NCBI GenBank assembly: GCA_027021705.1
Contig: JALUTT010000145.1
Span: forward strand, 77,213 to 141,212
Length of the DNA: 64,000 nucleotides
From: Anaerolineae bacterium
Lineage (GTDB): Bacteria; Chloroflexota; Anaerolineae; S140-20
Reading direction: 5' to 3'
Shown piece after piece: positions 1-64,000 of the stretch. Under the pieces are notes generated by a model. The model made no database searches and was not told where the DNA came from. It saw only the letters and a program-made list of their open reading frames with translations. The first letter of the stretch is position 1. Each line of letters begins with the position of its first letter. The position numbers were made by a program, and so were the translations under genes.

Positions 1-1578
1 GGCCTCGATGTCGAAGAAGCGGTCTATGCCGGTTAGGTCGCTCCCCGGCGACGGAGCGTTCTCGGATGCACGGGCTGTGCAGGTCACCACCGCCGTGTCG
101 GTGAAGGTGTTCGGCGGGAAGTCCAGGACGATGCCGGAGGCTGCCAGCAGCCCGCCGGAGGTCGGGATGGTCATCGCCACGGGGCTTCGGACCTGCCTGT
201 CGCGGACAAAGATGTCCCGCTGGTTATTGGTGTCGCCTGAGACCAGGTTGCTGGCGTCGGATCCGAAAGCGACATAGTGGCCGTCGGCCGACACTGAGGG
301 ATTCCAACTGTCACCGTAGGCCTCGGTTCCATCGGAAGCGATAGAGACACAGGCGGTTTGGTTGGTTGACCGGTCCCGGACGAAGACGTGTCGGGCGGCA
401 TAGCTGCAGGTCGAGTCCAGATCGTAGGCGTTCGACACGAAGGCGATAAACCGACCGTTGAAGGAGATGGATGGGGCCTCGCTGAACCCGTCCCCTTCCG
501 AGCCGCTGGAGGAGACGGAGATGCGGGTGGTAGTTCCACCCCTCCAGTCGCGGAGAAAGATGTCCGCGTATCCGTTGGTGTCGGAGGAGACCAGGTTGGT
601 GGCAGAGGAGGCGAAGGCCACGTAGCGCCCATCGGCCGAGATGGAAGCGCTCGTGCTGTTGCCGTTGCCCTCCGTCCCGTCGGAGGCGACGCTGATGCGG
701 ATGGTGCTGATTCCTCCCGGCTCGTCGAAGACCCCATCCTCATCGGCATCCCGGTCGTGGAGGAAGATGTCGGTCTGGGAATTGGTGTCTCCGGTGACCA
801 GGTTGTCGGCGCCGGACTCGAAGACGACGAAACGGCCATCGGCGGAGATGTCGGGGTAGTAGCTGTCGCCGTTCGCCTGGGTGCCGTCGGAGGCGACGCT
901 GACGCGGACGGTGCTCACCTTCCCCGACTCGTCGAAGACGCCATTCCCATCGGTATCCCGGTCGTGGACAAAGATGTCGCAGGCGCTGTTGGTATCCGAA
1001 GCGACCAGGTTTGTGGCGCAGGACCAGAAGGCCACGAAGCGGCCGTCGGCGGAGATGGCGGGGTCGTTGGAGCCTCCGTATTGGCCCTGGGAGCCATCGC
1101 TGGCCACACTGACCCGGACGGTCTTGCCGAGTTCTCTGTCGCGCACGAACACATCCACCCAGTTGTTGGTGTCTCCGCTCACCAGGTTGGTGGCGTAGGA
1201 GGCAAAGGCCACGAAGCGGCCATCGGCGGAGATGGCGGGGGCGTAGCTGTGCCCGTTGGCCTCACTCCCGTCGCTGGCCACGCTGACCCGGCTGAGGGAG
1301 CGCATCGCCCGGTCGTAGACGAAGATGTCGTCCCGGCCGTTGTTGTCACCGAGGACGAGGTTGGTGGCATTGGACGCGAAAGCGACGAAGCGGCTGTTGG
1401 CGGAGATGGCGGGGAAGGAGCTGCCCCCGTTGGCCTCCTCGCTGTAGAGCCCAAGGGAGATGCGCTGGGTCGCACCGCCCGATTGAGCCCCTGCGTCCTT
1501 CGGCGGGCTGCCGAGAGCCCCCACCATCAGGCTCGCGGACAGCAAGCAGACGACAAGTATCGTGGTATGGGGTTTCAT
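1..1578 (-). CDS. Secreted TolB/PD40-like beta-propeller repeat protein (3' end runs off the window)
   Basis: Missing from the ORF track because it has no stop in the window. ATG at 1578 follows SD AAGGAG. Signal peptide MKPHTTILVVCLLSASLMVGA, repeated ISADGRFVAF.S.A.NLV..D.N...D.FV.DR units, two DxDxDG-like loops. Confidence 0.85.
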   Translation of the reverse strand, partial: MKPHTTILVVCLLSASLMVGALGSPPKDAGAQSGGATQRISLGLYSEEANGGSSFPAISANSRFVAFASNATNLVLGDNNGRDDIFVYDRAMRSLSRVSVASDGSEANGHSYAPAISADGRFVAFASYATNLVSGDTNNWVDVFVRDRELGKTVRVSVASDGSQGQYGGSNDPAISADGRFVAFWSCATNLVASDTNSACDIFVHDRDTDGNGVFDESGKVSTVRVSVASDGTQANGDSYYPDISADGRFVVFESGADNLVTGDTNSQTDIFLHDRDADEDGVFDEPGGISTIRISVASDGTEGNGNSTSASISADGRYVAFASSATNLVSSDTNGYADIFLRDWRGGTTTRISVSSSGSEGDGFSEAPSISFNGRFIAFVSNAYDLDSTCSYAARHVFVRDRSTNQTACVSIASDGTEAYGDSWNPSVSADGHYVAFGSDASNLVSGDTNNQRDIFVRDRQVRSPVAMTIPTSGGLLAASGIVLDFPPNTFTDTAVVTCTARASENAPSPGSDLTGIDRFFDIEA

Positions 1579-1750
1579 TGTTGGCTCCTTTGGTAGGCTC
1601 TGCTGGTCAAGCCAGCCAGATCCGCGACGCACTCCGTGACGGTGTGCGTTGGGGTATCGTCGCTTTTCCGGCTGCCTCATCGGGCAGTCCGTAAGGACGA
1701 CAACTCCCGGACGGGGGCCCTGCATCTATGTGGCTTGTTAAGGTGTTCTT

Positions 1751-2467
1751 CTACCCTCCTTCTGGATGTGAATCGGGGGCCGATCCGAGGAGGCCCAGGG
1801 CGGTCAGTGCTTCGATCACCGGCGGAGGGTGCCAGAGCCAGGCGACCTTCAGCCAGAAGCCGGTCAGGATGGCGGAGCGGTAGACGCCTTCGGCGTCGGG
1901 AGGGACGAGGCGATAGCGGCCCCGGTCGTCCAACCGGTAGAACTCGGCCCGCTCGGTGAGGGGGTCAATGAGCCAGTACTCGGGGATGCCGGCCTCTTCG
2001 TACTCGTAAAACTTCTCGCCTCGGTCGCGCCCCACGCTTTCGGGGGAGACGATCTCGACGGCCAAGTCGGCGGGGCCGTCGAGGTAGGTCGTCTTCAGCC
2101 GGTCCAGATGGTCTTTGGCAACGAAGATCAGGTCGGGCTCCCGCCCTGAGCGGGAGAGCTTCATCTGAAAGGGTGCGCTGAGCACCACCCCCAGGTCCCG
2201 GTGTTCCACGAAGAGGCGTGTCAAGACGAGGAGGAAGTCGGCGATCTCCTGATGACGCTTTGAGGCCGGGCTGTAGGTGATGACCTTGCCGTCCACCCAT
2301 TCGGCCAGGGTGTCCTCGTCGGCCCATTCCAGGAAGGCCTCGTAGCTCATCCGCCGCTCCTGGGGTGGCGCGAGGAGCAGCTCGATCAGCTCCCGACGCA
2401 GTTCGTCGGTAAGCACTCCCGGCTCCCGCAGCAGGGCCAGCGCCTTTTCCCCTTGGGTTGCCATCAT
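1751..2467 (-). CDS. Uma2 family (DUF820) PD-(D/E)XK endonuclease
   Basis: EWVDGKV...SPA...HQ, REPDLIFV, GPADLAVEIVSPES...DR.EKF..YE.AGIPEYWLIDP. Confidence 0.92.
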   Translation of the reverse strand: MMATQGEKALALLREPGVLTDELRRELIELLLAPPQERRMSYEAFLEWADEDTLAEWVDGKVITYSPASKRHQEIADFLLVLTRLFVEHRDLGVVLSAPFQMKLSRSGREPDLIFVAKDHLDRLKTTYLDGPADLAVEIVSPESVGRDRGEKFYEYEEAGIPEYWLIDPLTERAEFYRLDDRGRYRLVPPDAEGVYRSAILTGFWLKVAWLWHPPPVIEALTALGLLGSAPDSHPEGG

Positions 2468-2556
2468 CCAGACCTCCTGGGCGACGGACCATTGTCGCCG
2501 GGCGATCTGCAGGTCGGCTCTCCACCAGAAGCGGAAGGCTACACCTCTCAGAGGGA

Positions 2557-2585
2557 ATTATAGAATGAAAAGGCAATCCCGACAA
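2557..2585 (-). promoter_or_regulatory. Sigma70-type promoter for the Uma2 gene
   Basis: TTGTCG-17 bp-TATAAT on the minus strand. Confidence 0.65.
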
Positions 2586-2627
2586 AGGGGTGATTCCCTA
2601 TGAGTCGTCGTTGTGGCAAGCCGTCCA

Positions 2628-3716
2628 CTACCAGAGGAGATGACGGTTGCCGATGTGGACGTGGCGCAGGCCGGCCGCTCGGGCGGCTTCCTCTGCCTCC
2701 TCGGCGTGGCGTCGGGGGGTGCGGGGCAGGTCGGGCATGACGAAGTGGGGAGCGAAGGCGAGCAGGGAGTAGGGGATCTCCGGGTTGATCTCGGCGATGA
2801 AGCGGGCGATGCGGCCTACCTCCTCCGGTGTCACGTAGCCGGGCACCAGGAGCGTGCTCGCCACCACCAGGGGGGGCTCCGGGCGCTCGGAGAAGCGGGC
2901 AGCAGCCCGGGCGAAGTTCTCCAGCGTCTGACGATTGCTCCCTCCGGTGAGGGCGGTGTGGAGCCCCTCGTCGTAGGCTTTCAGGTCGAACTTGACGATG
3001 CCCCCGGTCTCCAAGGAGAGCTGGACGGCCCGGTCCATCAGGCGGGGATGGGCGGTGCCGGCCGTCTCCCAGCAGACGACGACCCCCTTCTCCGCCAGCA
3101 GCTTGGCGGAGGCCAGGGCGTGGGGCATCTGACTGGCAGGGTCGCCGCCGAAGTAGCAGACGCAGTAGGTGCGGGGATTGGCAACCTCGGCCAACTGGCG
3201 GGCGCTCATCATCTCGGAACGGACGGGATCGGCCTCCCGGTAGTGCCAGTTCTGGCAGAAGAGGCAGTCGAGGACGCAACTGGCGTAGAAGACGGCCAGG
3301 TTGTGGTAGCCCCGCATCCGATGGCCGGAGCAGACCCAATCGGCGACGCAGTTGGTGGGGAGCGGATCGCGATACCAGTGCAGGAGGCCACGCCGGGGGG
3401 TGCCGGCCAGGTGAACCAGCCGGCCCCCCCGGACGGTTCGCAGGCCGCAGAACCCCCGCTCCCCTTCGCCGATCCGACAGTCCTGAACACAAAGGCCGCA
3501 CCGCACCCCATTCTCGGTTCGAGGAGGCGCTTGGGGCAGATCGAAGAGGCGGCGGGCAGCGGCGTGGGCAGCCCTGGCCCGGGTCAGGGCCTCTTGGGGG
3601 TGCTCCAGGATGCAGGCCCGGCAGAGGCCCAGGTAGGCGGCGATGGAGGGGGAGGTGCGTCCGCAGAGGTGGCAGCGCTGCTCATCTTCGATCGGCTCTG
3701 GAGGGATGCGCCACAT
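2628..3716 (-). CDS. Radical SAM protein, PFL-activating-enzyme/AmmeMemoRadiSam-like, with Cys-rich N-terminus
   Basis: CxxxCxxC (CVLDCLFCQN), YFGGDP, KFDLKA; N-terminal CHLC/CRAC and CGLCVQDC..GFCG. Start placed at ATG 3716 after GGGGAG. Confidence 0.85.
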   Translation of the reverse strand: MWRIPPEPIEDEQRCHLCGRTSPSIAAYLGLCRACILEHPQEALTRARAAHAAARRLFDLPQAPPRTENGVRCGLCVQDCRIGEGERGFCGLRTVRGGRLVHLAGTPRRGLLHWYRDPLPTNCVADWVCSGHRMRGYHNLAVFYASCVLDCLFCQNWHYREADPVRSEMMSARQLAEVANPRTYCVCYFGGDPASQMPHALASAKLLAEKGVVVCWETAGTAHPRLMDRAVQLSLETGGIVKFDLKAYDEGLHTALTGGSNRQTLENFARAAARFSERPEPPLVVASTLLVPGYVTPEEVGRIARFIAEINPEIPYSLLAFAPHFVMPDLPRTPRRHAEEAEEAARAAGLRHVHIGNRHLLW

Positions 3717-3736
3717 CGCTCTCCCCTGGATCACCT

Positions 3737-3979
3737 TCAGGGCAGGGTGCCCATCTCTTCGCCGACGATGGCCCTGCCCTTCTCGGTGATCCCGTAGACG
3801 GGCGTGGCCAGGCTTTTGCGCACCAGCCCGGCCGCTGCCATCCGCTCCAGGGCAGCGGCGACGGTTCGGCCATCGGCACCGATATGGCGTCCGATCTCGT
3901 AGGGGCTGTGGTAGCCCCGATGCTGGTGCATGTAGTCCAGGATCAGCAGGTCCAGGTCGGAAAGCTCCAGCTCAGCCAT
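3737..3979 (-). CDS. Small winged-helix DNA-binding protein
   Basis: 80 aa, SD AAAGGAGG, wHTH pattern EIGRHIG...TVAAALERM...GLV...YGITEKG. Confidence 0.7.
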   Translation of the reverse strand: MAELELSDLDLLILDYMHQHRGYHSPYEIGRHIGADGRTVAAALERMAAAGLVRKSLATPVYGITEKGRAIVGEEMGTLP

Positions 3980-4139
3980 TGTCGTGCCTCCTTTCCGGGG
4001 CGGTGGTGCCGCCCTTCACAGTCTGGAGGTAGGATGGAGGCCGGGTTGAGGCGGTTTCCCAGGATCTGATCTCAACGCCGCCCCTGTGCCCTGCTGCTCA
4101 GTCCGACCTGGAGGCCGTTGGCTGGAGAGGCCGTCCGGC

Positions 4140-5243
4140 CTACTCCAGCGCCTCCCATCGGCCGGCCAGCCGTTCCATCACCTGGGGCATGGTCGTGTAC
4201 TCCATCTCCTCCATCGGGAGGCGGTGAGGCTCGAAGGGGCCGTGGCGGCGCAGGTGGTCAGCAATGAGGTTGCAGAGGCGACGCGCCTCGTCGAAGCTGG
4301 GATCGTCGAACATATCCCGGGGGCCAACGAGCCGCCCATCGGCGATCTGAAAGCCCAGGCCGACGACCCGAGGGGGGCCGTCGAAGCGGCTGGGGTTGGC
4401 CTCCCGGACGGAGACGGGCATCAGCGGACCATGGTGGGAGCCCCGCATCCATCCCTCGACGATGTGAGGCGTCGCGAAGGGCTCTAGAACCTCGCCCACC
4501 GCCGGGAACTGGGACTGGGTACGGACGATGCAGACGGGATCGTCCTTGCCCACGTAGCGGCCGGCGATGAGGGAGAGCCGCTCTGTGGAAGAGACGGCTG
4601 CGATCTCGTTGTCCTTCTTGGTGTAGACCGCCTTGATGGCGTAACGGCTCGGTGCTCCGATGAAGACCAACAGGTCGTAGGACTCCTCGGGGGTGTCGAA
4701 GAAGATGCGGCGGTGTTCCTTCACGTCGTGGACTTCAAAGCGGAAGCCATCGTGCAGGGCGGGCGAGATGACCAGGCCGGCGGTGTTGAAGGGATCGGCG
4801 AAGATCTTGTACAGGGGGAGGTTCCAGGCACCGGCCGAGGTCTTGTCGGCCATAAAGATCAGCACAGGCTCCGCTTTGCGCTCCACAAAGCTCATCTCGG
4901 CCACCCCCGGTCCCATCCCTCGGATGTTGCCGGAGAAGGCGTCGCTCAACAGGTCTTGTCCGGCTCCGTAGAGCTTCAGGTCCCTGGCCACCTGAGTGCA
5001 GCGTTCAAAGACCTCCCAGGCCAGGCCGTGGATCGTGGCGTTGTCGGTCCCCTGGGTGTGGGTCATGATGAGCTGCAGGTCGTCACCGCAGTGGGTCACG
5101 TAGAAGTCTACAATGGTGCCCTTCCGCTGCGCTTGCTCCAGTTGCTCCCGAGATGCTTCCTCCAGATTGGGGTGGATGCTGGAATGGCCAACGTAGCCGC
5201 CGATGTCGGCTTTGATGACGCTGAGGGTGATTTCCTGAGCCAT
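4140..5243 (-). CDS. fbp: Bifunctional fructose-1,6-bisphosphate aldolase/phosphatase (class V FBPase)
   Basis: SVIKADIGG, HCGDD, LYGAGQDLL, ADKT, YVGKDDP, GWMRGSH, GPFEPHRL. Confidence 0.96.
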   Translation of the reverse strand: MAQEITLSVIKADIGGYVGHSSIHPNLEEASREQLEQAQRKGTIVDFYVTHCGDDLQLIMTHTQGTDNATIHGLAWEVFERCTQVARDLKLYGAGQDLLSDAFSGNIRGMGPGVAEMSFVERKAEPVLIFMADKTSAGAWNLPLYKIFADPFNTAGLVISPALHDGFRFEVHDVKEHRRIFFDTPEESYDLLVFIGAPSRYAIKAVYTKKDNEIAAVSSTERLSLIAGRYVGKDDPVCIVRTQSQFPAVGEVLEPFATPHIVEGWMRGSHHGPLMPVSVREANPSRFDGPPRVVGLGFQIADGRLVGPRDMFDDPSFDEARRLCNLIADHLRRHGPFEPHRLPMEEMEYTTMPQVMERLAGRWEALE

Positions 5244-5339
5244 AGCAACCTCCTTGCTCTGTTGGGTGGGATGTTGATCGGATCACTCACAGGCCTGGGC
5301 CTGCCTGTTGCTGTGGCGGGAGGGTCGTGTCGTGGGCGG

Positions 5340-6278
5340 TCAGCGGAAGAGAGCACTCACGGAGCGCTCTTCGTGGATGCGGCGGATCGCTTCAGCGAAG
5401 AGAGGAGCGACGCTGAGAACGGTCAGACCGGGCCAGTGCTGATCAGGACGGAGAGGGATGGTGTCGGTCACAACGATCTGTCGAAGGGGCGACTGACGCA
5501 GCCGCTCTGCGGCATCGCCGGCGAAGACGGGGTGGGTGGCGCAGGCGTAGACGGCCCTGGCTCCTCGCGCCAGCAGGATCTCGGTGGTCTGGAGCAGGGT
5601 GCCACCGCTGGAGATCATATCGTCTATGATGATGGCCGTCTTCCCCTCCACGTCCCCGACGATGCCCAGGATGTGCGGTTCGTCAAAGGCGGGCCGGTGT
5701 TTGGTGATGAAGACGACGGGGGTCTCCAGGCGGTGGGCGAAGTCCAAGGCACGGCGCACCCCGCCCGCATCGGGTGCGACAGTGATTGCATCGTCCAAGC
5801 TCAAGTCTCGGAAGTAAGCAGCCATCAGCGGGGTGGCCGGCAGGTTGTCCACGGGGATGTGGAAGAAGCCGGCGATGGCCGGGGCGTGCAGGTCCAGCGT
5901 CAACAGCCGCTCGGCCCCGGCCGTCATCAACAGGTCGGCCACCAGCTTGGCGGTGATCGGCTCTCGCCCGATGGTCATCTTCTCCTGGCGGGCGTAGCCG
6001 TAGTAGGGAACTACTGCCGTGATCCGCCCGGCCGACGAACGGCGCAGGGCGTCTATGAGGATCAGTAGCTCCATCAGGTGCTCGTTCACCGGCGGGCAGG
6101 TGGGCTGGATGACGAAGGCATCCCGCCCCCGCACATTCTCGCGGATCTGCACCCGCGTCTCCCCATCGGGAAAGCGGTCTACCCGTGCTTTGCCCAGGGG
6201 GACGCCCAGCTCTTCGGCAATGGCTGCGGCAAGAGCGGGGTTGGCATTGCCGGTGAAGAGGACCAGTTCATGGCTCAT
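5340..6278 (-). CDS. prs: Ribose-phosphate pyrophosphokinase
   Basis: FPDGE, VVPYYGYARQ, DLHA, APDAGG, IIDDMISSGGT, ATHPVF; true start MSHELVLF at 6278. Confidence 0.95.
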   Translation of the reverse strand: MSHELVLFTGNANPALAAAIAEELGVPLGKARVDRFPDGETRVQIRENVRGRDAFVIQPTCPPVNEHLMELLILIDALRRSSAGRITAVVPYYGYARQEKMTIGREPITAKLVADLLMTAGAERLLTLDLHAPAIAGFFHIPVDNLPATPLMAAYFRDLSLDDAITVAPDAGGVRRALDFAHRLETPVVFITKHRPAFDEPHILGIVGDVEGKTAIIIDDMISSGGTLLQTTEILLARGARAVYACATHPVFAGDAAERLRQSPLRQIVVTDTIPLRPDQHWPGLTVLSVAPLFAEAIRRIHEERSVSALFR

Positions 6279-8742
6279 CCCCCTCCTCGTCTTCGCCTTC
6301 GGCTTCGGAGGCGCTGCTCGATGCCCTCTCTTCCTCTTCTCCTTCTCGTCGGGTTGCCCGCCGCAGTTCCTCGGCCAGCTCAGCCAGCCGTTGGGAGACG
6401 GCCCAGTTGACCGTTCCCTCGGGGTAGGTGCCGTCCTCCTGCAACTCGCCGGCCGGAACGCCCGTGAGGATCTCGATCCCTTCGTCCACCGTCCGCACCG
6501 GCCAGATGTGGAACTCACCCTCCCGGACCGCTTCGATCACGTCCTCCCGCAGCATCAGGTTGCGGACATTGCCGACCGGGATGATCACGCCCTGATCACC
6601 TGTCAGCCCTTTGGCCTTGCAGATGTCGAAGAACCCCTCGATCTTCTCGTTGATCCCCCCGACGGGCTGGAGCTCGCCGTGCTGGTTCACCGAGCCGGTG
6701 ACGGCGATCCCCTGTTTGATAGGGTAGCCAGAAAGGCTGGAGAGGATGGCATAGAGCTCGGTCGAGGAGGCGCTGTCCCCTTCCACACCCTCGTAGGACT
6801 GCTCGAAGACCAAGCTGGCCGAGAGGGTCAGGGGGGCGTTCTGGGCGTACTTACGGCCCAAGTAGCTGCTCAGGATGAGCACGCCCTTGCTGTGGATGGG
6901 ACCGCTGAGCTCCACTTCGCGCTCGATGTTGACGACGCCGGCCTTGCCCACGAAGGTGTTGGCCGTCACCCGAGAGGGCCGACCGAAGGTATAGTCCCCC
7001 AGCAGGATTACCGAGAGGCCGTTGATCTGACCCACCCGCTCGCCGGTGGTGTCAATCATCACCGTCCCTTGGGTGATGAGCTCTTTGATCCGCTCCTCCA
7101 GCAGGTTGCTGCGGAAGGTCTTTTCCTCGATAGCGCGGCGGACGTCGTCGGCGGTGACCACCGAGTGGCCGTTGCGGCTGGCCCAGAAGCTGGCTTCTCG
7201 GACCAGGTCGGCGATCTCCCCAAAGCGGGTGGAGAGCTTGTACTGGTCCTCCACCAGCCGGGAACTGTGCTCGATCACCTGGGCCACCGCCCCCCGGTCG
7301 AAGGGGAGCAGTCCGTCCTCCTGACAGATGGTGCGCACGAAGAGGGCGTACTGATACTCCGTCTCCGGCGTGCGGTCCATCTGGGTGGCGAAGTCGGCCT
7401 TCACCTTGAAGAGCTTTTGGAAGTCTTCCTCGTAGTAGTAGAGCAGATAGTAGAGCAGGGGGCTGCCGATGAGGACGACCTTCACGTCCAGCGGGATGGG
7501 CTCCGGCTCCAGCGTGACGGTGCTGACCAAGCTGAGCTGGGTGCCCAGCTCCTCGATGCGGATGCAGCGGTCCTTCAGCGAGCGCTTCAGGCCGTCCCAG
7601 GCGAAGGGGTTGAGGAGCACATCTCGCACGGGGAGGATCAGGTAGCCCCCGTTGGCCCGGTGCAGCGCCCCCGGCTTGATCATCGTGAAGTCGGTGGAGA
7701 AGACGCCCATCACCGCTTGGTGCTCGATCCGCCCGATGAGGTTGTGGTAGGTGGGGTTCGTCTCCACGACCACCGGTGCTCCCTTCTCCTCGCTGCGGTC
7801 CACCAGCACGTTCACCTCGTAGCGGGTGAAGGGGGAACGCTCAACGGGGAGGGGGATGCCGGCGATCTGGGCCTTAGGCTTCTCCTCGCCGGCCTTGAAG
7901 AGGTCCACGTTCTCCACGATGTCATCCCGCACACTGTCCAGGTAGGCCAGCACCTCATCCAGCCCTTCGTACTTTTCCTTCAGGTCCTCGATGAGGTGGC
8001 CGACGGCGAAGAGGGTGGTCTCCCGGTCCAGTTGGCGGAGCTTCTCCCGCATCTCCTTCTCCAGCTCACGGATGCGGCGCAGGCCCTGCTCGACTTTCTG
8101 CTCCAGCTTCTCGCGCAGTTTCTGGACCTTGGCCCGGCGCTCTTCGGAGAGTTGCTGCAGTTGGGCCTCGGTGAGGGGTTTGCCTTCCACCGCCGGGGTG
8201 AGGACTAGGCCACCGGGTACTTTGATGAGGGCGAAGCCCCACTCCTGGGCCTCCTTCTGCAGGGCCTCGAAGGCGGCGGCCTGCTGATCTTGGGTCTCCT
8301 TGATGATCTTCTCGCGGGCCTCCTGGTATTCCTCGCTCTCGAAGGCGCGGGGAATGTCCTGACGGCAGCGGTCCACCAGCTCGGCCATATCGTTGCGCAA
8401 GACGATGCCTTGGCCAGGGGGCAGGCGGAGCGCCTTGGGATGGTGGGGGTCGGCGAAGTTGTTCACGTAGCACCAGTCGGAGGGCACATCTTCCTCGCTG
8501 GCGATGCGCTCTAGGTGCTTGCGGACCAGGGTGGTTCTGCCGGAGCCGGGGAGCCCCAGGGCGAAGACGTTGAAGCCATAGCTAGCGATCCCTGCCCCGA
8601 AGTCCACCGCCCGCATCGCCCGCTCCTGGCCGATGAAATCCTGCAAGGTGGGCAGGTCGTCGGTCGTCTCAAAATCGAAGGTAGAGGGATCACAGATGCG
8701 ACGGAGTTGCTCAGGCCTGAGTTCGATGGTCTGGTTGGGCAT
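6268..8742 (-). CDS. Lon-like AAA+ protease (LonB/LonC type)
   Basis: IGQERA, GALHRANGGYL, GQINGL, SKG, EGDSAS (catalytic Ser), GGINEKIEG (catalytic Lys); coiled-coil insertion. Confidence 0.92.
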   Translation of the reverse strand: MPNQTIELRPEQLRRICDPSTFDFETTDDLPTLQDFIGQERAMRAVDFGAGIASYGFNVFALGLPGSGRTTLVRKHLERIASEEDVPSDWCYVNNFADPHHPKALRLPPGQGIVLRNDMAELVDRCRQDIPRAFESEEYQEAREKIIKETQDQQAAAFEALQKEAQEWGFALIKVPGGLVLTPAVEGKPLTEAQLQQLSEERRAKVQKLREKLEQKVEQGLRRIRELEKEMREKLRQLDRETTLFAVGHLIEDLKEKYEGLDEVLAYLDSVRDDIVENVDLFKAGEEKPKAQIAGIPLPVERSPFTRYEVNVLVDRSEEKGAPVVVETNPTYHNLIGRIEHQAVMGVFSTDFTMIKPGALHRANGGYLILPVRDVLLNPFAWDGLKRSLKDRCIRIEELGTQLSLVSTVTLEPEPIPLDVKVVLIGSPLLYYLLYYYEEDFQKLFKVKADFATQMDRTPETEYQYALFVRTICQEDGLLPFDRGAVAQVIEHSSRLVEDQYKLSTRFGEIADLVREASFWASRNGHSVVTADDVRRAIEEKTFRSNLLEERIKELITQGTVMIDTTGERVGQINGLSVILLGDYTFGRPSRVTANTFVGKAGVVNIEREVELSGPIHSKGVLILSSYLGRKYAQNAPLTLSASLVFEQSYEGVEGDSASSTELYAILSSLSGYPIKQGIAVTGSVNQHGELQPVGGINEKIEGFFDICKAKGLTGDQGVIIPVGNVRNLMLREDVIEAVREGEFHIWPVRTVDEGIEILTGVPAGELQEDGTYPEGTVNWAVSQRLAELAEELRRATRREGEEEERASSSASEAEGEDEEGDEP

Positions 8743-8789
8743 CGCGCCTCCTTCCCCCATCACGTTCCTTGCATCACCTTTCACTATTC

Positions 8790-8818
8790 ATCTTAGCACA
8801 TCTGGCGAGGAAAGTCAA
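8790..8818 (-). promoter_or_regulatory. Sigma70-type promoter for the lon-prs-fbp run
   Basis: TTGACT-17 bp-TAAGAT with extended -10 TG. Confidence 0.6.
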
Positions 8819-8825
8819 CGACCCG

Positions 8826-8854
8826 TTGCCCTTCGTGCTCATTTGTGTTACACT
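8826..8854 (+). promoter_or_regulatory. Divergent promoter for the dynamin-like gene
   Basis: TTGCCC-17 bp-TACACT with TG extension. Confidence 0.45.
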
Positions 8855-8874
8855 AGAGGGGCGTTTCCTCAAGG

Positions 8875-8996
8875 GTGGCTATTCAGCCTACCCTCCCGCA
8901 GGTCACCGGTCGAGGGCGCTTTCGGCCCCGATGGGCTATTGGAAGCACGGTTTCGCGTCGGAAACACGCCTAACCTGCGGGAGGGTGGACAGTTAC
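8875..8996 (+). repeat. 122-bp palindromic dispersed element, family A, copy 1
   Basis: ACCCTCCCGCAGGT...ACCTGCGGGAGGGT inner inverted repeat, ends GGACAGTTAC; near-identical to copies at 20280, 22673, 24200 and 43243. Confidence 0.95.
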
Positions 8997-9021
8997 CTTC
9001 AAGGGCTCGGAAGCGGAGGGG

Positions 9022-10770
9022 ATGATGCTTGACGTGCGCTTGACGCCGGCGCAGGAACGGTTGGTGGACCAGGTACGCCAGTGGCTGGAAGCGTTGCAGG
9101 CCGCTCTGGTCGAGTTGAAGGCTACAGCGGAGGACCAGGAGGCCCTGGATCAGTCCTTGCGTCAGTTGGACGACTTCTTCCTCTTGGTTGTCGTGGGAGA
9201 GTTCAACGCGGGCAAGTCTGCCTTCATCAACGCGCTCCTGGGCCATCCCTTGCTGGAGGAGGGCGTTACCCCCACTACCCGGGCCATCCACTTGCTGCGC
9301 TACGGCGAGGAACCGGATCGCACCTTCCAGGATGGCCTCTGGATCCAGACGGCTCCTTTGGACCTGCTCCGCACCATCCACATTGTGGACACGCCGGGGA
9401 CCAACGCGGTCCTGCGGGAGCACGAGGCCATCACCGAGGCTTTCGTCCCCCGCAGCGATCTGGTTCTCTTCGTCACCTCGGCCGACCGCCCCTTCACCGA
9501 GAGCGAGCGCCGTTTCCTGGAGAAGGTACGGGCCTGGGGGAAGAAGATCCTCTTCGTCGTCAACAAGATTGACATCCTCCCCGATGAGGACGCCATCCAA
9601 AAGGTGACCGATTTCGTGGCCCAGAACGCTCAGCGGCTGCTGGGGGTGACGCCGGTGGTCTTTCCCATCTCCGCCCGGTGGGCGTTGCGGGCGCGGGAGA
9701 CGGGGGACCGGGCGGTGCTGGCCGGCAGCCGCTTCCCGGCCCTGGAGCGCTACATCCGGGAGACCCTGGACGAGGCCGGCCGCTTCCGCCTCAAGCTGCT
9801 CAACCCCCTGGGTGTGGGCCGACGACTGGCGAACCACTACCGGGAGGCGGTCGAGGCGGAGCTGGCCCTGCTGGCCGCCGACCGAGAGGCCATTGACGGC
9901 CTGGAGCGCCAACTGGCCCTCTACGAGGCCGACGTCCGACGGGATTTCCGCCTGCGGTTGAGCGAGATGGACAACTGGCTCCACGAGATGGAGAAGCGAG
10001 GGCGGCTCTTCTTCGACGAGACGCTGCGGCTGGCCCGGCTCTTCGACCTGATGAAGAAGGAACGGGTGCAGAAAGCCTTCGCCGAGCAGGTGGTTGCCGA
10101 TACGCCGGAGCGGATCGAGACGGCCATCGAGGACCTGATTGACTGGCTGGTGGACCAGGACCTGCGCCAATGGCAGGCGGTGACCGGTTACCTGGAGGCT
10201 CAGGTGAAGGCTTACGAAGACCGGCTGGTGGGGCCGACAGGGGCGCTGGGGGGAGCGCTGGCTCAGGACCGCCGCCGGCTGCTGGAATCGGTGGGGCAGG
10301 CAGCCCGCCGGACCATCGCCGGCTACGACCGGGAGGCGGAGGCGGCGATGCTGGCCGAGACGGCCCAGCGGGCCGTGGCCGAGTCGGCCCTCTTCGAGGT
10401 GGGGGCGGTGGGGTTGGGCACGTTGTTGACCTTGGTGCTGACCTCGACGGCGGCCGACCTGACGGGGCTGGCGGCGGCCGGCACCGTCGCCCTGATGGGC
10501 TTCCTGGTCATCCCCACCCGTCGGCGCCAGGCCAAGGCCCGGCTGGAGGAGAAGGTCGGGCAGTTGCGTCGCCGGCTGGTGCAGGAGCTGACCCACCACT
10601 TCGAGCGGGAGTTCAACCACAGCCTGCAGCGGATCCGCGACGCCGTGGCCCCTTACACCCGCTTCGTGCGGGCGGAGACGGCCCGGCTGGAGGCCCAACA
10701 GGCCCGCCTGGCCGAGATCGTGGAGGCGCTGCAGGCCCTGCAGGTCGAGGTGGAGCGGTGGAAGGGCTGA
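9022..10770 (+). CDS. Bacterial dynamin-like GTPase
   Basis: G1 GEFNAGKS, G2 PTT, G3 DTPG, G4 NKID; helical stalk and hydrophobic C-terminal paddle. Confidence 0.9.
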   Translation: MMLDVRLTPAQERLVDQVRQWLEALQAALVELKATAEDQEALDQSLRQLDDFFLLVVVGEFNAGKSAFINALLGHPLLEEGVTPTTRAIHLLRYGEEPDRTFQDGLWIQTAPLDLLRTIHIVDTPGTNAVLREHEAITEAFVPRSDLVLFVTSADRPFTESERRFLEKVRAWGKKILFVVNKIDILPDEDAIQKVTDFVAQNAQRLLGVTPVVFPISARWALRARETGDRAVLAGSRFPALERYIRETLDEAGRFRLKLLNPLGVGRRLANHYREAVEAELALLAADREAIDGLERQLALYEADVRRDFRLRLSEMDNWLHEMEKRGRLFFDETLRLARLFDLMKKERVQKAFAEQVVADTPERIETAIEDLIDWLVDQDLRQWQAVTGYLEAQVKAYEDRLVGPTGALGGALAQDRRRLLESVGQAARRTIAGYDREAEAAMLAETAQRAVAESALFEVGAVGLGTLLTLVLTSTAADLTGLAAAGTVALMGFLVIPTRRRQAKARLEEKVGQLRRRLVQELTHHFEREFNHSLQRIRDAVAPYTRFVRAETARLEAQQARLAEIVEALQALQVEVERWKG

Positions 10771-12326
10771 TGGGGGAGCAGGCTCCTGGGATGGTGCGCC
10801 GGGACTTCTGGCGGTTGGCCTGGGACTTGCTGGTTCACGACATCACCCTGGCCCTCTTGCTGGTCGGGGTGGCCTTGACCTCTTTGCTCCTCGCCGTGCT
10901 CCCTCAGATGCCGGCCGGCGGGCCGGCGGGTGACCCTTCGGCCTACGCCCGCTGGATCAGCGAGGTGACCCGCACCTGGGGGCGGTGGCGAGGGCTCCTG
11001 GAGGGGGCGGGGCTCTTCGCCATTGGGCGGGCGGTCTGGTTTCGCCTCCTCCTGGCGGCGACGGCCTTGAGCTTGGGGTTGCGGGGTGTCCGGGCGATCT
11101 GGCAGCTCTGGGAGGGGCGGCAGCCCGTCGCGTCGCCGCCGGCGGGCCTGCCCAGGGCATCGCTGGAGGGGACACCCTCGGCGCTGGCCCGGCGGCTCCG
11201 GCAACAGCGCTGGCGGCTCCGCACCGCCCCCGACGACGACACCCACACCCTCTACCTGGCCGACCGCTGGCCTTGGGGGCCGCTCGGCGGCCTGTTGGCC
11301 CATTGGGGGCCGCTCCTCTGGCTGGTCGGCCTGCTCCTCTGGGCGACCGGCGGCTGGGAGGTGCGGGAGATCCGGCTGGCGGCGGGCCAGGCAGCCGCGC
11401 TGGGGGGCGGGACCGACTACACGGTCGAGTTGCACGCCCTGGATGCGGCCTCCTCTCAGGCCCAAGTGATCCTCTGGAGTCGAGGGGTGGCGGTGGGGCA
11501 GGGAACCGTCGGGTCGGGACAGGTCCTGCGGACGGGGGGGCTGGTCGTGCGCCTGACGGCCGTCCGCTACGCCCTGGAGGTCGAGGGCACCACGGCCGAT
11601 GGGGAGCCGTTGCCCCTGCGCATCGCCGCCAGTGCCAACCCCGAGGAGCGCCTCTTCCTGCTCTTTGCGCCGGATCAGGTGGACCAGTACTTCGCAGCGC
11701 CGGAGGCGGAGTTCGCCGCCCAGGTCACGCTGACCGACCTGGAGGCGCCGGTGCCTCGGCTGCGCATCTACCGCAGCCGGACGGGAGCCCCCGTCTACGA
11801 CGCCCCGTTGCCGGAGGATGGGGTGGTCGCCCTCTCCAACGCCACCCTGCACTTCCGACCTACCCACTACGCCGTGCTGGAGGCGGTGCGCAACCCCGGC
11901 CTGCCCTGGCAAGGGGTTGGGCTGACCCTGACCGGGGTGGGGGTGCTGGGGATGCTCTTCTGGCCGGCCTGGCGTCTCTGGTTGCGGGAAGGTGGCACCG
12001 AGGGGGAAGAGGACGAGGCCCGGCCGCGCACCGAGGTGGTGGGCGAGCCGCCGGCGGCCTTGGTCTGGCTGGAGGGGTGGGCGGCCGGTGGGGAGGCGAC
12101 GCAGGGTTGGCGTCCTCGGCTCCTGGGGTGGGGGCCGTCCTTCTTGGTGGCCCTGGTCACGTTGGGGTTGCTGGGGGTGGCCGCCGGAGGGATGGTGACG
12201 CAGGGACGTTTCCCGGCCCGACCGATGGAGTGGGAGGCGTTGGCCGGGTGGCTCCTCCTGGTGGCAGGGGGGCTGTGTCGGAGGACACTGCTCGCTCGCA
12301 AATGGCGCCCCCCAGATGGTCTATGA
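10770..12326 (+). CDS. ResB/Ccs1-like cytochrome c biogenesis membrane protein (divergent)
   Basis: ATG overlaps the dynamin TGA. LAVLPQ, GLF.I..A.WFR.LL, G.LLAH.G.LL and RNPG.P...G follow the ResB layout. Confidence 0.65.
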   Translation: MGEQAPGMVRRDFWRLAWDLLVHDITLALLLVGVALTSLLLAVLPQMPAGGPAGDPSAYARWISEVTRTWGRWRGLLEGAGLFAIGRAVWFRLLLAATALSLGLRGVRAIWQLWEGRQPVASPPAGLPRASLEGTPSALARRLRQQRWRLRTAPDDDTHTLYLADRWPWGPLGGLLAHWGPLLWLVGLLLWATGGWEVREIRLAAGQAAALGGGTDYTVELHALDAASSQAQVILWSRGVAVGQGTVGSGQVLRTGGLVVRLTAVRYALEVEGTTADGEPLPLRIAASANPEERLFLLFAPDQVDQYFAAPEAEFAAQVTLTDLEAPVPRLRIYRSRTGAPVYDAPLPEDGVVALSNATLHFRPTHYAVLEAVRNPGLPWQGVGLTLTGVGVLGMLFWPAWRLWLREGGTEGEEDEARPRTEVVGEPPAALVWLEGWAAGGEATQGWRPRLLGWGPSFLVALVTLGLLGVAAGGMVTQGRFPARPMEWEALAGWLLLVAGGLCRRTLLARKWRPPDGL

Positions 12327-12371
12327 GCTGAGCACTCCTGGGCCTTTTGAACACACCTGTGGGGAGGGCGT

Positions 12372-12602
12372 GTGAATGCGCCGGCCATCTCTCGTGCCGT
12401 CTCTGCCTACGCAGCCCAGTTGAGCTTGGGAACCAGCGTGGTAGAGTATTTGAAGATCCCTGTTTGGGATCCGGCGAACTCCATTCATCGGCGATTGGCG
12501 CAACTGGCCAAGGAGATAACTGCAAGGGGGAAACCGCCTACGCAGGGTGAGATCCGCGAGGTAGACCGGCTGGCTATGAAAATCCTCGACCCGAGAGCGT
12601 GA
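12372..12602 (+). pseudogene. C-terminal fragment resembling a type IIG/N6-methyltransferase R-M protein
   Basis: NAPAI...EYLKIPVWDPANSIHRRLAQLA...EVDRLA resembles R-M fusion C-termini; no MTase motifs; AT-richer than flanks. Confidence 0.5.
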
Positions 12603-12654
12603 AGTGGACCTAGCACCTCTCGTCCGCACGACGCCGCGTGAACTTTAGCTTGAT

Positions 12655-12900
12655 ATGAAGACGGTGGTTGTGGAAGCAGAAGTGCAGGAGGACGGCCGGC
12701 TGCGCCTGGATACACCGGTGGACCTGCCGCCGGGCAGAGTTGAGGTCGTCCTGGTCATTCAGCCGACTGAGACCTCCGGTCCTCCTTACCCAACCTTGGC
12801 AGGGCGCTGGCGCGACCTGTTTCCTCTCGATTTCGACCTGGACCGTGCACTGCACGAGATCCGCCATGCATGGGAGCAGGAGTGGGAGAGCTTAGGGTAG
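12655..12900 (+). CDS. Small AbrB-like putative antitoxin (orphan)
   Basis: MKTVVVEAEVQEDGRLRLD.P.DLPPGRVEVVLV...L.EIR.AW pattern, typical of proteins preceding PIN toxins. Confidence 0.55.
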   Translation: MKTVVVEAEVQEDGRLRLDTPVDLPPGRVEVVLVIQPTETSGPPYPTLAGRWRDLFPLDFDLDRALHEIRHAWEQEWESLG

Positions 12901-14987
12901 GTGGACCGGGGCTAGAAAGAGCGCTGCTCTCCGTCGCCCGGCGGTTCTGGCCCGCCCTGGGGACGATGGAGGGGCGGGAACGGACCGTCGGGGTGGGGGA
13001 TGTGGTGGGCGTCCTCTACAGCCTCCCCCTGCTGCTGGGGGGCTTGGCCTGGTTGGCCGCCGCTACCGACCCGGCGGTCCTGCGGCAAGCCTGGCCAGTG
13101 CTCCTGCTCCTCTTCCTCCTCCTCTTCCTCTTCCAGCGGCTTGCGTTTTACCTCTTCGTCGAGATCAGGCCGGGGACCTTCGCCAACTTCGAGGGAACGC
13201 TGGGGGCCGTGGTCGTCTGGTCGGCGGCCCTCATCTTCGGCCCGACGGCCCTGTGGCCCCTGGTCCTCCGCCAGGCCATCGGCTTCGCCCGGCACTGGCG
13301 GCGGGCTGCCTCCCCCGGCCTGCGCTGGAACCTGGCCCGCAATGCGACGCTGGGGATCGCGGAGGCGGCCGTCAGCAGCCTGACCGCCCTGGCCCTCTAC
13401 GAACGCTGGGGCGGCCTCTTCCCCCTGCCGGGGCTGCGGCCCGATGCGGCCCTGCTGGCCCTCGCCGCGACCTTCATCCGCTTCCTGCTGGCGGCCCTGA
13501 TCTGGATGCCCTTGGTGGTCTACTTCGCCACCGCCCGGCCCCTGGCCCTGGCCGAGAGTGCGGCCGCGCTGAGGACCTTCGTCGGCTTCCTGGTGATGGC
13601 GCTGGGCTGGCCGGCCCTGGTGGATCCCTTCGCCATCCTGGCGGCGGGCCTCTACGCCCAGAGCGGGGTGGGGGCCTACCTCTTCTTCATCCTCGGGCTG
13701 CTCCTGACCAGCCTCTTGGCCCACCGGTTGAGCCAGGCCGTCGAGCGGAGCCAGCAGCGCTCCCGCGAGCTGGCGAAGCTGGAGGCCCTGGGCCGCGCGG
13801 TGATCAAGGCCCCGCCCGATGCCTCCACCCTGCCCGACCTCCTGCGCGAGCACGTCCCCGCCATGTTCCCGGAGAGCCGGATCGCCATCCGCCTCTTCCC
13901 CGACCGGACCCTCCTGCGCTATCCCCGGGGAGAGCCGCCGGTGGCCGACGCCGCCTGGACGTGGCTGGAGACGGCGGACGAGGCCCGTTGCTTCCTGCCG
14001 GGGGCGGCGCTGCCCTGGGACGGGCGGCCGACCGAGAGGGCGTTGGTGGTGGCCCCCATCCTCGACGTGGAGCGGGGGGAGCCCATCGGGGGGATCTGCC
14101 TGTCGCCGCTGCGGGAGCCCAAGGCGGCGGTGGGGCTGCTCCCGGCGGTGCAGGCCCTGGCCGCCCAGGTCGCCTCGGCCCTGCACGGTGCCGAGGTCTA
14201 CGCCCGGACCCTGGCCCACCAGCGGGTGGCTCAGGAGCTGGCCCTGGCGGGGAGGATCCAGGCCAGCTTCCTGCCGGGAGCCTTGCCGGAGGTCCCCGGG
14301 TGGCAGGTGGCGGCGGTGCTGGAGCCGGCCCGGGAGACCTCGGGCGACTTTTACGACTTCATCCCCCTGTCCGACGGGCGGTTGGGCCTCCTGGTCGCCG
14401 ACGTGGCCGACAAAGGGGTGGGGGCGGCCCTCTACATGGCCCTCAGCCGCACCCTCCTGCGCACCTACGCGGTCGAGTACGCGACCCGGCCCGAACGGGT
14501 GCTCGCCGCCGCCAACCGGCGCATCCTGGCCGACGCCCAGGCGGGCCTCTTCATCACCGTCTTCTACGGCGTGCTCGACCCGCCCAGCGGGAGGCTCACC
14601 TACGCCAGCGCCGGCCACAACCCGCCCTACCTCGTCCGGGCGGCCGGCGAAGCGGGGAGAGCGGTGCAGACCCTGCGGAGGACGGGCATCCCCCTGGGCA
14701 TCCTCGACGAAGGGACCTGGGAGCGGCGGACGGTCCACCTGGCCCCCGGCGACCTGCTGGTGCTCTATACCGACGGCGTCACCGAGGCCCAGAACGCCCA
14801 GGGGCGTTTCTTCGGCGAGGAGCGGCTGCTGGCGGTCCTGCAGGCCCATCGGGAACGCCCGGCCCAGGCGGTGTGCGACGCGCTGTTGACGGCGGTCCGG
14901 GAGTTCGCCGGGGGAGCCCCTCCGTCGGACGACATCACCCTGGTCGTCGTGGCACGACAGGGAGCGCGGAAGGAGGCAGAGACCTGA
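12870..14987 (+). CDS. Membrane-bound PP2C/SpoIIE (RsbU-like) phosphatase with multi-TM sensor and GAF-like region
   Basis: A.RIQASFLP, SGDFYD, VADVADKG..AAL.M, SAGHNPP, LYTDGVTEA, DDIT; start uncertain. Confidence 0.88.
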   Translation: MGAGVGELRVGGPGLERALLSVARRFWPALGTMEGRERTVGVGDVVGVLYSLPLLLGGLAWLAAATDPAVLRQAWPVLLLLFLLLFLFQRLAFYLFVEIRPGTFANFEGTLGAVVVWSAALIFGPTALWPLVLRQAIGFARHWRRAASPGLRWNLARNATLGIAEAAVSSLTALALYERWGGLFPLPGLRPDAALLALAATFIRFLLAALIWMPLVVYFATARPLALAESAAALRTFVGFLVMALGWPALVDPFAILAAGLYAQSGVGAYLFFILGLLLTSLLAHRLSQAVERSQQRSRELAKLEALGRAVIKAPPDASTLPDLLREHVPAMFPESRIAIRLFPDRTLLRYPRGEPPVADAAWTWLETADEARCFLPGAALPWDGRPTERALVVAPILDVERGEPIGGICLSPLREPKAAVGLLPAVQALAAQVASALHGAEVYARTLAHQRVAQELALAGRIQASFLPGALPEVPGWQVAAVLEPARETSGDFYDFIPLSDGRLGLLVADVADKGVGAALYMALSRTLLRTYAVEYATRPERVLAAANRRILADAQAGLFITVFYGVLDPPSGRLTYASAGHNPPYLVRAAGEAGRAVQTLRRTGIPLGILDEGTWERRTVHLAPGDLLVLYTDGVTEAQNAQGRFFGEERLLAVLQAHRERPAQAVCDALLTAVREFAGGAPPSDDITLVVVARQGARKEAET

Positions 14988-16117
14988 TGGACGACGTGGT
15001 CATTGTCGCAGCGGTGCGGACGCCGGTGGGGCGGGGGAAGCCCGATGGAGCGCTGAGCGCCATCCCGCCGGTCAAGCTGCTGGCCTTGGTGCTGCGGGAG
15101 GTCGTGCGCCGGGCCGGCGTCGAGCCGGGGCAGGTGGAAGATGTGATCGTCGGCTGCGTCACCCAGACGGGGGAGCAGGGGGCCAACATCGCCCGCCTGG
15201 CGGCCCTCTACGCCGGCTTCCCCGTGGAGGTGCCGGCCCTCAGCCTCAACCGGATGTGCGGCTCCAGCCAACAGGCGGCCCACTTCGCCGCCCAGGCCAT
15301 CCTGGCGGGCGATATGGAGCTGGTCATCGCCGCCGGCGTCGAGAGCATGAGCCGGGTGCCGATGGGGAGCGACTGGCCCTCCCAGTGGCCCGCCGACTTC
15401 CCCTACCCACTGGTCCATCAGGGGATCAGCGCCGAGATGATGGCCGAGCGGTGGGGGCTCTCGCGGGAGGAGCTGGACGACTTTTCTTTCGAGAGCCACC
15501 GGAAGGCGGCGGCGGCCACCCGGGCCGGCCACTTCCAGGCCGAGATCGTGCCGGTGGAGACGGAGCGGGGGGAGGTCACGGTGGACGAGGGGATCCGCTT
15601 CGAGCCCGATCGGGAGAAGATGGCGGCCCTGAAGCCGGTCTTCAAGGCGGACGGCGTCATCACGGCCGGCAACGCCAGCCAGATCTCCGACGGGGCGGCG
15701 GCCCTGCTGCTGGCCTCGGGGCGGCGGGCGGCCGCGCTGGGGCTGCGACCGCTGGCGGTGGTGCGGGCGCGGGCGGTGGTGGGGACCGACCCGGTGCTGA
15801 TGCTGGACGGGCCGATCCCGGCGACCCGGGCGGTGTTGCAGCGGGCGGGGCTTCGCCTGGCCGACATAGACAGCTTCGAGGTGAACGAAGCCTTCGCCTC
15901 GGTGCCCCTGGCCTGGGCCCGGGAACTCCGGCCCCCGATGGAGCGGGTGAACCCCGACGGCGGGGCCATCGCCCTGGGCCATCCCCTGGGGGCGACGGGG
16001 GCGCGGCTGATGACGACGCTGGCCCACCGGCTGGTCCGCACCGGAGCCCGCTATGGCCTGCAGACGATGTGCATCGGCCACGGCATGGCCACGGCGACGA
16101 TCCTGGAGCGGGCGTAG
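14987..16117 (+). CDS. Thiolase (acetyl-CoA C-acyltransferase)
   Basis: AVRTPVG, NRMCGSS, TAGNASQISDGA, NEAFA, GHPLGATG, CIGHG; ATG overlaps the upstream TGA. Confidence 0.95.
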   Translation: MDDVVIVAAVRTPVGRGKPDGALSAIPPVKLLALVLREVVRRAGVEPGQVEDVIVGCVTQTGEQGANIARLAALYAGFPVEVPALSLNRMCGSSQQAAHFAAQAILAGDMELVIAAGVESMSRVPMGSDWPSQWPADFPYPLVHQGISAEMMAERWGLSREELDDFSFESHRKAAAATRAGHFQAEIVPVETERGEVTVDEGIRFEPDREKMAALKPVFKADGVITAGNASQISDGAAALLLASGRRAAALGLRPLAVVRARAVVGTDPVLMLDGPIPATRAVLQRAGLRLADIDSFEVNEAFASVPLAWARELRPPMERVNPDGGAIALGHPLGATGARLMTTLAHRLVRTGARYGLQTMCIGHGMATATILERA

Positions 16118-16136
16118 GGCATGTCTGGAGACGCCG

Positions 16137-16165
16137 TTGTCGAAACCGCCTCGCTGTACTATAAT
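16137..16165 (+). promoter_or_regulatory. Sigma70-type promoter
   Basis: TTGTCG-17 bp-TATAAT. Confidence 0.65.
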
Positions 16166-16194
16166 CCTTAACAGACCTGGCGAGGAGAGGTGAG

Positions 16195-18549
16195 ATGCGT
16201 TACGACATCCAGGCGATGCCCAAAGTGCTGGCTGTCTACCTGCGGCTCTCCGAGTACCCCATCCTGGCCCGGAGGATTCGGGAGCGGATGCGCCAGGAGC
16301 TCTTTGCCCGGGGCATCATCAGCCGTGAGCAGTTCGAGGCCGAGGTGCGGGCCAAGGCCATCCACACTCAGAAGGAAGAGGGGCTCTCGAACCCCCTGGT
16401 CCAGGAGTCGGCCGAGGAGTGGGAGGAGCGGGTCCGCATCATCCGCGACCACCTCACCGACTTCTACTTTGCCCTGAACCTCCCCTATACCCTCTTCGAG
16501 GAGATCGTCCGCTCCGTCCTCAGCCCTCGGAGGCCGGGGGAGGAGATCATCCTGACCTTCAACCCCGAGCTGGCCCCCTGGGACATCCTCTTCGCCCAGG
16601 CCGAAGAGTACGAGAAGCTGCCGCCGGAGAAGAAGGCCAAGATCCACCATCACCTCCAGGAGATCATCGTCGTCCTGACCCGGGGGATGATCAGCGACCA
16701 GTTGGACTTCATCGCCCTGGCCCGGACCCATTTCAACATCTTTGACCTGAAGCGGATCTACCAGAGCCGCATCGGGCGGGGCAAGATCGGGGGCAAGGCG
16801 GCGGGGATCATGCTGGCCTACAAGATCCTGCGGGAGGATGATCCCGAGGACCCTCTGCCCATCAGTCAGCATGTCGCCGTCCCAGAGTCCTACTTCCTGG
16901 GGGCCGACGTCTTCTACGACTTCCTGGCCTACAACGAGCTCTTTCCCTACTTCAATCAGAAGTACAGGACGCGGGAGGAGATCGAGGCCAGCTACCCCCG
17001 GATTTACCACAACTTCATTCAGGGCCACTTCCCCGAGGATGTGGTGGAGCGGCTGGAGGCGCTGCTAGAGCGGGTGGGGAACCGTCCGCTGATCGTGCGC
17101 TCCTCCAGTCTGCTGGAGGACAACTTTGGCTACTCCTTCGCCGGCAAGTACGACAGCTTCTTCTGCCCCAACCAGGGGACGCCGGAGGAGAACCTGCGGG
17201 CGCTGCTCAACGCCATCCGCCGCGTCTACGCCAGCACCCTGAAGCCTGATGCTCTCTTCTACCGCCAGCAGGTGGGGCTGGTGGACTATGACGAACGGAT
17301 GGCCGTCCTGATCCAGCGGGTCGAGGGCTTCCAGTATGGGCGTTACTTCTTCCCGCCTGTGGCTGGCGTTGGGTTCAGCCGCAACCCCTTCCGCTGGAAC
17401 CGGCGCATCCGACGGGAGGATGGCTTCCTGCGGCTGGTCTGGGGGCTGGGGACCCGGGCGGTGGACCGGGTGGCCAACGACTACCCCCGCATCGTCGCCC
17501 TCAGCCACCCTCAGCTTCGCCCGGAGATGACGGCGGCGAAGATCAAGAAGTACTCCCAGCGCTTTGTGGACGTGATAGACCTGGAGGAGAACCGCTTCAA
17601 GACCCTGCCTGTCGCCGAGGTAATCTCCAGCGACTATCCGGGCATCGAGTTGCTGGCCTCGGTGGACGAGGGGGACTACCTGCGGCCCCTCCACTTCCGG
17701 GAGCCGAACCTGCCGCCCCGGTCGCTGGTGCTCACTTTCGACCGCCTGCTTCGGGAGAAGAGCTTTACCACCCTGATGCGGGCGATCCTGAAGAAGCTGG
17801 AGTGGGCCTACGGCCGGCCGGTGGACATCGAGTTCGCCCTGGAGATTGTGCCGGATTACCCGCACCCTCGGTTCGTCGTTCACCTGCTCCAGTGCCGGCC
17901 CCTGAGCAGTTGGGAGCCCCAGCGGGTCTACCAGCTCCCTCAGCACGTCTCGGAGCGGGACATCGTCTTCGTCGCCACCCGCCTGGTGCCTGAGGGGGTT
18001 GTCTCCCGGGTCGAGTACGTGGTCTACGTGGATCCCCACAAGTACGACGCCATCCCGGACCACGCGACCAAGTACGCCATCGGTCGGGTCATCGGACGCT
18101 TGAACAAGAAGCTGGAGGGCCACCCCTACATCTTGATCGGACCGGGCCGGTGGGGGAGTTCCAACATTGACCTGGGGGTGAAAGTGACGTATGCGGACAT
18201 CTACAACGCTTCGATGCTGGTCGAGGTCGCCTTCGCCGGCGCCGAGGGGACGCCCGAGGTCTCCTACGGCACCCACTTCTTCCAAGACCTGATCGAGGCC
18301 AACATCTATCCACTGCCCCTCTACCCCGACGAGGATGGCGCGGTCTTCAACCGGACCTTCTTCGAGACCTCGCCCAACGTGCTGACGCGGTTCCTGCCGG
18401 AGGATGCCCGGTACGCCGACTACGTTCGGGTCATTGACGTCCGGGAGGTGGCGGGCGGTCGGCTGTTGGAGGTGGTGATGAGCGCCGATGAGGAGCGGGC
18501 GGTGGCCTACCTACGCCGCTATCCCGATGATGGACGCGATGGGAGGTGA
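16195..18549 (+). CDS. PEP/pyruvate-binding (PPDK_N ATP-grasp) domain protein
   Basis: IGGKAAG, VRSSSLLED...FAGKY, GLGTRAV, DIEFA, LLQCRP, GPGRWGS, SYGTHFFQDL; no phospho-His swivel domain seen. Confidence 0.85.
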   Translation: MRYDIQAMPKVLAVYLRLSEYPILARRIRERMRQELFARGIISREQFEAEVRAKAIHTQKEEGLSNPLVQESAEEWEERVRIIRDHLTDFYFALNLPYTLFEEIVRSVLSPRRPGEEIILTFNPELAPWDILFAQAEEYEKLPPEKKAKIHHHLQEIIVVLTRGMISDQLDFIALARTHFNIFDLKRIYQSRIGRGKIGGKAAGIMLAYKILREDDPEDPLPISQHVAVPESYFLGADVFYDFLAYNELFPYFNQKYRTREEIEASYPRIYHNFIQGHFPEDVVERLEALLERVGNRPLIVRSSSLLEDNFGYSFAGKYDSFFCPNQGTPEENLRALLNAIRRVYASTLKPDALFYRQQVGLVDYDERMAVLIQRVEGFQYGRYFFPPVAGVGFSRNPFRWNRRIRREDGFLRLVWGLGTRAVDRVANDYPRIVALSHPQLRPEMTAAKIKKYSQRFVDVIDLEENRFKTLPVAEVISSDYPGIELLASVDEGDYLRPLHFREPNLPPRSLVLTFDRLLREKSFTTLMRAILKKLEWAYGRPVDIEFALEIVPDYPHPRFVVHLLQCRPLSSWEPQRVYQLPQHVSERDIVFVATRLVPEGVVSRVEYVVYVDPHKYDAIPDHATKYAIGRVIGRLNKKLEGHPYILIGPGRWGSSNIDLGVKVTYADIYNASMLVEVAFAGAEGTPEVSYGTHFFQDLIEANIYPLPLYPDEDGAVFNRTFFETSPNVLTRFLPEDARYADYVRVIDVREVAGGRLLEVVMSADEERAVAYLRRYPDDGRDGR

Positions 18550-18557
18550 TCTCGGAG

Positions 18558-18824
18558 ATGTCAGCTTCAGACGTGGGAGCCGAAAAGGGTCTGACGGTCT
18601 ACGGCACCACCTGGTGTCCCAGCGTGCGGCGTGTCCGGCGTTTCCTGGACCGCCGTCAGATCCCGTACCGGTGGGTGGACATTGACGAAGACGCCGAGGG
18701 GCGGGCCTTCGTCGAACAAGTCAACAACGGGATGCGCAGCGTGCCCACCATCGTCTTTGAGGATCGTTCGATCCTGGTGGAGCCCAGCATCGCCGAGTTG
18801 GCGGCGAAGCTGGGGGTGGAATAA
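18558..18824 (+). CDS. Glutaredoxin/NrdH/mycoredoxin-like protein
   Basis: VYGTTWCPSV, WVDIDED, NNGMRSVPTI, LVEPS. Confidence 0.8.
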   Translation: MSASDVGAEKGLTVYGTTWCPSVRRVRRFLDRRQIPYRWVDIDEDAEGRAFVEQVNNGMRSVPTIVFEDRSILVEPSIAELAAKLGVE

Positions 18825-18827
18825 GAC

Positions 18828-18924
18828 ACCCTCCCGCAGGTCCTCCCTACGGCCTGGATCGCGTCGTAGGCTGCCTCCGACAGGCTACGGCGGTCACCGG
18901 GCCTCGCAGGGCCTGCGGGAGGGT
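18828..18924. repeat. Family A-related element: same inner stem, different interior
   Basis: ACCCTCCCGCAGG (18828) ... CCTGCGGGAGGGT (ends 18924), followed by AACGGTT. Confidence 0.8.
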
Positions 18925-18961
18925 AACGGTTTTGGAAGGCCCTAAATGCCCGCGACAACCC

Positions 18962-18990
18962 TTGACAGAGTCGGCCGTTGAGGGTATAAT
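18962..18990 (+). promoter_or_regulatory. Consensus sigma70 promoter for tRNA-Gly
   Basis: TTGACA-17 bp-TATAAT. Confidence 0.9.
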
Positions 18991-19002
18991 ATTATCGCCT
19001 TT

Positions 19003-19074
19003 GCGGGTGTAGTTCAGTGGTAGAACGTCAGCTTCCCAAGCTGAATGTCAGGGGTTCGAGTCCCCTCACCCGCT
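19003..19074 (+). tRNA. tRNA-Gly(CCC), CCA end not encoded
   Basis: Acceptor stem GCGGGTG/CACCCGC, anticodon arm TCAGC-TTCCCAA-GCTGA, T-arm GGTTCGAGT. Confidence 0.96.
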
Positions 19075-19188
19075 CTTTTTCTTCGACCGCATCTCTGGAT
19101 AACTGCTCCTGACAACCCAGCGCTTTAGCTGGGTTATCGTTTGCCTGGTTGAGTCATTTGTCGTTGCCGAAGAAGGGAGAAAGCCAAA

Positions 19189-20085
19189 ATGTTTCGAGAG
19201 CGCATCCGTGAAAGGTATGAGAAGCTGACGCCCAGCTTCCGCCGCATTGCGGATTACCTGCTGGACAATTACCAGGAAGCGGCTTTCCTGACCGGCAGCC
19301 AGTTGGCCAAGAAGCTTCGCGTGGACCCTGCAACGGTGGTTCGCTTTGCCCAGCGGCTGGGCTACGACGGCTATCCGGATCTGGCGCGGGATGTGCGGGC
19401 GTTGGTCCAGGAGGAACTGCAGGTCCAGGAGCCTGTGCTGGAAGCACGGCCCGAGACACCGGCAGAGCTGTTGCGGGCCATCCTGCTGAACGAGGCTCAG
19501 AACCTGGAGCGCCTGGGCCGTTCCCTCACCGATTCCGTGGTCGAGGAGATCGTCCAGGCGATCCTGAAGGCCAAGCGCATCCTGGTCGTGGGTCAAGGTC
19601 CCCTCGCGGGAGAGGCAGCGGCGGTAGCCCATCGGTTGAACATCCTGGGGCTCTCGGCCAAGGCCCTGAATATGGACCTGGTCAACGTCTCGATGGCGCT
19701 GCAGGAAGTCGGTGAGGGCGATCTCGTCCTGGGGATCGAGATCAGCGAGTACGCTTTCGGCAGTGTGGATGCCACGAACCTGCTGCGCACGGCGGCCCAA
19801 CAGGGGGCCAAGACCGTCTCCATCACCGGGCGGGCCTCTGCCCCTCTGGCCCGAGCTGCCGACATCACCGTGGCTGTGCCCACCGCCTCCATCGTCGGCG
19901 TTCCCTCTACCGGCAGCCTCACCGCCTTCCTGAACGCCCTGCTTCTGGTGATCGCCAAAGAGCGGCTGAGTGAGCAGAAGGCTCTGGCCAAGAGCTTCGA
20001 GCAGTTGGTTCACCGGCTGATGCAAGGACGCTACGAGTTGGAGCAGCAGGTCCTTCGGGAGGCTGAGCGAGAGGGCGGATCGTAG
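19189..20085 (+). CDS. MurR/RpiR family transcriptional regulator
   Basis: LTPSFRRIADYLL...LAKKL.VDPATVVRFAQRLGYDGY plus SIS domain (SITG...PLARAADI). Confidence 0.9.
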   Translation: MFRERIRERYEKLTPSFRRIADYLLDNYQEAAFLTGSQLAKKLRVDPATVVRFAQRLGYDGYPDLARDVRALVQEELQVQEPVLEARPETPAELLRAILLNEAQNLERLGRSLTDSVVEEIVQAILKAKRILVVGQGPLAGEAAAVAHRLNILGLSAKALNMDLVNVSMALQEVGEGDLVLGIEISEYAFGSVDATNLLRTAAQQGAKTVSITGRASAPLARAADITVAVPTASIVGVPSTGSLTAFLNALLLVIAKERLSEQKALAKSFEQLVHRLMQGRYELEQQVLREAEREGGS

Positions 20086-20110
20086 CCCTTTCGGCGACGC
20101 CGTTGGTATG

Positions 20111-20150
20111 CCCTCCCACAGGTTCTTGGAGTCTGTGGGAGGGTTTTTGT
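20111..20150 (+). terminator. Rho-independent terminator
   Basis: CCCTCCCACAG...CTGTGGGAGGG stem followed by TTTTTGT. Confidence 0.75.
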
Positions 20151-20240
20151 TAGCGGGAAGAAGCGTTGGGTTGACTGCCGTGGACTCCCGAAGTAAGGGG
20201 CTCGACCCAGGAGGTATTCGCGCCAAGGGCTTCTTGTCAT

Positions 20241-20270
20241 TTGACGTTTCCCCAACCTCGATGCTATAAT
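20241..20270 (+). promoter_or_regulatory. Sigma70-type promoter for the rph operon
   Basis: TTGACG-18 bp-TATAAT with TG extension. Confidence 0.7.
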
Positions 20271-20279
20271 CCAGCCCGT

Positions 20280-20401
20280 GTATCTAGTCAGCCTACCCTC
20301 CCGCAGGTCACCGGTCGAGGGCGCTTTCGGCCCCGATGGGGTATTTGAAGCACGGTTTCGCGTCGGAAACGCGCCTAACCTGCGGGAGGGTGAACAGTTA
20401 C
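20280..20401 (+). repeat. 122-bp element, family A, copy 2
   Basis: GTATCTAGTCAGCCT-ACCCTCCCGCAGGT...ACCTGCGGGAGGGT-GAACAGTTAC. Confidence 0.95.
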
Positions 20402-20486
20402 CAGCCCGTTGTGAACGCCTGTCCGGAGGTGGACGATGGCGGTGAGGTCGGATGTCTGGACGCTGATGTGATGTATGGAGGGATGG

Positions 20487-21197
20487 ATGCGCCCCGATGG
20501 TCGTGCTGCCGATGAGTTGCGCCCCGTCCGTTTCACCCTCGACTACGTGCGCTACCCCGAGGGGTCGGTGTTGGTGGAGATGGGTGAGACGAAGGTGTTG
20601 TGCAACGTCACTGTGGAGGAACGGGTTCCCTCTTGGCGGGCCGGCAGCGGCGCCGGCTGGCTGACGGCCGAGTACGCTCTCCTCCCCCGCAGCACCCACC
20701 AGCGCACGCCCCGGGAGGTGGGTGGGCTGCGGGGTCGCACTCAGGAGATCCGCCGCTTCATCGGGCGTAGTCTGCGGGCTGCTGTGGACCTGGAGCGGCT
20801 GGGGGAGCGGATGCTCATCGTGGACTGTGACGTCCTCCAGGCCGACGGCGGCACCCGGACGGCGGCGGTCACCGGCGGGTACGTCGCCGTCGCCCTGGCC
20901 CTACGCCGACTGGCCTGGGCAGGTGTGCTTCCGCCCGACCTGTTGCGCCCTCCGGTGGCTGCCGTCAGCGTCGGTGTGGTCAACGGACAGCCCTGTTTGG
21001 ATCTCTGCTATGCTGAGGATGCCGTCGCCCAGGTGGATCTGAACGTGGTGATGGATGTAGAGGGGCGCTTCATCGAAGTGCAGGGGACGGCGGAGCGAAG
21101 CCCCTTCTCCCGCGAGGTGCTGGACCGGTTGCTCCATCTGGCCGCCCGGGGTGTCGAGGAACTGATCCGCCGCCAGCAGGAAGCCTTGAGCCAATGA
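20487..21197 (+). CDS. rph: Ribonuclease PH
   Basis: RPDGR..DELRP, GWLTAEYALLPRST, GRTQEIRRFIGRSLR, DCDVLQADGGTRTA, EVQGTAE. Confidence 0.96.
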   Translation: MRPDGRAADELRPVRFTLDYVRYPEGSVLVEMGETKVLCNVTVEERVPSWRAGSGAGWLTAEYALLPRSTHQRTPREVGGLRGRTQEIRRFIGRSLRAAVDLERLGERMLIVDCDVLQADGGTRTAAVTGGYVAVALALRRLAWAGVLPPDLLRPPVAAVSVGVVNGQPCLDLCYAEDAVAQVDLNVVMDVEGRFIEVQGTAERSPFSREVLDRLLHLAARGVEELIRRQQEALSQ

Positions 21198-22639
21198 GCC
21201 GTCTCGGAGCCCTCACCCGGGGACAGCGTCTGATCCTGATTCTGCTGAGCATAGGGCTCGTGGGGGTGTTGGCGGCGCTGGTGATCCTGGCGACCCAGGC
21301 GGGCCACTTCACCCTGATGCCGGTGGCGACGGTGGCGCAGCCGACCCTCCCGTCGCTCCCCTCACCCCTTCAGCCGCCCTCTCCTTCGCCCACCCTCCCG
21401 GCGACGCCGTCCCCCACGCCTGAGACGGCGGGCGAACTGGCAGTGGCCCGTCGCGCCGAAGCGGTGCGGGAGGCGAGCGCCCGGCTGCGGGAGTTGCCCT
21501 TCCGTCAGCGCGTTCCCCTTACCTTCCTGAGCCAGGAAGCGATGGCGGAGGACCTGGCCGATTGGCTGGCAGCCCAGGCGCTCTGGCAGGAGGCCTGGCA
21601 GTTCTACGTCGTCCTGGGATTGCTCCCTCCCCAAGAGAAGGCGGAAGTTTCCGTCTTGGGGGAGCGAGCGGCCCGCTGGATCGTCGCCTTCTACCGACCT
21701 GGGGAAGGCCAGCTCTACCTACGCCGTTTTCAAGGACCGCCCGGCGAGGAGAAGGAAGCCCTGGTCGCCCACGCCTACACCCACGCCCTGCAGGATCAGC
21801 ACTTCGACCTGGCGGCCTACCTGGCCGAGGCAGACAGTGCCGACGCGGCTCGGGCCCGGCTCGCCCTGCCCGAGGGGGAGGCGACCTGGGTGATGGCCCG
21901 CTACCTAAACGCCCAGGCCGGCCTGACCTTCACCGAGCGGGTGGTGGACGAGCTGATCGGTCCCCTGGTGGCCGGTGAGAACCCTGCCTTCAGCGGTCAG
22001 GAAGCCCAGGCGTTGGCTCCTATCCTCCGCTTCCCTTACGCCAACGGCGCCCGCTTCGTGGCCCGGCTGCTGGAAGAGGGGTGGTGGCCCGCCCTCAACG
22101 ATGCCTATCGTCGCCCCCCCCGTTCCACTGAAGAGGTCCTGCACCCGGAGAAGTACCTGGCCGGCGACGACCCACCCCGTTCCGTCTCCCTGCCCGACCT
22201 CCAGCCGGTCTTGGGAGAGGGATGGGCGCTGGTGGAGCAGGACGTGATGGGGGAACTCGTCCTGCGGACCGTCCTGACGCACACCCTCCAGGACGGGGCT
22301 TGGGCGGAGCGGGCGGCCGCCGGGTGGGGCGGCGACCGGTACCAGCTCTGGCGGGATGAGGACGGGAACCTGCTCTTGCTGGCCCGCACCCTCTGGGACA
22401 GCGAGGCGGACGCGGCGGAGTTCGCCGAGGCCTACGAGGCCGTCATCGCCCTCCGTCTGTCGGGGGCCTTTCGAGTCGTGCCCATCGGAGCCCCTCCCCA
22501 AGGGCAGTGGTGGCGTAGAGAGGGGCTGACCGCTTTCCTGGATCGGCAGGGAGAGGTTGTTACCTTTGCTTGGGGACGCGACACCCCGGCGATGGTGCGG
22601 CTCCTGGCCGCCCTCTTCCTAGAGGACCGTCGCCCCTGA
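21194..22639 (+). CDS. Membrane-anchored zincin-like surface protein (Hvo_1808-like) with altered HExxH
   Basis: N-terminal TM, Pro/Ser/Thr linker, HAYTHALQDQHFD...EGEA, FPY..G..FV, PPRSTEEVLHPEKY, AAAGWGGD, WDS..DA.EF. Confidence 0.75.
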   Translation: MSRLGALTRGQRLILILLSIGLVGVLAALVILATQAGHFTLMPVATVAQPTLPSLPSPLQPPSPSPTLPATPSPTPETAGELAVARRAEAVREASARLRELPFRQRVPLTFLSQEAMAEDLADWLAAQALWQEAWQFYVVLGLLPPQEKAEVSVLGERAARWIVAFYRPGEGQLYLRRFQGPPGEEKEALVAHAYTHALQDQHFDLAAYLAEADSADAARARLALPEGEATWVMARYLNAQAGLTFTERVVDELIGPLVAGENPAFSGQEAQALAPILRFPYANGARFVARLLEEGWWPALNDAYRRPPRSTEEVLHPEKYLAGDDPPRSVSLPDLQPVLGEGWALVEQDVMGELVLRTVLTHTLQDGAWAERAAAGWGGDRYQLWRDEDGNLLLLARTLWDSEADAAEFAEAYEAVIALRLSGAFRVVPIGAPPQGQWWRREGLTAFLDRQGEVVTFAWGRDTPAMVRLLAALFLEDRRP

Positions 22640-22672
22640 CCCCCGGCAGGGTTCGATGCGCTTTCATCCTGC

Positions 22673-22794
22673 GTAACTGTTCACCCTCCCGCAGGTTAGG
22701 CGCGTTTCCGACGCGAAACCGTGCTTCCAATGGCCCATCGGGGCCGAAAGCGTCCTCGACCGGTGACCTGCGGGAGGGTAGGCTGAATAGACGC
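22673..22794 (-). repeat. 122-bp element, family A, copy 3
   Basis: Reverse-complement copy: GTAACTGTTCACCCTCCCGCAGGT...GGGAGGGTAGGCTGAATAGAC. Confidence 0.95.
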
Positions 22795-22836
22795 CATCCT
22801 GCACCCTATCCCGACGAGGTTGAGGAGGAGAAGACG

Positions 22837-23397
22837 ATGAACCGCGAGGATGCGTGGGCTTTGGTCACCGAGTACACCACCAGCCCTAACCTGATCCGCC
22901 ACATGCTGGCCGTGGAGGCGGCGATGCGGGCCTATGCCCGTCGCTTTGGGGAGGATGAAGAGACGTGGGGGATCGTGGGGTTGATCCACGACTTCGATTA
23001 CGAGCGTTTCCCCAATATGGGGCCGGAGGGCCACCCCAACGTCGGGGCCCGCATCCTGCGCGAGCGAGGTTGGCCGGAGGAGATCGTCCGGGCCGTCCTC
23101 TCCCACGCCACCGAGGTGACCGGCGTGGAACGGAAGACGCTGATGGAAAAGGCCCTCTACGCCGTGGACGAACTGACCGGCCTCATCGTGGCCGTTGCCC
23201 TGGTGCGCCCTTCCAAGTCCATCCAGGACGTCAAGGTGAAGTCGGTGTGGAAGAAATGGAAGGACCGGGCCTTCGCCGCCGGCGTCAATCGGGAGGAGAT
23301 CGAGAAGGGCGCCGCCGAACTGGGGGTCCCCTTGCGGGAGCACATCGCCATCGTATTGAAGGCGATGCAAAGCATCGCCGACGACCTGGGTCTGTAA
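22837..23397 (+). CDS. HD/HDIG-domain phosphohydrolase
   Basis: L.RHMLAVEA.M, GLIHDFDYE, SH, VDELTG, FAAGVNR; SD GAGGAGG before ATG 22837. Confidence 0.88.
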   Translation: MNREDAWALVTEYTTSPNLIRHMLAVEAAMRAYARRFGEDEETWGIVGLIHDFDYERFPNMGPEGHPNVGARILRERGWPEEIVRAVLSHATEVTGVERKTLMEKALYAVDELTGLIVAVALVRPSKSIQDVKVKSVWKKWKDRAFAAGVNREEIEKGAAELGVPLREHIAIVLKAMQSIADDLGL

Positions 23398-23457
23398 GCC
23401 CCTGGGGCCGCGTGATCTACGACGCGGGAAGATGACCCTTCACACGGAGCTACGTCT

Positions 23458-24144
23458 ATGAAACTTTCCATCATCATCCCCGTTTACAACGAGCGGGGAA
23501 CCATTCGGGAGATTCTGAGCCAGGTGCGTGCCGTGGACCTGCCCGTCGAGCGGGAGATCATCGTGGTAGACGACGGTTCGACCGACGGTACGGCCCAGAT
23601 TTTGGAAAGGGAAGCCAAAGTAGGTGACATCGTCCTCCTCCGCCATCGGCAGAACCGGGGCAAAGGGGCCGCCGTGCGCACGGGGATCGCCCGGGCCACT
23701 GGGGAGATCATCCTGATCCAGGATGCGGACCTGGAGTACGACCCCCGGGACATCCCCCGTCTCCTCCAGCCTATCCTGGAGGGACGGGTAGCGGTCGTCT
23801 ACGGGTCCCGTTTTCTAGGGCCACGCAAGGCGATGCTCTTCTGGCATATGGTGGGCAACAAGCTGTTGACGCTGGTCACCAACGTGCTCTACAACGCCAT
23901 CCTCAGCGATATGGAGACGGGCTACAAGTGCTTCCGGGCCGACGTGATCCGGGAGATCCCGCTCAAGGCTCGGCGCTTCGAGCTGGAGCCGGAGATCACG
24001 GCCAAGGTGCTCAAGCGGGGCTACCGCATCTTCGAGGTGCCCATTTCCTACTACGGTCGGGAGTACGCCGAGGGGAAGAAGATCACCTGGAAGGATGCGA
24101 TTCCCGCTCTCTGGACGCTGATCAAGTACCGTTTTGTGGATTGA
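23458..24144 (+). CDS. GT2 glycosyltransferase, DPM1-like (polyprenol-phosphate sugar synthase)
   Basis: [45 protein letters not shown]. Confidence 0.92.
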
Positions 24145-24199
24145 GAGGGCCGTGGTCCGCAGTCCGTGGTCCGCAGTCCATTTTGGACGCTGATCAAGC

Positions 24200-24320
24200 G
24201 TAACCGTTCACCCTCCCGCAGTTAGGCGCGTTTCCGACGCGAAACCGCGCTTCCAATAGTCCATCGGGGCTGGAAACGCCCTCGACCGGTGACCTGCAGG
24301 AGGGGAGATTGAGGGAGGGC
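24200..24320 (-). repeat. 122-bp element, family A, copy 4 (most diverged)
   Basis: GTAACCGTTCACCCTCCCGCAG...GACCTGCAGGAGGG; 1-bp deletion and a decayed outer end. Confidence 0.9.
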
Positions 24321-24342
24321 TTCGGGGCTGGGATAGGGGGAG

Positions 24343-25983
24343 ATGGGCGCGGGTGTTTCGTATAGTCAGGGCTTGGCAACGAGGAAGGGGGGCAATTTGT
24401 CAAATTGCCTCCACGATCGCTATCCCCTCTCTCCGATTCTTGCCGAGGGGCTGGTGTTGGTCGTGCTCCTGTTGCTGGCCCTGGCCCTCCGGCTGCCGCC
24501 CCTGCTGCACAATCCGCTCCACGCCGATGAGGCGCTCTACGCCACCTGGGGCCAGCGGATCGCCACGGGCCAAGACCCCTGGCTCCTGAAGGGGCCGGTC
24601 TTTAAGCCTCCCCTCTGGCCCTACCTGCTGGCCGGCAGCTTCCTTGTCTTCGGTGTTCCCCCGCTCTCCCCGCCCGTTGCCATCCGCTTCGTGGCCCGGC
24701 TGCCCGGGTTGATGGCCGGCCTGCTCAGCGTCGCCCTCGTCTACCGGCTGGGGGGGCGGCTCTACGGGCGGCGGGCCGGGATGATGGCAGCGCTGGTGAT
24801 GACCCTCTCCCCCTTCGCCATCCTCTTCTCGGCCACCGCCTTCACCGACCCGCTGATGGTGGCCCTGGGGCTGGCCGGCGTCGTGGCGGCGGTGGAGGGG
24901 CGGGGGGGCTGGGCCGGCCTGGGGCTGGGGCTGAGCGCGGCGACCAAGCAGCAGGGGCTCATCTTCCTGCCCCTGGCCCTGGTCCTGGGTCTCGTCCGGC
25001 GGCGAGGCCGGAGATGGAAGTGGGGGTGGTGGCGCGGGGGGCTGGGGTTGGCGCTGATCTTGGTCGGGGTGCTGGCCTGGGATGTTTTTCGCGTAGTCAA
25101 TGGGGGCGTCAGCTTCTGGGCGGAGGGGTGGGCCGGCTACGGCGGGCTCCGCTTCGCCTGGTCGGTCGAACTCCTGCCGCGACTGCGGGCCTGGCTCCGC
25201 TGGTTGGGCTACTTCTTCGCCTCCCCCCTGGCCGACGGCCTGGTCCTGGTCGGGATAGGGTGGCGGGTCTGGAGGGACCTGCGGCAGCCCTCTCCGGCGG
25301 CCCAGACCGACCTGCTCCTGCTGGGGTTCGGCCTCCTCTACCTGCTCGCCCACTGGCTGGTCGCCTTCCCCGTCTGGGACCGTTACCTGCTGCCCTTGGT
25401 GCCCATCGTCGCCCTGCTGGTGGGCCGGCTGATCACGGACCTGAGCCGGCATCGAGCCACCTTGGTCGCCTTCCTAGGGGCGATGCTCCTGTGGGAGCCG
25501 GCGATGGCTGCTGCCTGGAGCCTCTTTCCCGTGGGATCGGACCACGGGGCCTACGATGGATTGGAGCAGGTCGTCCGCTTCCTGCGGGCACAGCCCCGGG
25601 GCACCGTCTTCTACGACCGCTGGGCGGGCTGGCACTACGACCTCTACCTCTTCGACGGCCACCCCTACCGGGCCTACGCCCCCCATCCGGCCTGGCTGGC
25701 CCGCGATCTGACGGTCTTCTACCGGGAGCCGGGGTCGTCGCCGCCCCGCTACCTGGTCGTGCCCGGGTGGGCCGTTGTGACCCGTTGGCGGCGGGCCCTG
25801 GCCGAGGCCGGCTTCGGCCTGGTCCCCGTGCTGGTGACCGCCAACCGGTGGGGGGAGCGGACCTTCACCGTCTACCGGATCACCACAGAATCGCCCCTCC
25901 GTCGTGCGGACCGGGTGTGGGAAGGGACGGGGCTCTTCCGTGCTCCCGGCGCGGCCGGCCAGGGGACTAGCGGGGGGGGGTGA
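24343..25983 (+). CDS. GT-C fold (ArnT/PMT, GT39-like) glycosyltransferase
   Basis: HADEALY, KPPL, many TM helices, RYLLP; true start may be TTG 24397. Confidence 0.82.
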   Translation: MGAGVSYSQGLATRKGGNLSNCLHDRYPLSPILAEGLVLVVLLLLALALRLPPLLHNPLHADEALYATWGQRIATGQDPWLLKGPVFKPPLWPYLLAGSFLVFGVPPLSPPVAIRFVARLPGLMAGLLSVALVYRLGGRLYGRRAGMMAALVMTLSPFAILFSATAFTDPLMVALGLAGVVAAVEGRGGWAGLGLGLSAATKQQGLIFLPLALVLGLVRRRGRRWKWGWWRGGLGLALILVGVLAWDVFRVVNGGVSFWAEGWAGYGGLRFAWSVELLPRLRAWLRWLGYFFASPLADGLVLVGIGWRVWRDLRQPSPAAQTDLLLLGFGLLYLLAHWLVAFPVWDRYLLPLVPIVALLVGRLITDLSRHRATLVAFLGAMLLWEPAMAAAWSLFPVGSDHGAYDGLEQVVRFLRAQPRGTVFYDRWAGWHYDLYLFDGHPYRAYAPHPAWLARDLTVFYREPGSSPPRYLVVPGWAVVTRWRRALAEAGFGLVPVLVTANRWGERTFTVYRITTESPLRRADRVWEGTGLFRAPGAAGQGTSGGG

Positions 25984-26332
25984 GGGGAACCCCCTCCCGG
26001 AGGACGTTCTCGTAGAGGCTGAAGCGCTCCCGCCCCATACGCTCCCAGCGCTCGCGCCCGATGACGTGGGGGTTGATCAGCACGTCGTACTTCAGGGATA
26101 CGTCGGCTGCTAAATCGCTGACGGCGTGGTCGAAGCGCCAGTCTTCTCCGTTCGCGATGAGCAGGATGTCTACATCGGACTCCGGGTGGCTGTCGCCTCG
26201 CGCCTTGGAGCCAAAGAGGATGGCCTGATGGATGCGCCCCGGATACTGGCGCTCCAGTCGGCCGAGAAACGCCGAGATCGCTTCCTGCTCATTGCGCGAG
26301 AGGTGCTCAATCGGTTGTCGGATCACAGCCAT
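25967..26332 (-). CDS. Minimal nucleotidyltransferase (MNT) antitoxin
   Basis: LFGSKARGD..PESDVDILL (GSx10DxD). Confidence 0.9.
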   Translation of the reverse strand: MAVIRQPIEHLSRNEQEAISAFLGRLERQYPGRIHQAILFGSKARGDSHPESDVDILLIANGEDWRFDHAVSDLAADVSLKYDVLINPHVIGRERWERMGRERFSLYENVLREGVPLTPPR

Positions 26333-26733
26333 CCTTCTTCCACAAGATGCGCTTCGATTCGCCGGACGAAGCGTTGAGCGTCCTCGAAGTCCGTCCTGGC
26401 CTGTTCAGGGGTGATGGTTGCCTGGACGTCGTAGTCGCTGCTGTGGCGGTCGTCCATGATTCGACCGTATGCACGGCTGTACTCAACCTCGATCAGCCCA
26501 GGCTTGACGAAGTGCTGGCGGAAGGCACTGATGACGCCGCTATGTTTGCTGCGGGACAATCCCCGGGTGGCCAACATCGCATTGGCAGCGTAGAAGATGG
26601 CGTAGTAGGCCCGGTTGATGGCCGAGGCGTAGAAGCCGGCATCCAGGTTGTGCTTGGCTACCTCCAACATCCGGTGGGCATGCTCGATGTACAGCGCCAC
26701 CTCACGGCGGCGGGGGTGGGCTTCCTCCGGCAT
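26323..26733 (-). CDS. HEPN domain protein (toxin of a HEPN-MNT pair)
   Basis: AINRAYYAIFYAA, SKHSGVIS.F...FVK.G, RHSSDY; overlaps the MNT start. Confidence 0.9.
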   Translation of the reverse strand: MPEEAHPRRREVALYIEHAHRMLEVAKHNLDAGFYASAINRAYYAIFYAANAMLATRGLSRSKHSGVISAFRQHFVKPGLIEVEYSRAYGRIMDDRHSSDYDVQATITPEQARTDFEDAQRFVRRIEAHLVEEGWL

Positions 26734-26828
26734 TGGCCCCTCTCTCCTTGGTTGGTGGTGGGTGCACAGCCGCGCATCTCTGCACCTGGGATTCCCCGAG
26801 GCTGATTATACCACACTCCGGGGAAATT

Positions 26829-26947
26829 AGCCGTCCTGAACGGGCACGAATACACGAATTAGGAGCTACCCCATTTGTGCATTCGTGAGGGATTCGTGGA
26901 TGGCCCGTTGTGGCCCATTCCCTTGCTCCCTTGTGGGTAATCACCGG
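26829..26947 (-). repeat. Palindromic element, family B, copy 1
   Basis: Minus strand reads CCGGTGATTACCCAC...CCACGAAT..CACGAATGCAC...ATTCGTGTATTCGTG...GGACGGCT; overlaps the ABC gene stop codon. Confidence 0.88.
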
Positions 26948-27624
26948 TACGGTCCTGCCAGTTGGCCGTCCCGCAGCTCGTGGATGACGGCGGCGTACTC
27001 CTCGATGGCCGGGTCGTGGGTGGCGATGAGCACCCCCACGCCTTCCTCCTCGGCGATCCGCCGGAGGAGGGCCAGCACTTCCCGTCCGGCCTCGCTGTCC
27101 AACTCCCCCGTCGGCTCGTCGGCCAGGATGAGGCGGGGCCGGGTGACGAGAGCGCGGGCGATGGCCAGCCGTTGCTGCTGTCCGCCGGACAGCTCGTAAG
27201 GACGATGGTCGGCCCAGGGCTCCAGCCCGACCAGGGCCAGGGCGTCGCGCACCCGCCGCGCCCGCTCCCGCCGGTCCACGCCCAAGAGGCGGAGGGGAAG
27301 CTCGACGTTCTCGTAGGCGGAGAAGGTGGGGAGCAGGGCGAAGGACTGGAAGACGAAGCCGATGCACCGGCGGCGCAGCTTCGTCAAGGCCCCTTCGGAG
27401 AGGCGGGAGAGGGGTTCCCCTTCCAGGTAGACCTCGCCGGCCGTGGGGCGGTCCAGCCCGCCGATGAGGTTGAGCAGCGTCGTCTTGCCGGAGCCGGAGC
27501 GCCCCCGGACGGCCGTCAGGACCCCCCGCTCCAGGGTCAGGTCCACCCCGCGCAGAGCGTGCACCTCCAGCCGGCCTCGGCGGTAGATGCGGGTCAAGCC
27601 TACTGTGCGTACCAAGGGGGCCAT
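26941..27624 (-). CDS. ABC ATP-binding protein (LolD/MacB-like)
   Basis: GRSGSGKTT, GFVFQ, LSGGQQQR, ADEPTG.LD, ATHD. Confidence 0.93.
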   Translation of the reverse strand: MAPLVRTVGLTRIYRRGRLEVHALRGVDLTLERGVLTAVRGRSGSGKTTLLNLIGGLDRPTAGEVYLEGEPLSRLSEGALTKLRRRCIGFVFQSFALLPTFSAYENVELPLRLLGVDRRERARRVRDALALVGLEPWADHRPYELSGGQQQRLAIARALVTRPRLILADEPTGELDSEAGREVLALLRRIAEEEGVGVLIATHDPAIEEYAAVIHELRDGQLAGPYR

Positions 27625-27674
27625 TTGACGTAACTTGGGATGTAGCTTACAATTCGGGCACGGCTCTCCGTTAT

Positions 27675-27784
27675 CCGGTGATTACCCATAAGTGTGGGCT
27701 GCGGTGGGCCGTCCACGAATTTTTCACGAATGCACGAATGGGGTGGATCTTCATTCGTGTATTCGTGCCTCTTCGTGGACGGCT
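27675..27784 (+). repeat. Palindromic element, family B, copy 2
   Basis: CCGGTGATTACCCA...GCCGTCCACGAA...CACGAATGCACGAATG/CATTCGTGTATTCGTG...TTCGTGGACGGC. Confidence 0.9.
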
Positions 27785-27791
27785 CTCTGAG

Positions 27792-28760
27792 TCAGGTCGG
27801 TGCCCGGCCTTCCGATGGGGGGAAGGCCGGGCGCTTGCGCTGAGGAGGACCTTCCTCTCTCAACCCCACCGGTCGGATCAGCAGCCCTTCCTCCACCACC
27901 TCCACCACCACCCGGTCCCCGATGCCCAACCGCTCCCGGTACTCCGGCGGAATCTGCAGCCGCCCGGCCGAGTCCACGACGACGTACTCGACGTAGGCCC
28001 CGGCGGACGATGGGGCGGGCTCCGCCTCGGTCGTCGGGGGAGGGCCGGCCGGCGGTTCAGGACGGAGGACGCGCCGCTCCGTGCTCGTCTTGCCGTCGCG
28101 GATGGCGACAACCCGGTCCACCCAGGCGGTGATGTCGGGATCGTGGGTGACGATGAGGAGGGTCAGGCCCAAGGTCGCGTTCAGCCGCCGGAAGGTCTCG
28201 TAGATGGTCCGGGCCGTGGCCGAATCCAGCTCCCCCGTCGGCTCGTCGGCCAGGAGGAGGGGGGGATGGTTGGCGAGGGCGACGGCGATGGCAACCCGCT
28301 GCTGTTCGCCGCCGGAGAGCTCCGCCATCCGGTGGTGCTGCCGCGCGTCCAGCCCCACTGCCTCCAGGAGCGCCTGCACCCGGGCCTCCCGCTCGCGGGC
28401 CGGCAGCCCTGCCAGGAGCATCGGCAACTCCACGTTCTGCCGGGCCGTCAGGTAGGGGAGCAGGTTGCGCCCGCTCTGCTGCCAGACGAAGCCCACCTCC
28501 TGACGGCGGTAGCGGTCCAGCGCCCGGTCCGAGAGCGTCGTCAGGTCCTGCCCATCCACCACCACCCGACCGGCCGTGGGGCGGTCCAGCCCGCCGATGA
28601 GGTTGAGCAGCGTCGTCTTGCCGGCCCCCGACGGTCCGACGAGGCCGACCACCTCCCCCCGCTCGACGGTCAGCTCCAGCCCCTGGAGGGCCACCACCTC
28701 CCGCCCGGCGATGCGGTAGATCTTCACCAGCCCGTCGCAGAGGATGAAGGGCCCAGACAT
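27792..28760 (-). CDS. ABC ATP-binding protein with C-terminal AbrB-like domain
   Basis: [22 protein letters not shown]; tail [38 protein letters not shown]. Confidence 0.9.
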
Positions 28761-28784
28761 CTCACGCCTCCCACGGTGCACCGG

Positions 28785-31643
28785 TCACATCGTCTCCCCC
28801 AGCTTGATCGCCTCGAAGAGCCGCATCCGGGCCAGCCGGTGGACGGTCAGGAGGGTGGCGACGAAGAGCATCCCGCCCAGGATGAGGTAGAGCTGTTGCA
28901 CGCTCTCCCAGGCGATCTCGACGACGAAGGGGGGCGTGTACGGATGGGGCCCCCCTTCCACCTGCAGGAAGGGGATGAAGAGGCGACCTAGACCCACGCC
29001 CAGGCCGGTCCCCGCCGCCGTCCCCACAGCGATGAGCAGCGCTTGCTCCCCCGCCAGGAAGGCGGCCATCTGCCCCACGGAGAGGCCGATGGCCCGCAGC
29101 ACGCCCAGTTCGATGAAGCGCCGTCGGAAGGCGAGGAGGGCGTGCAGCCAGAAGCCCAGCACCGTGAGGAGGGCGGCCATCAGGAAGCCGGCCGAGAGGA
29201 GGCCGAAGGTCCCCTGGCGCTCCGGGCGGGCCATCGCCTCGGCGATCTGCGCCCGCGCGTCCTCGACGCCCACCACCGGCAGCCCCAGCTCCCGCAGCCC
29301 GGCCAGGACCGCCTCCGTCGGCGTGCCCTCGGCGATGGAGAGCCAGACGTCGTAGGGGTACAGCCCCCCCATCTGCTCGAAGAGGTAGTCCAGGTTGCCG
29401 ACGAAGAAGGGGCCTTCCTCGGGGTAGAGGGTGGGGAAGTAGTCCACCGCCCCGACGATGACGAAGGAGACCTCCCGCGTCTCCCCCAGGACGTTGACGG
29501 CGAGGGGAAGGGGATCGCCGATCTGGAGGCCGTGGCGCTCCAGGAAGGGGCGGCTGACCAGCAGCCCCCGGCGCTCCAGGGCCAGGGCGTTCATCAGCGC
29601 CCCCAGCGAGGTCGGGGCGAAATCCCGACGGAAGAAGGCCACCCGGGGGAAGTCGGCCCGGTCCACCCCCAGGAAGCGCCCCTGCTCCAGGGCGTCCCCC
29701 AGCCGGGCGGTGGCCCGGTAGTCCCCCACCCGGGTGGCGGCCAGGACGCCCGGCACGCGCAGGTGCTCCTCCACGGGCAGGAAGAACCACAGGGCCTCTT
29801 CCTCGGAGGGGGGTGCCGCACCGCCGCCCATCCCGGCCGGCCCCATCCCGAGGCCCGGGGCTTGCCGGGTGCTCTCCCCCGTCTCCACCAGCCGCAGGTC
29901 GGCCCCGACCCGGTAGTAGACCTGGGCGACCAGGTGATCGTCCAGCGTGCGGGCCATCGAGGCGGTGAAGAAGGCGAGCCCCAGCGTGAGGAGGAGCAGG
30001 AGGAGGGGGCCGGTGTAGTGGGCGGGGGAGCGGGCCAGGTGGCGCAGGATGAGCACCGACACGGCCCCCGGCAGCCGTCCGCTCAGGCGGGCCAGCCCCT
30101 CCATCAGCAGGGGGAAGAGCCGGACGACGAGGAGGGCCAGGGCCAGGAGCATCAGGCTGGGCACCAGGAAGAGGAGGGGGTTCTGGAAAGGATCCCCGCC
30201 GGGGCCGAGGCCGGGCAGGAGGAGCCCCCCCTGACGGCGCAGCAGGAAGTAGCCGTAGAGGGGCGGGATCAGGAGGAGCAGGTCGAGGTAGGCACGCTGC
30301 CAGAAGGGGCGGCGCAGGGCGCGGGCCACCTCCCGCTTGTAGGTGACGATGGTGTGACGGGCGGCCCCCAGGACGGGGAGGAGGGCGGTCAGGAGGGCGA
30401 CGCCGGCCACCAGCAGGCCGAAGGCGAGGCCGGCCGGCGTGATCGCCACGGGCAGCGGAGGCCGGGGGGCCAGCGCCAGGAAGGAGCGGACCCGCCCCAT
30501 CCAGCGGGCCAGTTCCCGGCCCACCAGCAGCCCACCGACGAGGGCCGGCAGGCCGATGAGGAGCCAGGCGGACAGCGTGAGGGCGATGATCTGGGTCCGG
30601 GAAGCGCCCCGGCTGCGCAGGATGGCGATCTCGTTCCGCTGGTGCCGGACGACCATCGCGGCCAGCAGGCCGATGAAGTAGAGGACGATGCCCAGGGCGG
30701 GGAGGGCGACGGTGGTGAGCTGGACCATCAGCCGCCGGGTGGCCTGCCGGTAGCGCTCCATCGCCTCGGCAGGCGAGAGGTCGAGGCCGGTGCCAGGGAG
30801 CAGGCCGGCAGCCCGGGCTTCCACGGCGGTGATGCGGGAGAGGAGCCGGTCCAGGTCGGTGATCCGAACCCGCGAGCCGTCGAAGGTCTGATACCAGACC
30901 GCCTGGTAGACGGGGGCCCGCAGCGCCGGCACCACCTGCTGCCGGAAGGTCGCCTCGGGCACCAGCAGGACCTCCTCGAAAGCGCGGGGTGGGTAGAACC
31001 AGAAGGGGTCGGTTGGGGTCCGGGGCTCCCAGATGCCGGAGATCTGGACCTCCAGGACCACCGGTTGGCCGCCCGTCGGGCTCAGGGCTGGGTCGCCGAA
31101 GAGCCGGTAGCGCTCGCCCGCCTGGAGCCCCATCCTCTCCGCCAGAGTCCGGCTGACGAGGACGGGTAGCGCGTCGGTCGTCGGGGGGGCCGACTCGCCG
31201 AGCACTACGTGGTCCCCGAAGCCGGTGACGAAGCCGAGGCTGACCCAGCCGAGGGCGCGGCGGGTGTCGGCGTAGGCGGCGGTGGCGGGGAAGAGCTGGA
31301 GGTTGTCGGTCTTGACGTGGCGGACGGTCCGGCGGAGGGGCAGGCCGATGGTGGCCGGCCCCTGGGCGGTCAGGTAGTCGTCCAGGAGGGCGTAGCGCTC
31401 CCAGGGAACGGCTCCGTGCCAGGCCCCGACGTAGCGGAAGAGCAGGGCGAAAGGGGGGCGTCCATCGCGGGCCAGTTCCCGGCGCAGGCGCTCGGCGTTA
31501 ACGGCGTCGGCATAGAGGGGGATGCTCGTCCCCAGGGCCACGGCGACTACCATCCCGACGGCGATGCTCACCGTGAGCGCCCGTTGGCTCCACAGGCGCT
31601 TCCAGGCGATCACCAGGAGGGAGAGATGGGATAGGGGGAACAT
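28785..31643 (-). CDS. FtsX/MacB-like ABC permease with two FtsX halves
   Basis: EIAILRSRGAS and ELGVLRAIGLS motifs; large extracytoplasmic domains. Confidence 0.88.
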   Translation of the reverse strand: MFPLSHLSLLVIAWKRLWSQRALTVSIAVGMVVAVALGTSIPLYADAVNAERLRRELARDGRPPFALLFRYVGAWHGAVPWERYALLDDYLTAQGPATIGLPLRRTVRHVKTDNLQLFPATAAYADTRRALGWVSLGFVTGFGDHVVLGESAPPTTDALPVLVSRTLAERMGLQAGERYRLFGDPALSPTGGQPVVLEVQISGIWEPRTPTDPFWFYPPRAFEEVLLVPEATFRQQVVPALRAPVYQAVWYQTFDGSRVRITDLDRLLSRITAVEARAAGLLPGTGLDLSPAEAMERYRQATRRLMVQLTTVALPALGIVLYFIGLLAAMVVRHQRNEIAILRSRGASRTQIIALTLSAWLLIGLPALVGGLLVGRELARWMGRVRSFLALAPRPPLPVAITPAGLAFGLLVAGVALLTALLPVLGAARHTIVTYKREVARALRRPFWQRAYLDLLLLIPPLYGYFLLRRQGGLLLPGLGPGGDPFQNPLLFLVPSLMLLALALLVVRLFPLLMEGLARLSGRLPGAVSVLILRHLARSPAHYTGPLLLLLLTLGLAFFTASMARTLDDHLVAQVYYRVGADLRLVETGESTRQAPGLGMGPAGMGGGAAPPSEEEALWFFLPVEEHLRVPGVLAATRVGDYRATARLGDALEQGRFLGVDRADFPRVAFFRRDFAPTSLGALMNALALERRGLLVSRPFLERHGLQIGDPLPLAVNVLGETREVSFVIVGAVDYFPTLYPEEGPFFVGNLDYLFEQMGGLYPYDVWLSIAEGTPTEAVLAGLRELGLPVVGVEDARAQIAEAMARPERQGTFGLLSAGFLMAALLTVLGFWLHALLAFRRRFIELGVLRAIGLSVGQMAAFLAGEQALLIAVGTAAGTGLGVGLGRLFIPFLQVEGGPHPYTPPFVVEIAWESVQQLYLILGGMLFVATLLTVHRLARMRLFEAIKLGETM

Positions 31644-31656
31644 CGGCCTGGGGTCC

Positions 31657-33009
31657 TCACGGTCCGACGACGATCTGGCCTTCCTGCAATCCGCTCACAA
31701 TCTCCACCCGCTCCTCTCCCTCGATGCCCAGCCGGATGTCCACCCGACGCTGGATGTTGCCTTCCTTGACCACGACGAAGGTGCGGCCCTGGTAGGTGCG
31801 GATGGCGGCCGGGGGCAGCCAGAGGACGTTCTCCCGGCGCTCCAGGAGGACGGTGACGCGGGCCAGGTCGCCCAGTTGGAGGTCGGCCGGGGGCGTGGTG
31901 AGGGCAATGTGTGTGGCGGTATCGGCCCCGGTCAGCCCTTTCCCTCCCCCACCGCCGTAGGGGTAGGGCAGGCTGCGGATGAAGCCGGCCAGGGGCTGCC
32001 CCGGCGCGTTGGTCAGGGTGATGGTGACGGGCATGCCCTCCTTCAGGTCGCCCATCTGCTCGGCGCCGAGGTCGGCGACCACCTCCAGGGCGGTGGGGTC
32101 GGCCAGGATGAGGACCGGCTTGAAGGCTTCGACGGTCTGGCCGGGGGAGACGGCGATGGCCATAACCTGGCCGTCGAAGGGGGCCACCAGGCGGGCGTCG
32201 GCCAGTTGGGCTTCCAGCCGTTCCACTTTAAGCTTGGCCTGCTCCACCGCCTTGGACAGTTGGGGGTCCACGCCGGCCTGCAGGCTCTCCAGCCGCAGCC
32301 GGGCCAGCGCCACCTCCTGCTCCTGGATTTGGACGGCGTAGCGGTGCTTCTGGAGGGTCTGCTGGGCCTGCTGGTACTGGGCCTGGGCGACCTCCAGGTT
32401 CAGCTCCGCCTCGTGGACGGCGCGGGCGGCGGCCTCGCGCACCTGTTCCGGCTCCCAGGGGCGGTCGAGGGCCCGTTGGTAGGCGTCCTGGGCATCGGCG
32501 AGGGCGGTCTTGGCCCGCTCCAGAGCCACCTTGGCCGTGGTCACCTGGGCGGTGGGGGGATCGGCCTGCATCTGCGCCAGGCGCAGTTCGGCGATGCGCA
32601 GGGCGATCTCGGCCTCGGCGACCCGGCGGGCGTTGTCCTGCCGGGCGCTCTCCAGGGCGAGCCGGGCCATCTCCAGGTCGAGTTGGGCCTGGGCCAGTTG
32701 CTTCTCCAGGTCGCCGGTCTCCAGTTCGGCCAGGAGGTCGCCGGCCCGGACCGAGTCGCCCTTCTGCACGTGAAGGGCCTGGAGGTAGCCGCCGGTGCGG
32801 AAGAAGAGCTTCTCCTCGCGCACGGGGGCCACCCGGCCGGTGAACCGGAGCCGGCGGACGACGGTACCCCGCCGGACGACGTAGGTGGGTTGCTCCGGCA
32901 CGATGGGGGTGGGGACGGGCGTCGGCGTGGGGGCTTCGGCGGTCGGTCGGCAGCCGGCGATCAGGAGGAGCAACAGCAGCCCGAGAGCACGCAGGTCAGG
33001 CCATCGCAC
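31657..33009 (-). CDS. RND/MFP periplasmic adaptor lipoprotein
   Basis: GTG 33009 after GGAGG; lipobox LIAGC, PT linker, VQKGDSVRAGDLLAEL, coiled coil, APFDG, SGLQEG. Confidence 0.88.
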   Translation of the reverse strand: MRWPDLRALGLLLLLLIAGCRPTAEAPTPTPVPTPIVPEQPTYVVRRGTVVRRLRFTGRVAPVREEKLFFRTGGYLQALHVQKGDSVRAGDLLAELETGDLEKQLAQAQLDLEMARLALESARQDNARRVAEAEIALRIAELRLAQMQADPPTAQVTTAKVALERAKTALADAQDAYQRALDRPWEPEQVREAAARAVHEAELNLEVAQAQYQQAQQTLQKHRYAVQIQEQEVALARLRLESLQAGVDPQLSKAVEQAKLKVERLEAQLADARLVAPFDGQVMAIAVSPGQTVEAFKPVLILADPTALEVVADLGAEQMGDLKEGMPVTITLTNAPGQPLAGFIRSLPYPYGGGGGKGLTGADTATHIALTTPPADLQLGDLARVTVLLERRENVLWLPPAAIRTYQGRTFVVVKEGNIQRRVDIRLGIEGEERVEIVSGLQEGQIVVGP

Positions 33010-33076
33010 GGGTCGGAACCTCCGGCGTGTGGCGCGTTGCGTGTGGCGTGTTACGTGGTGCGCATTGCGTGGCTTC

Positions 33077-33105
33077 ATGGTAGCACAGAGGGAGAAAAAG
33101 GACAA
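33077..33105 (-). promoter_or_regulatory. Putative internal promoter for the MFP-ABC genes
   Basis: TTGTCC-17 bp-TACCAT with TG extension. Confidence 0.5.
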
Positions 33106-33211
33106 CTTGCCGGAACGGGCATTTCGGCCGGCGGTCTGCGGTCCGCCGTCGGCGGTCGTCCTCTTGCAGAGAAAAAGGACAACTTGCCGGAACGGGCATT
33201 TCGGCCGGCGG
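33092..33211. repeat. Perfect 43-bp direct repeat pair with a 34-bp spacer
   Basis: GAGAAAAAGGACAACTTGCCGGAACGGGCATTTCGGCCGGCGG at 33092-33134 and 33169-33211. Confidence 0.92.
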
Positions 33212-33221
33212 GCGGGGCCGG

Positions 33222-35906
33222 CTATCGTCCGCCGCCGGTCAGGAAGGCGGGCAGGGAGGGGTCCGTCTCCCGCAGGCAAGCTTCCCATCGGGCCTGGTCG
33301 AAGAAGGCATCGCGGGCGAGGACGCAGGCGCGGTAGGCGTCGGCCAGCCGCTGGGCTGCTGCGAGGGCTTCGGCAGGGCCGGCCTCCCCCCGCACCACCT
33401 GGCCGTAGGCGCGGAAGAGCCAGTAGGTCACGCCCGTCAGCCAGGGCTCCTGGACGAAGGGGAGGAAGGGCTGCTCCGGCCCCACCACGCCGGCCCGGTA
33501 GGCCGCGACCCGCTCCTCGCCCACCCGTCGGCGATAGGAGGCCGATTCGGCCACCGAGCGGCGGGCCGGGAATCCCTGAGCCGCCTCGGGCCGGGTGGTC
33601 AAGAAGGTGATCCACGTCCAACAAGCCTCTCGTGCCCCGGTCCGGGCCGAGATGAAGTAGCCCCGCACCGAGAGGAGGGCACCGTTGGAGCCCGGCCCGG
33701 CCGGCAGCGGGGCGAGGCCCACCGGTGCAGCACCTTCCTCCAGGTTGCCGGGGGTGGTGGTCGTCCACATCGCCGCCCGTCCCTCTTGGATCAGGGCCTC
33801 TCGCTGCGTCTGGAAGGGGGCGAGGTCTGCCAGCTCGGTCAATCGGGTGGCGAGGCGGGGTTTGACGCCGTGCTCCGCCGTGAGCGCGGCGTACCAGCGC
33901 AGCGCCTCGACGGTGGCCGGGGCGTCGAGGGTGAAGGCGGGCGGCGTCACGCTGTCGTCCACGACGGATCCCCCCAGCCGGGCCAGGATGAGGGGCAGGT
34001 GGTAGCCCTCGTAGGCTTCGCCGACGAAGCCGTACTGCTTCTCCGCCCCCTCGCCTCGGGTCAGGGCGCGGGCGAGGCTCAGCAGGTCGTCGGGCGTCCA
34101 ATCCGGCGGGGGGTAGGGCAGGCCGGCGGCGTCGAAGAGGTCCCGACGGTAGGCGACGACGAGGGGCACGGCCTCGGCCGGCAGTCCCCACAGGCGGCCC
34201 CGGGCGGTGAAGGGCTCCAGGAGCGAGGGGTAGAAGTCGTCGCGGGAGAGGGTTGGGTCGGTGCTCAGGAAGGGGTCCAGGCTGATCACGGCGGTCCGGG
34301 CCTGGGGATCGCGCAGGGTGGGCGGTCCCAGGAAGCAGTCGCCGGCCTCGGCCAGGGCCTGGAGGGTGTAGGGGCGGTCGGGGGGGAGGGGGCGGACCTC
34401 GACGACGACCTCGGTCTGGGCTTCGTGGAAGGCGCGGGCCAGGTCCCGGTAGCGCTGGGCCTCGCGGGAGTCGGGTCCGGTGAGGAAGGTGATGACCGCC
34501 GGGGTCGGGCCGGGGCGGGCCTGGGGTGCCGGCGGGGAGACGGTGAAGGGGGGCACGGGGGTGATCTGGGCTTCCCAGGCCAGGGCCTGCCGGATCTCGG
34601 CCACCGCCTGCTGTTGGGCCTCGGCCATCGCCTCTTCCACCGTCTTCTCCCCCCGCAGGATGGCGTCCAGGGCCCGGTAGAGGGGGCCGTACCCGGGCAC
34701 GGAGGGAGGGGGGTAGCCGTGGGCGAGGGCGTAGCGGAGGGTGTCGGCCATCTCGGCGTCCATCGTCTCCCAGAGGCCGCCGGCCTCGGCCGTCGAGGGG
34801 CGGGCGGGGAGCAGGGGAGCGCCCTGGGGGCCGGGGAGGAGCTGGTGGCTCAGGAAGCGCATCCAACGCCAGGCGGCGTCGGGGTGGCGGGTGCCGGCAC
34901 TCATCACCAGCCCCTGCACCTGGATCGGGGTCGTCCCCTCTTGGGGGCCGCCGCCGGGGAAGGGGAGGCAGCGCACCCGGTCGGGCAGGCGCTGCCGGGT
35001 CAGGTCCCAGGCGGGGTCTGCGGCCATCGCGGCCTCCTCCAGCCAGGCACCCGGTTCCAGCTTCGTCACGCCGACCTTCTGCTCGAACCGTGGGGGTGGC
35101 ATCACCCGTGCCTCCTGCACCAGGTCGGCGAACCAGGCCACTGCTCGGATCGCCGGCGACGTGTCGAAGCGGGGGGTGGGCGGGTCGGTGGAGGGGTCCA
35201 CCAGCGGTCCGGCGCGGCCTTCGATGAAGGCGAGGAGCGTCGTCGGGGGGAGGGGATCGGGCAGGAGGAAGCCCCAGCGGGTCGTCCGCTCCCCCTGGCG
35301 CACCGTGAGGGCGTGGGCGGTGGTCAGGAAGTCGTCCCAGGTCCAGCCGGGCCGGGGGTGGGGCAGGCCGGTTTGGTCGAGGGCGGTCCTGTCGTAGCAG
35401 ATGAGGGTGACCTGGACCGTCGTGGGCAGGCCCCAGGTGTGGCCGTTGCGGCGGTAGCCCTCCAGCGTGCCGGGGTAGAAATCCTGGGGCCGGAAGTCGG
35501 GGTCGGCCTCCAGGAAGGGGGTGAGGTCGTGCAGCAGGCCCTGGTGGGCCATCACGAGGGCGGTGGTGGGGTCGGCGGGGAAGACGTCGGCGGTGGTGGC
35601 CAGGCGCAGGAAGGGGGTGGGGCCGCCCGCCGGTCCCGGCCCCACCGCCGGGATGGGGACCATCAGGACGCGCAGGTTAGGGTTGGCGGCTTGGAAGGCT
35701 TCGACCAGGCCCTGATAGGCGGCCTGTTGCCAGTCGTAGACGGCGAAGGTGAGGGTGATCCCTTCGTCGCCGCCGCCGGGCGCGGCCGGGGGCGACGGAG
35801 GCCGGGGGAGCTCCCGGCCGCCTCGGCAGGCGGCCAGGAGCAGGAGCAGCGCGAGTAGGAGGATCGGCCATAATGGCCGGAATCCTGCGTTTCTCTGATC
35901 GCTCAT
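33222..35906 (-). CDS. Tandem two-domain extracellular solute-binding lipoprotein (family 1, sugar-type)
   Basis: Lipobox LLAAC; two repeats of DL.PFL..D......DFYP..LE.....G..WGLP......Y....D..GLP.P...WT.DD. Confidence 0.85.
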   Translation of the reverse strand: MSDQRNAGFRPLWPILLLALLLLLAACRGGRELPRPPSPPAAPGGGDEGITLTFAVYDWQQAAYQGLVEAFQAANPNLRVLMVPIPAVGPGPAGGPTPFLRLATTADVFPADPTTALVMAHQGLLHDLTPFLEADPDFRPQDFYPGTLEGYRRNGHTWGLPTTVQVTLICYDRTALDQTGLPHPRPGWTWDDFLTTAHALTVRQGERTTRWGFLLPDPLPPTTLLAFIEGRAGPLVDPSTDPPTPRFDTSPAIRAVAWFADLVQEARVMPPPRFEQKVGVTKLEPGAWLEEAAMAADPAWDLTRQRLPDRVRCLPFPGGGPQEGTTPIQVQGLVMSAGTRHPDAAWRWMRFLSHQLLPGPQGAPLLPARPSTAEAGGLWETMDAEMADTLRYALAHGYPPPSVPGYGPLYRALDAILRGEKTVEEAMAEAQQQAVAEIRQALAWEAQITPVPPFTVSPPAPQARPGPTPAVITFLTGPDSREAQRYRDLARAFHEAQTEVVVEVRPLPPDRPYTLQALAEAGDCFLGPPTLRDPQARTAVISLDPFLSTDPTLSRDDFYPSLLEPFTARGRLWGLPAEAVPLVVAYRRDLFDAAGLPYPPPDWTPDDLLSLARALTRGEGAEKQYGFVGEAYEGYHLPLILARLGGSVVDDSVTPPAFTLDAPATVEALRWYAALTAEHGVKPRLATRLTELADLAPFQTQREALIQEGRAAMWTTTTPGNLEEGAAPVGLAPLPAGPGSNGALLSVRGYFISARTGAREACWTWITFLTTRPEAAQGFPARRSVAESASYRRRVGEERVAAYRAGVVGPEQPFLPFVQEPWLTGVTYWLFRAYGQVVRGEAGPAEALAAAQRLADAYRACVLARDAFFDQARWEACLRETDPSLPAFLTGGGR

Positions 35907-36050
35907 AAGCGTATAGCTCAGCGGCAGCAGTGGTGACCGCGAAGTCGCTGTTGGCGCGATAAGTGTTGGATTGACTGCCCATACTTTCGGAGTCGGGCAG
36001 ACTTCGGAGATCTTGACCCAAGGGTTATCCACGTTAACAAGATTTGCAAT

Positions 36051-36812
36051 TTACTCAGATGGTGGATGTGGGAACCAGTCCCGAGTTAGTCCATCAATCA
36101 TCCACCAAGTCTCCGAATCTAATTGCAAATCAAGTAAGTATTTCAAGAGAACCTTTCCATCTTTGTCACTTAACTCTATCTTGCAGATAGCAATTCGTCC
36201 GCCTTGAGCGTTAATATTAGCAATCAGTGGTCGGAGCGAGGACATAAAGTAAGGGAGTGCTTGATTTGCTCCATCCACAGAAGGTGTTGATAACTTTAGT
36301 ACAAGCGTTTGGATACCGTTTGAGGAAGTAACCTCAATGTTTGTCAGGGTCAATCCGTATAGGTTCAACTTTTCCTTCACCATGTTTTTGGTTGTAATAT
36401 CATCAACCTTAGGGGAGGAGAGTTCAAGAGTTGCCTCCTCAATGCTCACCGGTGTCTCTTCAGCCCAGAAGATTGTTTTCCCTTCCTTGTTCAGCAGTCT
36501 TAGGGTGAAGCTTTCAATGTTATATCCCTGCTGTTGGGCTAGTGTGATTTCACGCCTCACGATATGTAAGTTTGTGGGGTCCTCAGGCAAGGCCTTCTCT
36601 CCCTCGCTCGCACTTTGGACTGTGATTTCAAGACGGAGGGGAAGCAGGTGACGAATCGTTATGTTCACAACGGGTATACCTTGTCTATCTAATTGCTCTC
36701 TGAGATATTCTACAACCCCTCGCTGAGCAACAACCTCTGTATACAAGCTTAGGGTGATCCCAACGGTGGCTATGAGTAGTAAAAATCCTAAGAACAACTT
36801 TGTGCGCTTCAT
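36051..36812 (-). CDS. Exported or membrane-anchored protein of unknown function with an internal duplication (AT-richer island)
   Basis: SD AGGGAGG, N-terminal hydrophobic segment, two similar ~100-aa units. Confidence 0.75.
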   Translation of the reverse strand: MKRTKLFLGFLLLIATVGITLSLYTEVVAQRGVVEYLREQLDRQGIPVVNITIRHLLPLRLEITVQSASEGEKALPEDPTNLHIVRREITLAQQQGYNIESFTLRLLNKEGKTIFWAEETPVSIEEATLELSSPKVDDITTKNMVKEKLNLYGLTLTNIEVTSSNGIQTLVLKLSTPSVDGANQALPYFMSSLRPLIANINAQGGRIAICKIELSDKDGKVLLKYLLDLQLDSETWWMIDGLTRDWFPHPPSE

Positions 36813-36824
36813 ATTTGCCTCCCT

Positions 36825-37439
36825 TTATGGCCCGTAGTTCCGGTAGTAGTATGTGGTGTCTTTTTGGACCTGGTACGGCGCATCTTCCCGCCATCCTTCT
36901 TGATTGAACAAGAACCATTGGTTCCAGGTTGAGCCCATGTAGTATACTGCCGAAAACCGAGTGTCTAATTCATTCTTCGAACTGGTGTGAACCTCGGAAC
37001 GTGCAAGGACAAGAGAAGGGGCGGATCTTACTTGATAACAGCCTTTATTGACGCCATCGATTCGCCCACACCATGTTGTACCACCTATCCAATCTACCCT
37101 GTATTCAACGATACTCCCCCATCCATGAGTCCCATAGTGATGGATACCGTAGATGCCTGAGCTAGTATAGTACTCGACATACTTCTTCGCTTCTGACCAT
37201 CCTTTGAGGTAGCGCCAGCCAGCTTGAACCCAATAGGGCTCGGGCAGAGATACCCAATTGGACTCACCAGTTTCCTCGATATAGGGGGCTGATGATGGTG
37301 CCCAGATATTCGCTTTCACACCATAGGCATCCGTCTGACTATTGCCTGTCCACCAATCGGCTGATGTAGTCCCCACACTACTCAGAGTCATAAAAAGAGT
37401 AACTAGTATTCCTATAATCTTGGTCCATTTCATGATCAC
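36825..37439 (-). CDS. Secreted Trp/Tyr-rich beta protein, possibly glutamic peptidase (G1/neprosin-like) fold
   Basis: Signal peptide ending TTSA; YGVKANI, SNWV, WVQAGW, W...IDG, ARSEV; one Cys pair. Confidence 0.6.
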   Translation of the reverse strand: MIMKWTKIIGILVTLFMTLSSVGTTSADWWTGNSQTDAYGVKANIWAPSSAPYIEETGESNWVSLPEPYWVQAGWRYLKGWSEAKKYVEYYTSSGIYGIHHYGTHGWGSIVEYRVDWIGGTTWCGRIDGVNKGCYQVRSAPSLVLARSEVHTSSKNELDTRFSAVYYMGSTWNQWFLFNQEGWREDAPYQVQKDTTYYYRNYGP

Positions 37440-37672
37440 ACCTCCGAAAGTAGAATAGGAACGGATGTTTCTCTACGGCAGGTTGCCTGGCTGAATGTCA
37501 GTAGCTTGGTGACCACTGACGTTTAGTCAATAATGTCAGATGTTCAGCATATTTTGCATCCATATTCTATAAGTTGACATCTTGGTTCAATCCCTGCACA
37601 GGGATCATCCTGACAAACGATATACTTTAGAATGCTGTAACATCGCAGACCTCCTTGTCACTTCTAGACAGG

Positions 37673-38254
37673 CTAATTGGATCTGGTTAGGGCCTCCAAT
37701 GTTTCCAAAGAATTAGCAAAGCCGGCTCTCTGAATCACCCCCTTTCTATCTATCGTGTAAAAGAAAGGTGTCCCTGGTACTTGGTAGGCTTGAGCAACCT
37801 CGTCTTTCCAAGATAGCACTGGAAAGTCAAAGCCTTGTTCTTCTATCAGTCGTTGGTTTTCCTCAATGGTGCCTCGTGAGATCATAACCACCTGTACTTC
37901 TCGATGGCGTTCGCTGAAGGTCCGCAGGTGAGGATACATCTCGACGCAAGCAGGGCAGTGGGGTGAGGTGAAAGCTAGTAAGATAGGTCGGCCAGTGAAG
38001 GTTTCCAGAGAGATGGTCCGACCAGTAGTGTCAGGAAGGGCGAAGGGGGGCGCCGGAGTTCCCGCTTCCAGTCCTCGAATATGTCTGGCGGCTTGCAGTG
38101 GTTCCAAAGCTATTAGCACTTCTCGCTGCATCTGGTTCACCCAGATGAACAAGACCAAGAGGGAGACCATCAATAGGATAACGATGGCCATCAGTAACAA
38201 GAGTAGCACTTCCAAGCGAGTTGCACGGCGTAGCATTGCTTGGTCGGTCACCAC
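37673..38254 (-). CDS. Membrane-anchored TlpA/MauD-like thioredoxin-fold protein
   Basis: N-terminal TM, GL..GTPAPPF.L, FTSPHCPAC, YQVPGTP. Confidence 0.85.
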   Translation of the reverse strand: MVTDQAMLRRATRLEVLLLLLMAIVILLMVSLLVLFIWVNQMQREVLIALEPLQAARHIRGLEAGTPAPPFALPDTTGRTISLETFTGRPILLAFTSPHCPACVEMYPHLRTFSERHREVQVVMISRGTIEENQRLIEEQGFDFPVLSWKDEVAQAYQVPGTPFFYTIDRKGVIQRAGFANSLETLEALTRSN

Positions 38255-38400
38255 GAAGCCTCCTTTCCAAACAGAACGCGCCGGCAGGCCTCATCCTGGA
38301 GGTGGATGTCGGCGCGCCGGCGCGTTGAGGGTTCTGACGATGGGCAGCGATGGTGGGCGATGAGGACCGAAGCCGATCTCCACCCTCGATGCCTAAGCCC

Positions 38401-38468
38401 ATTATACCATAGGTTTGGCCTATTGTATGGGTCAATTTCGTGACCGTTTCGGGTCAATTCTGTGACAA
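38401..38468 (-). promoter_or_regulatory. Activator-type promoter with four 11-bp-spaced half-sites (OmpR/PhoB-like)
   Basis: Minus strand TGTCACAGAAT-TGACCCGAAAC-GGTCACGAAAT-TGACCCATACA, then a weak -35 and TGGTATAAT. Confidence 0.7.
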
Positions 38469-38523
38469 TGGGGCCGGGGTCCGGGGCACGGTGGGGCTCG
38501 GAAGGACGTCGCGTTTCAACGGT

Positions 38524-39225
38524 TCAACGGTCGGGAGGCAGCCCTTCCCGGCGGGAGGGTGGGCCGGCCGTTGCCTCGGCCCCCTGGGCCGGGCTGCGCA
38601 AGCGGTAGCCGACCCCCCGCACCGTCTCCAGGTAGTGAGGCCGTCGGGGGTCCTCTCCCAGCTTGCGGCGCAGCCGCTTAACGCAGGTGCGCACCGGGTC
38701 GTGGTTCTGGAAGCCGGGGGGGTATCCCCAGACCCTCTCCAACAGTTCCCGGTAGCTCACCACCTCGCCTTGACGGCGGGCCAGGTAGGCCAGGAGGTCG
38801 TACTCGCGTTGGGAGAGGGGGAGGGGCTGGCCGTCGAGGGAGACGGAACGGGCATCCAGGTCAATGAGGAGCCCTCCGACGCGGACGAGGGGAGGGTGTT
38901 GGAGGAGGCGGCGCAGGCGGCGCACCAGGTGGGAGAGGTCGAAGGGGGCGGTGAGGGTTTCGCCGTGGGCCTCGCCGAAGGAGGGGGTGATGAGCAGGAT
39001 GGGGCCCCGGTAAGCGTTGGTCAGGGCCTGCCAGTGGTGCCAGGAGAAGTCGGGGGCCATCACGTCGAGGATGATGAGAGAGGTGGAGGGCTCTAGGTGG
39101 GTGAGCAAGGAGGAAAAGCGGCGCAGGGGGAGAGGGGAGAACCCCTCGGCGGTCAGACGGGCAGCGAGGCCGCCGGTGAGGGGCCCTTCAAGGATGAGGA
39201 TGGGGGAAGGCGAAATCCCGGACAT
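38524..39225 (-). CDS. OmpR/PhoB-family winged-helix regulator with a degenerate receiver domain
   Basis: LSQREYDLL, V..CVKRLRRKL, YLETVRGVGY; receiver keeps IILDVM but lacks the DD pocket and the KPF lysine. Confidence 0.85.
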   Translation of the reverse strand: MSGISPSPILILEGPLTGGLAARLTAEGFSPLPLRRFSSLLTHLEPSTSLIILDVMAPDFSWHHWQALTNAYRGPILLITPSFGEAHGETLTAPFDLSHLVRRLRRLLQHPPLVRVGGLLIDLDARSVSLDGQPLPLSQREYDLLAYLARRQGEVVSYRELLERVWGYPPGFQNHDPVRTCVKRLRRKLGEDPRRPHYLETVRGVGYRLRSPAQGAEATAGPPSRREGLPPDR

Positions 39226-39255
39226 AACTGGAAGGCGTGGCTATACTATCTGTGG

Positions 39256-40509
39256 TCAACGGCGTGGCGGTGAGGGAGCCTGGTGGTCTTGGTGAGCCGC
39301 CTCGGCGTCAATGGCCTGGAGCATCGCCCACAGGAAGGCGTGGACGCGGGCCAGGGCCTCCGGCTCAATCCCCTCCAACCGGTCGTCGGACCGGTGACGA
39401 TGGGCAATCCGATCCACCTGGTTCGGGAAGAGGCTGAGCACCAGCCCCTTTCCCCCCCACCGGGCGACGACCCCCATCTCGGTGCAGTACCCTTCGCTGC
39501 GGTGGGGCTCCGCCGCCACGTCGGGACGGAGCAGGCCGGCCCGTTCGGCCATCGTCAGCGCTTCAGGTGGGTAGTGGATGTAGCCGAGCACCCCCTCCCC
39601 GGTCAGGTAGATCAGCCGTTCCCCCCGCCCTACCCCCTCCAGGACGATGAAGAGGGTATCCTGGAGCGCCTTTCCCCACCGCTCCTCCAGAAAGGCTCGC
39701 ATCCCGCTTCCCCCGGTCTCGCCACAGCCGGTGAAGAGGGTCCAGACCTCCGTGTAAACAAAGGGCTCGTTCACCAGCCGTTCGGCCAGGGCCAGGAGCG
39801 TGCCCACCGCCGAGGCGTTGTCGTTGGCCCCGGGGCTGTAAGGGGTGTGGTCGGCGTGGAGGGTCAGGATGAGCGTGATGGCCTGCAGGAGCCCCATCCC
39901 CATCGCCAGCCAGTAGGGCCAGGGGAGGTGGGTCACCGCCCCGATGAGGAAGAGGGATCCGTTGGAGAGCACGCTGACGAAGGTGAGGGGCATCAGGATG
40001 GCAAAGGCCTCTTCCCGCCAGCGGGTTCGCTGGAAGATGGGGGTGCGGGCGGTGTCCAGGTGGCCGACCAGGACGACCCGTCGGAGGGGTCGGGAGCCCT
40101 TCTCCTGGGTTGTGGCGGCGGGGATGGCGGCGAAGACGTTCTGGCTCGGCCGTCGGCCCAGCCAGCGTCGCAGCGGATGGAAGCGCAGGCTGGTCTCCCC
40201 GTAGAAGATCCAGGCGCTGCTCAGGGTGAGGAGCGCTCCTATCAACCCACCCCACAGCGGCAGTGCCAAGGCGATCAGCAGCCCCCAGAGGGCGAGGGAG
40301 CAGGCGACGGCGAGGGGCCGCCAGCCGGACCAGACCCCTCGAAAGGGCTGGCGGTGCACCGATGGAAGGCCCAAGCGGGCGAGCCTCTCCTGGACATAAG
40401 CGGCTGCCTGCGCTTCCTGGGGGGTTGTCGCGCCCCGGGGGCCAACCTCCTCGACCAGGAATCGAATGTGTTCCAATGCCCGCTGGGCCCATACCTCGTC
40501 GTCAGCCAC
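39256..40509 (-). CDS. Membrane M28-family metallopeptidase-like protein
   Basis: GPRGATT..E, SQNV, GHLDT, GANDNASA, TGCGE, HR.DD. Confidence 0.8.
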   Translation of the reverse strand: MADDEVWAQRALEHIRFLVEEVGPRGATTPQEAQAAAYVQERLARLGLPSVHRQPFRGVWSGWRPLAVACSLALWGLLIALALPLWGGLIGALLTLSSAWIFYGETSLRFHPLRRWLGRRPSQNVFAAIPAATTQEKGSRPLRRVVLVGHLDTARTPIFQRTRWREEAFAILMPLTFVSVLSNGSLFLIGAVTHLPWPYWLAMGMGLLQAITLILTLHADHTPYSPGANDNASAVGTLLALAERLVNEPFVYTEVWTLFTGCGETGGSGMRAFLEERWGKALQDTLFIVLEGVGRGERLIYLTGEGVLGYIHYPPEALTMAERAGLLRPDVAAEPHRSEGYCTEMGVVARWGGKGLVLSLFPNQVDRIAHRHRSDDRLEGIEPEALARVHAFLWAMLQAIDAEAAHQDHQAPSPPRR

Positions 40510-40518
40510 CCCTGGCTC

Positions 40519-42102
40519 CTATAGCGTGATCTGGCGGACGGTTCGCACCTGAGGCAGGGCCTCGATGGCGGCCAGGACGGCGTCGGGAGCGGCCTCGTCC
40601 AGGGTGATCACGGAGAAGGCTTCGCCACCGGGAGCCGTCCGGCCCGTCCGCCACTCGGCGATGTTGATCTGGTGATCTCCCAGAATGGTGCCCACCCGTC
40701 CGATGACGCCGGGGATGTCCCGGCTCTGCATCACCAGCAGCGTGCCCTCGGGGCAGAAGTCGAGCCGATAGGGGCCGACCTGGACGATGTGGGGCTCGTG
40801 GCGGCTGAAGAGGGTGCCGGCGATCTGCTGTTCCCCCTCGCTCCCGACGGCGTGGCAGGCGATCAGGTTGGGGTAGTCGGGGGTCTCCAGACCCCGCGTC
40901 TGGGAGAGGGCGATCCCCCGCTCCGTCGCCAGCAAGGGGGCGTTGATGTAGTTGACCACCTCGCCCAGGAAAGGGCTGAGCAGCCCTTTGAGCAGGGCGA
41001 TGGTCAGCGGCTTGACCTGCTCGGCGATCTCCTCCCCCTTGACCTCGACCTCGATCCGGCGGATGCGGCCCGGGGCCAGCAGGGCCAGGAGGCGTCCCAT
41101 CTTCTCGGCCAGCTCCAGGTAGGGGCGGAGCCGGGCGAAGCCGGGGCCGGCGACGAAGGGCAGGTTGACGGCGTTGCGGTAGTCCTCACCCCGCAGGGCC
41201 TTCAGCACCTGGTCGGCGATCTGGGTAGAGACGTCCCGCTGGGCCTCGACGGTGCTGGCCCCCAGGTGGGGGGTGTGGACGACGTTGGGCAGGCCGATGA
41301 GGGGGTTGTTGATGGGCGGTTCCACGCTGTAGACGTCCAGGGCAGCCCCGGCCACGTGACCGCTCCGGAGGGCTTCGTAGAGGGCCGTCTCGTCAATGAT
41401 GCCGCCTCGGGCGCAGTTGACCAGCCGGACGCCGGGCTTCATCATCGCGATCTCCTCCCGCCCGATCATCCCTCGCGTCTCCGGCGTCAACGTGGTGTGG
41501 ACGGTGATGATGTCGGCGGTCTGGAGGAGTTCCTCCAGCGTCACCACCCGCACTTTCATATCGAGGGCCACCTCTTCGCTGATGTAGGGGTCGTAGGCGA
41601 CGACCTCCATCCCGAAGGCCTGAGCCCGCGCCGCCACCTGGCGTCCGATCCGACCGAAGCCGATGATGCCCAGCCGTTTGTGGTAGAGCTGGATGCCGAG
41701 AAAGCGCTGGCGATCCCATTCCCCTCGGGCCAGGGAGGCGTGAGCCTGGGGTAGGTGGCGACAGAGGGCCAGGATGAGGGCCATCGTCTGCTCGGCCGTG
41801 GCGATGACGTTGGCCTGGGGGGTGTTCATCACGAGGATACCCCGGGCCGTCGCCCGCTCCAGGTCCACGTTGTCCAGGCCGATGCCGGCCCGCCCGATGA
41901 CCTTAAGCCGCCGGGCCCGATCCAGCACCTCGGCGTCCACCCGGGTCCCGCTGCGGATGATGAGGGCGTCGTAGTCGCCGATGATTTCTAGCAGACGTTC
42001 CCGGCCTACCTTGCCTGGGGCGTCTACGTGGACGTCAGGAGCGGCCCGGAGCCGTTCCAGGCCGGCTGGGGAGAGCGGGTCGCTGACCAGAATGCGGAAC
42101 AT
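40519..42102 (-). CDS. serA: D-3-phosphoglycerate dehydrogenase (ASB and ACT domains)
   Basis: IGRAGIGLDNVD, GFGRIG, NCARGG, DVY..EP, TPHLGAST.EAQ, NYINA, D.PGVIG. Confidence 0.95.
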   Translation of the reverse strand: MFRILVSDPLSPAGLERLRAAPDVHVDAPGKVGRERLLEIIGDYDALIIRSGTRVDAEVLDRARRLKVIGRAGIGLDNVDLERATARGILVMNTPQANVIATAEQTMALILALCRHLPQAHASLARGEWDRQRFLGIQLYHKRLGIIGFGRIGRQVAARAQAFGMEVVAYDPYISEEVALDMKVRVVTLEELLQTADIITVHTTLTPETRGMIGREEIAMMKPGVRLVNCARGGIIDETALYEALRSGHVAGAALDVYSVEPPINNPLIGLPNVVHTPHLGASTVEAQRDVSTQIADQVLKALRGEDYRNAVNLPFVAGPGFARLRPYLELAEKMGRLLALLAPGRIRRIEVEVKGEEIAEQVKPLTIALLKGLLSPFLGEVVNYINAPLLATERGIALSQTRGLETPDYPNLIACHAVGSEGEQQIAGTLFSRHEPHIVQVGPYRLDFCPEGTLLVMQSRDIPGVIGRVGTILGDHQINIAEWRTGRTAPGGEAFSVITLDEAAPDAVLAAIEALPQVRTVRQITL

Positions 42103-42138
42103 ATCGCGCTCCACACCTCACGCTTTGTGTTTCACGTC

Positions 42139-43209
42139 TCACGCGATGAACGCATCTATGCGCTCCAGCAGGGCCTCGATCTCACCCTGGGTCACGTCGC
42201 CCATATGGGCGATGCGGAAGGTCTGGCCCTTGAGACGACCGTAGCCGTTGGAGATGAGCATCCCGTGGCGGCGCAGGAAGCGGTTGAGCGCCTCCACGTC
42301 TATCCCCCGGGTGTTGGTGATGGCGGTGACGGTGGGGCTCTCGTAGCCGGCCTCGGCGAAGAGGGCGAAGCGCTGGCGGGCCCACTCCTGCACCCGCCGG
42401 GCCAGGGCGGCGTGGCGGGCGAAGCGGGCTTCCAGCCCCTCGGCCAGGATGCGGTCGAGCTGTCGGTCGAGGGCGAAGAGGTGGGGGATGGCCGGGGTGG
42501 CCGGCGTCTGGTTGCGGGCCAGGTACTTCTCGAAGACGAGGAAGTCGAAGTAGTACCCCCGGTGGGCAACCTCTTTGGCCCGCGCCAGGGCCCGGTCGGA
42601 GACGGCGGCCAGGGCGATGCCGGCGGGCAGGGCCAGCGCCTTCTGGGAAGAGGTCAGGCAGACGTCAATGCCCCACCGGTCCACCTCGATGGGCGTCCCA
42701 CCCAGGGAGCTCACCGCGTCCACCAGCAACAGCGTCTCCGGGTAGTCGGCCACCACCTGGGCGATCTCCGGCAGGGGGTTCAGAAGGCCGGTGCTCGTCT
42801 CGTTGTGGACGAGGGCGACGGCGTCGAAGGGGCCGTCCCGGAGGGCTTCGGCGATCTGGTCCGGGCGGATGGCCTTCCCCCAGGGCGCTTCGACGACGAC
42901 GACCTCTTTGCCGTTGGCCCGGCTGACCTCGGCCCAGCGCTGGCCGAAGGCCCCGTTGACGGCGTGGAGGATGCGTCGGCCCTCCCGGACGCAGTTCCGG
43001 CTGGCGGCCTCCTGCAGGCCGGTGCCGGAGGAGGTGGAAACGTAGACGCGGTGCCGGGTGGCGAAGAGCTGGCGCAGGCGGGGCTGGAGTCGGGCGAAGA
43101 GGTCGGCAAATTCCGGCGTGCGGTGGCCGATCTGGGGCTGACTCAGCGCGGCCAGGACGTCGGGATGGACCTGGGTGGGGCCGGGGATGAAGAGTCGCGG
43201 CACGGCCAT
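42139..43209 (-). CDS. Class V PLP aminotransferase (AGT/serine-pyruvate type; probable phosphoserine aminotransferase)
   Basis: FIPGPT, GHR..EF, HNETSTG, VDAVSS, SSQKAL, FRIAHMG; start ATG 43209. Confidence 0.9.
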   Translation of the reverse strand: MAVPRLFIPGPTQVHPDVLAALSQPQIGHRTPEFADLFARLQPRLRQLFATRHRVYVSTSSGTGLQEAASRNCVREGRRILHAVNGAFGQRWAEVSRANGKEVVVVEAPWGKAIRPDQIAEALRDGPFDAVALVHNETSTGLLNPLPEIAQVVADYPETLLLVDAVSSLGGTPIEVDRWGIDVCLTSSQKALALPAGIALAAVSDRALARAKEVAHRGYYFDFLVFEKYLARNQTPATPAIPHLFALDRQLDRILAEGLEARFARHAALARRVQEWARQRFALFAEAGYESPTVTAITNTRGIDVEALNRFLRRHGMLISNGYGRLKGQTFRIAHMGDVTQGEIEALLERIDAFIA

Positions 43210-43242
43210 GCCTTCTCCTCTTGGGGCGGTAGTACCTTGGGG

Positions 43243-43364
43243 GTATCTATTCAGCCTACCCTCCCGCAGGTCACCGGTCGAGGGCGCTTTCAGCCCCGAT
43301 GAGCTATTTGAAGCACGGTTTCGCGTCGGAAACGCGCCTAACCTGCGGGAGGGTAAGCAGTTCT
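43243..43364 (+). repeat. 122-bp element, family A, copy 5
   Basis: GTATCTATTCAGCCT-ACCCTCCCGCAGGT...ACCTGCGGGAGGGT-AAGCAGTT. Confidence 0.95.
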
Positions 43365-43372
43365 TGGGGGAG

Positions 43373-43401
43373 ATTATACCTTGCCTGAGGGGGGACGTCA
43401 A
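43373..43401 (-). promoter_or_regulatory. Sigma70 promoter for the aminotransferase-serA operon
   Basis: TTGACG-17 bp-TATAAT. Confidence 0.8.
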
Positions 43402-43413
43402 ACCAAGAGGAAG

Positions 43414-43568
43414 CGGTGATTACCCACAAGTGAGCGAGAGAGTGGTCCGTAGCGGGCCGTCCACGAATTTCTCACCAATGCACGAATGAGGCGGTCCTTA
43501 ATTCGTGTATTCGTGCCCCCTTCGTGGACGGCTAGTCTCCCTATCTCCAAAGATATGGGTAATCACCG
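43414..43568 (+). repeat. Palindromic element, family B, copy 3 (both termini present)
   Basis: 13-bp terminal inverted repeat CGGTGATTACCCA/TGGGTAATCACCG enclosing GCCGTCCACGAA...TTCGTGGACGGC. Confidence 0.9.
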
Positions 43569-43635
43569 GAAGAGGAACAGGTCTCTCGGACTGGCTGGAA
43601 ACGGGAAACCCGTGTAAAATTACCCCTCGGTTCGT

Positions 43636-46146
43636 ATGGACCTACACCGGCCTCGGCCAACCATCGGAGCGATGACCTCTCTGCCATCCATCCGCAAGCG
43701 ATTCCCCCTCCTCGTCCTGTTGCTGCTGGGGGTCATCTTCGCCCAGACCAGCGGGAGTGCCGCCCGTACCTCTCTGACCATTGACGAAGGGCTGCACGTC
43801 ACCAGCGGCTACACGATGCTGCGCACAGGGGATTTCCGCCTCGTCGAGGAGCACCCGCCCCTGGTCAAGGAGCTGGTGGCCCTGCCTTTGCTGCTGGTGC
43901 CCGGCCTGCCCGACCCGACCACTCTGCCCGGCTGGGAGTCCGACGTGACCGTGCTTGACAGCGTGCGGCTGGTGCGGGCGGCCCAGGCGCTCATCTACCC
44001 CTACCGGCCCATAGACCGGCTGGTCTTCGCCGCCCGGCTGCCGGTGGCCCTGCTGACCGTGTTGTTGGGGGCCGTCGTCTTCCGCTGGGCCGCCGACCTG
44101 TGGGGCCGGCGCGGGGGGCTCCTGGCCCTCTTCCTGCTCGCCTTCGACCCCAACGTTCTGGCCCACGGGGCTGTGGCGGGCACCGATCTGGGGGCGGCCT
44201 TCTTCATCACCCTGGCCCTCTTCGCCCTGGCCCGTTTCCTGCGCCGGCCCACGACCCCGCGCCTGCTCCTGGCCGGCGTGACGCTGGGACTGGCCCAGGG
44301 GGCCAAGCTGTCGGGTCTCCTCCTGCTCCCCATCGTGCTCCTCCTGGGGGTGCTGGCCCTCCCCGGCCGGAGGCGGCTTGCTCTGCTGCTCCTCTTCCTC
44401 GTCGCCGGCCTGACCCTTTGGGCACTCTACGGCTTCGAGGTGGGGGCGGTCCCCGGCCTGCCCTTCCCCGTCCCGGCGGCCAGCCACCGCATCCCCTGGC
44501 TGCGCCTGCGTCAGCACGCCGCCGGAGGGCACGCCGCTTTCCTGATGGGGGAGGTGCGCTGGAGAGGGTGGTGGTACTACTTCCCCGTCGCCTTCGCCCT
44601 CAAGACCCCCCTGCCGACCCTGCTCCTGCTCGCCTACGGCCTGTTGCGCCTCGCGCGCCGCGCAACTTGCAACTTGCCCCTTGCCCCTTGCCCCTTGCGA
44701 CTTGCCCCTTGCCCCTTGCCCCTTGCCCCTTGCGACTTGCGACTCCTTGCCTCTCTCATCCTCTTCTCCGCCCTCTACGCCTTCCTGACCCTCTTCAGTC
44801 CTCTGAACATCGGCTACCGTCACCTGCTCCCCCTGCTTCCCCTGCTCCACATCCTCATCGCTGGGCTCGCCGCCGGCGGGCTGCCGACCGCTCACCGCGA
44901 GAGGTGGAGCGCGAAATCCATCCCACGCCTTGCCCTTTTCGCCCTCCTCGTCTGGTACGCCGTCGGCACGCTCCGCCTCGCCCCCCACTACCTGGCCTAC
45001 TTCAACGAACTGGCGGGAGGGCCCGATGGCGGCTGGCGGTACCTGGCCGACTCCAACACCGATTGGGGCCAGGGGTACAAAGACCTGGCCCGCTTCCAGC
45101 GGGAGCGGGGGCTGGGCAAGGTGCGCCTCTCGGCTTTCATCTTCTACGATCCGGCCATCTACGGCGTGGACTACGAGCCGCTGACGCCGATGGGAGGGGA
45201 TACGCCGCCCCTCTTCCCCTCCCGTTTCAACCCGCCGCCGGGCGACTACGTCATCAGCGCCACGACGCTGGACGGCATTCCTCTGGCCGACCCGGAGATG
45301 TACGACTGGTTCCGGCGGCGCGAGCCCGACGCCCGTATCGCCCACGTGCTCTTCTACTACCACGTGCCCGCCCCAGACCCCACCCCCACCTGGGCAGCCC
45401 AGTGCACCGTCCCGGTGACCCCGCTGACGCCGGAGGCGGCGGCCGAGGGCTTTGGCCGCTCCGACCTGCGGATGCCGGCCTTCGACTGCACCCAAAGCTG
45501 GCTCTACCCCGATGGAGGGCGCTCGGCCGGCTGGTACGTCCTCCCCCGGGAGCGGGTCCTGGAGGCCGATCCCTTCCTCCGCCAGCGCCTGGCCTCGGCC
45601 CGCCTCAGCTTCGAGCAGAAGGTGCCGAAGGCCATCCCCCCCTTCGCCATCTTCGCCTGGTCCCCCACGACGGTCGCCCTTCCGGCGGGGCCGGGGGACC
45701 TGCGGGCCGCCTCGGGCGAGGGGCCGACCGCTCAGGTGGCGGCCCAGGCCCCCCCTGTCGTCGCGCCGGTTCCCCTGGAAGGACCGCTCACCTTCCTGGG
45801 GTACGAAGTCGCCCAGGAGGACCGGGTGGTCACCCTGGTCACCTACTGGCAGGTGACCGGGCGTCCCGACCGCCCCTTCTCCCTGATGGCCCACCTGCTG
45901 GGGGCGGATGGGCGTCCGGTGGCCGTGGGGGATGGGCTGGGGATCGCCTGGGACCAGTTGCAGCCGGGGGACCTGCTGGTGGAACGCCATCGCCTCTCCC
46001 TGCCGCCCGAGGCACCGGCCGGCCCCTACCGGCTCCAGACGGGAGCCTACTGGTTGGGCACGATGGAGCGGTGGCCCGTCCTGTCGGAGGGGAAGCCCGT
46101 GGGAGACCGCCTCCTGCTCGCGACCGTGGAGGTTCCGCCGCGATGA
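43636..46146 (+). CDS. GT39/ArnT-like glycosyltransferase with C-terminal Ig-like domain
   Basis: LTIDEGLH, EHPPL, KTP, NIGYRHLLP, YLAYFNEL.GGP, DSNTDWGQ; start may be 43672. Confidence 0.85.
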   Translation: MDLHRPRPTIGAMTSLPSIRKRFPLLVLLLLGVIFAQTSGSAARTSLTIDEGLHVTSGYTMLRTGDFRLVEEHPPLVKELVALPLLLVPGLPDPTTLPGWESDVTVLDSVRLVRAAQALIYPYRPIDRLVFAARLPVALLTVLLGAVVFRWAADLWGRRGGLLALFLLAFDPNVLAHGAVAGTDLGAAFFITLALFALARFLRRPTTPRLLLAGVTLGLAQGAKLSGLLLLPIVLLLGVLALPGRRRLALLLLFLVAGLTLWALYGFEVGAVPGLPFPVPAASHRIPWLRLRQHAAGGHAAFLMGEVRWRGWWYYFPVAFALKTPLPTLLLLAYGLLRLARRATCNLPLAPCPLRLAPCPLPLAPCDLRLLASLILFSALYAFLTLFSPLNIGYRHLLPLLPLLHILIAGLAAGGLPTAHRERWSAKSIPRLALFALLVWYAVGTLRLAPHYLAYFNELAGGPDGGWRYLADSNTDWGQGYKDLARFQRERGLGKVRLSAFIFYDPAIYGVDYEPLTPMGGDTPPLFPSRFNPPPGDYVISATTLDGIPLADPEMYDWFRRREPDARIAHVLFYYHVPAPDPTPTWAAQCTVPVTPLTPEAAAEGFGRSDLRMPAFDCTQSWLYPDGGRSAGWYVLPRERVLEADPFLRQRLASARLSFEQKVPKAIPPFAIFAWSPTTVALPAGPGDLRAASGEGPTAQVAAQAPPVVAPVPLEGPLTFLGYEVAQEDRVVTLVTYWQVTGRPDRPFSLMAHLLGADGRPVAVGDGLGIAWDQLQPGDLLVERHRLSLPPEAPAGPYRLQTGAYWLGTMERWPVLSEGKPVGDRLLLATVEVPPR
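44666..44742 (+). repeat. In-frame heptamer tandem repeat (CTTGCNN)x11
   Basis: Units CTTGCAA, CTTGCCC and CTTGCGA counted directly. Confidence 0.95.
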
Positions 46147-48545
46147 CCAGGCCGAAGCTGCACCTCTACCTGGCCCTCCCGCTCCTGCTCGTCTTCTTCG
46201 CCCAGACGATGCATGCGTCGCGGCGGCTCTCCCTCACCTACGACGAGCCCATCTACACCGCCCTGGGGTACGCCGACTGGGTGACGAGGGACCCCCGCTG
46301 GCACCAGGTCATCGGCCATCCGCCGCTGGTGAACCTGCTGACCTCCTGGCCGCTGCTCCTGGGGCCGACCCACCCCGACCCCACCCAGATGCCCGGCTGG
46401 GGGACCGAGGATGCCCTGGGCTTCAGCCGGGCGCTGGTGGTTCAGTTGGGTTCTCTGGACCGCGTCGCCCTGGTCACCCGGCTGCCGGTGATGGGGCTGG
46501 CGTTGCTGCTGGCGGCCCTCGTCTACCGCTGGGCCCAGCAGACCTGGGGCGGGGCGGCCGGCCTGCTGGCCCTGGGGCTGTACGTCTTCGATCCCGCCCT
46601 CCTGGCCCACGGCCAACTCAACACCACCGACATGGGGGTGACCGCCTTCGGCGTGATAGGGTGCTACGCGCTGGCCCGCTACCTGCGGCGCCCCTCCCGA
46701 TGGGCTTTCCTGGGTGCCGGGCTGGCCCTGGGCGCGGCCCTGGCCAGCAAGGCGTCGGGACCCTTCTGGTTGGGGGCGGCCGGCCTGGTGATGGCGCTCT
46801 ACTGGCGTCCCGAGTTCAGACCGGGCCGACGGCTCGTCCTCCTGCGGCGGTGGCTGGTCCGGCTGGCCGGGCTGGTGGGCATAGCCTTGTTCGTGCTGTG
46901 GGCGGCCTACCTCTTCGAGACCCGGCCCCTGACCCCCGGGGGCCTGCCCATCCCGGCGGCCTCCCACTGGGCCGGACTGCCCTACATCCGCGCCTACCTG
47001 GCGACGGGCCAGACGACCTTCCTGGCCGGTCGGCTGATCCCCGGTGGCCACTGGGGTTACTTTCCCCTGGCCTTGCTGCTCAAGACCCCTCTGCCCACCC
47101 TGATCGGGCTGCTGCTGGCCCTCGGGGTGACGCTGCGGCACGGCCTTGGGCCGCGCTGGAGCGCGGTGCCGCTCGCCGTCGTCCCTCTCGTCTACTTGGC
47201 CCTGGCGATGCTGACCGCCCTGAACATCGGCCACCGGCACCTGCTGCCGCTGATGCCCTTTCTCTTCATCTTCATCGCCCGTCTCGCTGCCCCTCACGCG
47301 GCAGGCGACAGGCAACGGACTTTACGCTTTACGCCTCACCTTTCGCGCCTCCTCGGGGTCGGCTTGCTCGCCTGGTACCTCATCGGCACGCTTCGGGTCG
47401 CGCCCCACTACCTAGCCTACTTCAACGAACTGGCCGGCGGCCCCGACGGTGGCTATCGCTACCTGGCCGACTCCAGCCTGGACTGGGGGCAAGCCCTGAA
47501 GGCCCTGAAGCGGTATCAGGACGAGCAGGGCGGTGAGACGATGCGGCTGGCGGCCTTCTCCTCCCTCGACCCGGCCCTCTACGGCCTGCGCTTCGAGCCC
47601 ATCCCCCCGACGGTGGGGGCCCCCATCACGCTGACCGCCCGCTTCAACCCGGCGCCGGGTCTGTACGCCATCAGCGTCACCCCGCTGCAGGGCGTCTGGG
47701 TGCTGGACCCGGACACCTATGACTGGTTCCGCCATCGGGAGCCGGTGGCCCGCGTCGGTCACGTGCTCTTTGTCTACCGGGTGGAGCCGCCTGCGCCGGC
47801 ACCGACCTGGGTGGCCCAGTGCGCGGCCCCCACACCGCCCCTGAGCGCCGAGCAGGTGGCCGAGGGCTTTGGGATCGCCGGCCTGCGGCTGCTGGCCTTC
47901 GACTGCCGGCAGAGCTGGCTCTACCCGACTGGCGGCCCGGGCTGGTACGTGCTGCCCGAGAGGCCGACCGATGAGGGGTGGGTCCGGGAGCGGCTGGCCC
48001 AGGCCCGGCTTTCCTTTGCCCAGCGGGAGCACTGGTCCCACCGGGCCCTTGCCATCTACACCTGGGCGGGTGAGGGGGAGGCCCTGGCGTCCTTGAGACG
48101 CGACGCCTCCTTGCCCGGTGATGGGACGCCGACCGGCCAGGAGTCTCCCGTGGAAGCGCCGATCCGGCTGGACGGCCCGCTGACCTTTCTGGGCTACTGG
48201 GTGGCGGGGGAGACCGCCGCGCCGGGGCAGACGGTGGAACTGACGACCGTCTGGCGGGTGGAGGAGCGGCCGGCCCGTCCCCTCTCCCTGATGGCCCACC
48301 TGGTGCGGGCGGACGGCGTGCCCATCGTCGTCGGCGATGGGATGGGGGTGCCCGTCGAGCAGTGGCAGCCGGGGGACATCCTCGTGCAGCGCCATCGGCT
48401 TCCCATTCCCCCGGGGACGCCGCCGGGCCGCTACCGGCTCCAGACGGGGGCCTACTGGCTGGACACGATGGCCCGCTTCCCGGTCCTGGTGGAGGGACGG
48501 CCGACCGGGGACCGGCTGCTGTTGGCGACCGTGGAGGTTCGATGA
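46143..48545 (+). CDS. GT39/ArnT-like glycosyltransferase, paralog of the preceding gene
   Basis: ATGA overlap; LTYDEPIY, GHPPL, NIGHRHLLP, YLAYFNELAGGP, DSSLDWGQ. Confidence 0.85.
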   Translation: MTRPKLHLYLALPLLLVFFAQTMHASRRLSLTYDEPIYTALGYADWVTRDPRWHQVIGHPPLVNLLTSWPLLLGPTHPDPTQMPGWGTEDALGFSRALVVQLGSLDRVALVTRLPVMGLALLLAALVYRWAQQTWGGAAGLLALGLYVFDPALLAHGQLNTTDMGVTAFGVIGCYALARYLRRPSRWAFLGAGLALGAALASKASGPFWLGAAGLVMALYWRPEFRPGRRLVLLRRWLVRLAGLVGIALFVLWAAYLFETRPLTPGGLPIPAASHWAGLPYIRAYLATGQTTFLAGRLIPGGHWGYFPLALLLKTPLPTLIGLLLALGVTLRHGLGPRWSAVPLAVVPLVYLALAMLTALNIGHRHLLPLMPFLFIFIARLAAPHAAGDRQRTLRFTPHLSRLLGVGLLAWYLIGTLRVAPHYLAYFNELAGGPDGGYRYLADSSLDWGQALKALKRYQDEQGGETMRLAAFSSLDPALYGLRFEPIPPTVGAPITLTARFNPAPGLYAISVTPLQGVWVLDPDTYDWFRHREPVARVGHVLFVYRVEPPAPAPTWVAQCAAPTPPLSAEQVAEGFGIAGLRLLAFDCRQSWLYPTGGPGWYVLPERPTDEGWVRERLAQARLSFAQREHWSHRALAIYTWAGEGEALASLRRDASLPGDGTPTGQESPVEAPIRLDGPLTFLGYWVAGETAAPGQTVELTTVWRVEERPARPLSLMAHLVRADGVPIVVGDGMGVPVEQWQPGDILVQRHRLPIPPGTPPGRYRLQTGAYWLDTMARFPVLVEGRPTGDRLLLATVEVR

Positions 48546-50776
48546 AAAGACCGACCGGCCTGGGATGGCAGCGCCTGCGTCCCTTCGGAGGGATTGGGCT
48601 GATCCTGGTGGCCTTCGTGGCGCTGGGATGGGCTTATGGGCTCGTCATCCCACCCTTCGAGAACCTGGACGAGATCGAGCACTTTGGGGTGGTGCGCTAC
48701 GTGGCCGACACGGGGCGGCTGCCGGTGCACGGGACGCCGGACGCCGAGGTCTACGCCTATCGCCAAGAGGCCTCGCAACCGCCCCTCTACTACCTTCTCT
48801 CGGCGGGGCTGGTCCGGCTGCTGGGGCTCCGGGCCGACGACGCCCTGCGCTTCCTGCGCTTCAACCCTTACGTGGCCTGCGGCTCCTCGGCGCTCCCCTT
48901 CGACTACAACCGGGCGATCCTCTACCACGACCCGGAGGGGGAAGCCTACCCCTGGCAGGGGACGCTCCTGATGCTCCACCTGTTGCGGGCCTGGTCCACC
49001 CTGCTCCAGGTGGCGACGGTGGTGGGCGTCTACGCCATCGCCCGCTTCGTCTTCCCCCACCGGCCTGGATTGCCGGCCCTGGCAGCCGCCATCGTCGCCT
49101 TCAATCCCCAGTTCCTCCAGGTGGCCAGCGGGGTGAACAACGACAACCTGGTGACCCCGCTGGCGACCTGGGGGCTCTACCTGCTGTTGCGGGCGCGGCA
49201 GGAAGGGCTCACAGCCCGTCGAGCCGTGCTGATCGGGCTAGTCATCGGGCTGGCGGGCCTCTCCAAGCTGAGCGGCTGGCTGTTGCTCCCCCTCTTCGGC
49301 GTGGTCGTCTTGGCCCTGGCCCGCCGCCGCACCCCTTCGACCTCCGGTCGCCGGTCCTCTCTCGTTGTTCCCTCGGCGTTGGTCGTCCTGACGGCCCTGC
49401 TCCTCAGCGGCTGGTGGTTCTGGCGCAACTGGCAGCTCTACCGGAGCCCCACCGCCCTGGAGCCGATGCTGGCCTTGGTGGGACGGCGGGCCTCGCCCAT
49501 CTTCCCCCTTCTGGAGACCGGGCTGGTCTTCCGCTCCTTCTGGGGGCAGGTGGCTTGTGCCTTCTATCCGGCCCCTTTCTACGCCTTCTTCGCCCTGCTG
49601 ATGGGCGCGGCCGTGGTCGGCCTGGTCGGTTGCTGGCGCGAGCGGGTCGCCGTCACCCGCCAGAGCGTACCCCTCCTGGTGCTGTGGGGGCTCCTGGTCC
49701 TGGTGGGATGGATCCGGTGGGATATGATCACCCCGGCTCCCGGGGGCCGGCTCCTCTTCCCGGCCCTGGGCGGGGTGGCCCCTCTTCTGGCCTGGGGGCT
49801 GCACCGGCTCTGGCGGGGGCTGGCCCGGCTGGGGCCACCTCTCCTGGCCGGCGTGGCGCTGGTCACCCTGGTTGCCATCCTGCGTCCCATCTACGCCCCG
49901 CCGCCCCGCTACCCGGCGGCCGAGGCGCCAGCCATCCCCCACCCCCTGGAGGCGACCTTCGGTTCCGCCATCCGACTGCTGGGGTACGAGGCCCGGGTGG
50001 ACGACGGACGTCATCGGCTGAACCTGACCCTCTACTGGCAGACGGCAGAGCATCTCTCAGAGGACTACGGGCTGGCGATCCAGATGGTCTCGATCCGGCC
50101 CGGCGACACCACGCTGCTGCTGAACGCCAACACCTGGCCGGGCCGGGGGAACTACCCCACCTCGGCCTGGGAGCCGGGTCTGGTCATCGTGGACCGTTAT
50201 CGCCTGCCCCTGGCTTGGGCTGCCCATCCCACCCAGGCCTGGCGCTTGCAGGTGGTCTTCTACGAGCGGGAGACGGGGCGGCGGCTGCCGGTGCAGGTGG
50301 ACGGACGGCCGGTGGGCGACGCGCTGGGGCTGGAGACGGTGCGGGTGGCCGGGCGCCCCCCGGACTGCCCGGACTCGATGGCGCTGACCCCGGCCCCCCT
50401 CTTCGGCGAGGCCGTCGCCCTCACCCACGGGGCCGTCGAGCCCTCCGACGGGGGGCTAACGGTCCTCCTCTGCTGGCAGAGCCGCCGTCCCCTCGCCGAC
50501 GACTACACCGTCTTCGTCCACGTCCACGATGGGCAGGGGGACCTGGTGGGCACGGGGGATGGACCGCCGATGGCGGGGGCATTCCCCACCTCGCTGTGGC
50601 AGCCGGGCGATGTGGTGCGGGATGAACACCCGGTGGTCCTGCCGGCGGGCGTGGACCCGGCGCAAATCCGGGTCACCGTCGGGCTCTACAAGCTGATGGG
50701 GGGGGAGCGGTTGCCGGTCCAGGTGGGCGCCGAGCACCGTCCCGATGGGGAGGTCGAGGTCTGGACAGGGCAGTGA
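48542..50776 (+). CDS. GT-C membrane glycosyltransferase (GT39/DUF2142-like) with two Ig-like domains
   Basis: ATGA overlap; PFENLDEIEH, QPPLYY, VNNDNL, GRLLFP, DYTVFVH, PTS.WQPG. Confidence 0.85.
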   Translation: MKRPTGLGWQRLRPFGGIGLILVAFVALGWAYGLVIPPFENLDEIEHFGVVRYVADTGRLPVHGTPDAEVYAYRQEASQPPLYYLLSAGLVRLLGLRADDALRFLRFNPYVACGSSALPFDYNRAILYHDPEGEAYPWQGTLLMLHLLRAWSTLLQVATVVGVYAIARFVFPHRPGLPALAAAIVAFNPQFLQVASGVNNDNLVTPLATWGLYLLLRARQEGLTARRAVLIGLVIGLAGLSKLSGWLLLPLFGVVVLALARRRTPSTSGRRSSLVVPSALVVLTALLLSGWWFWRNWQLYRSPTALEPMLALVGRRASPIFPLLETGLVFRSFWGQVACAFYPAPFYAFFALLMGAAVVGLVGCWRERVAVTRQSVPLLVLWGLLVLVGWIRWDMITPAPGGRLLFPALGGVAPLLAWGLHRLWRGLARLGPPLLAGVALVTLVAILRPIYAPPPRYPAAEAPAIPHPLEATFGSAIRLLGYEARVDDGRHRLNLTLYWQTAEHLSEDYGLAIQMVSIRPGDTTLLLNANTWPGRGNYPTSAWEPGLVIVDRYRLPLAWAAHPTQAWRLQVVFYERETGRRLPVQVDGRPVGDALGLETVRVAGRPPDCPDSMALTPAPLFGEAVALTHGAVEPSDGGLTVLLCWQSRRPLADDYTVFVHVHDGQGDLVGTGDGPPMAGAFPTSLWQPGDVVRDEHPVVLPAGVDPAQIRVTVGLYKLMGGERLPVQVGAEHRPDGEVEVWTGQ

Positions 50777-50821
50777 CGTGTCTTGGGAATTCCATCACGG
50801 ACAGGAGGCTAGGGAGGAACA

Positions 50822-52048
50822 ATGTTGATGCAATGCAGACACTCAAGGTACGGTATCCGTGTTGGCAGCCTTCTTCTGGTCAGCATCGCCCTGCTGGTCC
50901 TGGTGCGAGCTTTTTCGTTGCTGGCCCAGGCGGCTCACCGTGGCGATCCCTTCACGTCGCCGCTGTCCGAGGCTCCTTCTCAACGGCAGCAGCGGGACGT
51001 TGGGGTGACCTCGGTGAACCTGATGACCAATGGGGATATGGAGACGGGCTTCTACTGGCGCTACCCCAACCACTGGGTCGCCAACGACTGGTTCGAGTGG
51101 TTCGACCCCGATCACTACCGCATCCCCGAGTACACCGATGGCAATGAACGGGGCTTTGTCCACAGTGGCGATCATTCCCAGCGGCTTCAGCTCTGGGGTG
51201 GGGACTACCTGGCGGGGCTGTTACAGCCCGTCTCTGGCCTGAGCCCCTGCGTCTGGTACCGCCTGGAGGCCTACGGCCAGTCCCGCCCCGGCAGTGAGGA
51301 CCCCCCACCCGTCGAGGTGCCCTCGGGGATGCGGGTGGGGATCGAGCCCAACGGCTGGCTGGCCCACTGGCGGGAGGAGTATCCAGATTACGATCCTAAG
51401 CTGTACGCCAGCGACTTTCCCACCACCGTTGTCTGGTCGTCGGTCCAGGACTCCTACTTCATCTTCTCGCCCTACTCGGTGACGGCGGAAGCCCTCTCGA
51501 CGACGGTGACGGTCATCCTCTACGCCAACCCGCGGGTGGATACCAAGAAGGGTGTCTGGTGGCACGACACGGTGTGGGATGCCGTCTCGTTGCGGCCGGC
51601 CGCTCCCCCCTCGGGCCGGCTCCCGGAGCCGCTCAGTTGGTCCCCCGACGGCTTCATCACCCAGGTGGTGAGCCAGACGGCGGCCAACCGGATGGTCATC
51701 GAGTGGGATACGGCGGAGCCGGCGGTAGGCCAGGTCTGGTACCGGGTGCGGCCACCCAGCGCGCCGGTCACGCCGACAGGTACGTTGCTCCCCTACGTCC
51801 TCTACCTGCCCCTGGTGGCGCGGTGGGAGCTCCCCGACCGCTACACGCCGGCCGAGCAGAGCCTGTCCACCCACCACCAGGCGGTGATCGAAGGGCTGCA
51901 GGAGGGCCAGGTCGTCGAGTTCGTCATCCTCTCCCGCCGGCTGAGGGGGGGAACCTGTCAGACCTCGGTCTCCCCCTTCTTCCAGGTGGTGGTCCGCACC
52001 TCCGGCTCCACCTGGCTTCACCTTTGGCCTGCCGGGAGGTGGGGATGA
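50822..52048 (+). CDS. Secreted protein with CBM-like and FN3-like domains
   Basis: Signal peptide, NLMTNGDME, VHSGDHSQ, VGIEPNG, WDAVSL, IEWDT.EP, H...IEGL. Confidence 0.7.
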   Translation: MLMQCRHSRYGIRVGSLLLVSIALLVLVRAFSLLAQAAHRGDPFTSPLSEAPSQRQQRDVGVTSVNLMTNGDMETGFYWRYPNHWVANDWFEWFDPDHYRIPEYTDGNERGFVHSGDHSQRLQLWGGDYLAGLLQPVSGLSPCVWYRLEAYGQSRPGSEDPPPVEVPSGMRVGIEPNGWLAHWREEYPDYDPKLYASDFPTTVVWSSVQDSYFIFSPYSVTAEALSTTVTVILYANPRVDTKKGVWWHDTVWDAVSLRPAAPPSGRLPEPLSWSPDGFITQVVSQTAANRMVIEWDTAEPAVGQVWYRVRPPSAPVTPTGTLLPYVLYLPLVARWELPDRYTPAEQSLSTHHQAVIEGLQEGQVVEFVILSRRLRGGTCQTSVSPFFQVVVRTSGSTWLHLWPAGRWG

Positions 52049-54321
52049 GACGTTGGTCTCTGATCCCGCTCCTGGGCGGCTTCCTCCTGCTGGGGCTGGT
52101 CTACAGCTTGACCACGCCCCTCTTCGAGGCTCCCGACGAGGTGTGGCACTACGCCTACGTGCGCTACCTGGCCGAGGGGCACGGCCTCCCCTCGATGCGG
52201 GACAATGCCAGCGGAGCCTACCAGGAGGTTGCTCAACCGCCGCTCTACTACCTGGTGGCGGCGGCGGTGAGCCGTTGGGTGGACGATGGGGACCTGCCCG
52301 ATCTGATGTGGCACAACCCTGGCTTCGGCTACCAGGCCGGGGGGACGGTCAACGACAACAAGAACATGCTCATCCACACGGCGCGGGAGCGGTTCCCTTG
52401 GCAGGGGGCGGTCCTCGCCATCCGGGTCACCCGGCTGGTCTCCCTGGGCTTTGGCCTGCTGGCGCTTCTGGCGGTCCACAGCCTGGGGAGGGCGGCCTTT
52501 CCCGACCGTCCGGCGCTGGCCTGGCTGACGGCGGCCACCGTTGCCTTTACACCCCAGTTCCTCTTCCTCAGCGGCGTGGTGAGCAACGACAGTGCGGCCG
52601 CTGCCCTCTCCACCCTGGCCCTGGCCCGCATCGCCTGGCTGGTACGGGGGGAGCGCGGCGGGTGGAAGGGGGCCGGGGTGACCGGCCTCGTCCTGGGGCT
52701 GGCGGTCTTGACGAAGGTGAGCACCTTGCTTCTGCTCCCCCTCGCCTTGATCGCCCTGGTGGTGGCCGGAAGGCGGCGGAGGAGCGAGGAAGAGGTGGAA
52801 AGTCTGAGGCGGTGGGTCGCCGAGGGCGGGGTGATGGTGGCGGTGGCGCTGGCCGTGGGGGGATGGTGGTACCTCCGCAACGGGCTGCTCTACGGAGACC
52901 CCCTGGGGGTCCGCGTCCACGTGGGCACGCCCTGGGGACGGCCCGCGCCTGTCTCCCTGATCGCGCTGTTGCCGGAGCTCCCCCGGGTCTACCGGTCTTT
53001 CTGGGGAGCCTTCGGCTGGGGCCACGTGGAGTTCCCCCCCGCCGTCTACCTCCTCCTGGGAGGGCTGGTGGTGCTCGCGCTGGTAGGATGGGGCTTGGCC
53101 CTGATCCGGCGACGGCCGGCCCGATGGCTGCGCCGAGGGTGGCCCATCTTCCTGCTGGCCCTAGTCTGGTGGGGGCTCGTCTTCGCTGCCCTCCTGCGCT
53201 GGATGCAGCAGGTGGAAGCCCCTCACGGCCGGCTCCTCTTCCCTGCCCTGGGGGCCTGGGCGCTCCTGCTGGTGGGGGGCTGGGCCGCCCTCGCCGACCG
53301 TCTGGCCCCTCACCTGCCCAGGGGGTGGACCCCTTCCCTCCCTTTTGCGCCCCTCGCTCTCCTGGTGCCCCTAGCGCTGGCCGCCCCCTTCGCCATCATC
53401 CGGCCGGCCTTCGCACCGCCTCGGCTGCTGCCCCCGGAACGGGCCAAGGCTGCCGTCATCCCTACCGACCTGGTCTACAGCCTTCCCCTCACCGTCTCCG
53501 GCGAGGAGACCTCTCCCGTGGCCCGGCTGCTGGGCGTCGCTCTGGACCGGGAGGTGGTGACGCCGGGGGCCTGGCTGACGGTGCGGGCTTGCTGGGAGGG
53601 GCTGGCCCCGATGGAGGAGGACTACACCGTCTTCGTCCACCTGCTGGGGCCGGAGAACCGGCGGGTGGCCGAGCGCAACACCTATCCGGGGCTGGGGCGC
53701 TTTCCCACCTCCCTCTGGCCAGTGGGGCGGGCTTTCTGCGACGACTACCGGCTGCGGGTGGAGCCCTGGGCCCCCGTCCCGGAGCGGTACGACGTGGAGA
53801 TCGGGCTCTATCGGGCGACCGATGGGGCGCGGCTGCCGGTCCACAACGCGGCCGGTTTCGCCGTCGCGCCGCCCATCGTCGCCTCCGTGCGGGTGGTGCC
53901 ACCGCGTCCGCTGGCGGTGCGCCCGCAGCGGGAGACCGCCTATCGGCTGGGGGAGGCCATCGCGCTGGTGGGGTACGACCTGGCGGGGAGGCTGGAGCCC
54001 GGCGCGGCGGTGACGCTCACCCTCTACTGGCGGGCCGAGGGGGTGCCCGAGGGGGATTACACCGTCTTCGTCCACCTGCTAGACAGGGCGGGGGAGATGG
54101 TCGCCCAGCACGACAGCCCGCCCCGCTATGGGCGCTACCCGACCGTCCTTTGGCGGGCCGGGGATGTGGTGCCCGACGACCATCCGCTCACGGTGCCGGC
54201 CGACGCCGTCGGTCCCTTCCGCCTGCGGGTGGGGCTCTACCGGCCTGACACCCTGGAGCGGCTGCCCGTCTCGGGCCCTGAGGGGGTGCTGCCGGATCGG
54301 GCTGTTCTGCTCTCCCCGTAA
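52045..54321 (+). CDS. GT-C membrane glycosyltransferase (GT39/DUF2142-like) with two Ig-like domains
   Basis: ATGA overlap; PLFEAPDEVWH, QPPLYY, VSNDS, GRLLFP, DYTVFVHL twice. Confidence 0.85.
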   Translation: MRRWSLIPLLGGFLLLGLVYSLTTPLFEAPDEVWHYAYVRYLAEGHGLPSMRDNASGAYQEVAQPPLYYLVAAAVSRWVDDGDLPDLMWHNPGFGYQAGGTVNDNKNMLIHTARERFPWQGAVLAIRVTRLVSLGFGLLALLAVHSLGRAAFPDRPALAWLTAATVAFTPQFLFLSGVVSNDSAAAALSTLALARIAWLVRGERGGWKGAGVTGLVLGLAVLTKVSTLLLLPLALIALVVAGRRRRSEEEVESLRRWVAEGGVMVAVALAVGGWWYLRNGLLYGDPLGVRVHVGTPWGRPAPVSLIALLPELPRVYRSFWGAFGWGHVEFPPAVYLLLGGLVVLALVGWGLALIRRRPARWLRRGWPIFLLALVWWGLVFAALLRWMQQVEAPHGRLLFPALGAWALLLVGGWAALADRLAPHLPRGWTPSLPFAPLALLVPLALAAPFAIIRPAFAPPRLLPPERAKAAVIPTDLVYSLPLTVSGEETSPVARLLGVALDREVVTPGAWLTVRACWEGLAPMEEDYTVFVHLLGPENRRVAERNTYPGLGRFPTSLWPVGRAFCDDYRLRVEPWAPVPERYDVEIGLYRATDGARLPVHNAAGFAVAPPIVASVRVVPPRPLAVRPQRETAYRLGEAIALVGYDLAGRLEPGAAVTLTLYWRAEGVPEGDYTVFVHLLDRAGEMVAQHDSPPRYGRYPTVLWRAGDVVPDDHPLTVPADAVGPFRLRVGLYRPDTLERLPVSGPEGVLPDRAVLLSP

Positions 54322-54333
54322 GCGCTGAGGAGT

Positions 54334-54555
54334 AGAAACGCAGAGACGCAAAGACGCAGAGCTAGAGACGCAAAGTTGCAGAGGGTGAACAGCTTTGCGC
54401 CTCCAGCCTCCGCGTCGGAAGGGAGGAGCCTGTGCACGAAAACCAGAAACGCAGAGACGCAAAGACGCAGAGCTAGAGAGGCAGAGTTGCAGAGGGTGAA
54501 CAGCTTTGCGCCTCCAGCCTCCGCGTCGGAAGGGAGGAGCCTGTGCACGAAAACC
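54334..54555 (+). repeat. 111-bp tandem duplication spanning the GxxExxY leader, RBS and first codons
   Basis: 54334-54444 and 54445-54555 differ at two positions. Confidence 0.95.
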
Positions 54556-54923
54556 AGATTAGCCGGATCATCCTGGATGCCGCCATCGAGGTCCACCGCA
54601 CGCTGGGCGGCCCTGGCCTTCTGGAGAGTGTCTACGAAGAGGCCCTGGTCTGGGAACTGAAACAGCGCGGTCTGACTGTTGAACGTCAGAAATCGGTCCC
54701 CATTATTTACAAAGGCCGAACCCTAGGTACACCATTGCGCCTCGATCTGCTGGTGAATGGTAAGGTCATCGTGGAATGTAAAGCGACCACTGACTACAAC
54801 CCGATTTTCGAGGTTCAGACACTGACCTACCTGCGCTTGACTGGCTTGAAGCTTGGGTTGGTCATCAACTTCGGCGAACGTTTGATCAAGCACGGCTTTC
54901 ATCGTGTGGTGAATGGATTGTAA
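54543..54923 (+). CDS. GxxExxY protein (PD-(D/E)XK-like)
   Basis: VHRTLGGPGLLESVYEEAL, RLDLLV, IVECK, Q.LTYL, GLVINF. Confidence 0.93.
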   Translation: MHENQISRIILDAAIEVHRTLGGPGLLESVYEEALVWELKQRGLTVERQKSVPIIYKGRTLGTPLRLDLLVNGKVIVECKATTDYNPIFEVQTLTYLRLTGLKLGLVINFGERLIKHGFHRVVNGL

Positions 54924-55032
54924 AACGCAGAGACGCTGAGACGCAAACGCGGAGACGCTGAGACGCAAACGCGGAGACGCTGAGACGCAAACGCGGAGAC
55001 GCTGAGACGCAAACGCGGAGACGCTGAGACGC
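54923..55032 (+). repeat. 22-bp tandem repeat x5
   Basis: AAACGC(A/G)GAGACGCTGAGACGC x5 starting at the stop codon. Confidence 0.95.
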
Positions 55033-55112
55033 AGAGGTGCGAGGAATAAAGCGCTCTGCGCCTCTGCGCCTTTGCGTCTCTGCGTTGAGTTGTCAGATTA
55101 GCAGGTCCGAGA

Positions 55113-57887
55113 GTGGGGATTAATGGCAGAGGTGACAAGTTGACGATCCTTGTTGAGGGTGATAAACTCGCTGCTCGCCTTGGCTATCGGGTCTGGAAAG
55201 ACCCTCGGCTGTGGGATGGTCTGCTCTTCCTCACCGCCTTGGCCGTCTACGGGGCGACGACGGCCCCGGGGCTCCTGCCCGCCGATAGCGGGGAGTTCCA
55301 GCTCGTCGCGGCTCGGCTGGGCGTTGCCCATCCCCCCGGCTATCCCCTCTACACGCTGGTTGGCTTCGCCTTCATCCACCTCCTGCCCCTGGGAAGCCCC
55401 GCCTATCGGCTGAACCTGCTGAGCGCCCTGCTGGCAGCCGGCACCCTCGTCCTGGTCAGCGCCGCCGTCCGCCGCTGGAGCGAGAAGGGCGAAGGGCCGA
55501 CGACCGCCGGGTGCCTCGGCGGCCTGGTCGCCGCCCTGGCTCTGGGAACGGCTCCTACCTTTTGGACCCAGGCCACCATCGCCAACATCCGTATGCCCAC
55601 CCTCTTCCTCGCCGCCCTCGGCTTTTACGCCCTGGCTCGCTTCACCCAGGCCCACCGTCGTGCTCAAGCGGACCGGGCGCTGCTGCTCCTGGCAGTGGCC
55701 CTGGGCACCGGCCTGGCCCACCACGCTTCCCTGGCCTTCGTCGCCCTCTTCTGGTTGCTCTACCTCCTCCTGGTGGACCCCCGGCTGGTGCGCCAACCGA
55801 GACGCTGGTGGCGTCCGGCCCTGGTTGGGCTGGCCGGCCTGCTCCCTCTGGCCTACCTCCCCATCCGGGGGGCGATGGGAGCGCCGCTGGCCCCTCCCAA
55901 CCTGCACACCTGGCGCGGCTTCCTCTTCCACGTCACTGCCCAGGGCTTCGGCGGCGATATGTTCGCCTTCGCCAACGCCCAGGACCTGCCCCACCGCCTG
56001 GCCCTGGTTCCCACCCTGTTTCGGCTCCAGTTTCACCCCGGCCTGCTTCTGGTCGCCATCCTGGGCGGGCTCTGGCTCCTGGGCCGGGATCGTCGCCTCT
56101 TCCTGCTGTTGGCCGGCGGCTGGGCGCTGCACACCTTCGTCGCCATCACCTACCGCGCTCCCCAGACCGTTGAGTACCTGATGCCCGCCTACCTCCCCGT
56201 TGCCATCGCCATCGGCCTCCTCACCGCCGCTGTTGCCTCCCCCAGGAGCGCCCCACGTCCCGCACCGCGCACCACGCACCCCGTAGCCCGCCTCTCCCTC
56301 GCGGCGCTCCTGACCGTCTCTCTCCTCGCCCCGATCCCTCGTCGCGCTTCCAGCTTCCTCACCTTGCGGCGCGACGGCGAGCGGGGCTCCTATCGGGCCC
56401 TGGAGCGTCAGGTCACCGCCCTGCTGGAGCAGGCCCCGCCGGGGAGCCTCATCCTGGCCGACTGGCGTTGGGCCACGCCCCTCTGGTACCTCCAGCAGGT
56501 GGATGGCCGCCGGCCCGACGTCACCGTCCGTTACGTCTACCCCGTCGCCGGGCAGCCCTATCGGGCACGATGGCGGACGCTTCTGGACGAGGCGGTGGGA
56601 CAGCGGCCCGTCCTGCTGACCCACTTCTACGACTTCGAGGGCTACACGATGGCCCCTCGACCGGGAGGCTTTCGGGCCTATCGCCGGCCTCTCTTCTCCG
56701 ACGCCGACGGGGCCTGGCGGCCGCCCGACCTGGTGCCCAGGGAGGTCCGCTTTGGCCAGACCCTCCGTCTGTTGGGCTACCGGCTCAGCCCGACCCGACT
56801 CACGCCCGGCGGGGTGCTGGAGGTGACGCTGGCCTGGCAGCCTTTGACCGACCTCTCGGCGGATGGCGGCGGGGGCAGCGGCCCCTCCTTCACGGTCCGG
56901 CTTGTGGGGGCGGGAGGGAAACGGGTCGCCCAGGCCGACCGCTACCTGGGCAGCGGCTACACGCCGGGGGAGGTCCGCTTCGAGCGGCTTGTGCTGCCCC
57001 TCTACCCCTGGCTGAGCGGTGGCGCCTATACCCTGCGGGTCGGGGCCTATGTCCGGCAAGGGGGGCGCTTCGTGGACCTGCCCACCGAGACGGGGGAGAC
57101 GCTGGCACGGCTGGCCGAGGTGCCTCTGGCCTCTCGCCGGGAGCCGCCGCTCTCCCTGCACCCTCTCTCGGTCCCCTTCGCCGGCGGACCGACGCTGGTG
57201 GGAGTGGATTACGACCGGTCACCGCTGGGGGGGCTGGGCGTCTACCTGCACTGGCGGGGGCCGGCCCGAGGTGGGGAGGTGGTGCGGCTGGAGGGCGGGG
57301 GTGGTGAGAGGGCCGAAGCCCGGCTTCCCGCTCTGGAGGCCGGTCGCTATCAGACCCTCTTCCTCACACTGCCGGGGGAGACGATAGGGCCGCTGCGCCT
57401 CTCGCTGGTGGATCCCGAGGGAAAGTGGCTGCGGACGGCTCCGCCCTGGCGCTTCGGCCAGGAGCGGGTTGGGCTGCCGGCCCCCTCGCCGACGGCCCGC
57501 TTCGTCCCCCTGGGGGATGCGATGGCCCTGGTGGGGGTGGCGGCGCGGGGAGAGCCGAGGCCGGGGGAGCCCTTCGTCCTGGACCTGACCTTCGTCGCCC
57601 TGCGTCCCCTCGTGGAGGACTACGCCACCAGCGTGCGGTTGACGGATGGGGAGGGGCGGTGGCTGGCAGTCCACGACTCGCAGCCGGCCCTGGGGGCTAT
57701 CCCCACCCTCAAGTGGATTCGGGGCAGCCGAGTGGTGGATCGGCATCGGCTGACGGTGCCGGCGGACTTCGCCGGGTCGGTCGTCGAGGCGACCCTGGTG
57801 GCCTATGAGCGTTTCGACGACCTCTCCTTGCCCCCGATGCAACCTGGTCTGGAGGCCGTTCCGCTGGGGCGATGGTCCGGCGGATAG
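55113..57887 (+). CDS. DUF2723 (TMEM260-like) GT-C protein O-glycosyltransferase with Ig-like tail
   Basis: PADSGEF...LGVAHPPGYPLY, FWTQATIA, LAHH, YLPIR, PLWYLQ.V.G.RPDV; start uncertain. Confidence 0.85.
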   Translation: MGINGRGDKLTILVEGDKLAARLGYRVWKDPRLWDGLLFLTALAVYGATTAPGLLPADSGEFQLVAARLGVAHPPGYPLYTLVGFAFIHLLPLGSPAYRLNLLSALLAAGTLVLVSAAVRRWSEKGEGPTTAGCLGGLVAALALGTAPTFWTQATIANIRMPTLFLAALGFYALARFTQAHRRAQADRALLLLAVALGTGLAHHASLAFVALFWLLYLLLVDPRLVRQPRRWWRPALVGLAGLLPLAYLPIRGAMGAPLAPPNLHTWRGFLFHVTAQGFGGDMFAFANAQDLPHRLALVPTLFRLQFHPGLLLVAILGGLWLLGRDRRLFLLLAGGWALHTFVAITYRAPQTVEYLMPAYLPVAIAIGLLTAAVASPRSAPRPAPRTTHPVARLSLAALLTVSLLAPIPRRASSFLTLRRDGERGSYRALERQVTALLEQAPPGSLILADWRWATPLWYLQQVDGRRPDVTVRYVYPVAGQPYRARWRTLLDEAVGQRPVLLTHFYDFEGYTMAPRPGGFRAYRRPLFSDADGAWRPPDLVPREVRFGQTLRLLGYRLSPTRLTPGGVLEVTLAWQPLTDLSADGGGGSGPSFTVRLVGAGGKRVAQADRYLGSGYTPGEVRFERLVLPLYPWLSGGAYTLRVGAYVRQGGRFVDLPTETGETLARLAEVPLASRREPPLSLHPLSVPFAGGPTLVGVDYDRSPLGGLGVYLHWRGPARGGEVVRLEGGGGERAEARLPALEAGRYQTLFLTLPGETIGPLRLSLVDPEGKWLRTAPPWRFGQERVGLPAPSPTARFVPLGDAMALVGVAARGEPRPGEPFVLDLTFVALRPLVEDYATSVRLTDGEGRWLAVHDSQPALGAIPTLKWIRGSRVVDRHRLTVPADFAGSVVEATLVAYERFDDLSLPPMQPGLEAVPLGRWSGG

Positions 57888-58084
57888 AGGCATTCTCCCA
57901 GATCTGGGGGCAGGGCTCCAACTTCCTACATTTTGTAGGAATACCAAGTCCATTTTCCCCCCATTTTGACGGTGACAATTGGCCCCCTTATGCTCCATAA
58001 TGGTCCAAATCTGGGCGGCTTGCCTGCGCCGGCACTGCCCACGTTTGGCCGCACTCCTATTCGTTTGGAAAGGAGGAAGATGCT

Positions 58085-59407
58085 ATGATCCGTCGCACCG
58101 TTTTGAGCCTGATCCTTTTGGTGACTTTGGTGGTCGCTGCCTGTCAGCCAGCGGCGACACCGACGCCGACCTCCCCGCCCAAGGAGGAAGCGAAGCCCAC
58201 CACGCCGCCTGAGAAGCCGGCTGCTCAGGAGATCGTTGTGGGCGCGGTCTATCCTCTCTCCGGCTCCCTGGCCGCGACCGGCGTGGACCTGCGTCAGGGG
58301 ATCGAGTTGGCTGTGGAGATCATCAACAACAGCTACGACCTGAACTTGCCCCTGGCCAAGGAGGCCGGCTTGCCCAACCTGGGTGGGGCCAAGATCAGGG
58401 TGATCTTCGGCGACCACGAGGCCGACCCGGAGAAGGGCGCGAGCGAGGCCGAACGGCTTATCACCGAGGAAAAGGTGATCGCCCTCGTCGGTTCCTACAA
58501 CAGCGCCGTCACCGCCACCGCCAGCCAGACGGCCGAGCGCTACGGCGTTCCTTTCCTCAACCCTGAGTCCACTTCTCCCACCCTTACCGAGCGGGGCTTT
58601 GAATGGTTCTTCCGCACCACCCCTGATGACAAGCTCTTCGCCGAGAACTTCTTCCAGTTCCTGGAGGATGTGAAGGCCAAAGGGCTGCCCGTGGGCGATG
58701 TCGTCATCGTCAACGAGAACACCCTCTGGGGTACGGACGTCGCCAAGTTCGAGAAGATGTTCGCGGAGCAGTATGGCTACAAGGTGGTGGAAGAGGTGCC
58801 CTACGAGGCCAAGGCGGCCGACGTGACCGGCGAGGTACAGCGGGTGAAAGCGGCCGGACAGGCCATCATCATGCAGGCCTCCTACGTCTCCGACGCCATC
58901 CTCTACATGCGCACCTACAAGCAGCTCGATGTCAACCCGCTGGCCCTTCTGGCGATGGATGCCGGCTTCATTGCGTCGGAGTTCATCAAGACGGTCGGCC
59001 CTGATGCCGAGTACATCCTCAGCCGGGAGGTCTGGTCGCTGGACCTGGCGGAGACCAAGCCCATCGTGAAGCAGGTGAATGACCTCTACAAGGAGCGCTA
59101 CGGCACCGATATGAACGGCAACTCCGCCCGCGCCTTCACCGGTATGCTGACCCTGGCCGACGCCATCAACCGGGCCGGCTCCACCGACGCGGAGGCCATT
59201 CAGAAAGCGCTCCTGGAGACCGACATCCCTGCCGACCAGATCATCATGCCTTGGCAGGGGATCAAGTTCGATCCGAAGACCCACCAGAACACCCTGGGCC
59301 GAGGGATCATCGTCCAGATTCAGGAGGGCAAGTACCGGCTGGTCTGGCCTTTCGACCTGGCAGCAGCGGAGCTGATCTGGCCGATGCCGGCCTGGAACGA
59401 GCGGTAG
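58085..59407 (+). CDS. Branched-chain amino acid-type ABC substrate-binding lipoprotein (LivK-like)
   Basis: Lipobox VAAC, VGAVYPLSG.LA, AERLI, GSYNS.VT, LTERG..WFFR. Confidence 0.9.
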   Translation: MIRRTVLSLILLVTLVVAACQPAATPTPTSPPKEEAKPTTPPEKPAAQEIVVGAVYPLSGSLAATGVDLRQGIELAVEIINNSYDLNLPLAKEAGLPNLGGAKIRVIFGDHEADPEKGASEAERLITEEKVIALVGSYNSAVTATASQTAERYGVPFLNPESTSPTLTERGFEWFFRTTPDDKLFAENFFQFLEDVKAKGLPVGDVVIVNENTLWGTDVAKFEKMFAEQYGYKVVEEVPYEAKAADVTGEVQRVKAAGQAIIMQASYVSDAILYMRTYKQLDVNPLALLAMDAGFIASEFIKTVGPDAEYILSREVWSLDLAETKPIVKQVNDLYKERYGTDMNGNSARAFTGMLTLADAINRAGSTDAEAIQKALLETDIPADQIIMPWQGIKFDPKTHQNTLGRGIIVQIQEGKYRLVWPFDLAAAELIWPMPAWNER

Positions 59408-59497
59408 CGAGACCGGTTTGATCGGAACGGCGGGCCGGGCGTTCGGTCTGAGGCCGTGAAGAACGCCCGGCCTTCTCCCCTGCCCCCTCACCCAACT

Positions 59498-59553
59498 CGT
59501 AACACGCAATACGTAACACGTAACACGTAACACGTAATACGTAACACGTAATA
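59498..59553 (+). repeat. Heptamer tandem repeat (CGYAAYA)x8
   Basis: Counted directly; ends 4 nt before the livH ATG. Confidence 0.95.
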
Positions 59554-59557
59554 CGCT

Positions 59558-60424
59558 ATGGACCTCACAATCCTGGCCCAAACGGTCGCCAGCGGGTTGC
59601 TCATCGGCCTGGTCTTCTCCCTCCTGGCTGTGGGCCTCACGCTCATCTTCGGTGTGATGGACATTGTGAACTTCGCCCATGGCGAGTTCCTGATGCTGGC
59701 CATGTATGTTACCTATTGGCTCTGGGCCCTTTGGGGGATGGATCCTCTCTTCTCCTTGCCCATCTCCGCCCTCGTGATGTTCATCCTCGGCGCTTTGACC
59801 TATCTGCTGGTAATCCGCTATGTGCTGGACGCGCCGATGCTGGCTCAAATCTTTTCCACCTTCGGCCTGATGATCTTCCTTCGTTTTCTGGCCCAGGTGC
59901 TCTGGACCGAGGATTACCGGCGCATTCGGGGATCGCTGCTGGAGGGGCGGATCGAGATCGCCGGTGTCTTCCTGGGGCGACCCGAAGTGGCCGCCGCGCT
60001 GGGGGGGATCATCACTACGGCGATCCTCTACTGGTTCCTCAAGGGCACCCGGTTGGGCTGGGCGTTGGAGGCGACGGCCGAGAACCGGACGGTGGCCGCG
60101 CTGATGGGCATCAACACCGAGTGGATGTTTACCCTGGCTTGGGGGATTGGATCGGCCTGCGCGGGGATCGCCGGCACCTTGCTGGCGACCTTCTACCCTA
60201 TCTTTCCGGAGGCCGGTGCTGTCTTCGTCCTGGTGACCTATGTGGCTGTGGCCTTAGGAGGCTTCGGCAACATCACCGGTGCTTTTGTGGGCGGCATCCT
60301 CATTGGCCTCCTCCAGGTGGTGGGAGGCTTTCTGTGGGAGCCCCGCTTCAAGGACGTGCTGGTCTACGGTGTTTACTTGCTGGTGGTGCTGGTGCGTCCC
60401 CAGGGGCTGTTGGGGCGGCGGTAG
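59558..60424 (+). CDS. livH: Branched-chain amino acid ABC permease
   Basis: GLTLIFGVM.IVNFAHGEF, T.LG.A..A.AEN...A.LMGIN, LGG.G.I.G. Confidence 0.9.
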   Translation: MDLTILAQTVASGLLIGLVFSLLAVGLTLIFGVMDIVNFAHGEFLMLAMYVTYWLWALWGMDPLFSLPISALVMFILGALTYLLVIRYVLDAPMLAQIFSTFGLMIFLRFLAQVLWTEDYRRIRGSLLEGRIEIAGVFLGRPEVAAALGGIITTAILYWFLKGTRLGWALEATAENRTVAALMGINTEWMFTLAWGIGSACAGIAGTLLATFYPIFPEAGAVFVLVTYVAVALGGFGNITGAFVGGILIGLLQVVGGFLWEPRFKDVLVYGVYLLVVLVRPQGLLGRR

Positions 60425-60427
60425 TTG

Positions 60428-60566
60428 CGGACTGTTGACCGCTGACTGCCGACCAGGGAAGGCACCGAGGGGCGAGGGCCGAGGGCTGAGGACTGAGGAC
60501 CGAGGACTACCCGACCAGGTGACCACCTGACCACCCGACTATGTGACTAAGCGACCATCCGACCAA
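60428..60566 (+). repeat. Composite short tandem tracts (7-mer x4, 7-mer x6, 8-mer x7)
   Basis: YYGACYG-like, SYGAGGR-like and NNGACYAN units counted directly. Confidence 0.85.
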
Positions 60567-60590
60567 GGGGCACGTGTGAGGAGCAAGCCG

Positions 60591-61643
60591 GTGCAAAGTG
60601 TATCGCGTCAAGGGCAGGAACCACGCAGCGGGCCATGGTGGACCCGGCGGTGGGTGCGGTGGGGCGGAGGGATTCTCCTCCTGATCTTTCTCCTCCTTTT
60701 TCCCCATCTCTTCCCCCGTCCTTTTCTGCGCCGCATGGCGATCCTGGTGTTGCTCTGGTCCCTGTTGGGGCTGGCTTGGAACATCATCGGCGGCTACGGA
60801 GGGCAGGTCTCGCTGGGCCACGCCGTCTTCTTTGGCTTAGGGGCCTACACTTCCAGTATCTTGCTAGAGCGCTGGCAGGTCTCCCCCTGGCTGGGCATGC
60901 TGGCGGGCGCGGCTGTGGCTGCCATCGCGGCTCTCCTCATCGGCTGGCCGACTTTCCGCTTACAGGGCCACTACTTCGCCATCGCCACCATCGCTGCGGG
61001 AGAGATCTTCGCCATCCTCTTCCGCAACTGGGAGTGGGCCGGCGGTGCAGTGGGAATCTACCTCCCCTTAATTCGAGGTGACCAGTTGGTGAACTTCCAG
61101 TTCCACGAGACCAAGGTCCCCTACTACTACATCGTTTTGGTGATGGCGCTGCTGGCCGTAGCTGTCACCTATGCTCTGGAGCGCAGCCGGGCCGGCTACT
61201 ACCTGCGGGCGCTGCGGGCGGACCAGGACGCAGCCCGCAGCCTGGGCGTGCCCATCACCCGCTACAAGCTGATCGCCATGGTCATCAGCGCGGTGCTCAC
61301 CGCCATCGGTGGCACCTTCTACGCCCAATTCGTCCTCTACATCAGCCCCAACACCGTCTTTGCCCTCATGCTCTCGGTTCAGATGTGTCTGGTGGCGGTG
61401 CTGGGGGGGCTGGGCACCATCGCCGGCCCCATCATCGGCGCGATGGTGCTCATCCCAATGGCCGAGTACACCCGCGTCTTCCTGGGCGGGCGTGGAGGTG
61501 GACTCCATCTGGTCGTCTACGGCCTGCTCATCGTGATCATCTCCGTCTTCCAGCCGGCGGGGTTGGTGGGCCTCCTGCGCCGACGCACCCGTCCCACACC
61601 GCCCCCGGCAATGCCCACTCCAGCCGAGGAGGGGATCGCATGA
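60591..61643 (+). CDS. livM: Branched-chain amino acid ABC permease
   Basis: WNIIGGYGGQVSLGHAVFFGLGAY, RL.G.YFAIAT, LGGLGT..GP; GTG 60591 follows GAGGAG. Confidence 0.88.
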   Translation: MQSVSRQGQEPRSGPWWTRRWVRWGGGILLLIFLLLFPHLFPRPFLRRMAILVLLWSLLGLAWNIIGGYGGQVSLGHAVFFGLGAYTSSILLERWQVSPWLGMLAGAAVAAIAALLIGWPTFRLQGHYFAIATIAAGEIFAILFRNWEWAGGAVGIYLPLIRGDQLVNFQFHETKVPYYYIVLVMALLAVAVTYALERSRAGYYLRALRADQDAARSLGVPITRYKLIAMVISAVLTAIGGTFYAQFVLYISPNTVFALMLSVQMCLVAVLGGLGTIAGPIIGAMVLIPMAEYTRVFLGGRGGGLHLVVYGLLIVIISVFQPAGLVGLLRRRTRPTPPPAMPTPAEEGIA

Positions 61644-62377
61644 GCCTGCTGGAGACCCGTGGGTTGACCAAGCGTTTCGGTGGCCTGGTCGCCAACCAGA
61701 CCATTGACTTCCGCTTGGAGAAGGGGGAACTGGTGGGCCTCATCGGCCCCAACGGGGCCGGGAAGACCACTTTCTTCAACTGTATCACCGGATTCTATCG
61801 CCCGGACGAGGGGCGGGTCTTCTTCCGAGGGCGCGACGTCACCGGCTGGTCGCCGGAGCGCATCTGCCGGGCCGGAATCGCCCGCACCTTCCAGGTGGTC
61901 AAGACCTTTCGGGATATGACGGTGCTGGAGAACGTGATGGTGGGGGCCTTCCTGCGCCATCCCCGGCCGGCTGCAGCCCGTGCCCACGCCGAAGCGGTGT
62001 TGGAGACAACGGGATTGACCCACCTGGCCGATGTGCAGGCCGGTGGGTTGCCCATCGCTTACAGAAAGCGGTTGGAACTGGCCCGCGCCTTGGCTACCGA
62101 GCCGGAGGTCCTCTTCCTGGACGAGGCGATGGCTGGTCTCAACCCCGGGGAGATTCAGGAAGCCGTGGCGATGGTGCGCCGCCTGTGGGAGCAGGGGCTG
62201 ACCATCGTCCTGGTCGAGCATGTGATGGAAGTTGTGATGCCTCTGGCCCAGCGGGTGGTGGTGCTGGACTACGGCCAGGTTATCGCCGACGACACGCCGG
62301 AGCGGGTGGCCAAGGATCCCAGGGTGATCGAAGCCTATCTGGGGGAGCGATTTGCGAGACAGGCGCGGGAGGGGTAG
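61640..62377 (+). CDS. livG: Branched-chain amino acid ABC ATPase
   Basis: KRFGGL.A, GPNGAGKTT, ARTFQ, LDE..AGL, VEH.M, VIEAYLG. Confidence 0.92.
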   Translation: MSLLETRGLTKRFGGLVANQTIDFRLEKGELVGLIGPNGAGKTTFFNCITGFYRPDEGRVFFRGRDVTGWSPERICRAGIARTFQVVKTFRDMTVLENVMVGAFLRHPRPAAARAHAEAVLETTGLTHLADVQAGGLPIAYRKRLELARALATEPEVLFLDEAMAGLNPGEIQEAVAMVRRLWEQGLTIVLVEHVMEVVMPLAQRVVVLDYGQVIADDTPERVAKDPRVIEAYLGERFARQAREG

Positions 62378-62416
62378 GAGTTGGCCCTTCATCCCGCGTG
62401 GTGAGGAGAGAGCGCG

Positions 62417-63121
62417 GTGCTGACGATTGAGGGCTTGCAAGCCGGCTACGACCAGGTGCCTGTCCTATGGGACCTCTCCCTCCAGGTGCCCGAGGGGAGC
62501 GTCGTCGCTGTCATCGGAGCCAACGGGGCGGGGAAGACGACGTTGCTGCGGACCATCTCCGGCCTCATTCCCCCGATGCAGGGCGCCATCACCTTCTTCG
62601 ACCGCCGTCTCAACGGTCTGCCTCCTCACAAGATCGCTGCCTTGGGCATCGCCCACGTGCCGGAGGGCCGGGGCGTCTTCGCCTATCAGACGGTGCTGCG
62701 CAACCTCTACCTAGGGGCCTACCTGCGCCCTCGCGAGGAGATCGAGGAGACGTTGCAGGAGGTCTTTGCCCTTTTCCCCCGGCTGGCCGAGCGGCAGGAT
62801 CAGGTGGCCGGCACCCTTAGCGGCGGCGAGCAGCAGATGCTCGTCATCGCCCGGGGCTTGATGTCTCGCCCCCGCCTGCTGATGCTGGACGAGCCCTCCC
62901 TGGGCCTGATGCCCAAGCTGGTGGATGAGATCTTCGACCTGGTGCGGCGCATTCGGGAGGAGCAGGGGGTGACCATCCTGCTGGTGGAGCAGAACGTGCG
63001 CGAGGCGCTGGAGGTGGCCGACTACGCCTACGTCCTTCAGACGGGCCGGGTGGTGCTGGAGGGGGCCGGCGCCGATCTGCTGAAGACCGACCTGGTGCGC
63101 CGGGCCTACCTGGGGCTGTGA
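62417..63121 (+). CDS. livF: Branched-chain amino acid ABC ATPase
   Basis: GANGAGKTT, VPEGR, LSGGEQQM, LDEPSLGL.P, VEQN, AYLG. Confidence 0.92.
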   Translation: MLTIEGLQAGYDQVPVLWDLSLQVPEGSVVAVIGANGAGKTTLLRTISGLIPPMQGAITFFDRRLNGLPPHKIAALGIAHVPEGRGVFAYQTVLRNLYLGAYLRPREEIEETLQEVFALFPRLAERQDQVAGTLSGGEQQMLVIARGLMSRPRLLMLDEPSLGLMPKLVDEIFDLVRRIREEQGVTILLVEQNVREALEVADYAYVLQTGRVVLEGAGADLLKTDLVRRAYLGL

Positions 63122-63356
63122 TGGCGGCTAGCTTCCCCGGTGATCACCCGTATCTCGGGGGCGGGGAGGTGGGGCCATTTGCCAATGGCATCCGCTTCCG
63201 GCGGGGTCAAGGGGCTTGCCGGCTGTGGCCTGCGGACCGTGGGCTGTCAGCCGTTCAGCGCCCGGCCAGTAGCTGGGGAGGCTTGTGGGTGATCACCAGT
63301 AGCTTCTGGCTTTTCCCACAAGGCGGGCCGTGGTACAATTCCTTGGGAGGGGAAGC

Positions 63357-64000
63357 ATGGCGGGGGGGCGTCAGATCAGTGTATTCGACCGGGCGCTCAA
63401 GATCATTGCCCGTCACTATGCCGACACCTTGCTGGACCTGGCCTTTCCCGATCTGCCGGTCCGGTTGGTGGGCACGGAGGAGAACGTGGAGCTCTCCCTC
63501 CCTGCGCGGAGGGTGGACTTTGCCCACCGGGTTGAGCACGAGGGGGAGGAGTACCTGCTGCACATCGAGTTCCAGTTGAAGCACGAGGCCGAGTTGCCCC
63601 GGCGGATGCACCTCTACCACGCCCTGCTGGGTGAGCAGTTCGGCCTACCGGTCCTCTCGCTAGTGCTCTACCTGCAGCCGCGTCAGGGGCCGCTGCCCGA
63701 GGCCTACGAGGTGTGGTTGGGGGGGCAGGTGGTCAACCGGTTTCGCTATCCGGTGCTGCGGCTGTGGGACCACGTGGAGGAGATACGGCGGGGGCGGTAT
63801 CGGGAGTTAGCGCCGCTGCTGACGATGCTGGTGGGGGAGCCGGACGAGGGGGTGCTGGAGGCGGAGCGGGCGCTGATCTTGGAGGAGCCGGACCCTCGGA
63901 AGCGGGGCGATCTGCTGGCGTTGGCGGTGGCGATTGCGGCCCGCTACTTTGACAAGGGGTTTCTGTGGCAGTTTTTTCGCGAGGAGGTGGCGATGATGCG
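63357..64000 (+). CDS. Rpn/transposase_31-like PD-(D/E)XK nuclease (3' end runs off the window)
   Basis: Missing from the ORF track. ATG 63357 after GGAGG: FDRALK...RRVDF...LLHIEFQ...LPRRM..Y...PVLSLVLYL. Confidence 0.75.
   Translation, partial: MAGGRQISVFDRALKIIARHYADTLLDLAFPDLPVRLVGTEENVELSLPARRVDFAHRVEHEGEEYLLHIEFQLKHEAELPRRMHLYHALLGEQFGLPVLSLVLYLQPRQGPLPEAYEVWLGGQVVNRFRYPVLRLWDHVEEIRRGRYRELAPLLTMLVGEPDEGVLEAERALILEEPDPRKRGDLLALAVAIAARYFDKGFLWQFFREEVAMM

Follow-up and report, generated by a model that had tools for sequence, protein, structure and literature searches.

A 122-bp repeat in the gene spacers of an Anaerolineae genome, probably a MITE with IS66-family-like ends

The DNA analysed here, referred to as the window, is a stretch of 64,000 nucleotides from the genome of an Anaerolineae bacterium. 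Five copies of a 122-bp repeat lie within it, and both the positions and the strands that a first-pass annotation had assigned to them were recovered. Four of the copies are 92-100% alike, and copy 4, at 88-89%, is a more divergent example with a decayed tip. The window also carries one copy of a sister family (F2) and a short hairpin whose stem is nearly identical to that of the repeat. These features are listed below together with the clearest promoter-like site and the flanking 8-bp direct repeats.

8875..8996, + strand: element copy 1; duplications at 8867-8874 (CCTCAAGG) and 8997-9004 (CTTCAAGG)
18824..18929, - strand: copy of sister family F2; same CCCTCCCGCAGG stem, different interior
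20110..20144, + strand: short terminator-like hairpin with stem CCCTCCCACAGG / TCTGTGGGAGGG, near-identical to that of the element, and a T-run behind it; after an RpiR-family gene
20241..20270, + strand: promoter-like site TTGACG-18-TGnTATAAT; 11/12 matches in a consensus scan, function not implied
20280..20401, + strand: element copy 2; perfect 8-bp duplication CAGCCCGT at 20272-20279 and 20402-20409
22673..22794, - strand: element copy 3; perfect 8-bp duplication CATCCTGC at 22665-22672 and 22795-22802
24200..24320, - strand: element copy 4; older and decayed, one tip unrecognisable, no duplication left
43243..43364, + strand: element copy 5; tips 1 and 2 nt shorter, element proper 43244-43362; duplication CTTGGGGG at 43236-43243 and 43363-43370

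The copies sit between gene calls and are non-coding, as no ORF is possible within the 122-bp hairpin repeat. Copy 1 occupies the divergent spacer between the genes for a Lon-like protease and a dynamin-family GTPase, 25 nt upstream of the GTPase start codon (ATG at 9022), and it begins 19 nt past a weaker TTGCCC-17-TACACT pair. Copy 2 follows the promoter-like site and precedes the gene for RNase PH, whose ORF runs from 20475. Given that this site ends 9 nt before the copy, the transcript start would be expected in the duplicated target or in the first bases of the element. Copy 5 is found upstream of a minus-strand class-V aminotransferase gene (start 43209) and ends 6-8 nt downstream of a minus-strand TATAAT at 43376-43371. 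The earlier observation that copies 1, 2 and 5 each separate a promoter-like -10 box from a gene therefore holds, with the boxes of copies 1 and 5 judged by eye. Copy 3 begins 33 nt past the stop of the upstream gene and stops 42 nt short of an HD-domain gene, for which 22837 is the likely ATG, and copy 4 separates a GT2 glycosyltransferase gene from one of the PMT_2 family, with its ATG at 24343. Both occupy spacers of co-directional genes, and the scan gave no promoter-like site ahead of them. Relative to the downstream gene, two copies are sense and three antisense, and no transposase gene adjoins any of the five, both as originally reported. The F2 copy is situated between a glutaredoxin gene and a tRNA promoter. 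The short hairpin at 20110..20144 may have arisen from the element by deletion and decay; when short derivatives were considered as terminators, a T-run was present in just 1 of 40.

The nested-palindrome layout is real, and each part of it that had been described is present: an outer imperfect inverted repeat whose tips agree at 9 of 11 positions, a perfect inner repeat of 14 bp (ACCCTCCCGCAGGT) and the bulge of 5 nt, GCCTA, by which the inner repeat is offset. The termini are GTATCTATTCAG and GTAACTGTTCAC, and conservation drops sharply beyond GTATCTATTCAG...GAACAGTTAC. The ‘outer’ and ‘inner’ palindromes are one terminal inverted repeat of 25-30 bp, made up of GTAWCTRTTCA, GCCTA on one side only, and CCCTCCCGCAGGT. 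As a single strand, the element folds with -58.1 kcal/mol on the plus strand (z -3.8 versus shuffles) and reaches z -4.7 on the minus strand. A consensus scan found no sigma-70-like promoter inside it. With Rfam, tRNA alone reached the gathering score in the whole window, and at E values up to 5 over 18780-20460 nothing overlapped the element or the F2 copy, so that the match to a described Rfam family for which the first-pass annotation had allowed did not appear.

Many copies had been predicted genome-wide, and nhmmer indeed returned 199 matches in the 5.19 Mb genome, 165 of them near full length, spread over many contigs. The element accounts for about 0.4% of the genome, or about 0.8% with the sister family added. 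A search of 40 relatives, three same-family genomes included, yielded no full copy, and the median divergence from the consensus is 3%, which points to one fairly recent burst in the lineage.

The first-pass annotation had seen no target-site duplication, and in this it was wrong. Copies 1, 2, 3 and 5 are bordered by 8-bp direct repeats, and among the 86 clean-ended copies of the genome 43 show a perfect 8-bp flanking duplication and 25 more agree at 7 of 8 positions (68/86 in total). Controls with swapped flanks gave perfect 8-bp matches at a rate of 0.0001, and the mean number of identical flanking positions was 6.91 of 8, compared with 2.18 in the controls. Perfect repeats occur at length 8 alone, with no signal at lengths 4, 6, 7, 9, 10 or 12. 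When the ends were allowed to shift by a few bases, 110 of 165 copies reached at least 7 of 8, versus 5.7% with swapped flanks. The A+T fraction is 0.75/0.72 just outside the duplication, 0.25/0.27 at its first and last base, and 0.61/0.72 on the far side, giving a preferred target of W-W | S-N6-S | W-W. A+T-rich flanks were also observed for 37 elements from other genomes. Taken together, the element shows the attributes expected of a bacterial MITE: it is non-coding and shorter than ~300 bp, with terminal inverted repeats, a duplication of fixed length and many dispersed copies that lack full-length counterparts in the 40 relatives.

The ends of the element are homologous to those of the IS66 family, of which they and the 8-bp duplication are characteristic. 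A passage in PMC11946415 describes IS66 elements as having an inverted repeat of 20-30 bp that begins GTAAGCG and direct repeats of 8 bp, and the terminal repeat described above falls inside the length range reported there. The right end of the element reads GTAACTGTTCAC..., and the left end, GTATCTATTCAG, differs from the GTAA start of IS66 by one change, at base 4. ISDge4 of Deinococcus geothermalis, from the single-ORF ISBst12 group, terminates in GTGACTACTCAGCA and GTAACTGCTCAGCA and makes a direct repeat of 8 bp (PMC12898284). Its ends, like those of our element, start GTAAC/GTGAC...CTCAG, both duplicate 8 bp of target, and 13 of the 14 positions of GTAACTGCTCAGCA are shared with GTAACTGCTCAGCC, the MITE end seen across the class. 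Unlike members of the ISBst12 group, the element lacks a transposase gene, measures 122 bp rather than about 1.5 kb, has drifted tips (GTATCTATTCAG / GTAACTGTTCAC) and carries 5 extra bases at one end.

Insertion sequences from the same class extend this comparison. Single-gene IS66-like elements of the class have the ends GTAACTGCTCAGCCTGC (L080) and GTAACTATTCAGG (L096), and 8-bp duplications flank some such elements (for example L081, L094 and L096). The class consensus of the MITE end is GTAACTGCTCAG, and the L080 element ends in the same 15 bases (GTAACTGCTCAGCCT) with which the class MITE consensus begins. A relative on a cyanobacterial plasmid has the end GTAACCGTTCAAGGGG and the duplication GTGAAAAC. 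In general, MITE tips agree with IS66-family ends over 12-16 nt. The single-ORF elements of three further genomes (G161, contig C81, 144-1668; G198, contig C45; and fragments in G125) have ends GTAACTGCCTACCC... and GTAACTACCTACCCTCCTGCGAG, the latter as read inward from one end. Against a cut-off of 180, the protein encoded in G161 reaches 291.7 bits with NF033517, and it also matches PF03050. MITEs of two other genomes (G140 and G092) end in GTAACTGCCTACCCTCCCGCAGGTT, which indicates that the ‘inner stem’ of the MITE belongs to an IS66-family terminal repeat. The identity between MITE and IS ends is inexact, at about 20/25, and no clean 8-bp duplication was seen at the inspected G161, G198 and G125 copies with the stem-like motif. 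Co-occurrence of IS and MITE is weak, with 24 copies of the 14-mer in G161 and none in G198 or G125.

On the basis of these characteristics, we judge that the 122-bp repeat is a MITE made of the two ends of a single-gene, ISBst12-like insertion sequence of the IS66 family and about 70 bp of filler, and we assign this reading a probability of about 0.88. Terminal inverted repeats combined with a regular 8-bp duplication indicate cut- or copy-and-paste movement by a DDE transposase, and the IS66-type ends together with that duplication argue that the MITE is moved in trans by such an enzyme, and that it is not a REPIN or an element of the HUH or tyrosine-recombinase type. The earlier view of a non-autonomous, MITE-like mobile element stands, and the movers proposed with it are not supported. 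We infer that an IS66-family DDE transposase, supplied from elsewhere, would bind both ends and insert the element at a staggered cut, and that repair of this cut would yield the 8-bp duplication. Insertions within genes would be removed by selection, and copies would therefore accumulate in spacers, mostly upstream of genes; 161 of the 165 full-length copies are intergenic.

A cognate IS66-family element in this organism would be expected to have the ends GTAAC..CCTACCCTCCCGCAGG. No cognate transposase was found in the assembly, which is 94.9% complete and in which, as is often the case, repeats may have gone unassembled. A search with PF03050 identified one IS66-family fragment, on a contig of 1419 bp (C134), which is of the canonical TnpB-TnpC type and whose ends are unassembled; its G+C content is 61.5% versus 66% for the genome, and at E 1e-20 its TnpC has relatives in no more than 4 of the 201 genomes of the class, G000 itself included. 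Searches of the assembly with three ISBst12-like proteins gave no match, IS66-like protein queries from G140, G021, G073, G178, G123 and G161 gave nothing new, and no single-ORF element of the G161 type was found in this genome. PF01610 and PF12762 had no match, and PF01609 had three, all on small contigs. Eight solo tips lie outside known copies, none adjoining a transposase, and 17 pairs of stems are spaced 400-6000 bp apart. One of the solo tips is a truncated copy beside an apparent structured RNA gene (C147:7271).

Two other routes of movement deserve consideration. Elements of the IS256 family yield 8-9-bp duplications, and the genome does encode two full-length IS256-type proteins on small contigs (C136 and C130; PF00872, with one additional weak match), which, given that no ISBst12-like transposase was recovered, makes it natural to ask whether this or another DDE family producing 8-bp duplications has moved the MITE. 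We consider this very unlikely, as the inverted repeats at the ends of the C136 and C130 contigs are unrelated to the MITE ends, and both the tips and the inner stem of the MITE match IS66-family ends. The other route is the one suggested in the first-pass annotation, in which an HUH (Y1/RAYT) enzyme or a tyrosine recombinase would mobilise the folded single strand of a REPIN or of an IS200/IS605-type palindrome; the long hairpin and the presence of two RAYT-like Y1_Tnp genes (C14:16109 and C49:17825) would accord with it. Single-strand transposition by HUH enzymes (IS200/IS605, RAYT), however, is not known to create target duplications or terminal inverted repeats, and the element has both. 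REPIN copies flank a RAYT (Y1) gene and are not known to make a target duplication, whereas both Y1 genes here are bordered by other, unrelated palindromic arrays, contrary to the idea that copies might bracket a RAYT gene. Palindromes derived from IS200/IS605 are not known to have inverted-repeat ends or a duplication and insert beside a fixed tetra- or pentanucleotide, and no conserved tetranucleotide adjoins the element, whose flanks show W-W and S preferences only. This origin is, in our judgement, hardly credible.

A different kind of alternative accepts the MITE origin and proposes that copies are retained as a cis-acting RNA module, which would stabilise leader or intercistronic RNA, provide a site for processing or act as an attenuator. 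Among the full copies, divergent spacers are enriched (43 versus about 23 expected) and convergent spacers depleted (7 versus about 25; p 2e-7). The density of the target motif was evaluated as a cause of this upstream bias and was rejected (p 2e-6). In co-directional spacers, 70 copies are oriented opposite to the genes and 41 the same way (p 0.008), and about 77 of these 111 copies lie no more than 60 nt from the next start codon, as located by rough gene calls. Stems are variable in about 1-2% of copies compared with about 3-4% for the interior, although this difference could also arise through detection bias. Several observations run against retention as an RNA module. The interior is no more structured than shuffles (median z -0.93 over 15 interior families, with just 2 of 15 below -2) and its sequence varies freely between genomes, no Rfam match was obtained, and both orientations are common. 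Moreover, the -10 pattern is not general: in this genome a -10-like hexamer within 13 nt points into 21 copies and away from 5, but among 37 elements of other genomes the counts are 5 and 4. The claim that the element favours promoter-proximal sites is therefore partly supported, by the divergent enrichment and by the hexamers of this genome, and not by the -10 boxes of the other genomes. We regard retention as an RNA module as unlikely.

For the MITE reading that we prefer, consequences for RNA can nevertheless be anticipated. That copies reshape 5' UTRs follows from their position. A copy that separates a promoter from a start codon, or one operon gene from the next, would be co-transcribed, and its hairpin of about -58 kcal/mol would become part of the RNA, where it could change mRNA stability or processing, as described for other bacterial MITEs; effects on gene expression are something that we infer. 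Correia elements duplicate TA, and the family of transposase differs from the one proposed here. Even so, Correia/NEMIS elements of Neisseria offer the best functional analogy, with no relation in sequence: parts of PMC10969869 describe these elements, RUP and ERIC as small, high-copy and non-coding, with inverted-repeat ends and locations mostly just upstream of genes, and describe Correia-type elements as co-transcribed hairpins whose transcripts RNase III cuts at the repeats. The present MITE, by comparison, showed no internal sigma-70-like promoter in the consensus scan. A bolder proposal is that the superfamily seeks, or is retained at, the first bases past promoters, where it would serve as a portable leader hairpin tuning mRNA stability or translation, a Correia-like regulatory layer in Anaerolineae; we think this unlikely. 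Four observations would be consistent with it, namely the upstream bias that the simple target motif does not explain, the orientation bias, the spacer length and the persistence without a transposase.

The element is part of a larger superfamily: among the 201 class genomes that were sampled, 59 contain the 14-mer (a reversed control gave 0-1 per genome). Public genomes contain at least 97 such stretches, and among the 80 matches listed all carry Anaerolineae or Chloroflexota MAG titles except for one contig of 814 bp. Among the matches listed, 68 elements have both arms, and 46 of these are duplicated at 7 or more of 8 positions, 35 perfectly. Among 15 unrelated interior families, 13 have a spacer of about 69-73 bp. 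G072, a near-complete relative, contains 43 full-length MITEs and a mere remnant of an IS66 match, and the region of that genome with a solo end lacks an insertion sequence. That near-complete genomes without a cognate transposase retain dozens to hundreds of copies would imply an outside enzyme, for example from plasmids or phages. DNA searches against plasmid and phage records were negative.

This kind of element is an ordinary and well-known one, selfish DNA in front of genes, in this case those of an uncultured Chloroflexota bacterium. The family and the class-wide superfamily appear to be undescribed: we found no description of this family in the literature on Anaerolineae MITEs or on MITEs linked to ISBst12 or IS66, and among the matches listed for Chloroflexota MITEs none was related, as judged by title. 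The family offers a clear case of IS66-family ends behind a large MITE burst. Because many copies lie in 5' leaders, a Correia-like effect on expression can be tested in a phylum whose gene regulation is almost uncharted. In Anaerolineae MAGs the elements also account for many ‘structured’ spacers and many breaks between contigs, and we recommend masking the elements before motif or ncRNA hunting. They provide a ready marker for strain typing as well. Public contigs of four runs covering 8000-25500 end inside every MITE copy, with none bridging one and no empty site seen, and the strains in X2 and X3 also have copies 1-3.

The 122-bp repeat found five times in the window is a genuine MITE present in high copy number. 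Its family descends from IS66-family (ISBst12-like) ends, duplicates 8 bp of the target and mildly favours A+T-flanked positions upstream of genes. This kind of element is already well known, and the family carried by this Anaerolineae genome appears to be undescribed. The five copies can be aligned over ~122 bp, with similarity falling off sharply beyond, and they were recovered independently by a repeat finder as direct and inverted families of 88-100% identity, which bears out the number originally proposed. Their locations and neighbouring genes are as follows.

Copies of the 122-bp element in the window, with flanking genes
Copy 1, 8875-8996 (+): Lon-like protease (minus strand) to the left, dynamin-family GTPase to the right
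Copy 2, 20280-20401 (+): RpiR-family regulator to the left, RNase PH to the right
Copy 3, 22673-22794 (-): unknown 481-aa protein to the left, HD-domain protein to the right
Copy 4, 24200-24320 (-): GT2 glycosyltransferase to the left, PMT_2-family protein to the right
Copy 5, 43243-43364 (+): class-V aminotransferase (minus strand) to the left, PMT-family protein to the right

The window spans 77213-141212 of contig C145. A profile made from these copies yields 199 matches in the assembly (5.19 Mb, 183 contigs, 66% G+C), as the prediction of many genome-wide copies had it. Near-full-length matches, spanning model positions ≤10 through ≥112, number 165, and the remaining 34 are truncated, lack one tip, are nested or are internal-deletion derivatives. 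When the 165 copies are aligned with their flanks, the termini are GTATCTATTCAG...GAACAGTTAC, and divergence from the consensus has a median of 3% with one peak at 2-4%. Variation is greatest in the tips, where 16-26% of copies differ, against 1-2% in the stem. On each strand the element is predicted to form a long hairpin well under shuffled controls (-58.1 kcal/mol, z -3.8; -56.8, z -4.7). Two copies on contig C77 (90932-91190) lie head to tail with 7-15 nt between them. The arrangement recurs in another metagenome, where coverage of the family far exceeds that of the flanking genes (joints from 20401 to 20280 in runs X1 and X5). A solo MITE end on contig C147 (7271-7700) adjoins a stretch resembling a structured RNA gene.

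The first-pass annotation saw no target-site duplication and suggested that an HUH enzyme or a tyrosine recombinase perhaps moves the element. However, direct repeats adjoin the element ends. Among the 86 copies whose tips both have at most one mismatch to the consensus, the 8 bases on either side are identical at a mean of 6.91 positions, compared with 2.18 when flanks are re-paired; the match is perfect in 43 and 7 of 8 in 25, and lengths of 4, 6, 7, 9, 10 and 12 give no duplication signal in this set. If the ends are allowed to shift a few bases in or out, 110 of the 165 copies have flanking repeats that agree at 7 or 8 of 8 positions, versus 5.7% of swapped-flank controls. Of these duplications, 74 abut the exact consensus ends, and 36 remain intact beside a tip missing 1-10 bases (for example, C170:2708, C9:5648, C50:47628 and window copy 5), possibly through imprecise joining, abortive excision or decay. 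Window copies 1, 2, 3 and 5 carry such 8-bp repeats, while copy 4 is decayed. Therefore, the reported lack of a duplication was an error, and the mechanism changes with it. Copies do not bracket a RAYT gene: the two Y1_Tnp (RAYT-like) genes (C14:16109-16453 and C49:17825-18169) each reside in their own tandem palindromic array, unrelated to the MITE.

Published work ascribes to the IS66 family an inverted repeat of 20-30 bp beginning GTAAGCG and 8-bp direct repeats (PMC11946415). For ISDge4, of the single-ORF ISBst12 group, the termini given are GTGACTACTCAGCA and GTAACTGCTCAGCA, and the repeat is 8 bp long (PMC12898284). An IS66-like transposase from another genome, G140, has relatives in 55 of 401 genomes of the class when used as a protein query. 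Among 29 loci examined, many hold single-ORF elements ending GTAACTGCTCAGSC, GTAACTACTCAGCC, GTAACCGTTCAG or GTAACTATTCAGG, and some have clean 8-bp duplications (e.g. L081, L094, L096). A Chroococcidiopsis plasmid relative has ends GTAACCGTTCAAGGGG and GTAATTGTTCACGGGG and the duplication GTGAAAAC. In G161:C81 and G198:C45, 1.5-kb single-ORF elements begin with GTAACTACCTACCCTCCTGCGAG when read inward from one end and with GTAACTRCCTACCC from the other, as do fragments in G125. The protein encoded by the G161 element scores 291.7 bits against NF033517, whose cut-off is 180, and also matches PF03050 and DUF6444. MITE ends in G140 and G092 are GTAACTGCCTACCCTCCCGCAGGTT. Since the inner stem of the MITE is also present in these real insertion sequences, the 'nested palindrome' is a single long IS66-type terminal repeat.

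The sole IS66-family sequence in the host genome is a 1419-bp contig with a partial canonical TnpC whose own ends are missing, along with what by eye is the end of a TnpB-like frame, and three protein queries gave no match to an ISBst12-like transposase there. This leaves three options for the partner transposase: it went unassembled, was lost, or comes from outside. IS256-type contigs were considered as a source, and their terminal sequences are unrelated to the MITE.

No full copy was found in 40 relatives; in one genome of the same family, G001, a short deletion derivative shares the right end. The 14-mer ACCCTCCCGCAGGT is present in 59 of 201 class genomes, this one included, with 507 occurrences here, 307 in G140 and 116 in G021, versus 0-1 per genome for the reversed control. 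Other class genomes carry elements of like architecture (a tip of 11 nt, 5 additional bases at one end only, 14-bp stem, ~70-bp interior, stem, tip), with consensus ends GTAACTGCTCAGCCTACCCTCCCGCAGGTT and AACCTGCGGGAGGGTGAGCAGTTAC and many perfect 8-bp duplications. At least 97 matching stretches were found in public genomes. By title, the 80 matches listed come from Anaerolineae, Anaerolineales, Thermoflexales or Chloroflexota MAGs, with the single exception of an 814-bp contig binned elsewhere. Among the matches listed, both arms are present in 68 elements, of which 46 show a duplication matching at 7 or 8 of 8 positions; these 46 measure 120-124 bp in 26 cases and otherwise 64-70, 96, 114-116 or 131-153 bp. 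Interiors group into at least 15 unrelated families, of which 13 measure 69-73 nt, and across 15 families interior folding is not clearly better than mononucleotide shuffles (median z -0.93).

Placement was assessed with a rough codon-usage caller, whose 3278 genes take up 81% of the genome. Co-directional, divergent and convergent spacers hold 111, 43 and 7 of the 165 copies, with one inside a gene call and three at contig edges, whereas spacer length predicts 113.6, 22.6 and 24.8 (p 1.8e-7). The density of the target motif (W-W / S-N6-S / W-W) predicts 110.6, 25.1 and 25.3, which fails to fit, and so does not explain the bias; 73% of motif sites fall in genes, which the element avoids. In co-directional spacers 70 copies are opposite to and 41 the same as the genes (p 0.008), with no positional bias (61 vs 50). 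The next start codon lies at a median of ~35 nt, an approximate figure based on longest-ORF start calls. The promoter-proximal preference suggested earlier holds in part: it agrees with the divergent excess, the convergent deficit and the -10-like hexamers within 13 nt of the element in this genome (21 pointing in, 5 away), but the hexamer pattern is not seen in other genomes (5 in, 4 away). Within the window copies themselves, the promoter scan gave no sigma-70-like site. A regulatory role for MITE copies is a possibility.

Downstream of copy 2, ahead of where RNase PH is called to start, is a short upstream reading frame (20436-20471; ATG, 10 codons, TGA) with a good ribosome-binding site. 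After the RpiR-family gene, a terminator-like hairpin (20110-20144) has a stem nearly identical to that of the MITE, followed by a T-run. This is not a general reuse of stem-only derivatives, as just 1 of 40 short ones in the genome has a T-run.

A sister family, F2, has 194 matches in the genome, 168 near full length, and shares the stem CCCTCCCGCAGG around a different interior of ~70 nt (e.g. window 18824-18929, C2:67307-68056 and C162:4546-5465). Some F2 copies are nested in larger hairpins whose outer repeats are different (GCTACCTGACC..., CAGGGCTTTTCAGCGC...), and some are arrayed head to tail, repeating every ~111 bp. A third family, a CACGAAT-rich palindrome (CCGTCCACGAA...TTCGTGGACGG), occurs at window 26842-26946, 27691-27769 and 43414-43518; one such palindrome is ~50 nt from MITE copy 5, and similar sequence lies beside MITE fragments on contigs C25 and C56. 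Seven diverged 159-nt repeats, spaced 174-207 nt, occupy the window start (194-1465), and tandem heptanucleotide arrays (GCCCCTT/GCAACTT; AGACGCA-type units) are located in spacers of the glycosyltransferase region (44648-44731 and 54328-55055). PMT-family genes are duplicated at 44900-48540 with ~71-75% identity.
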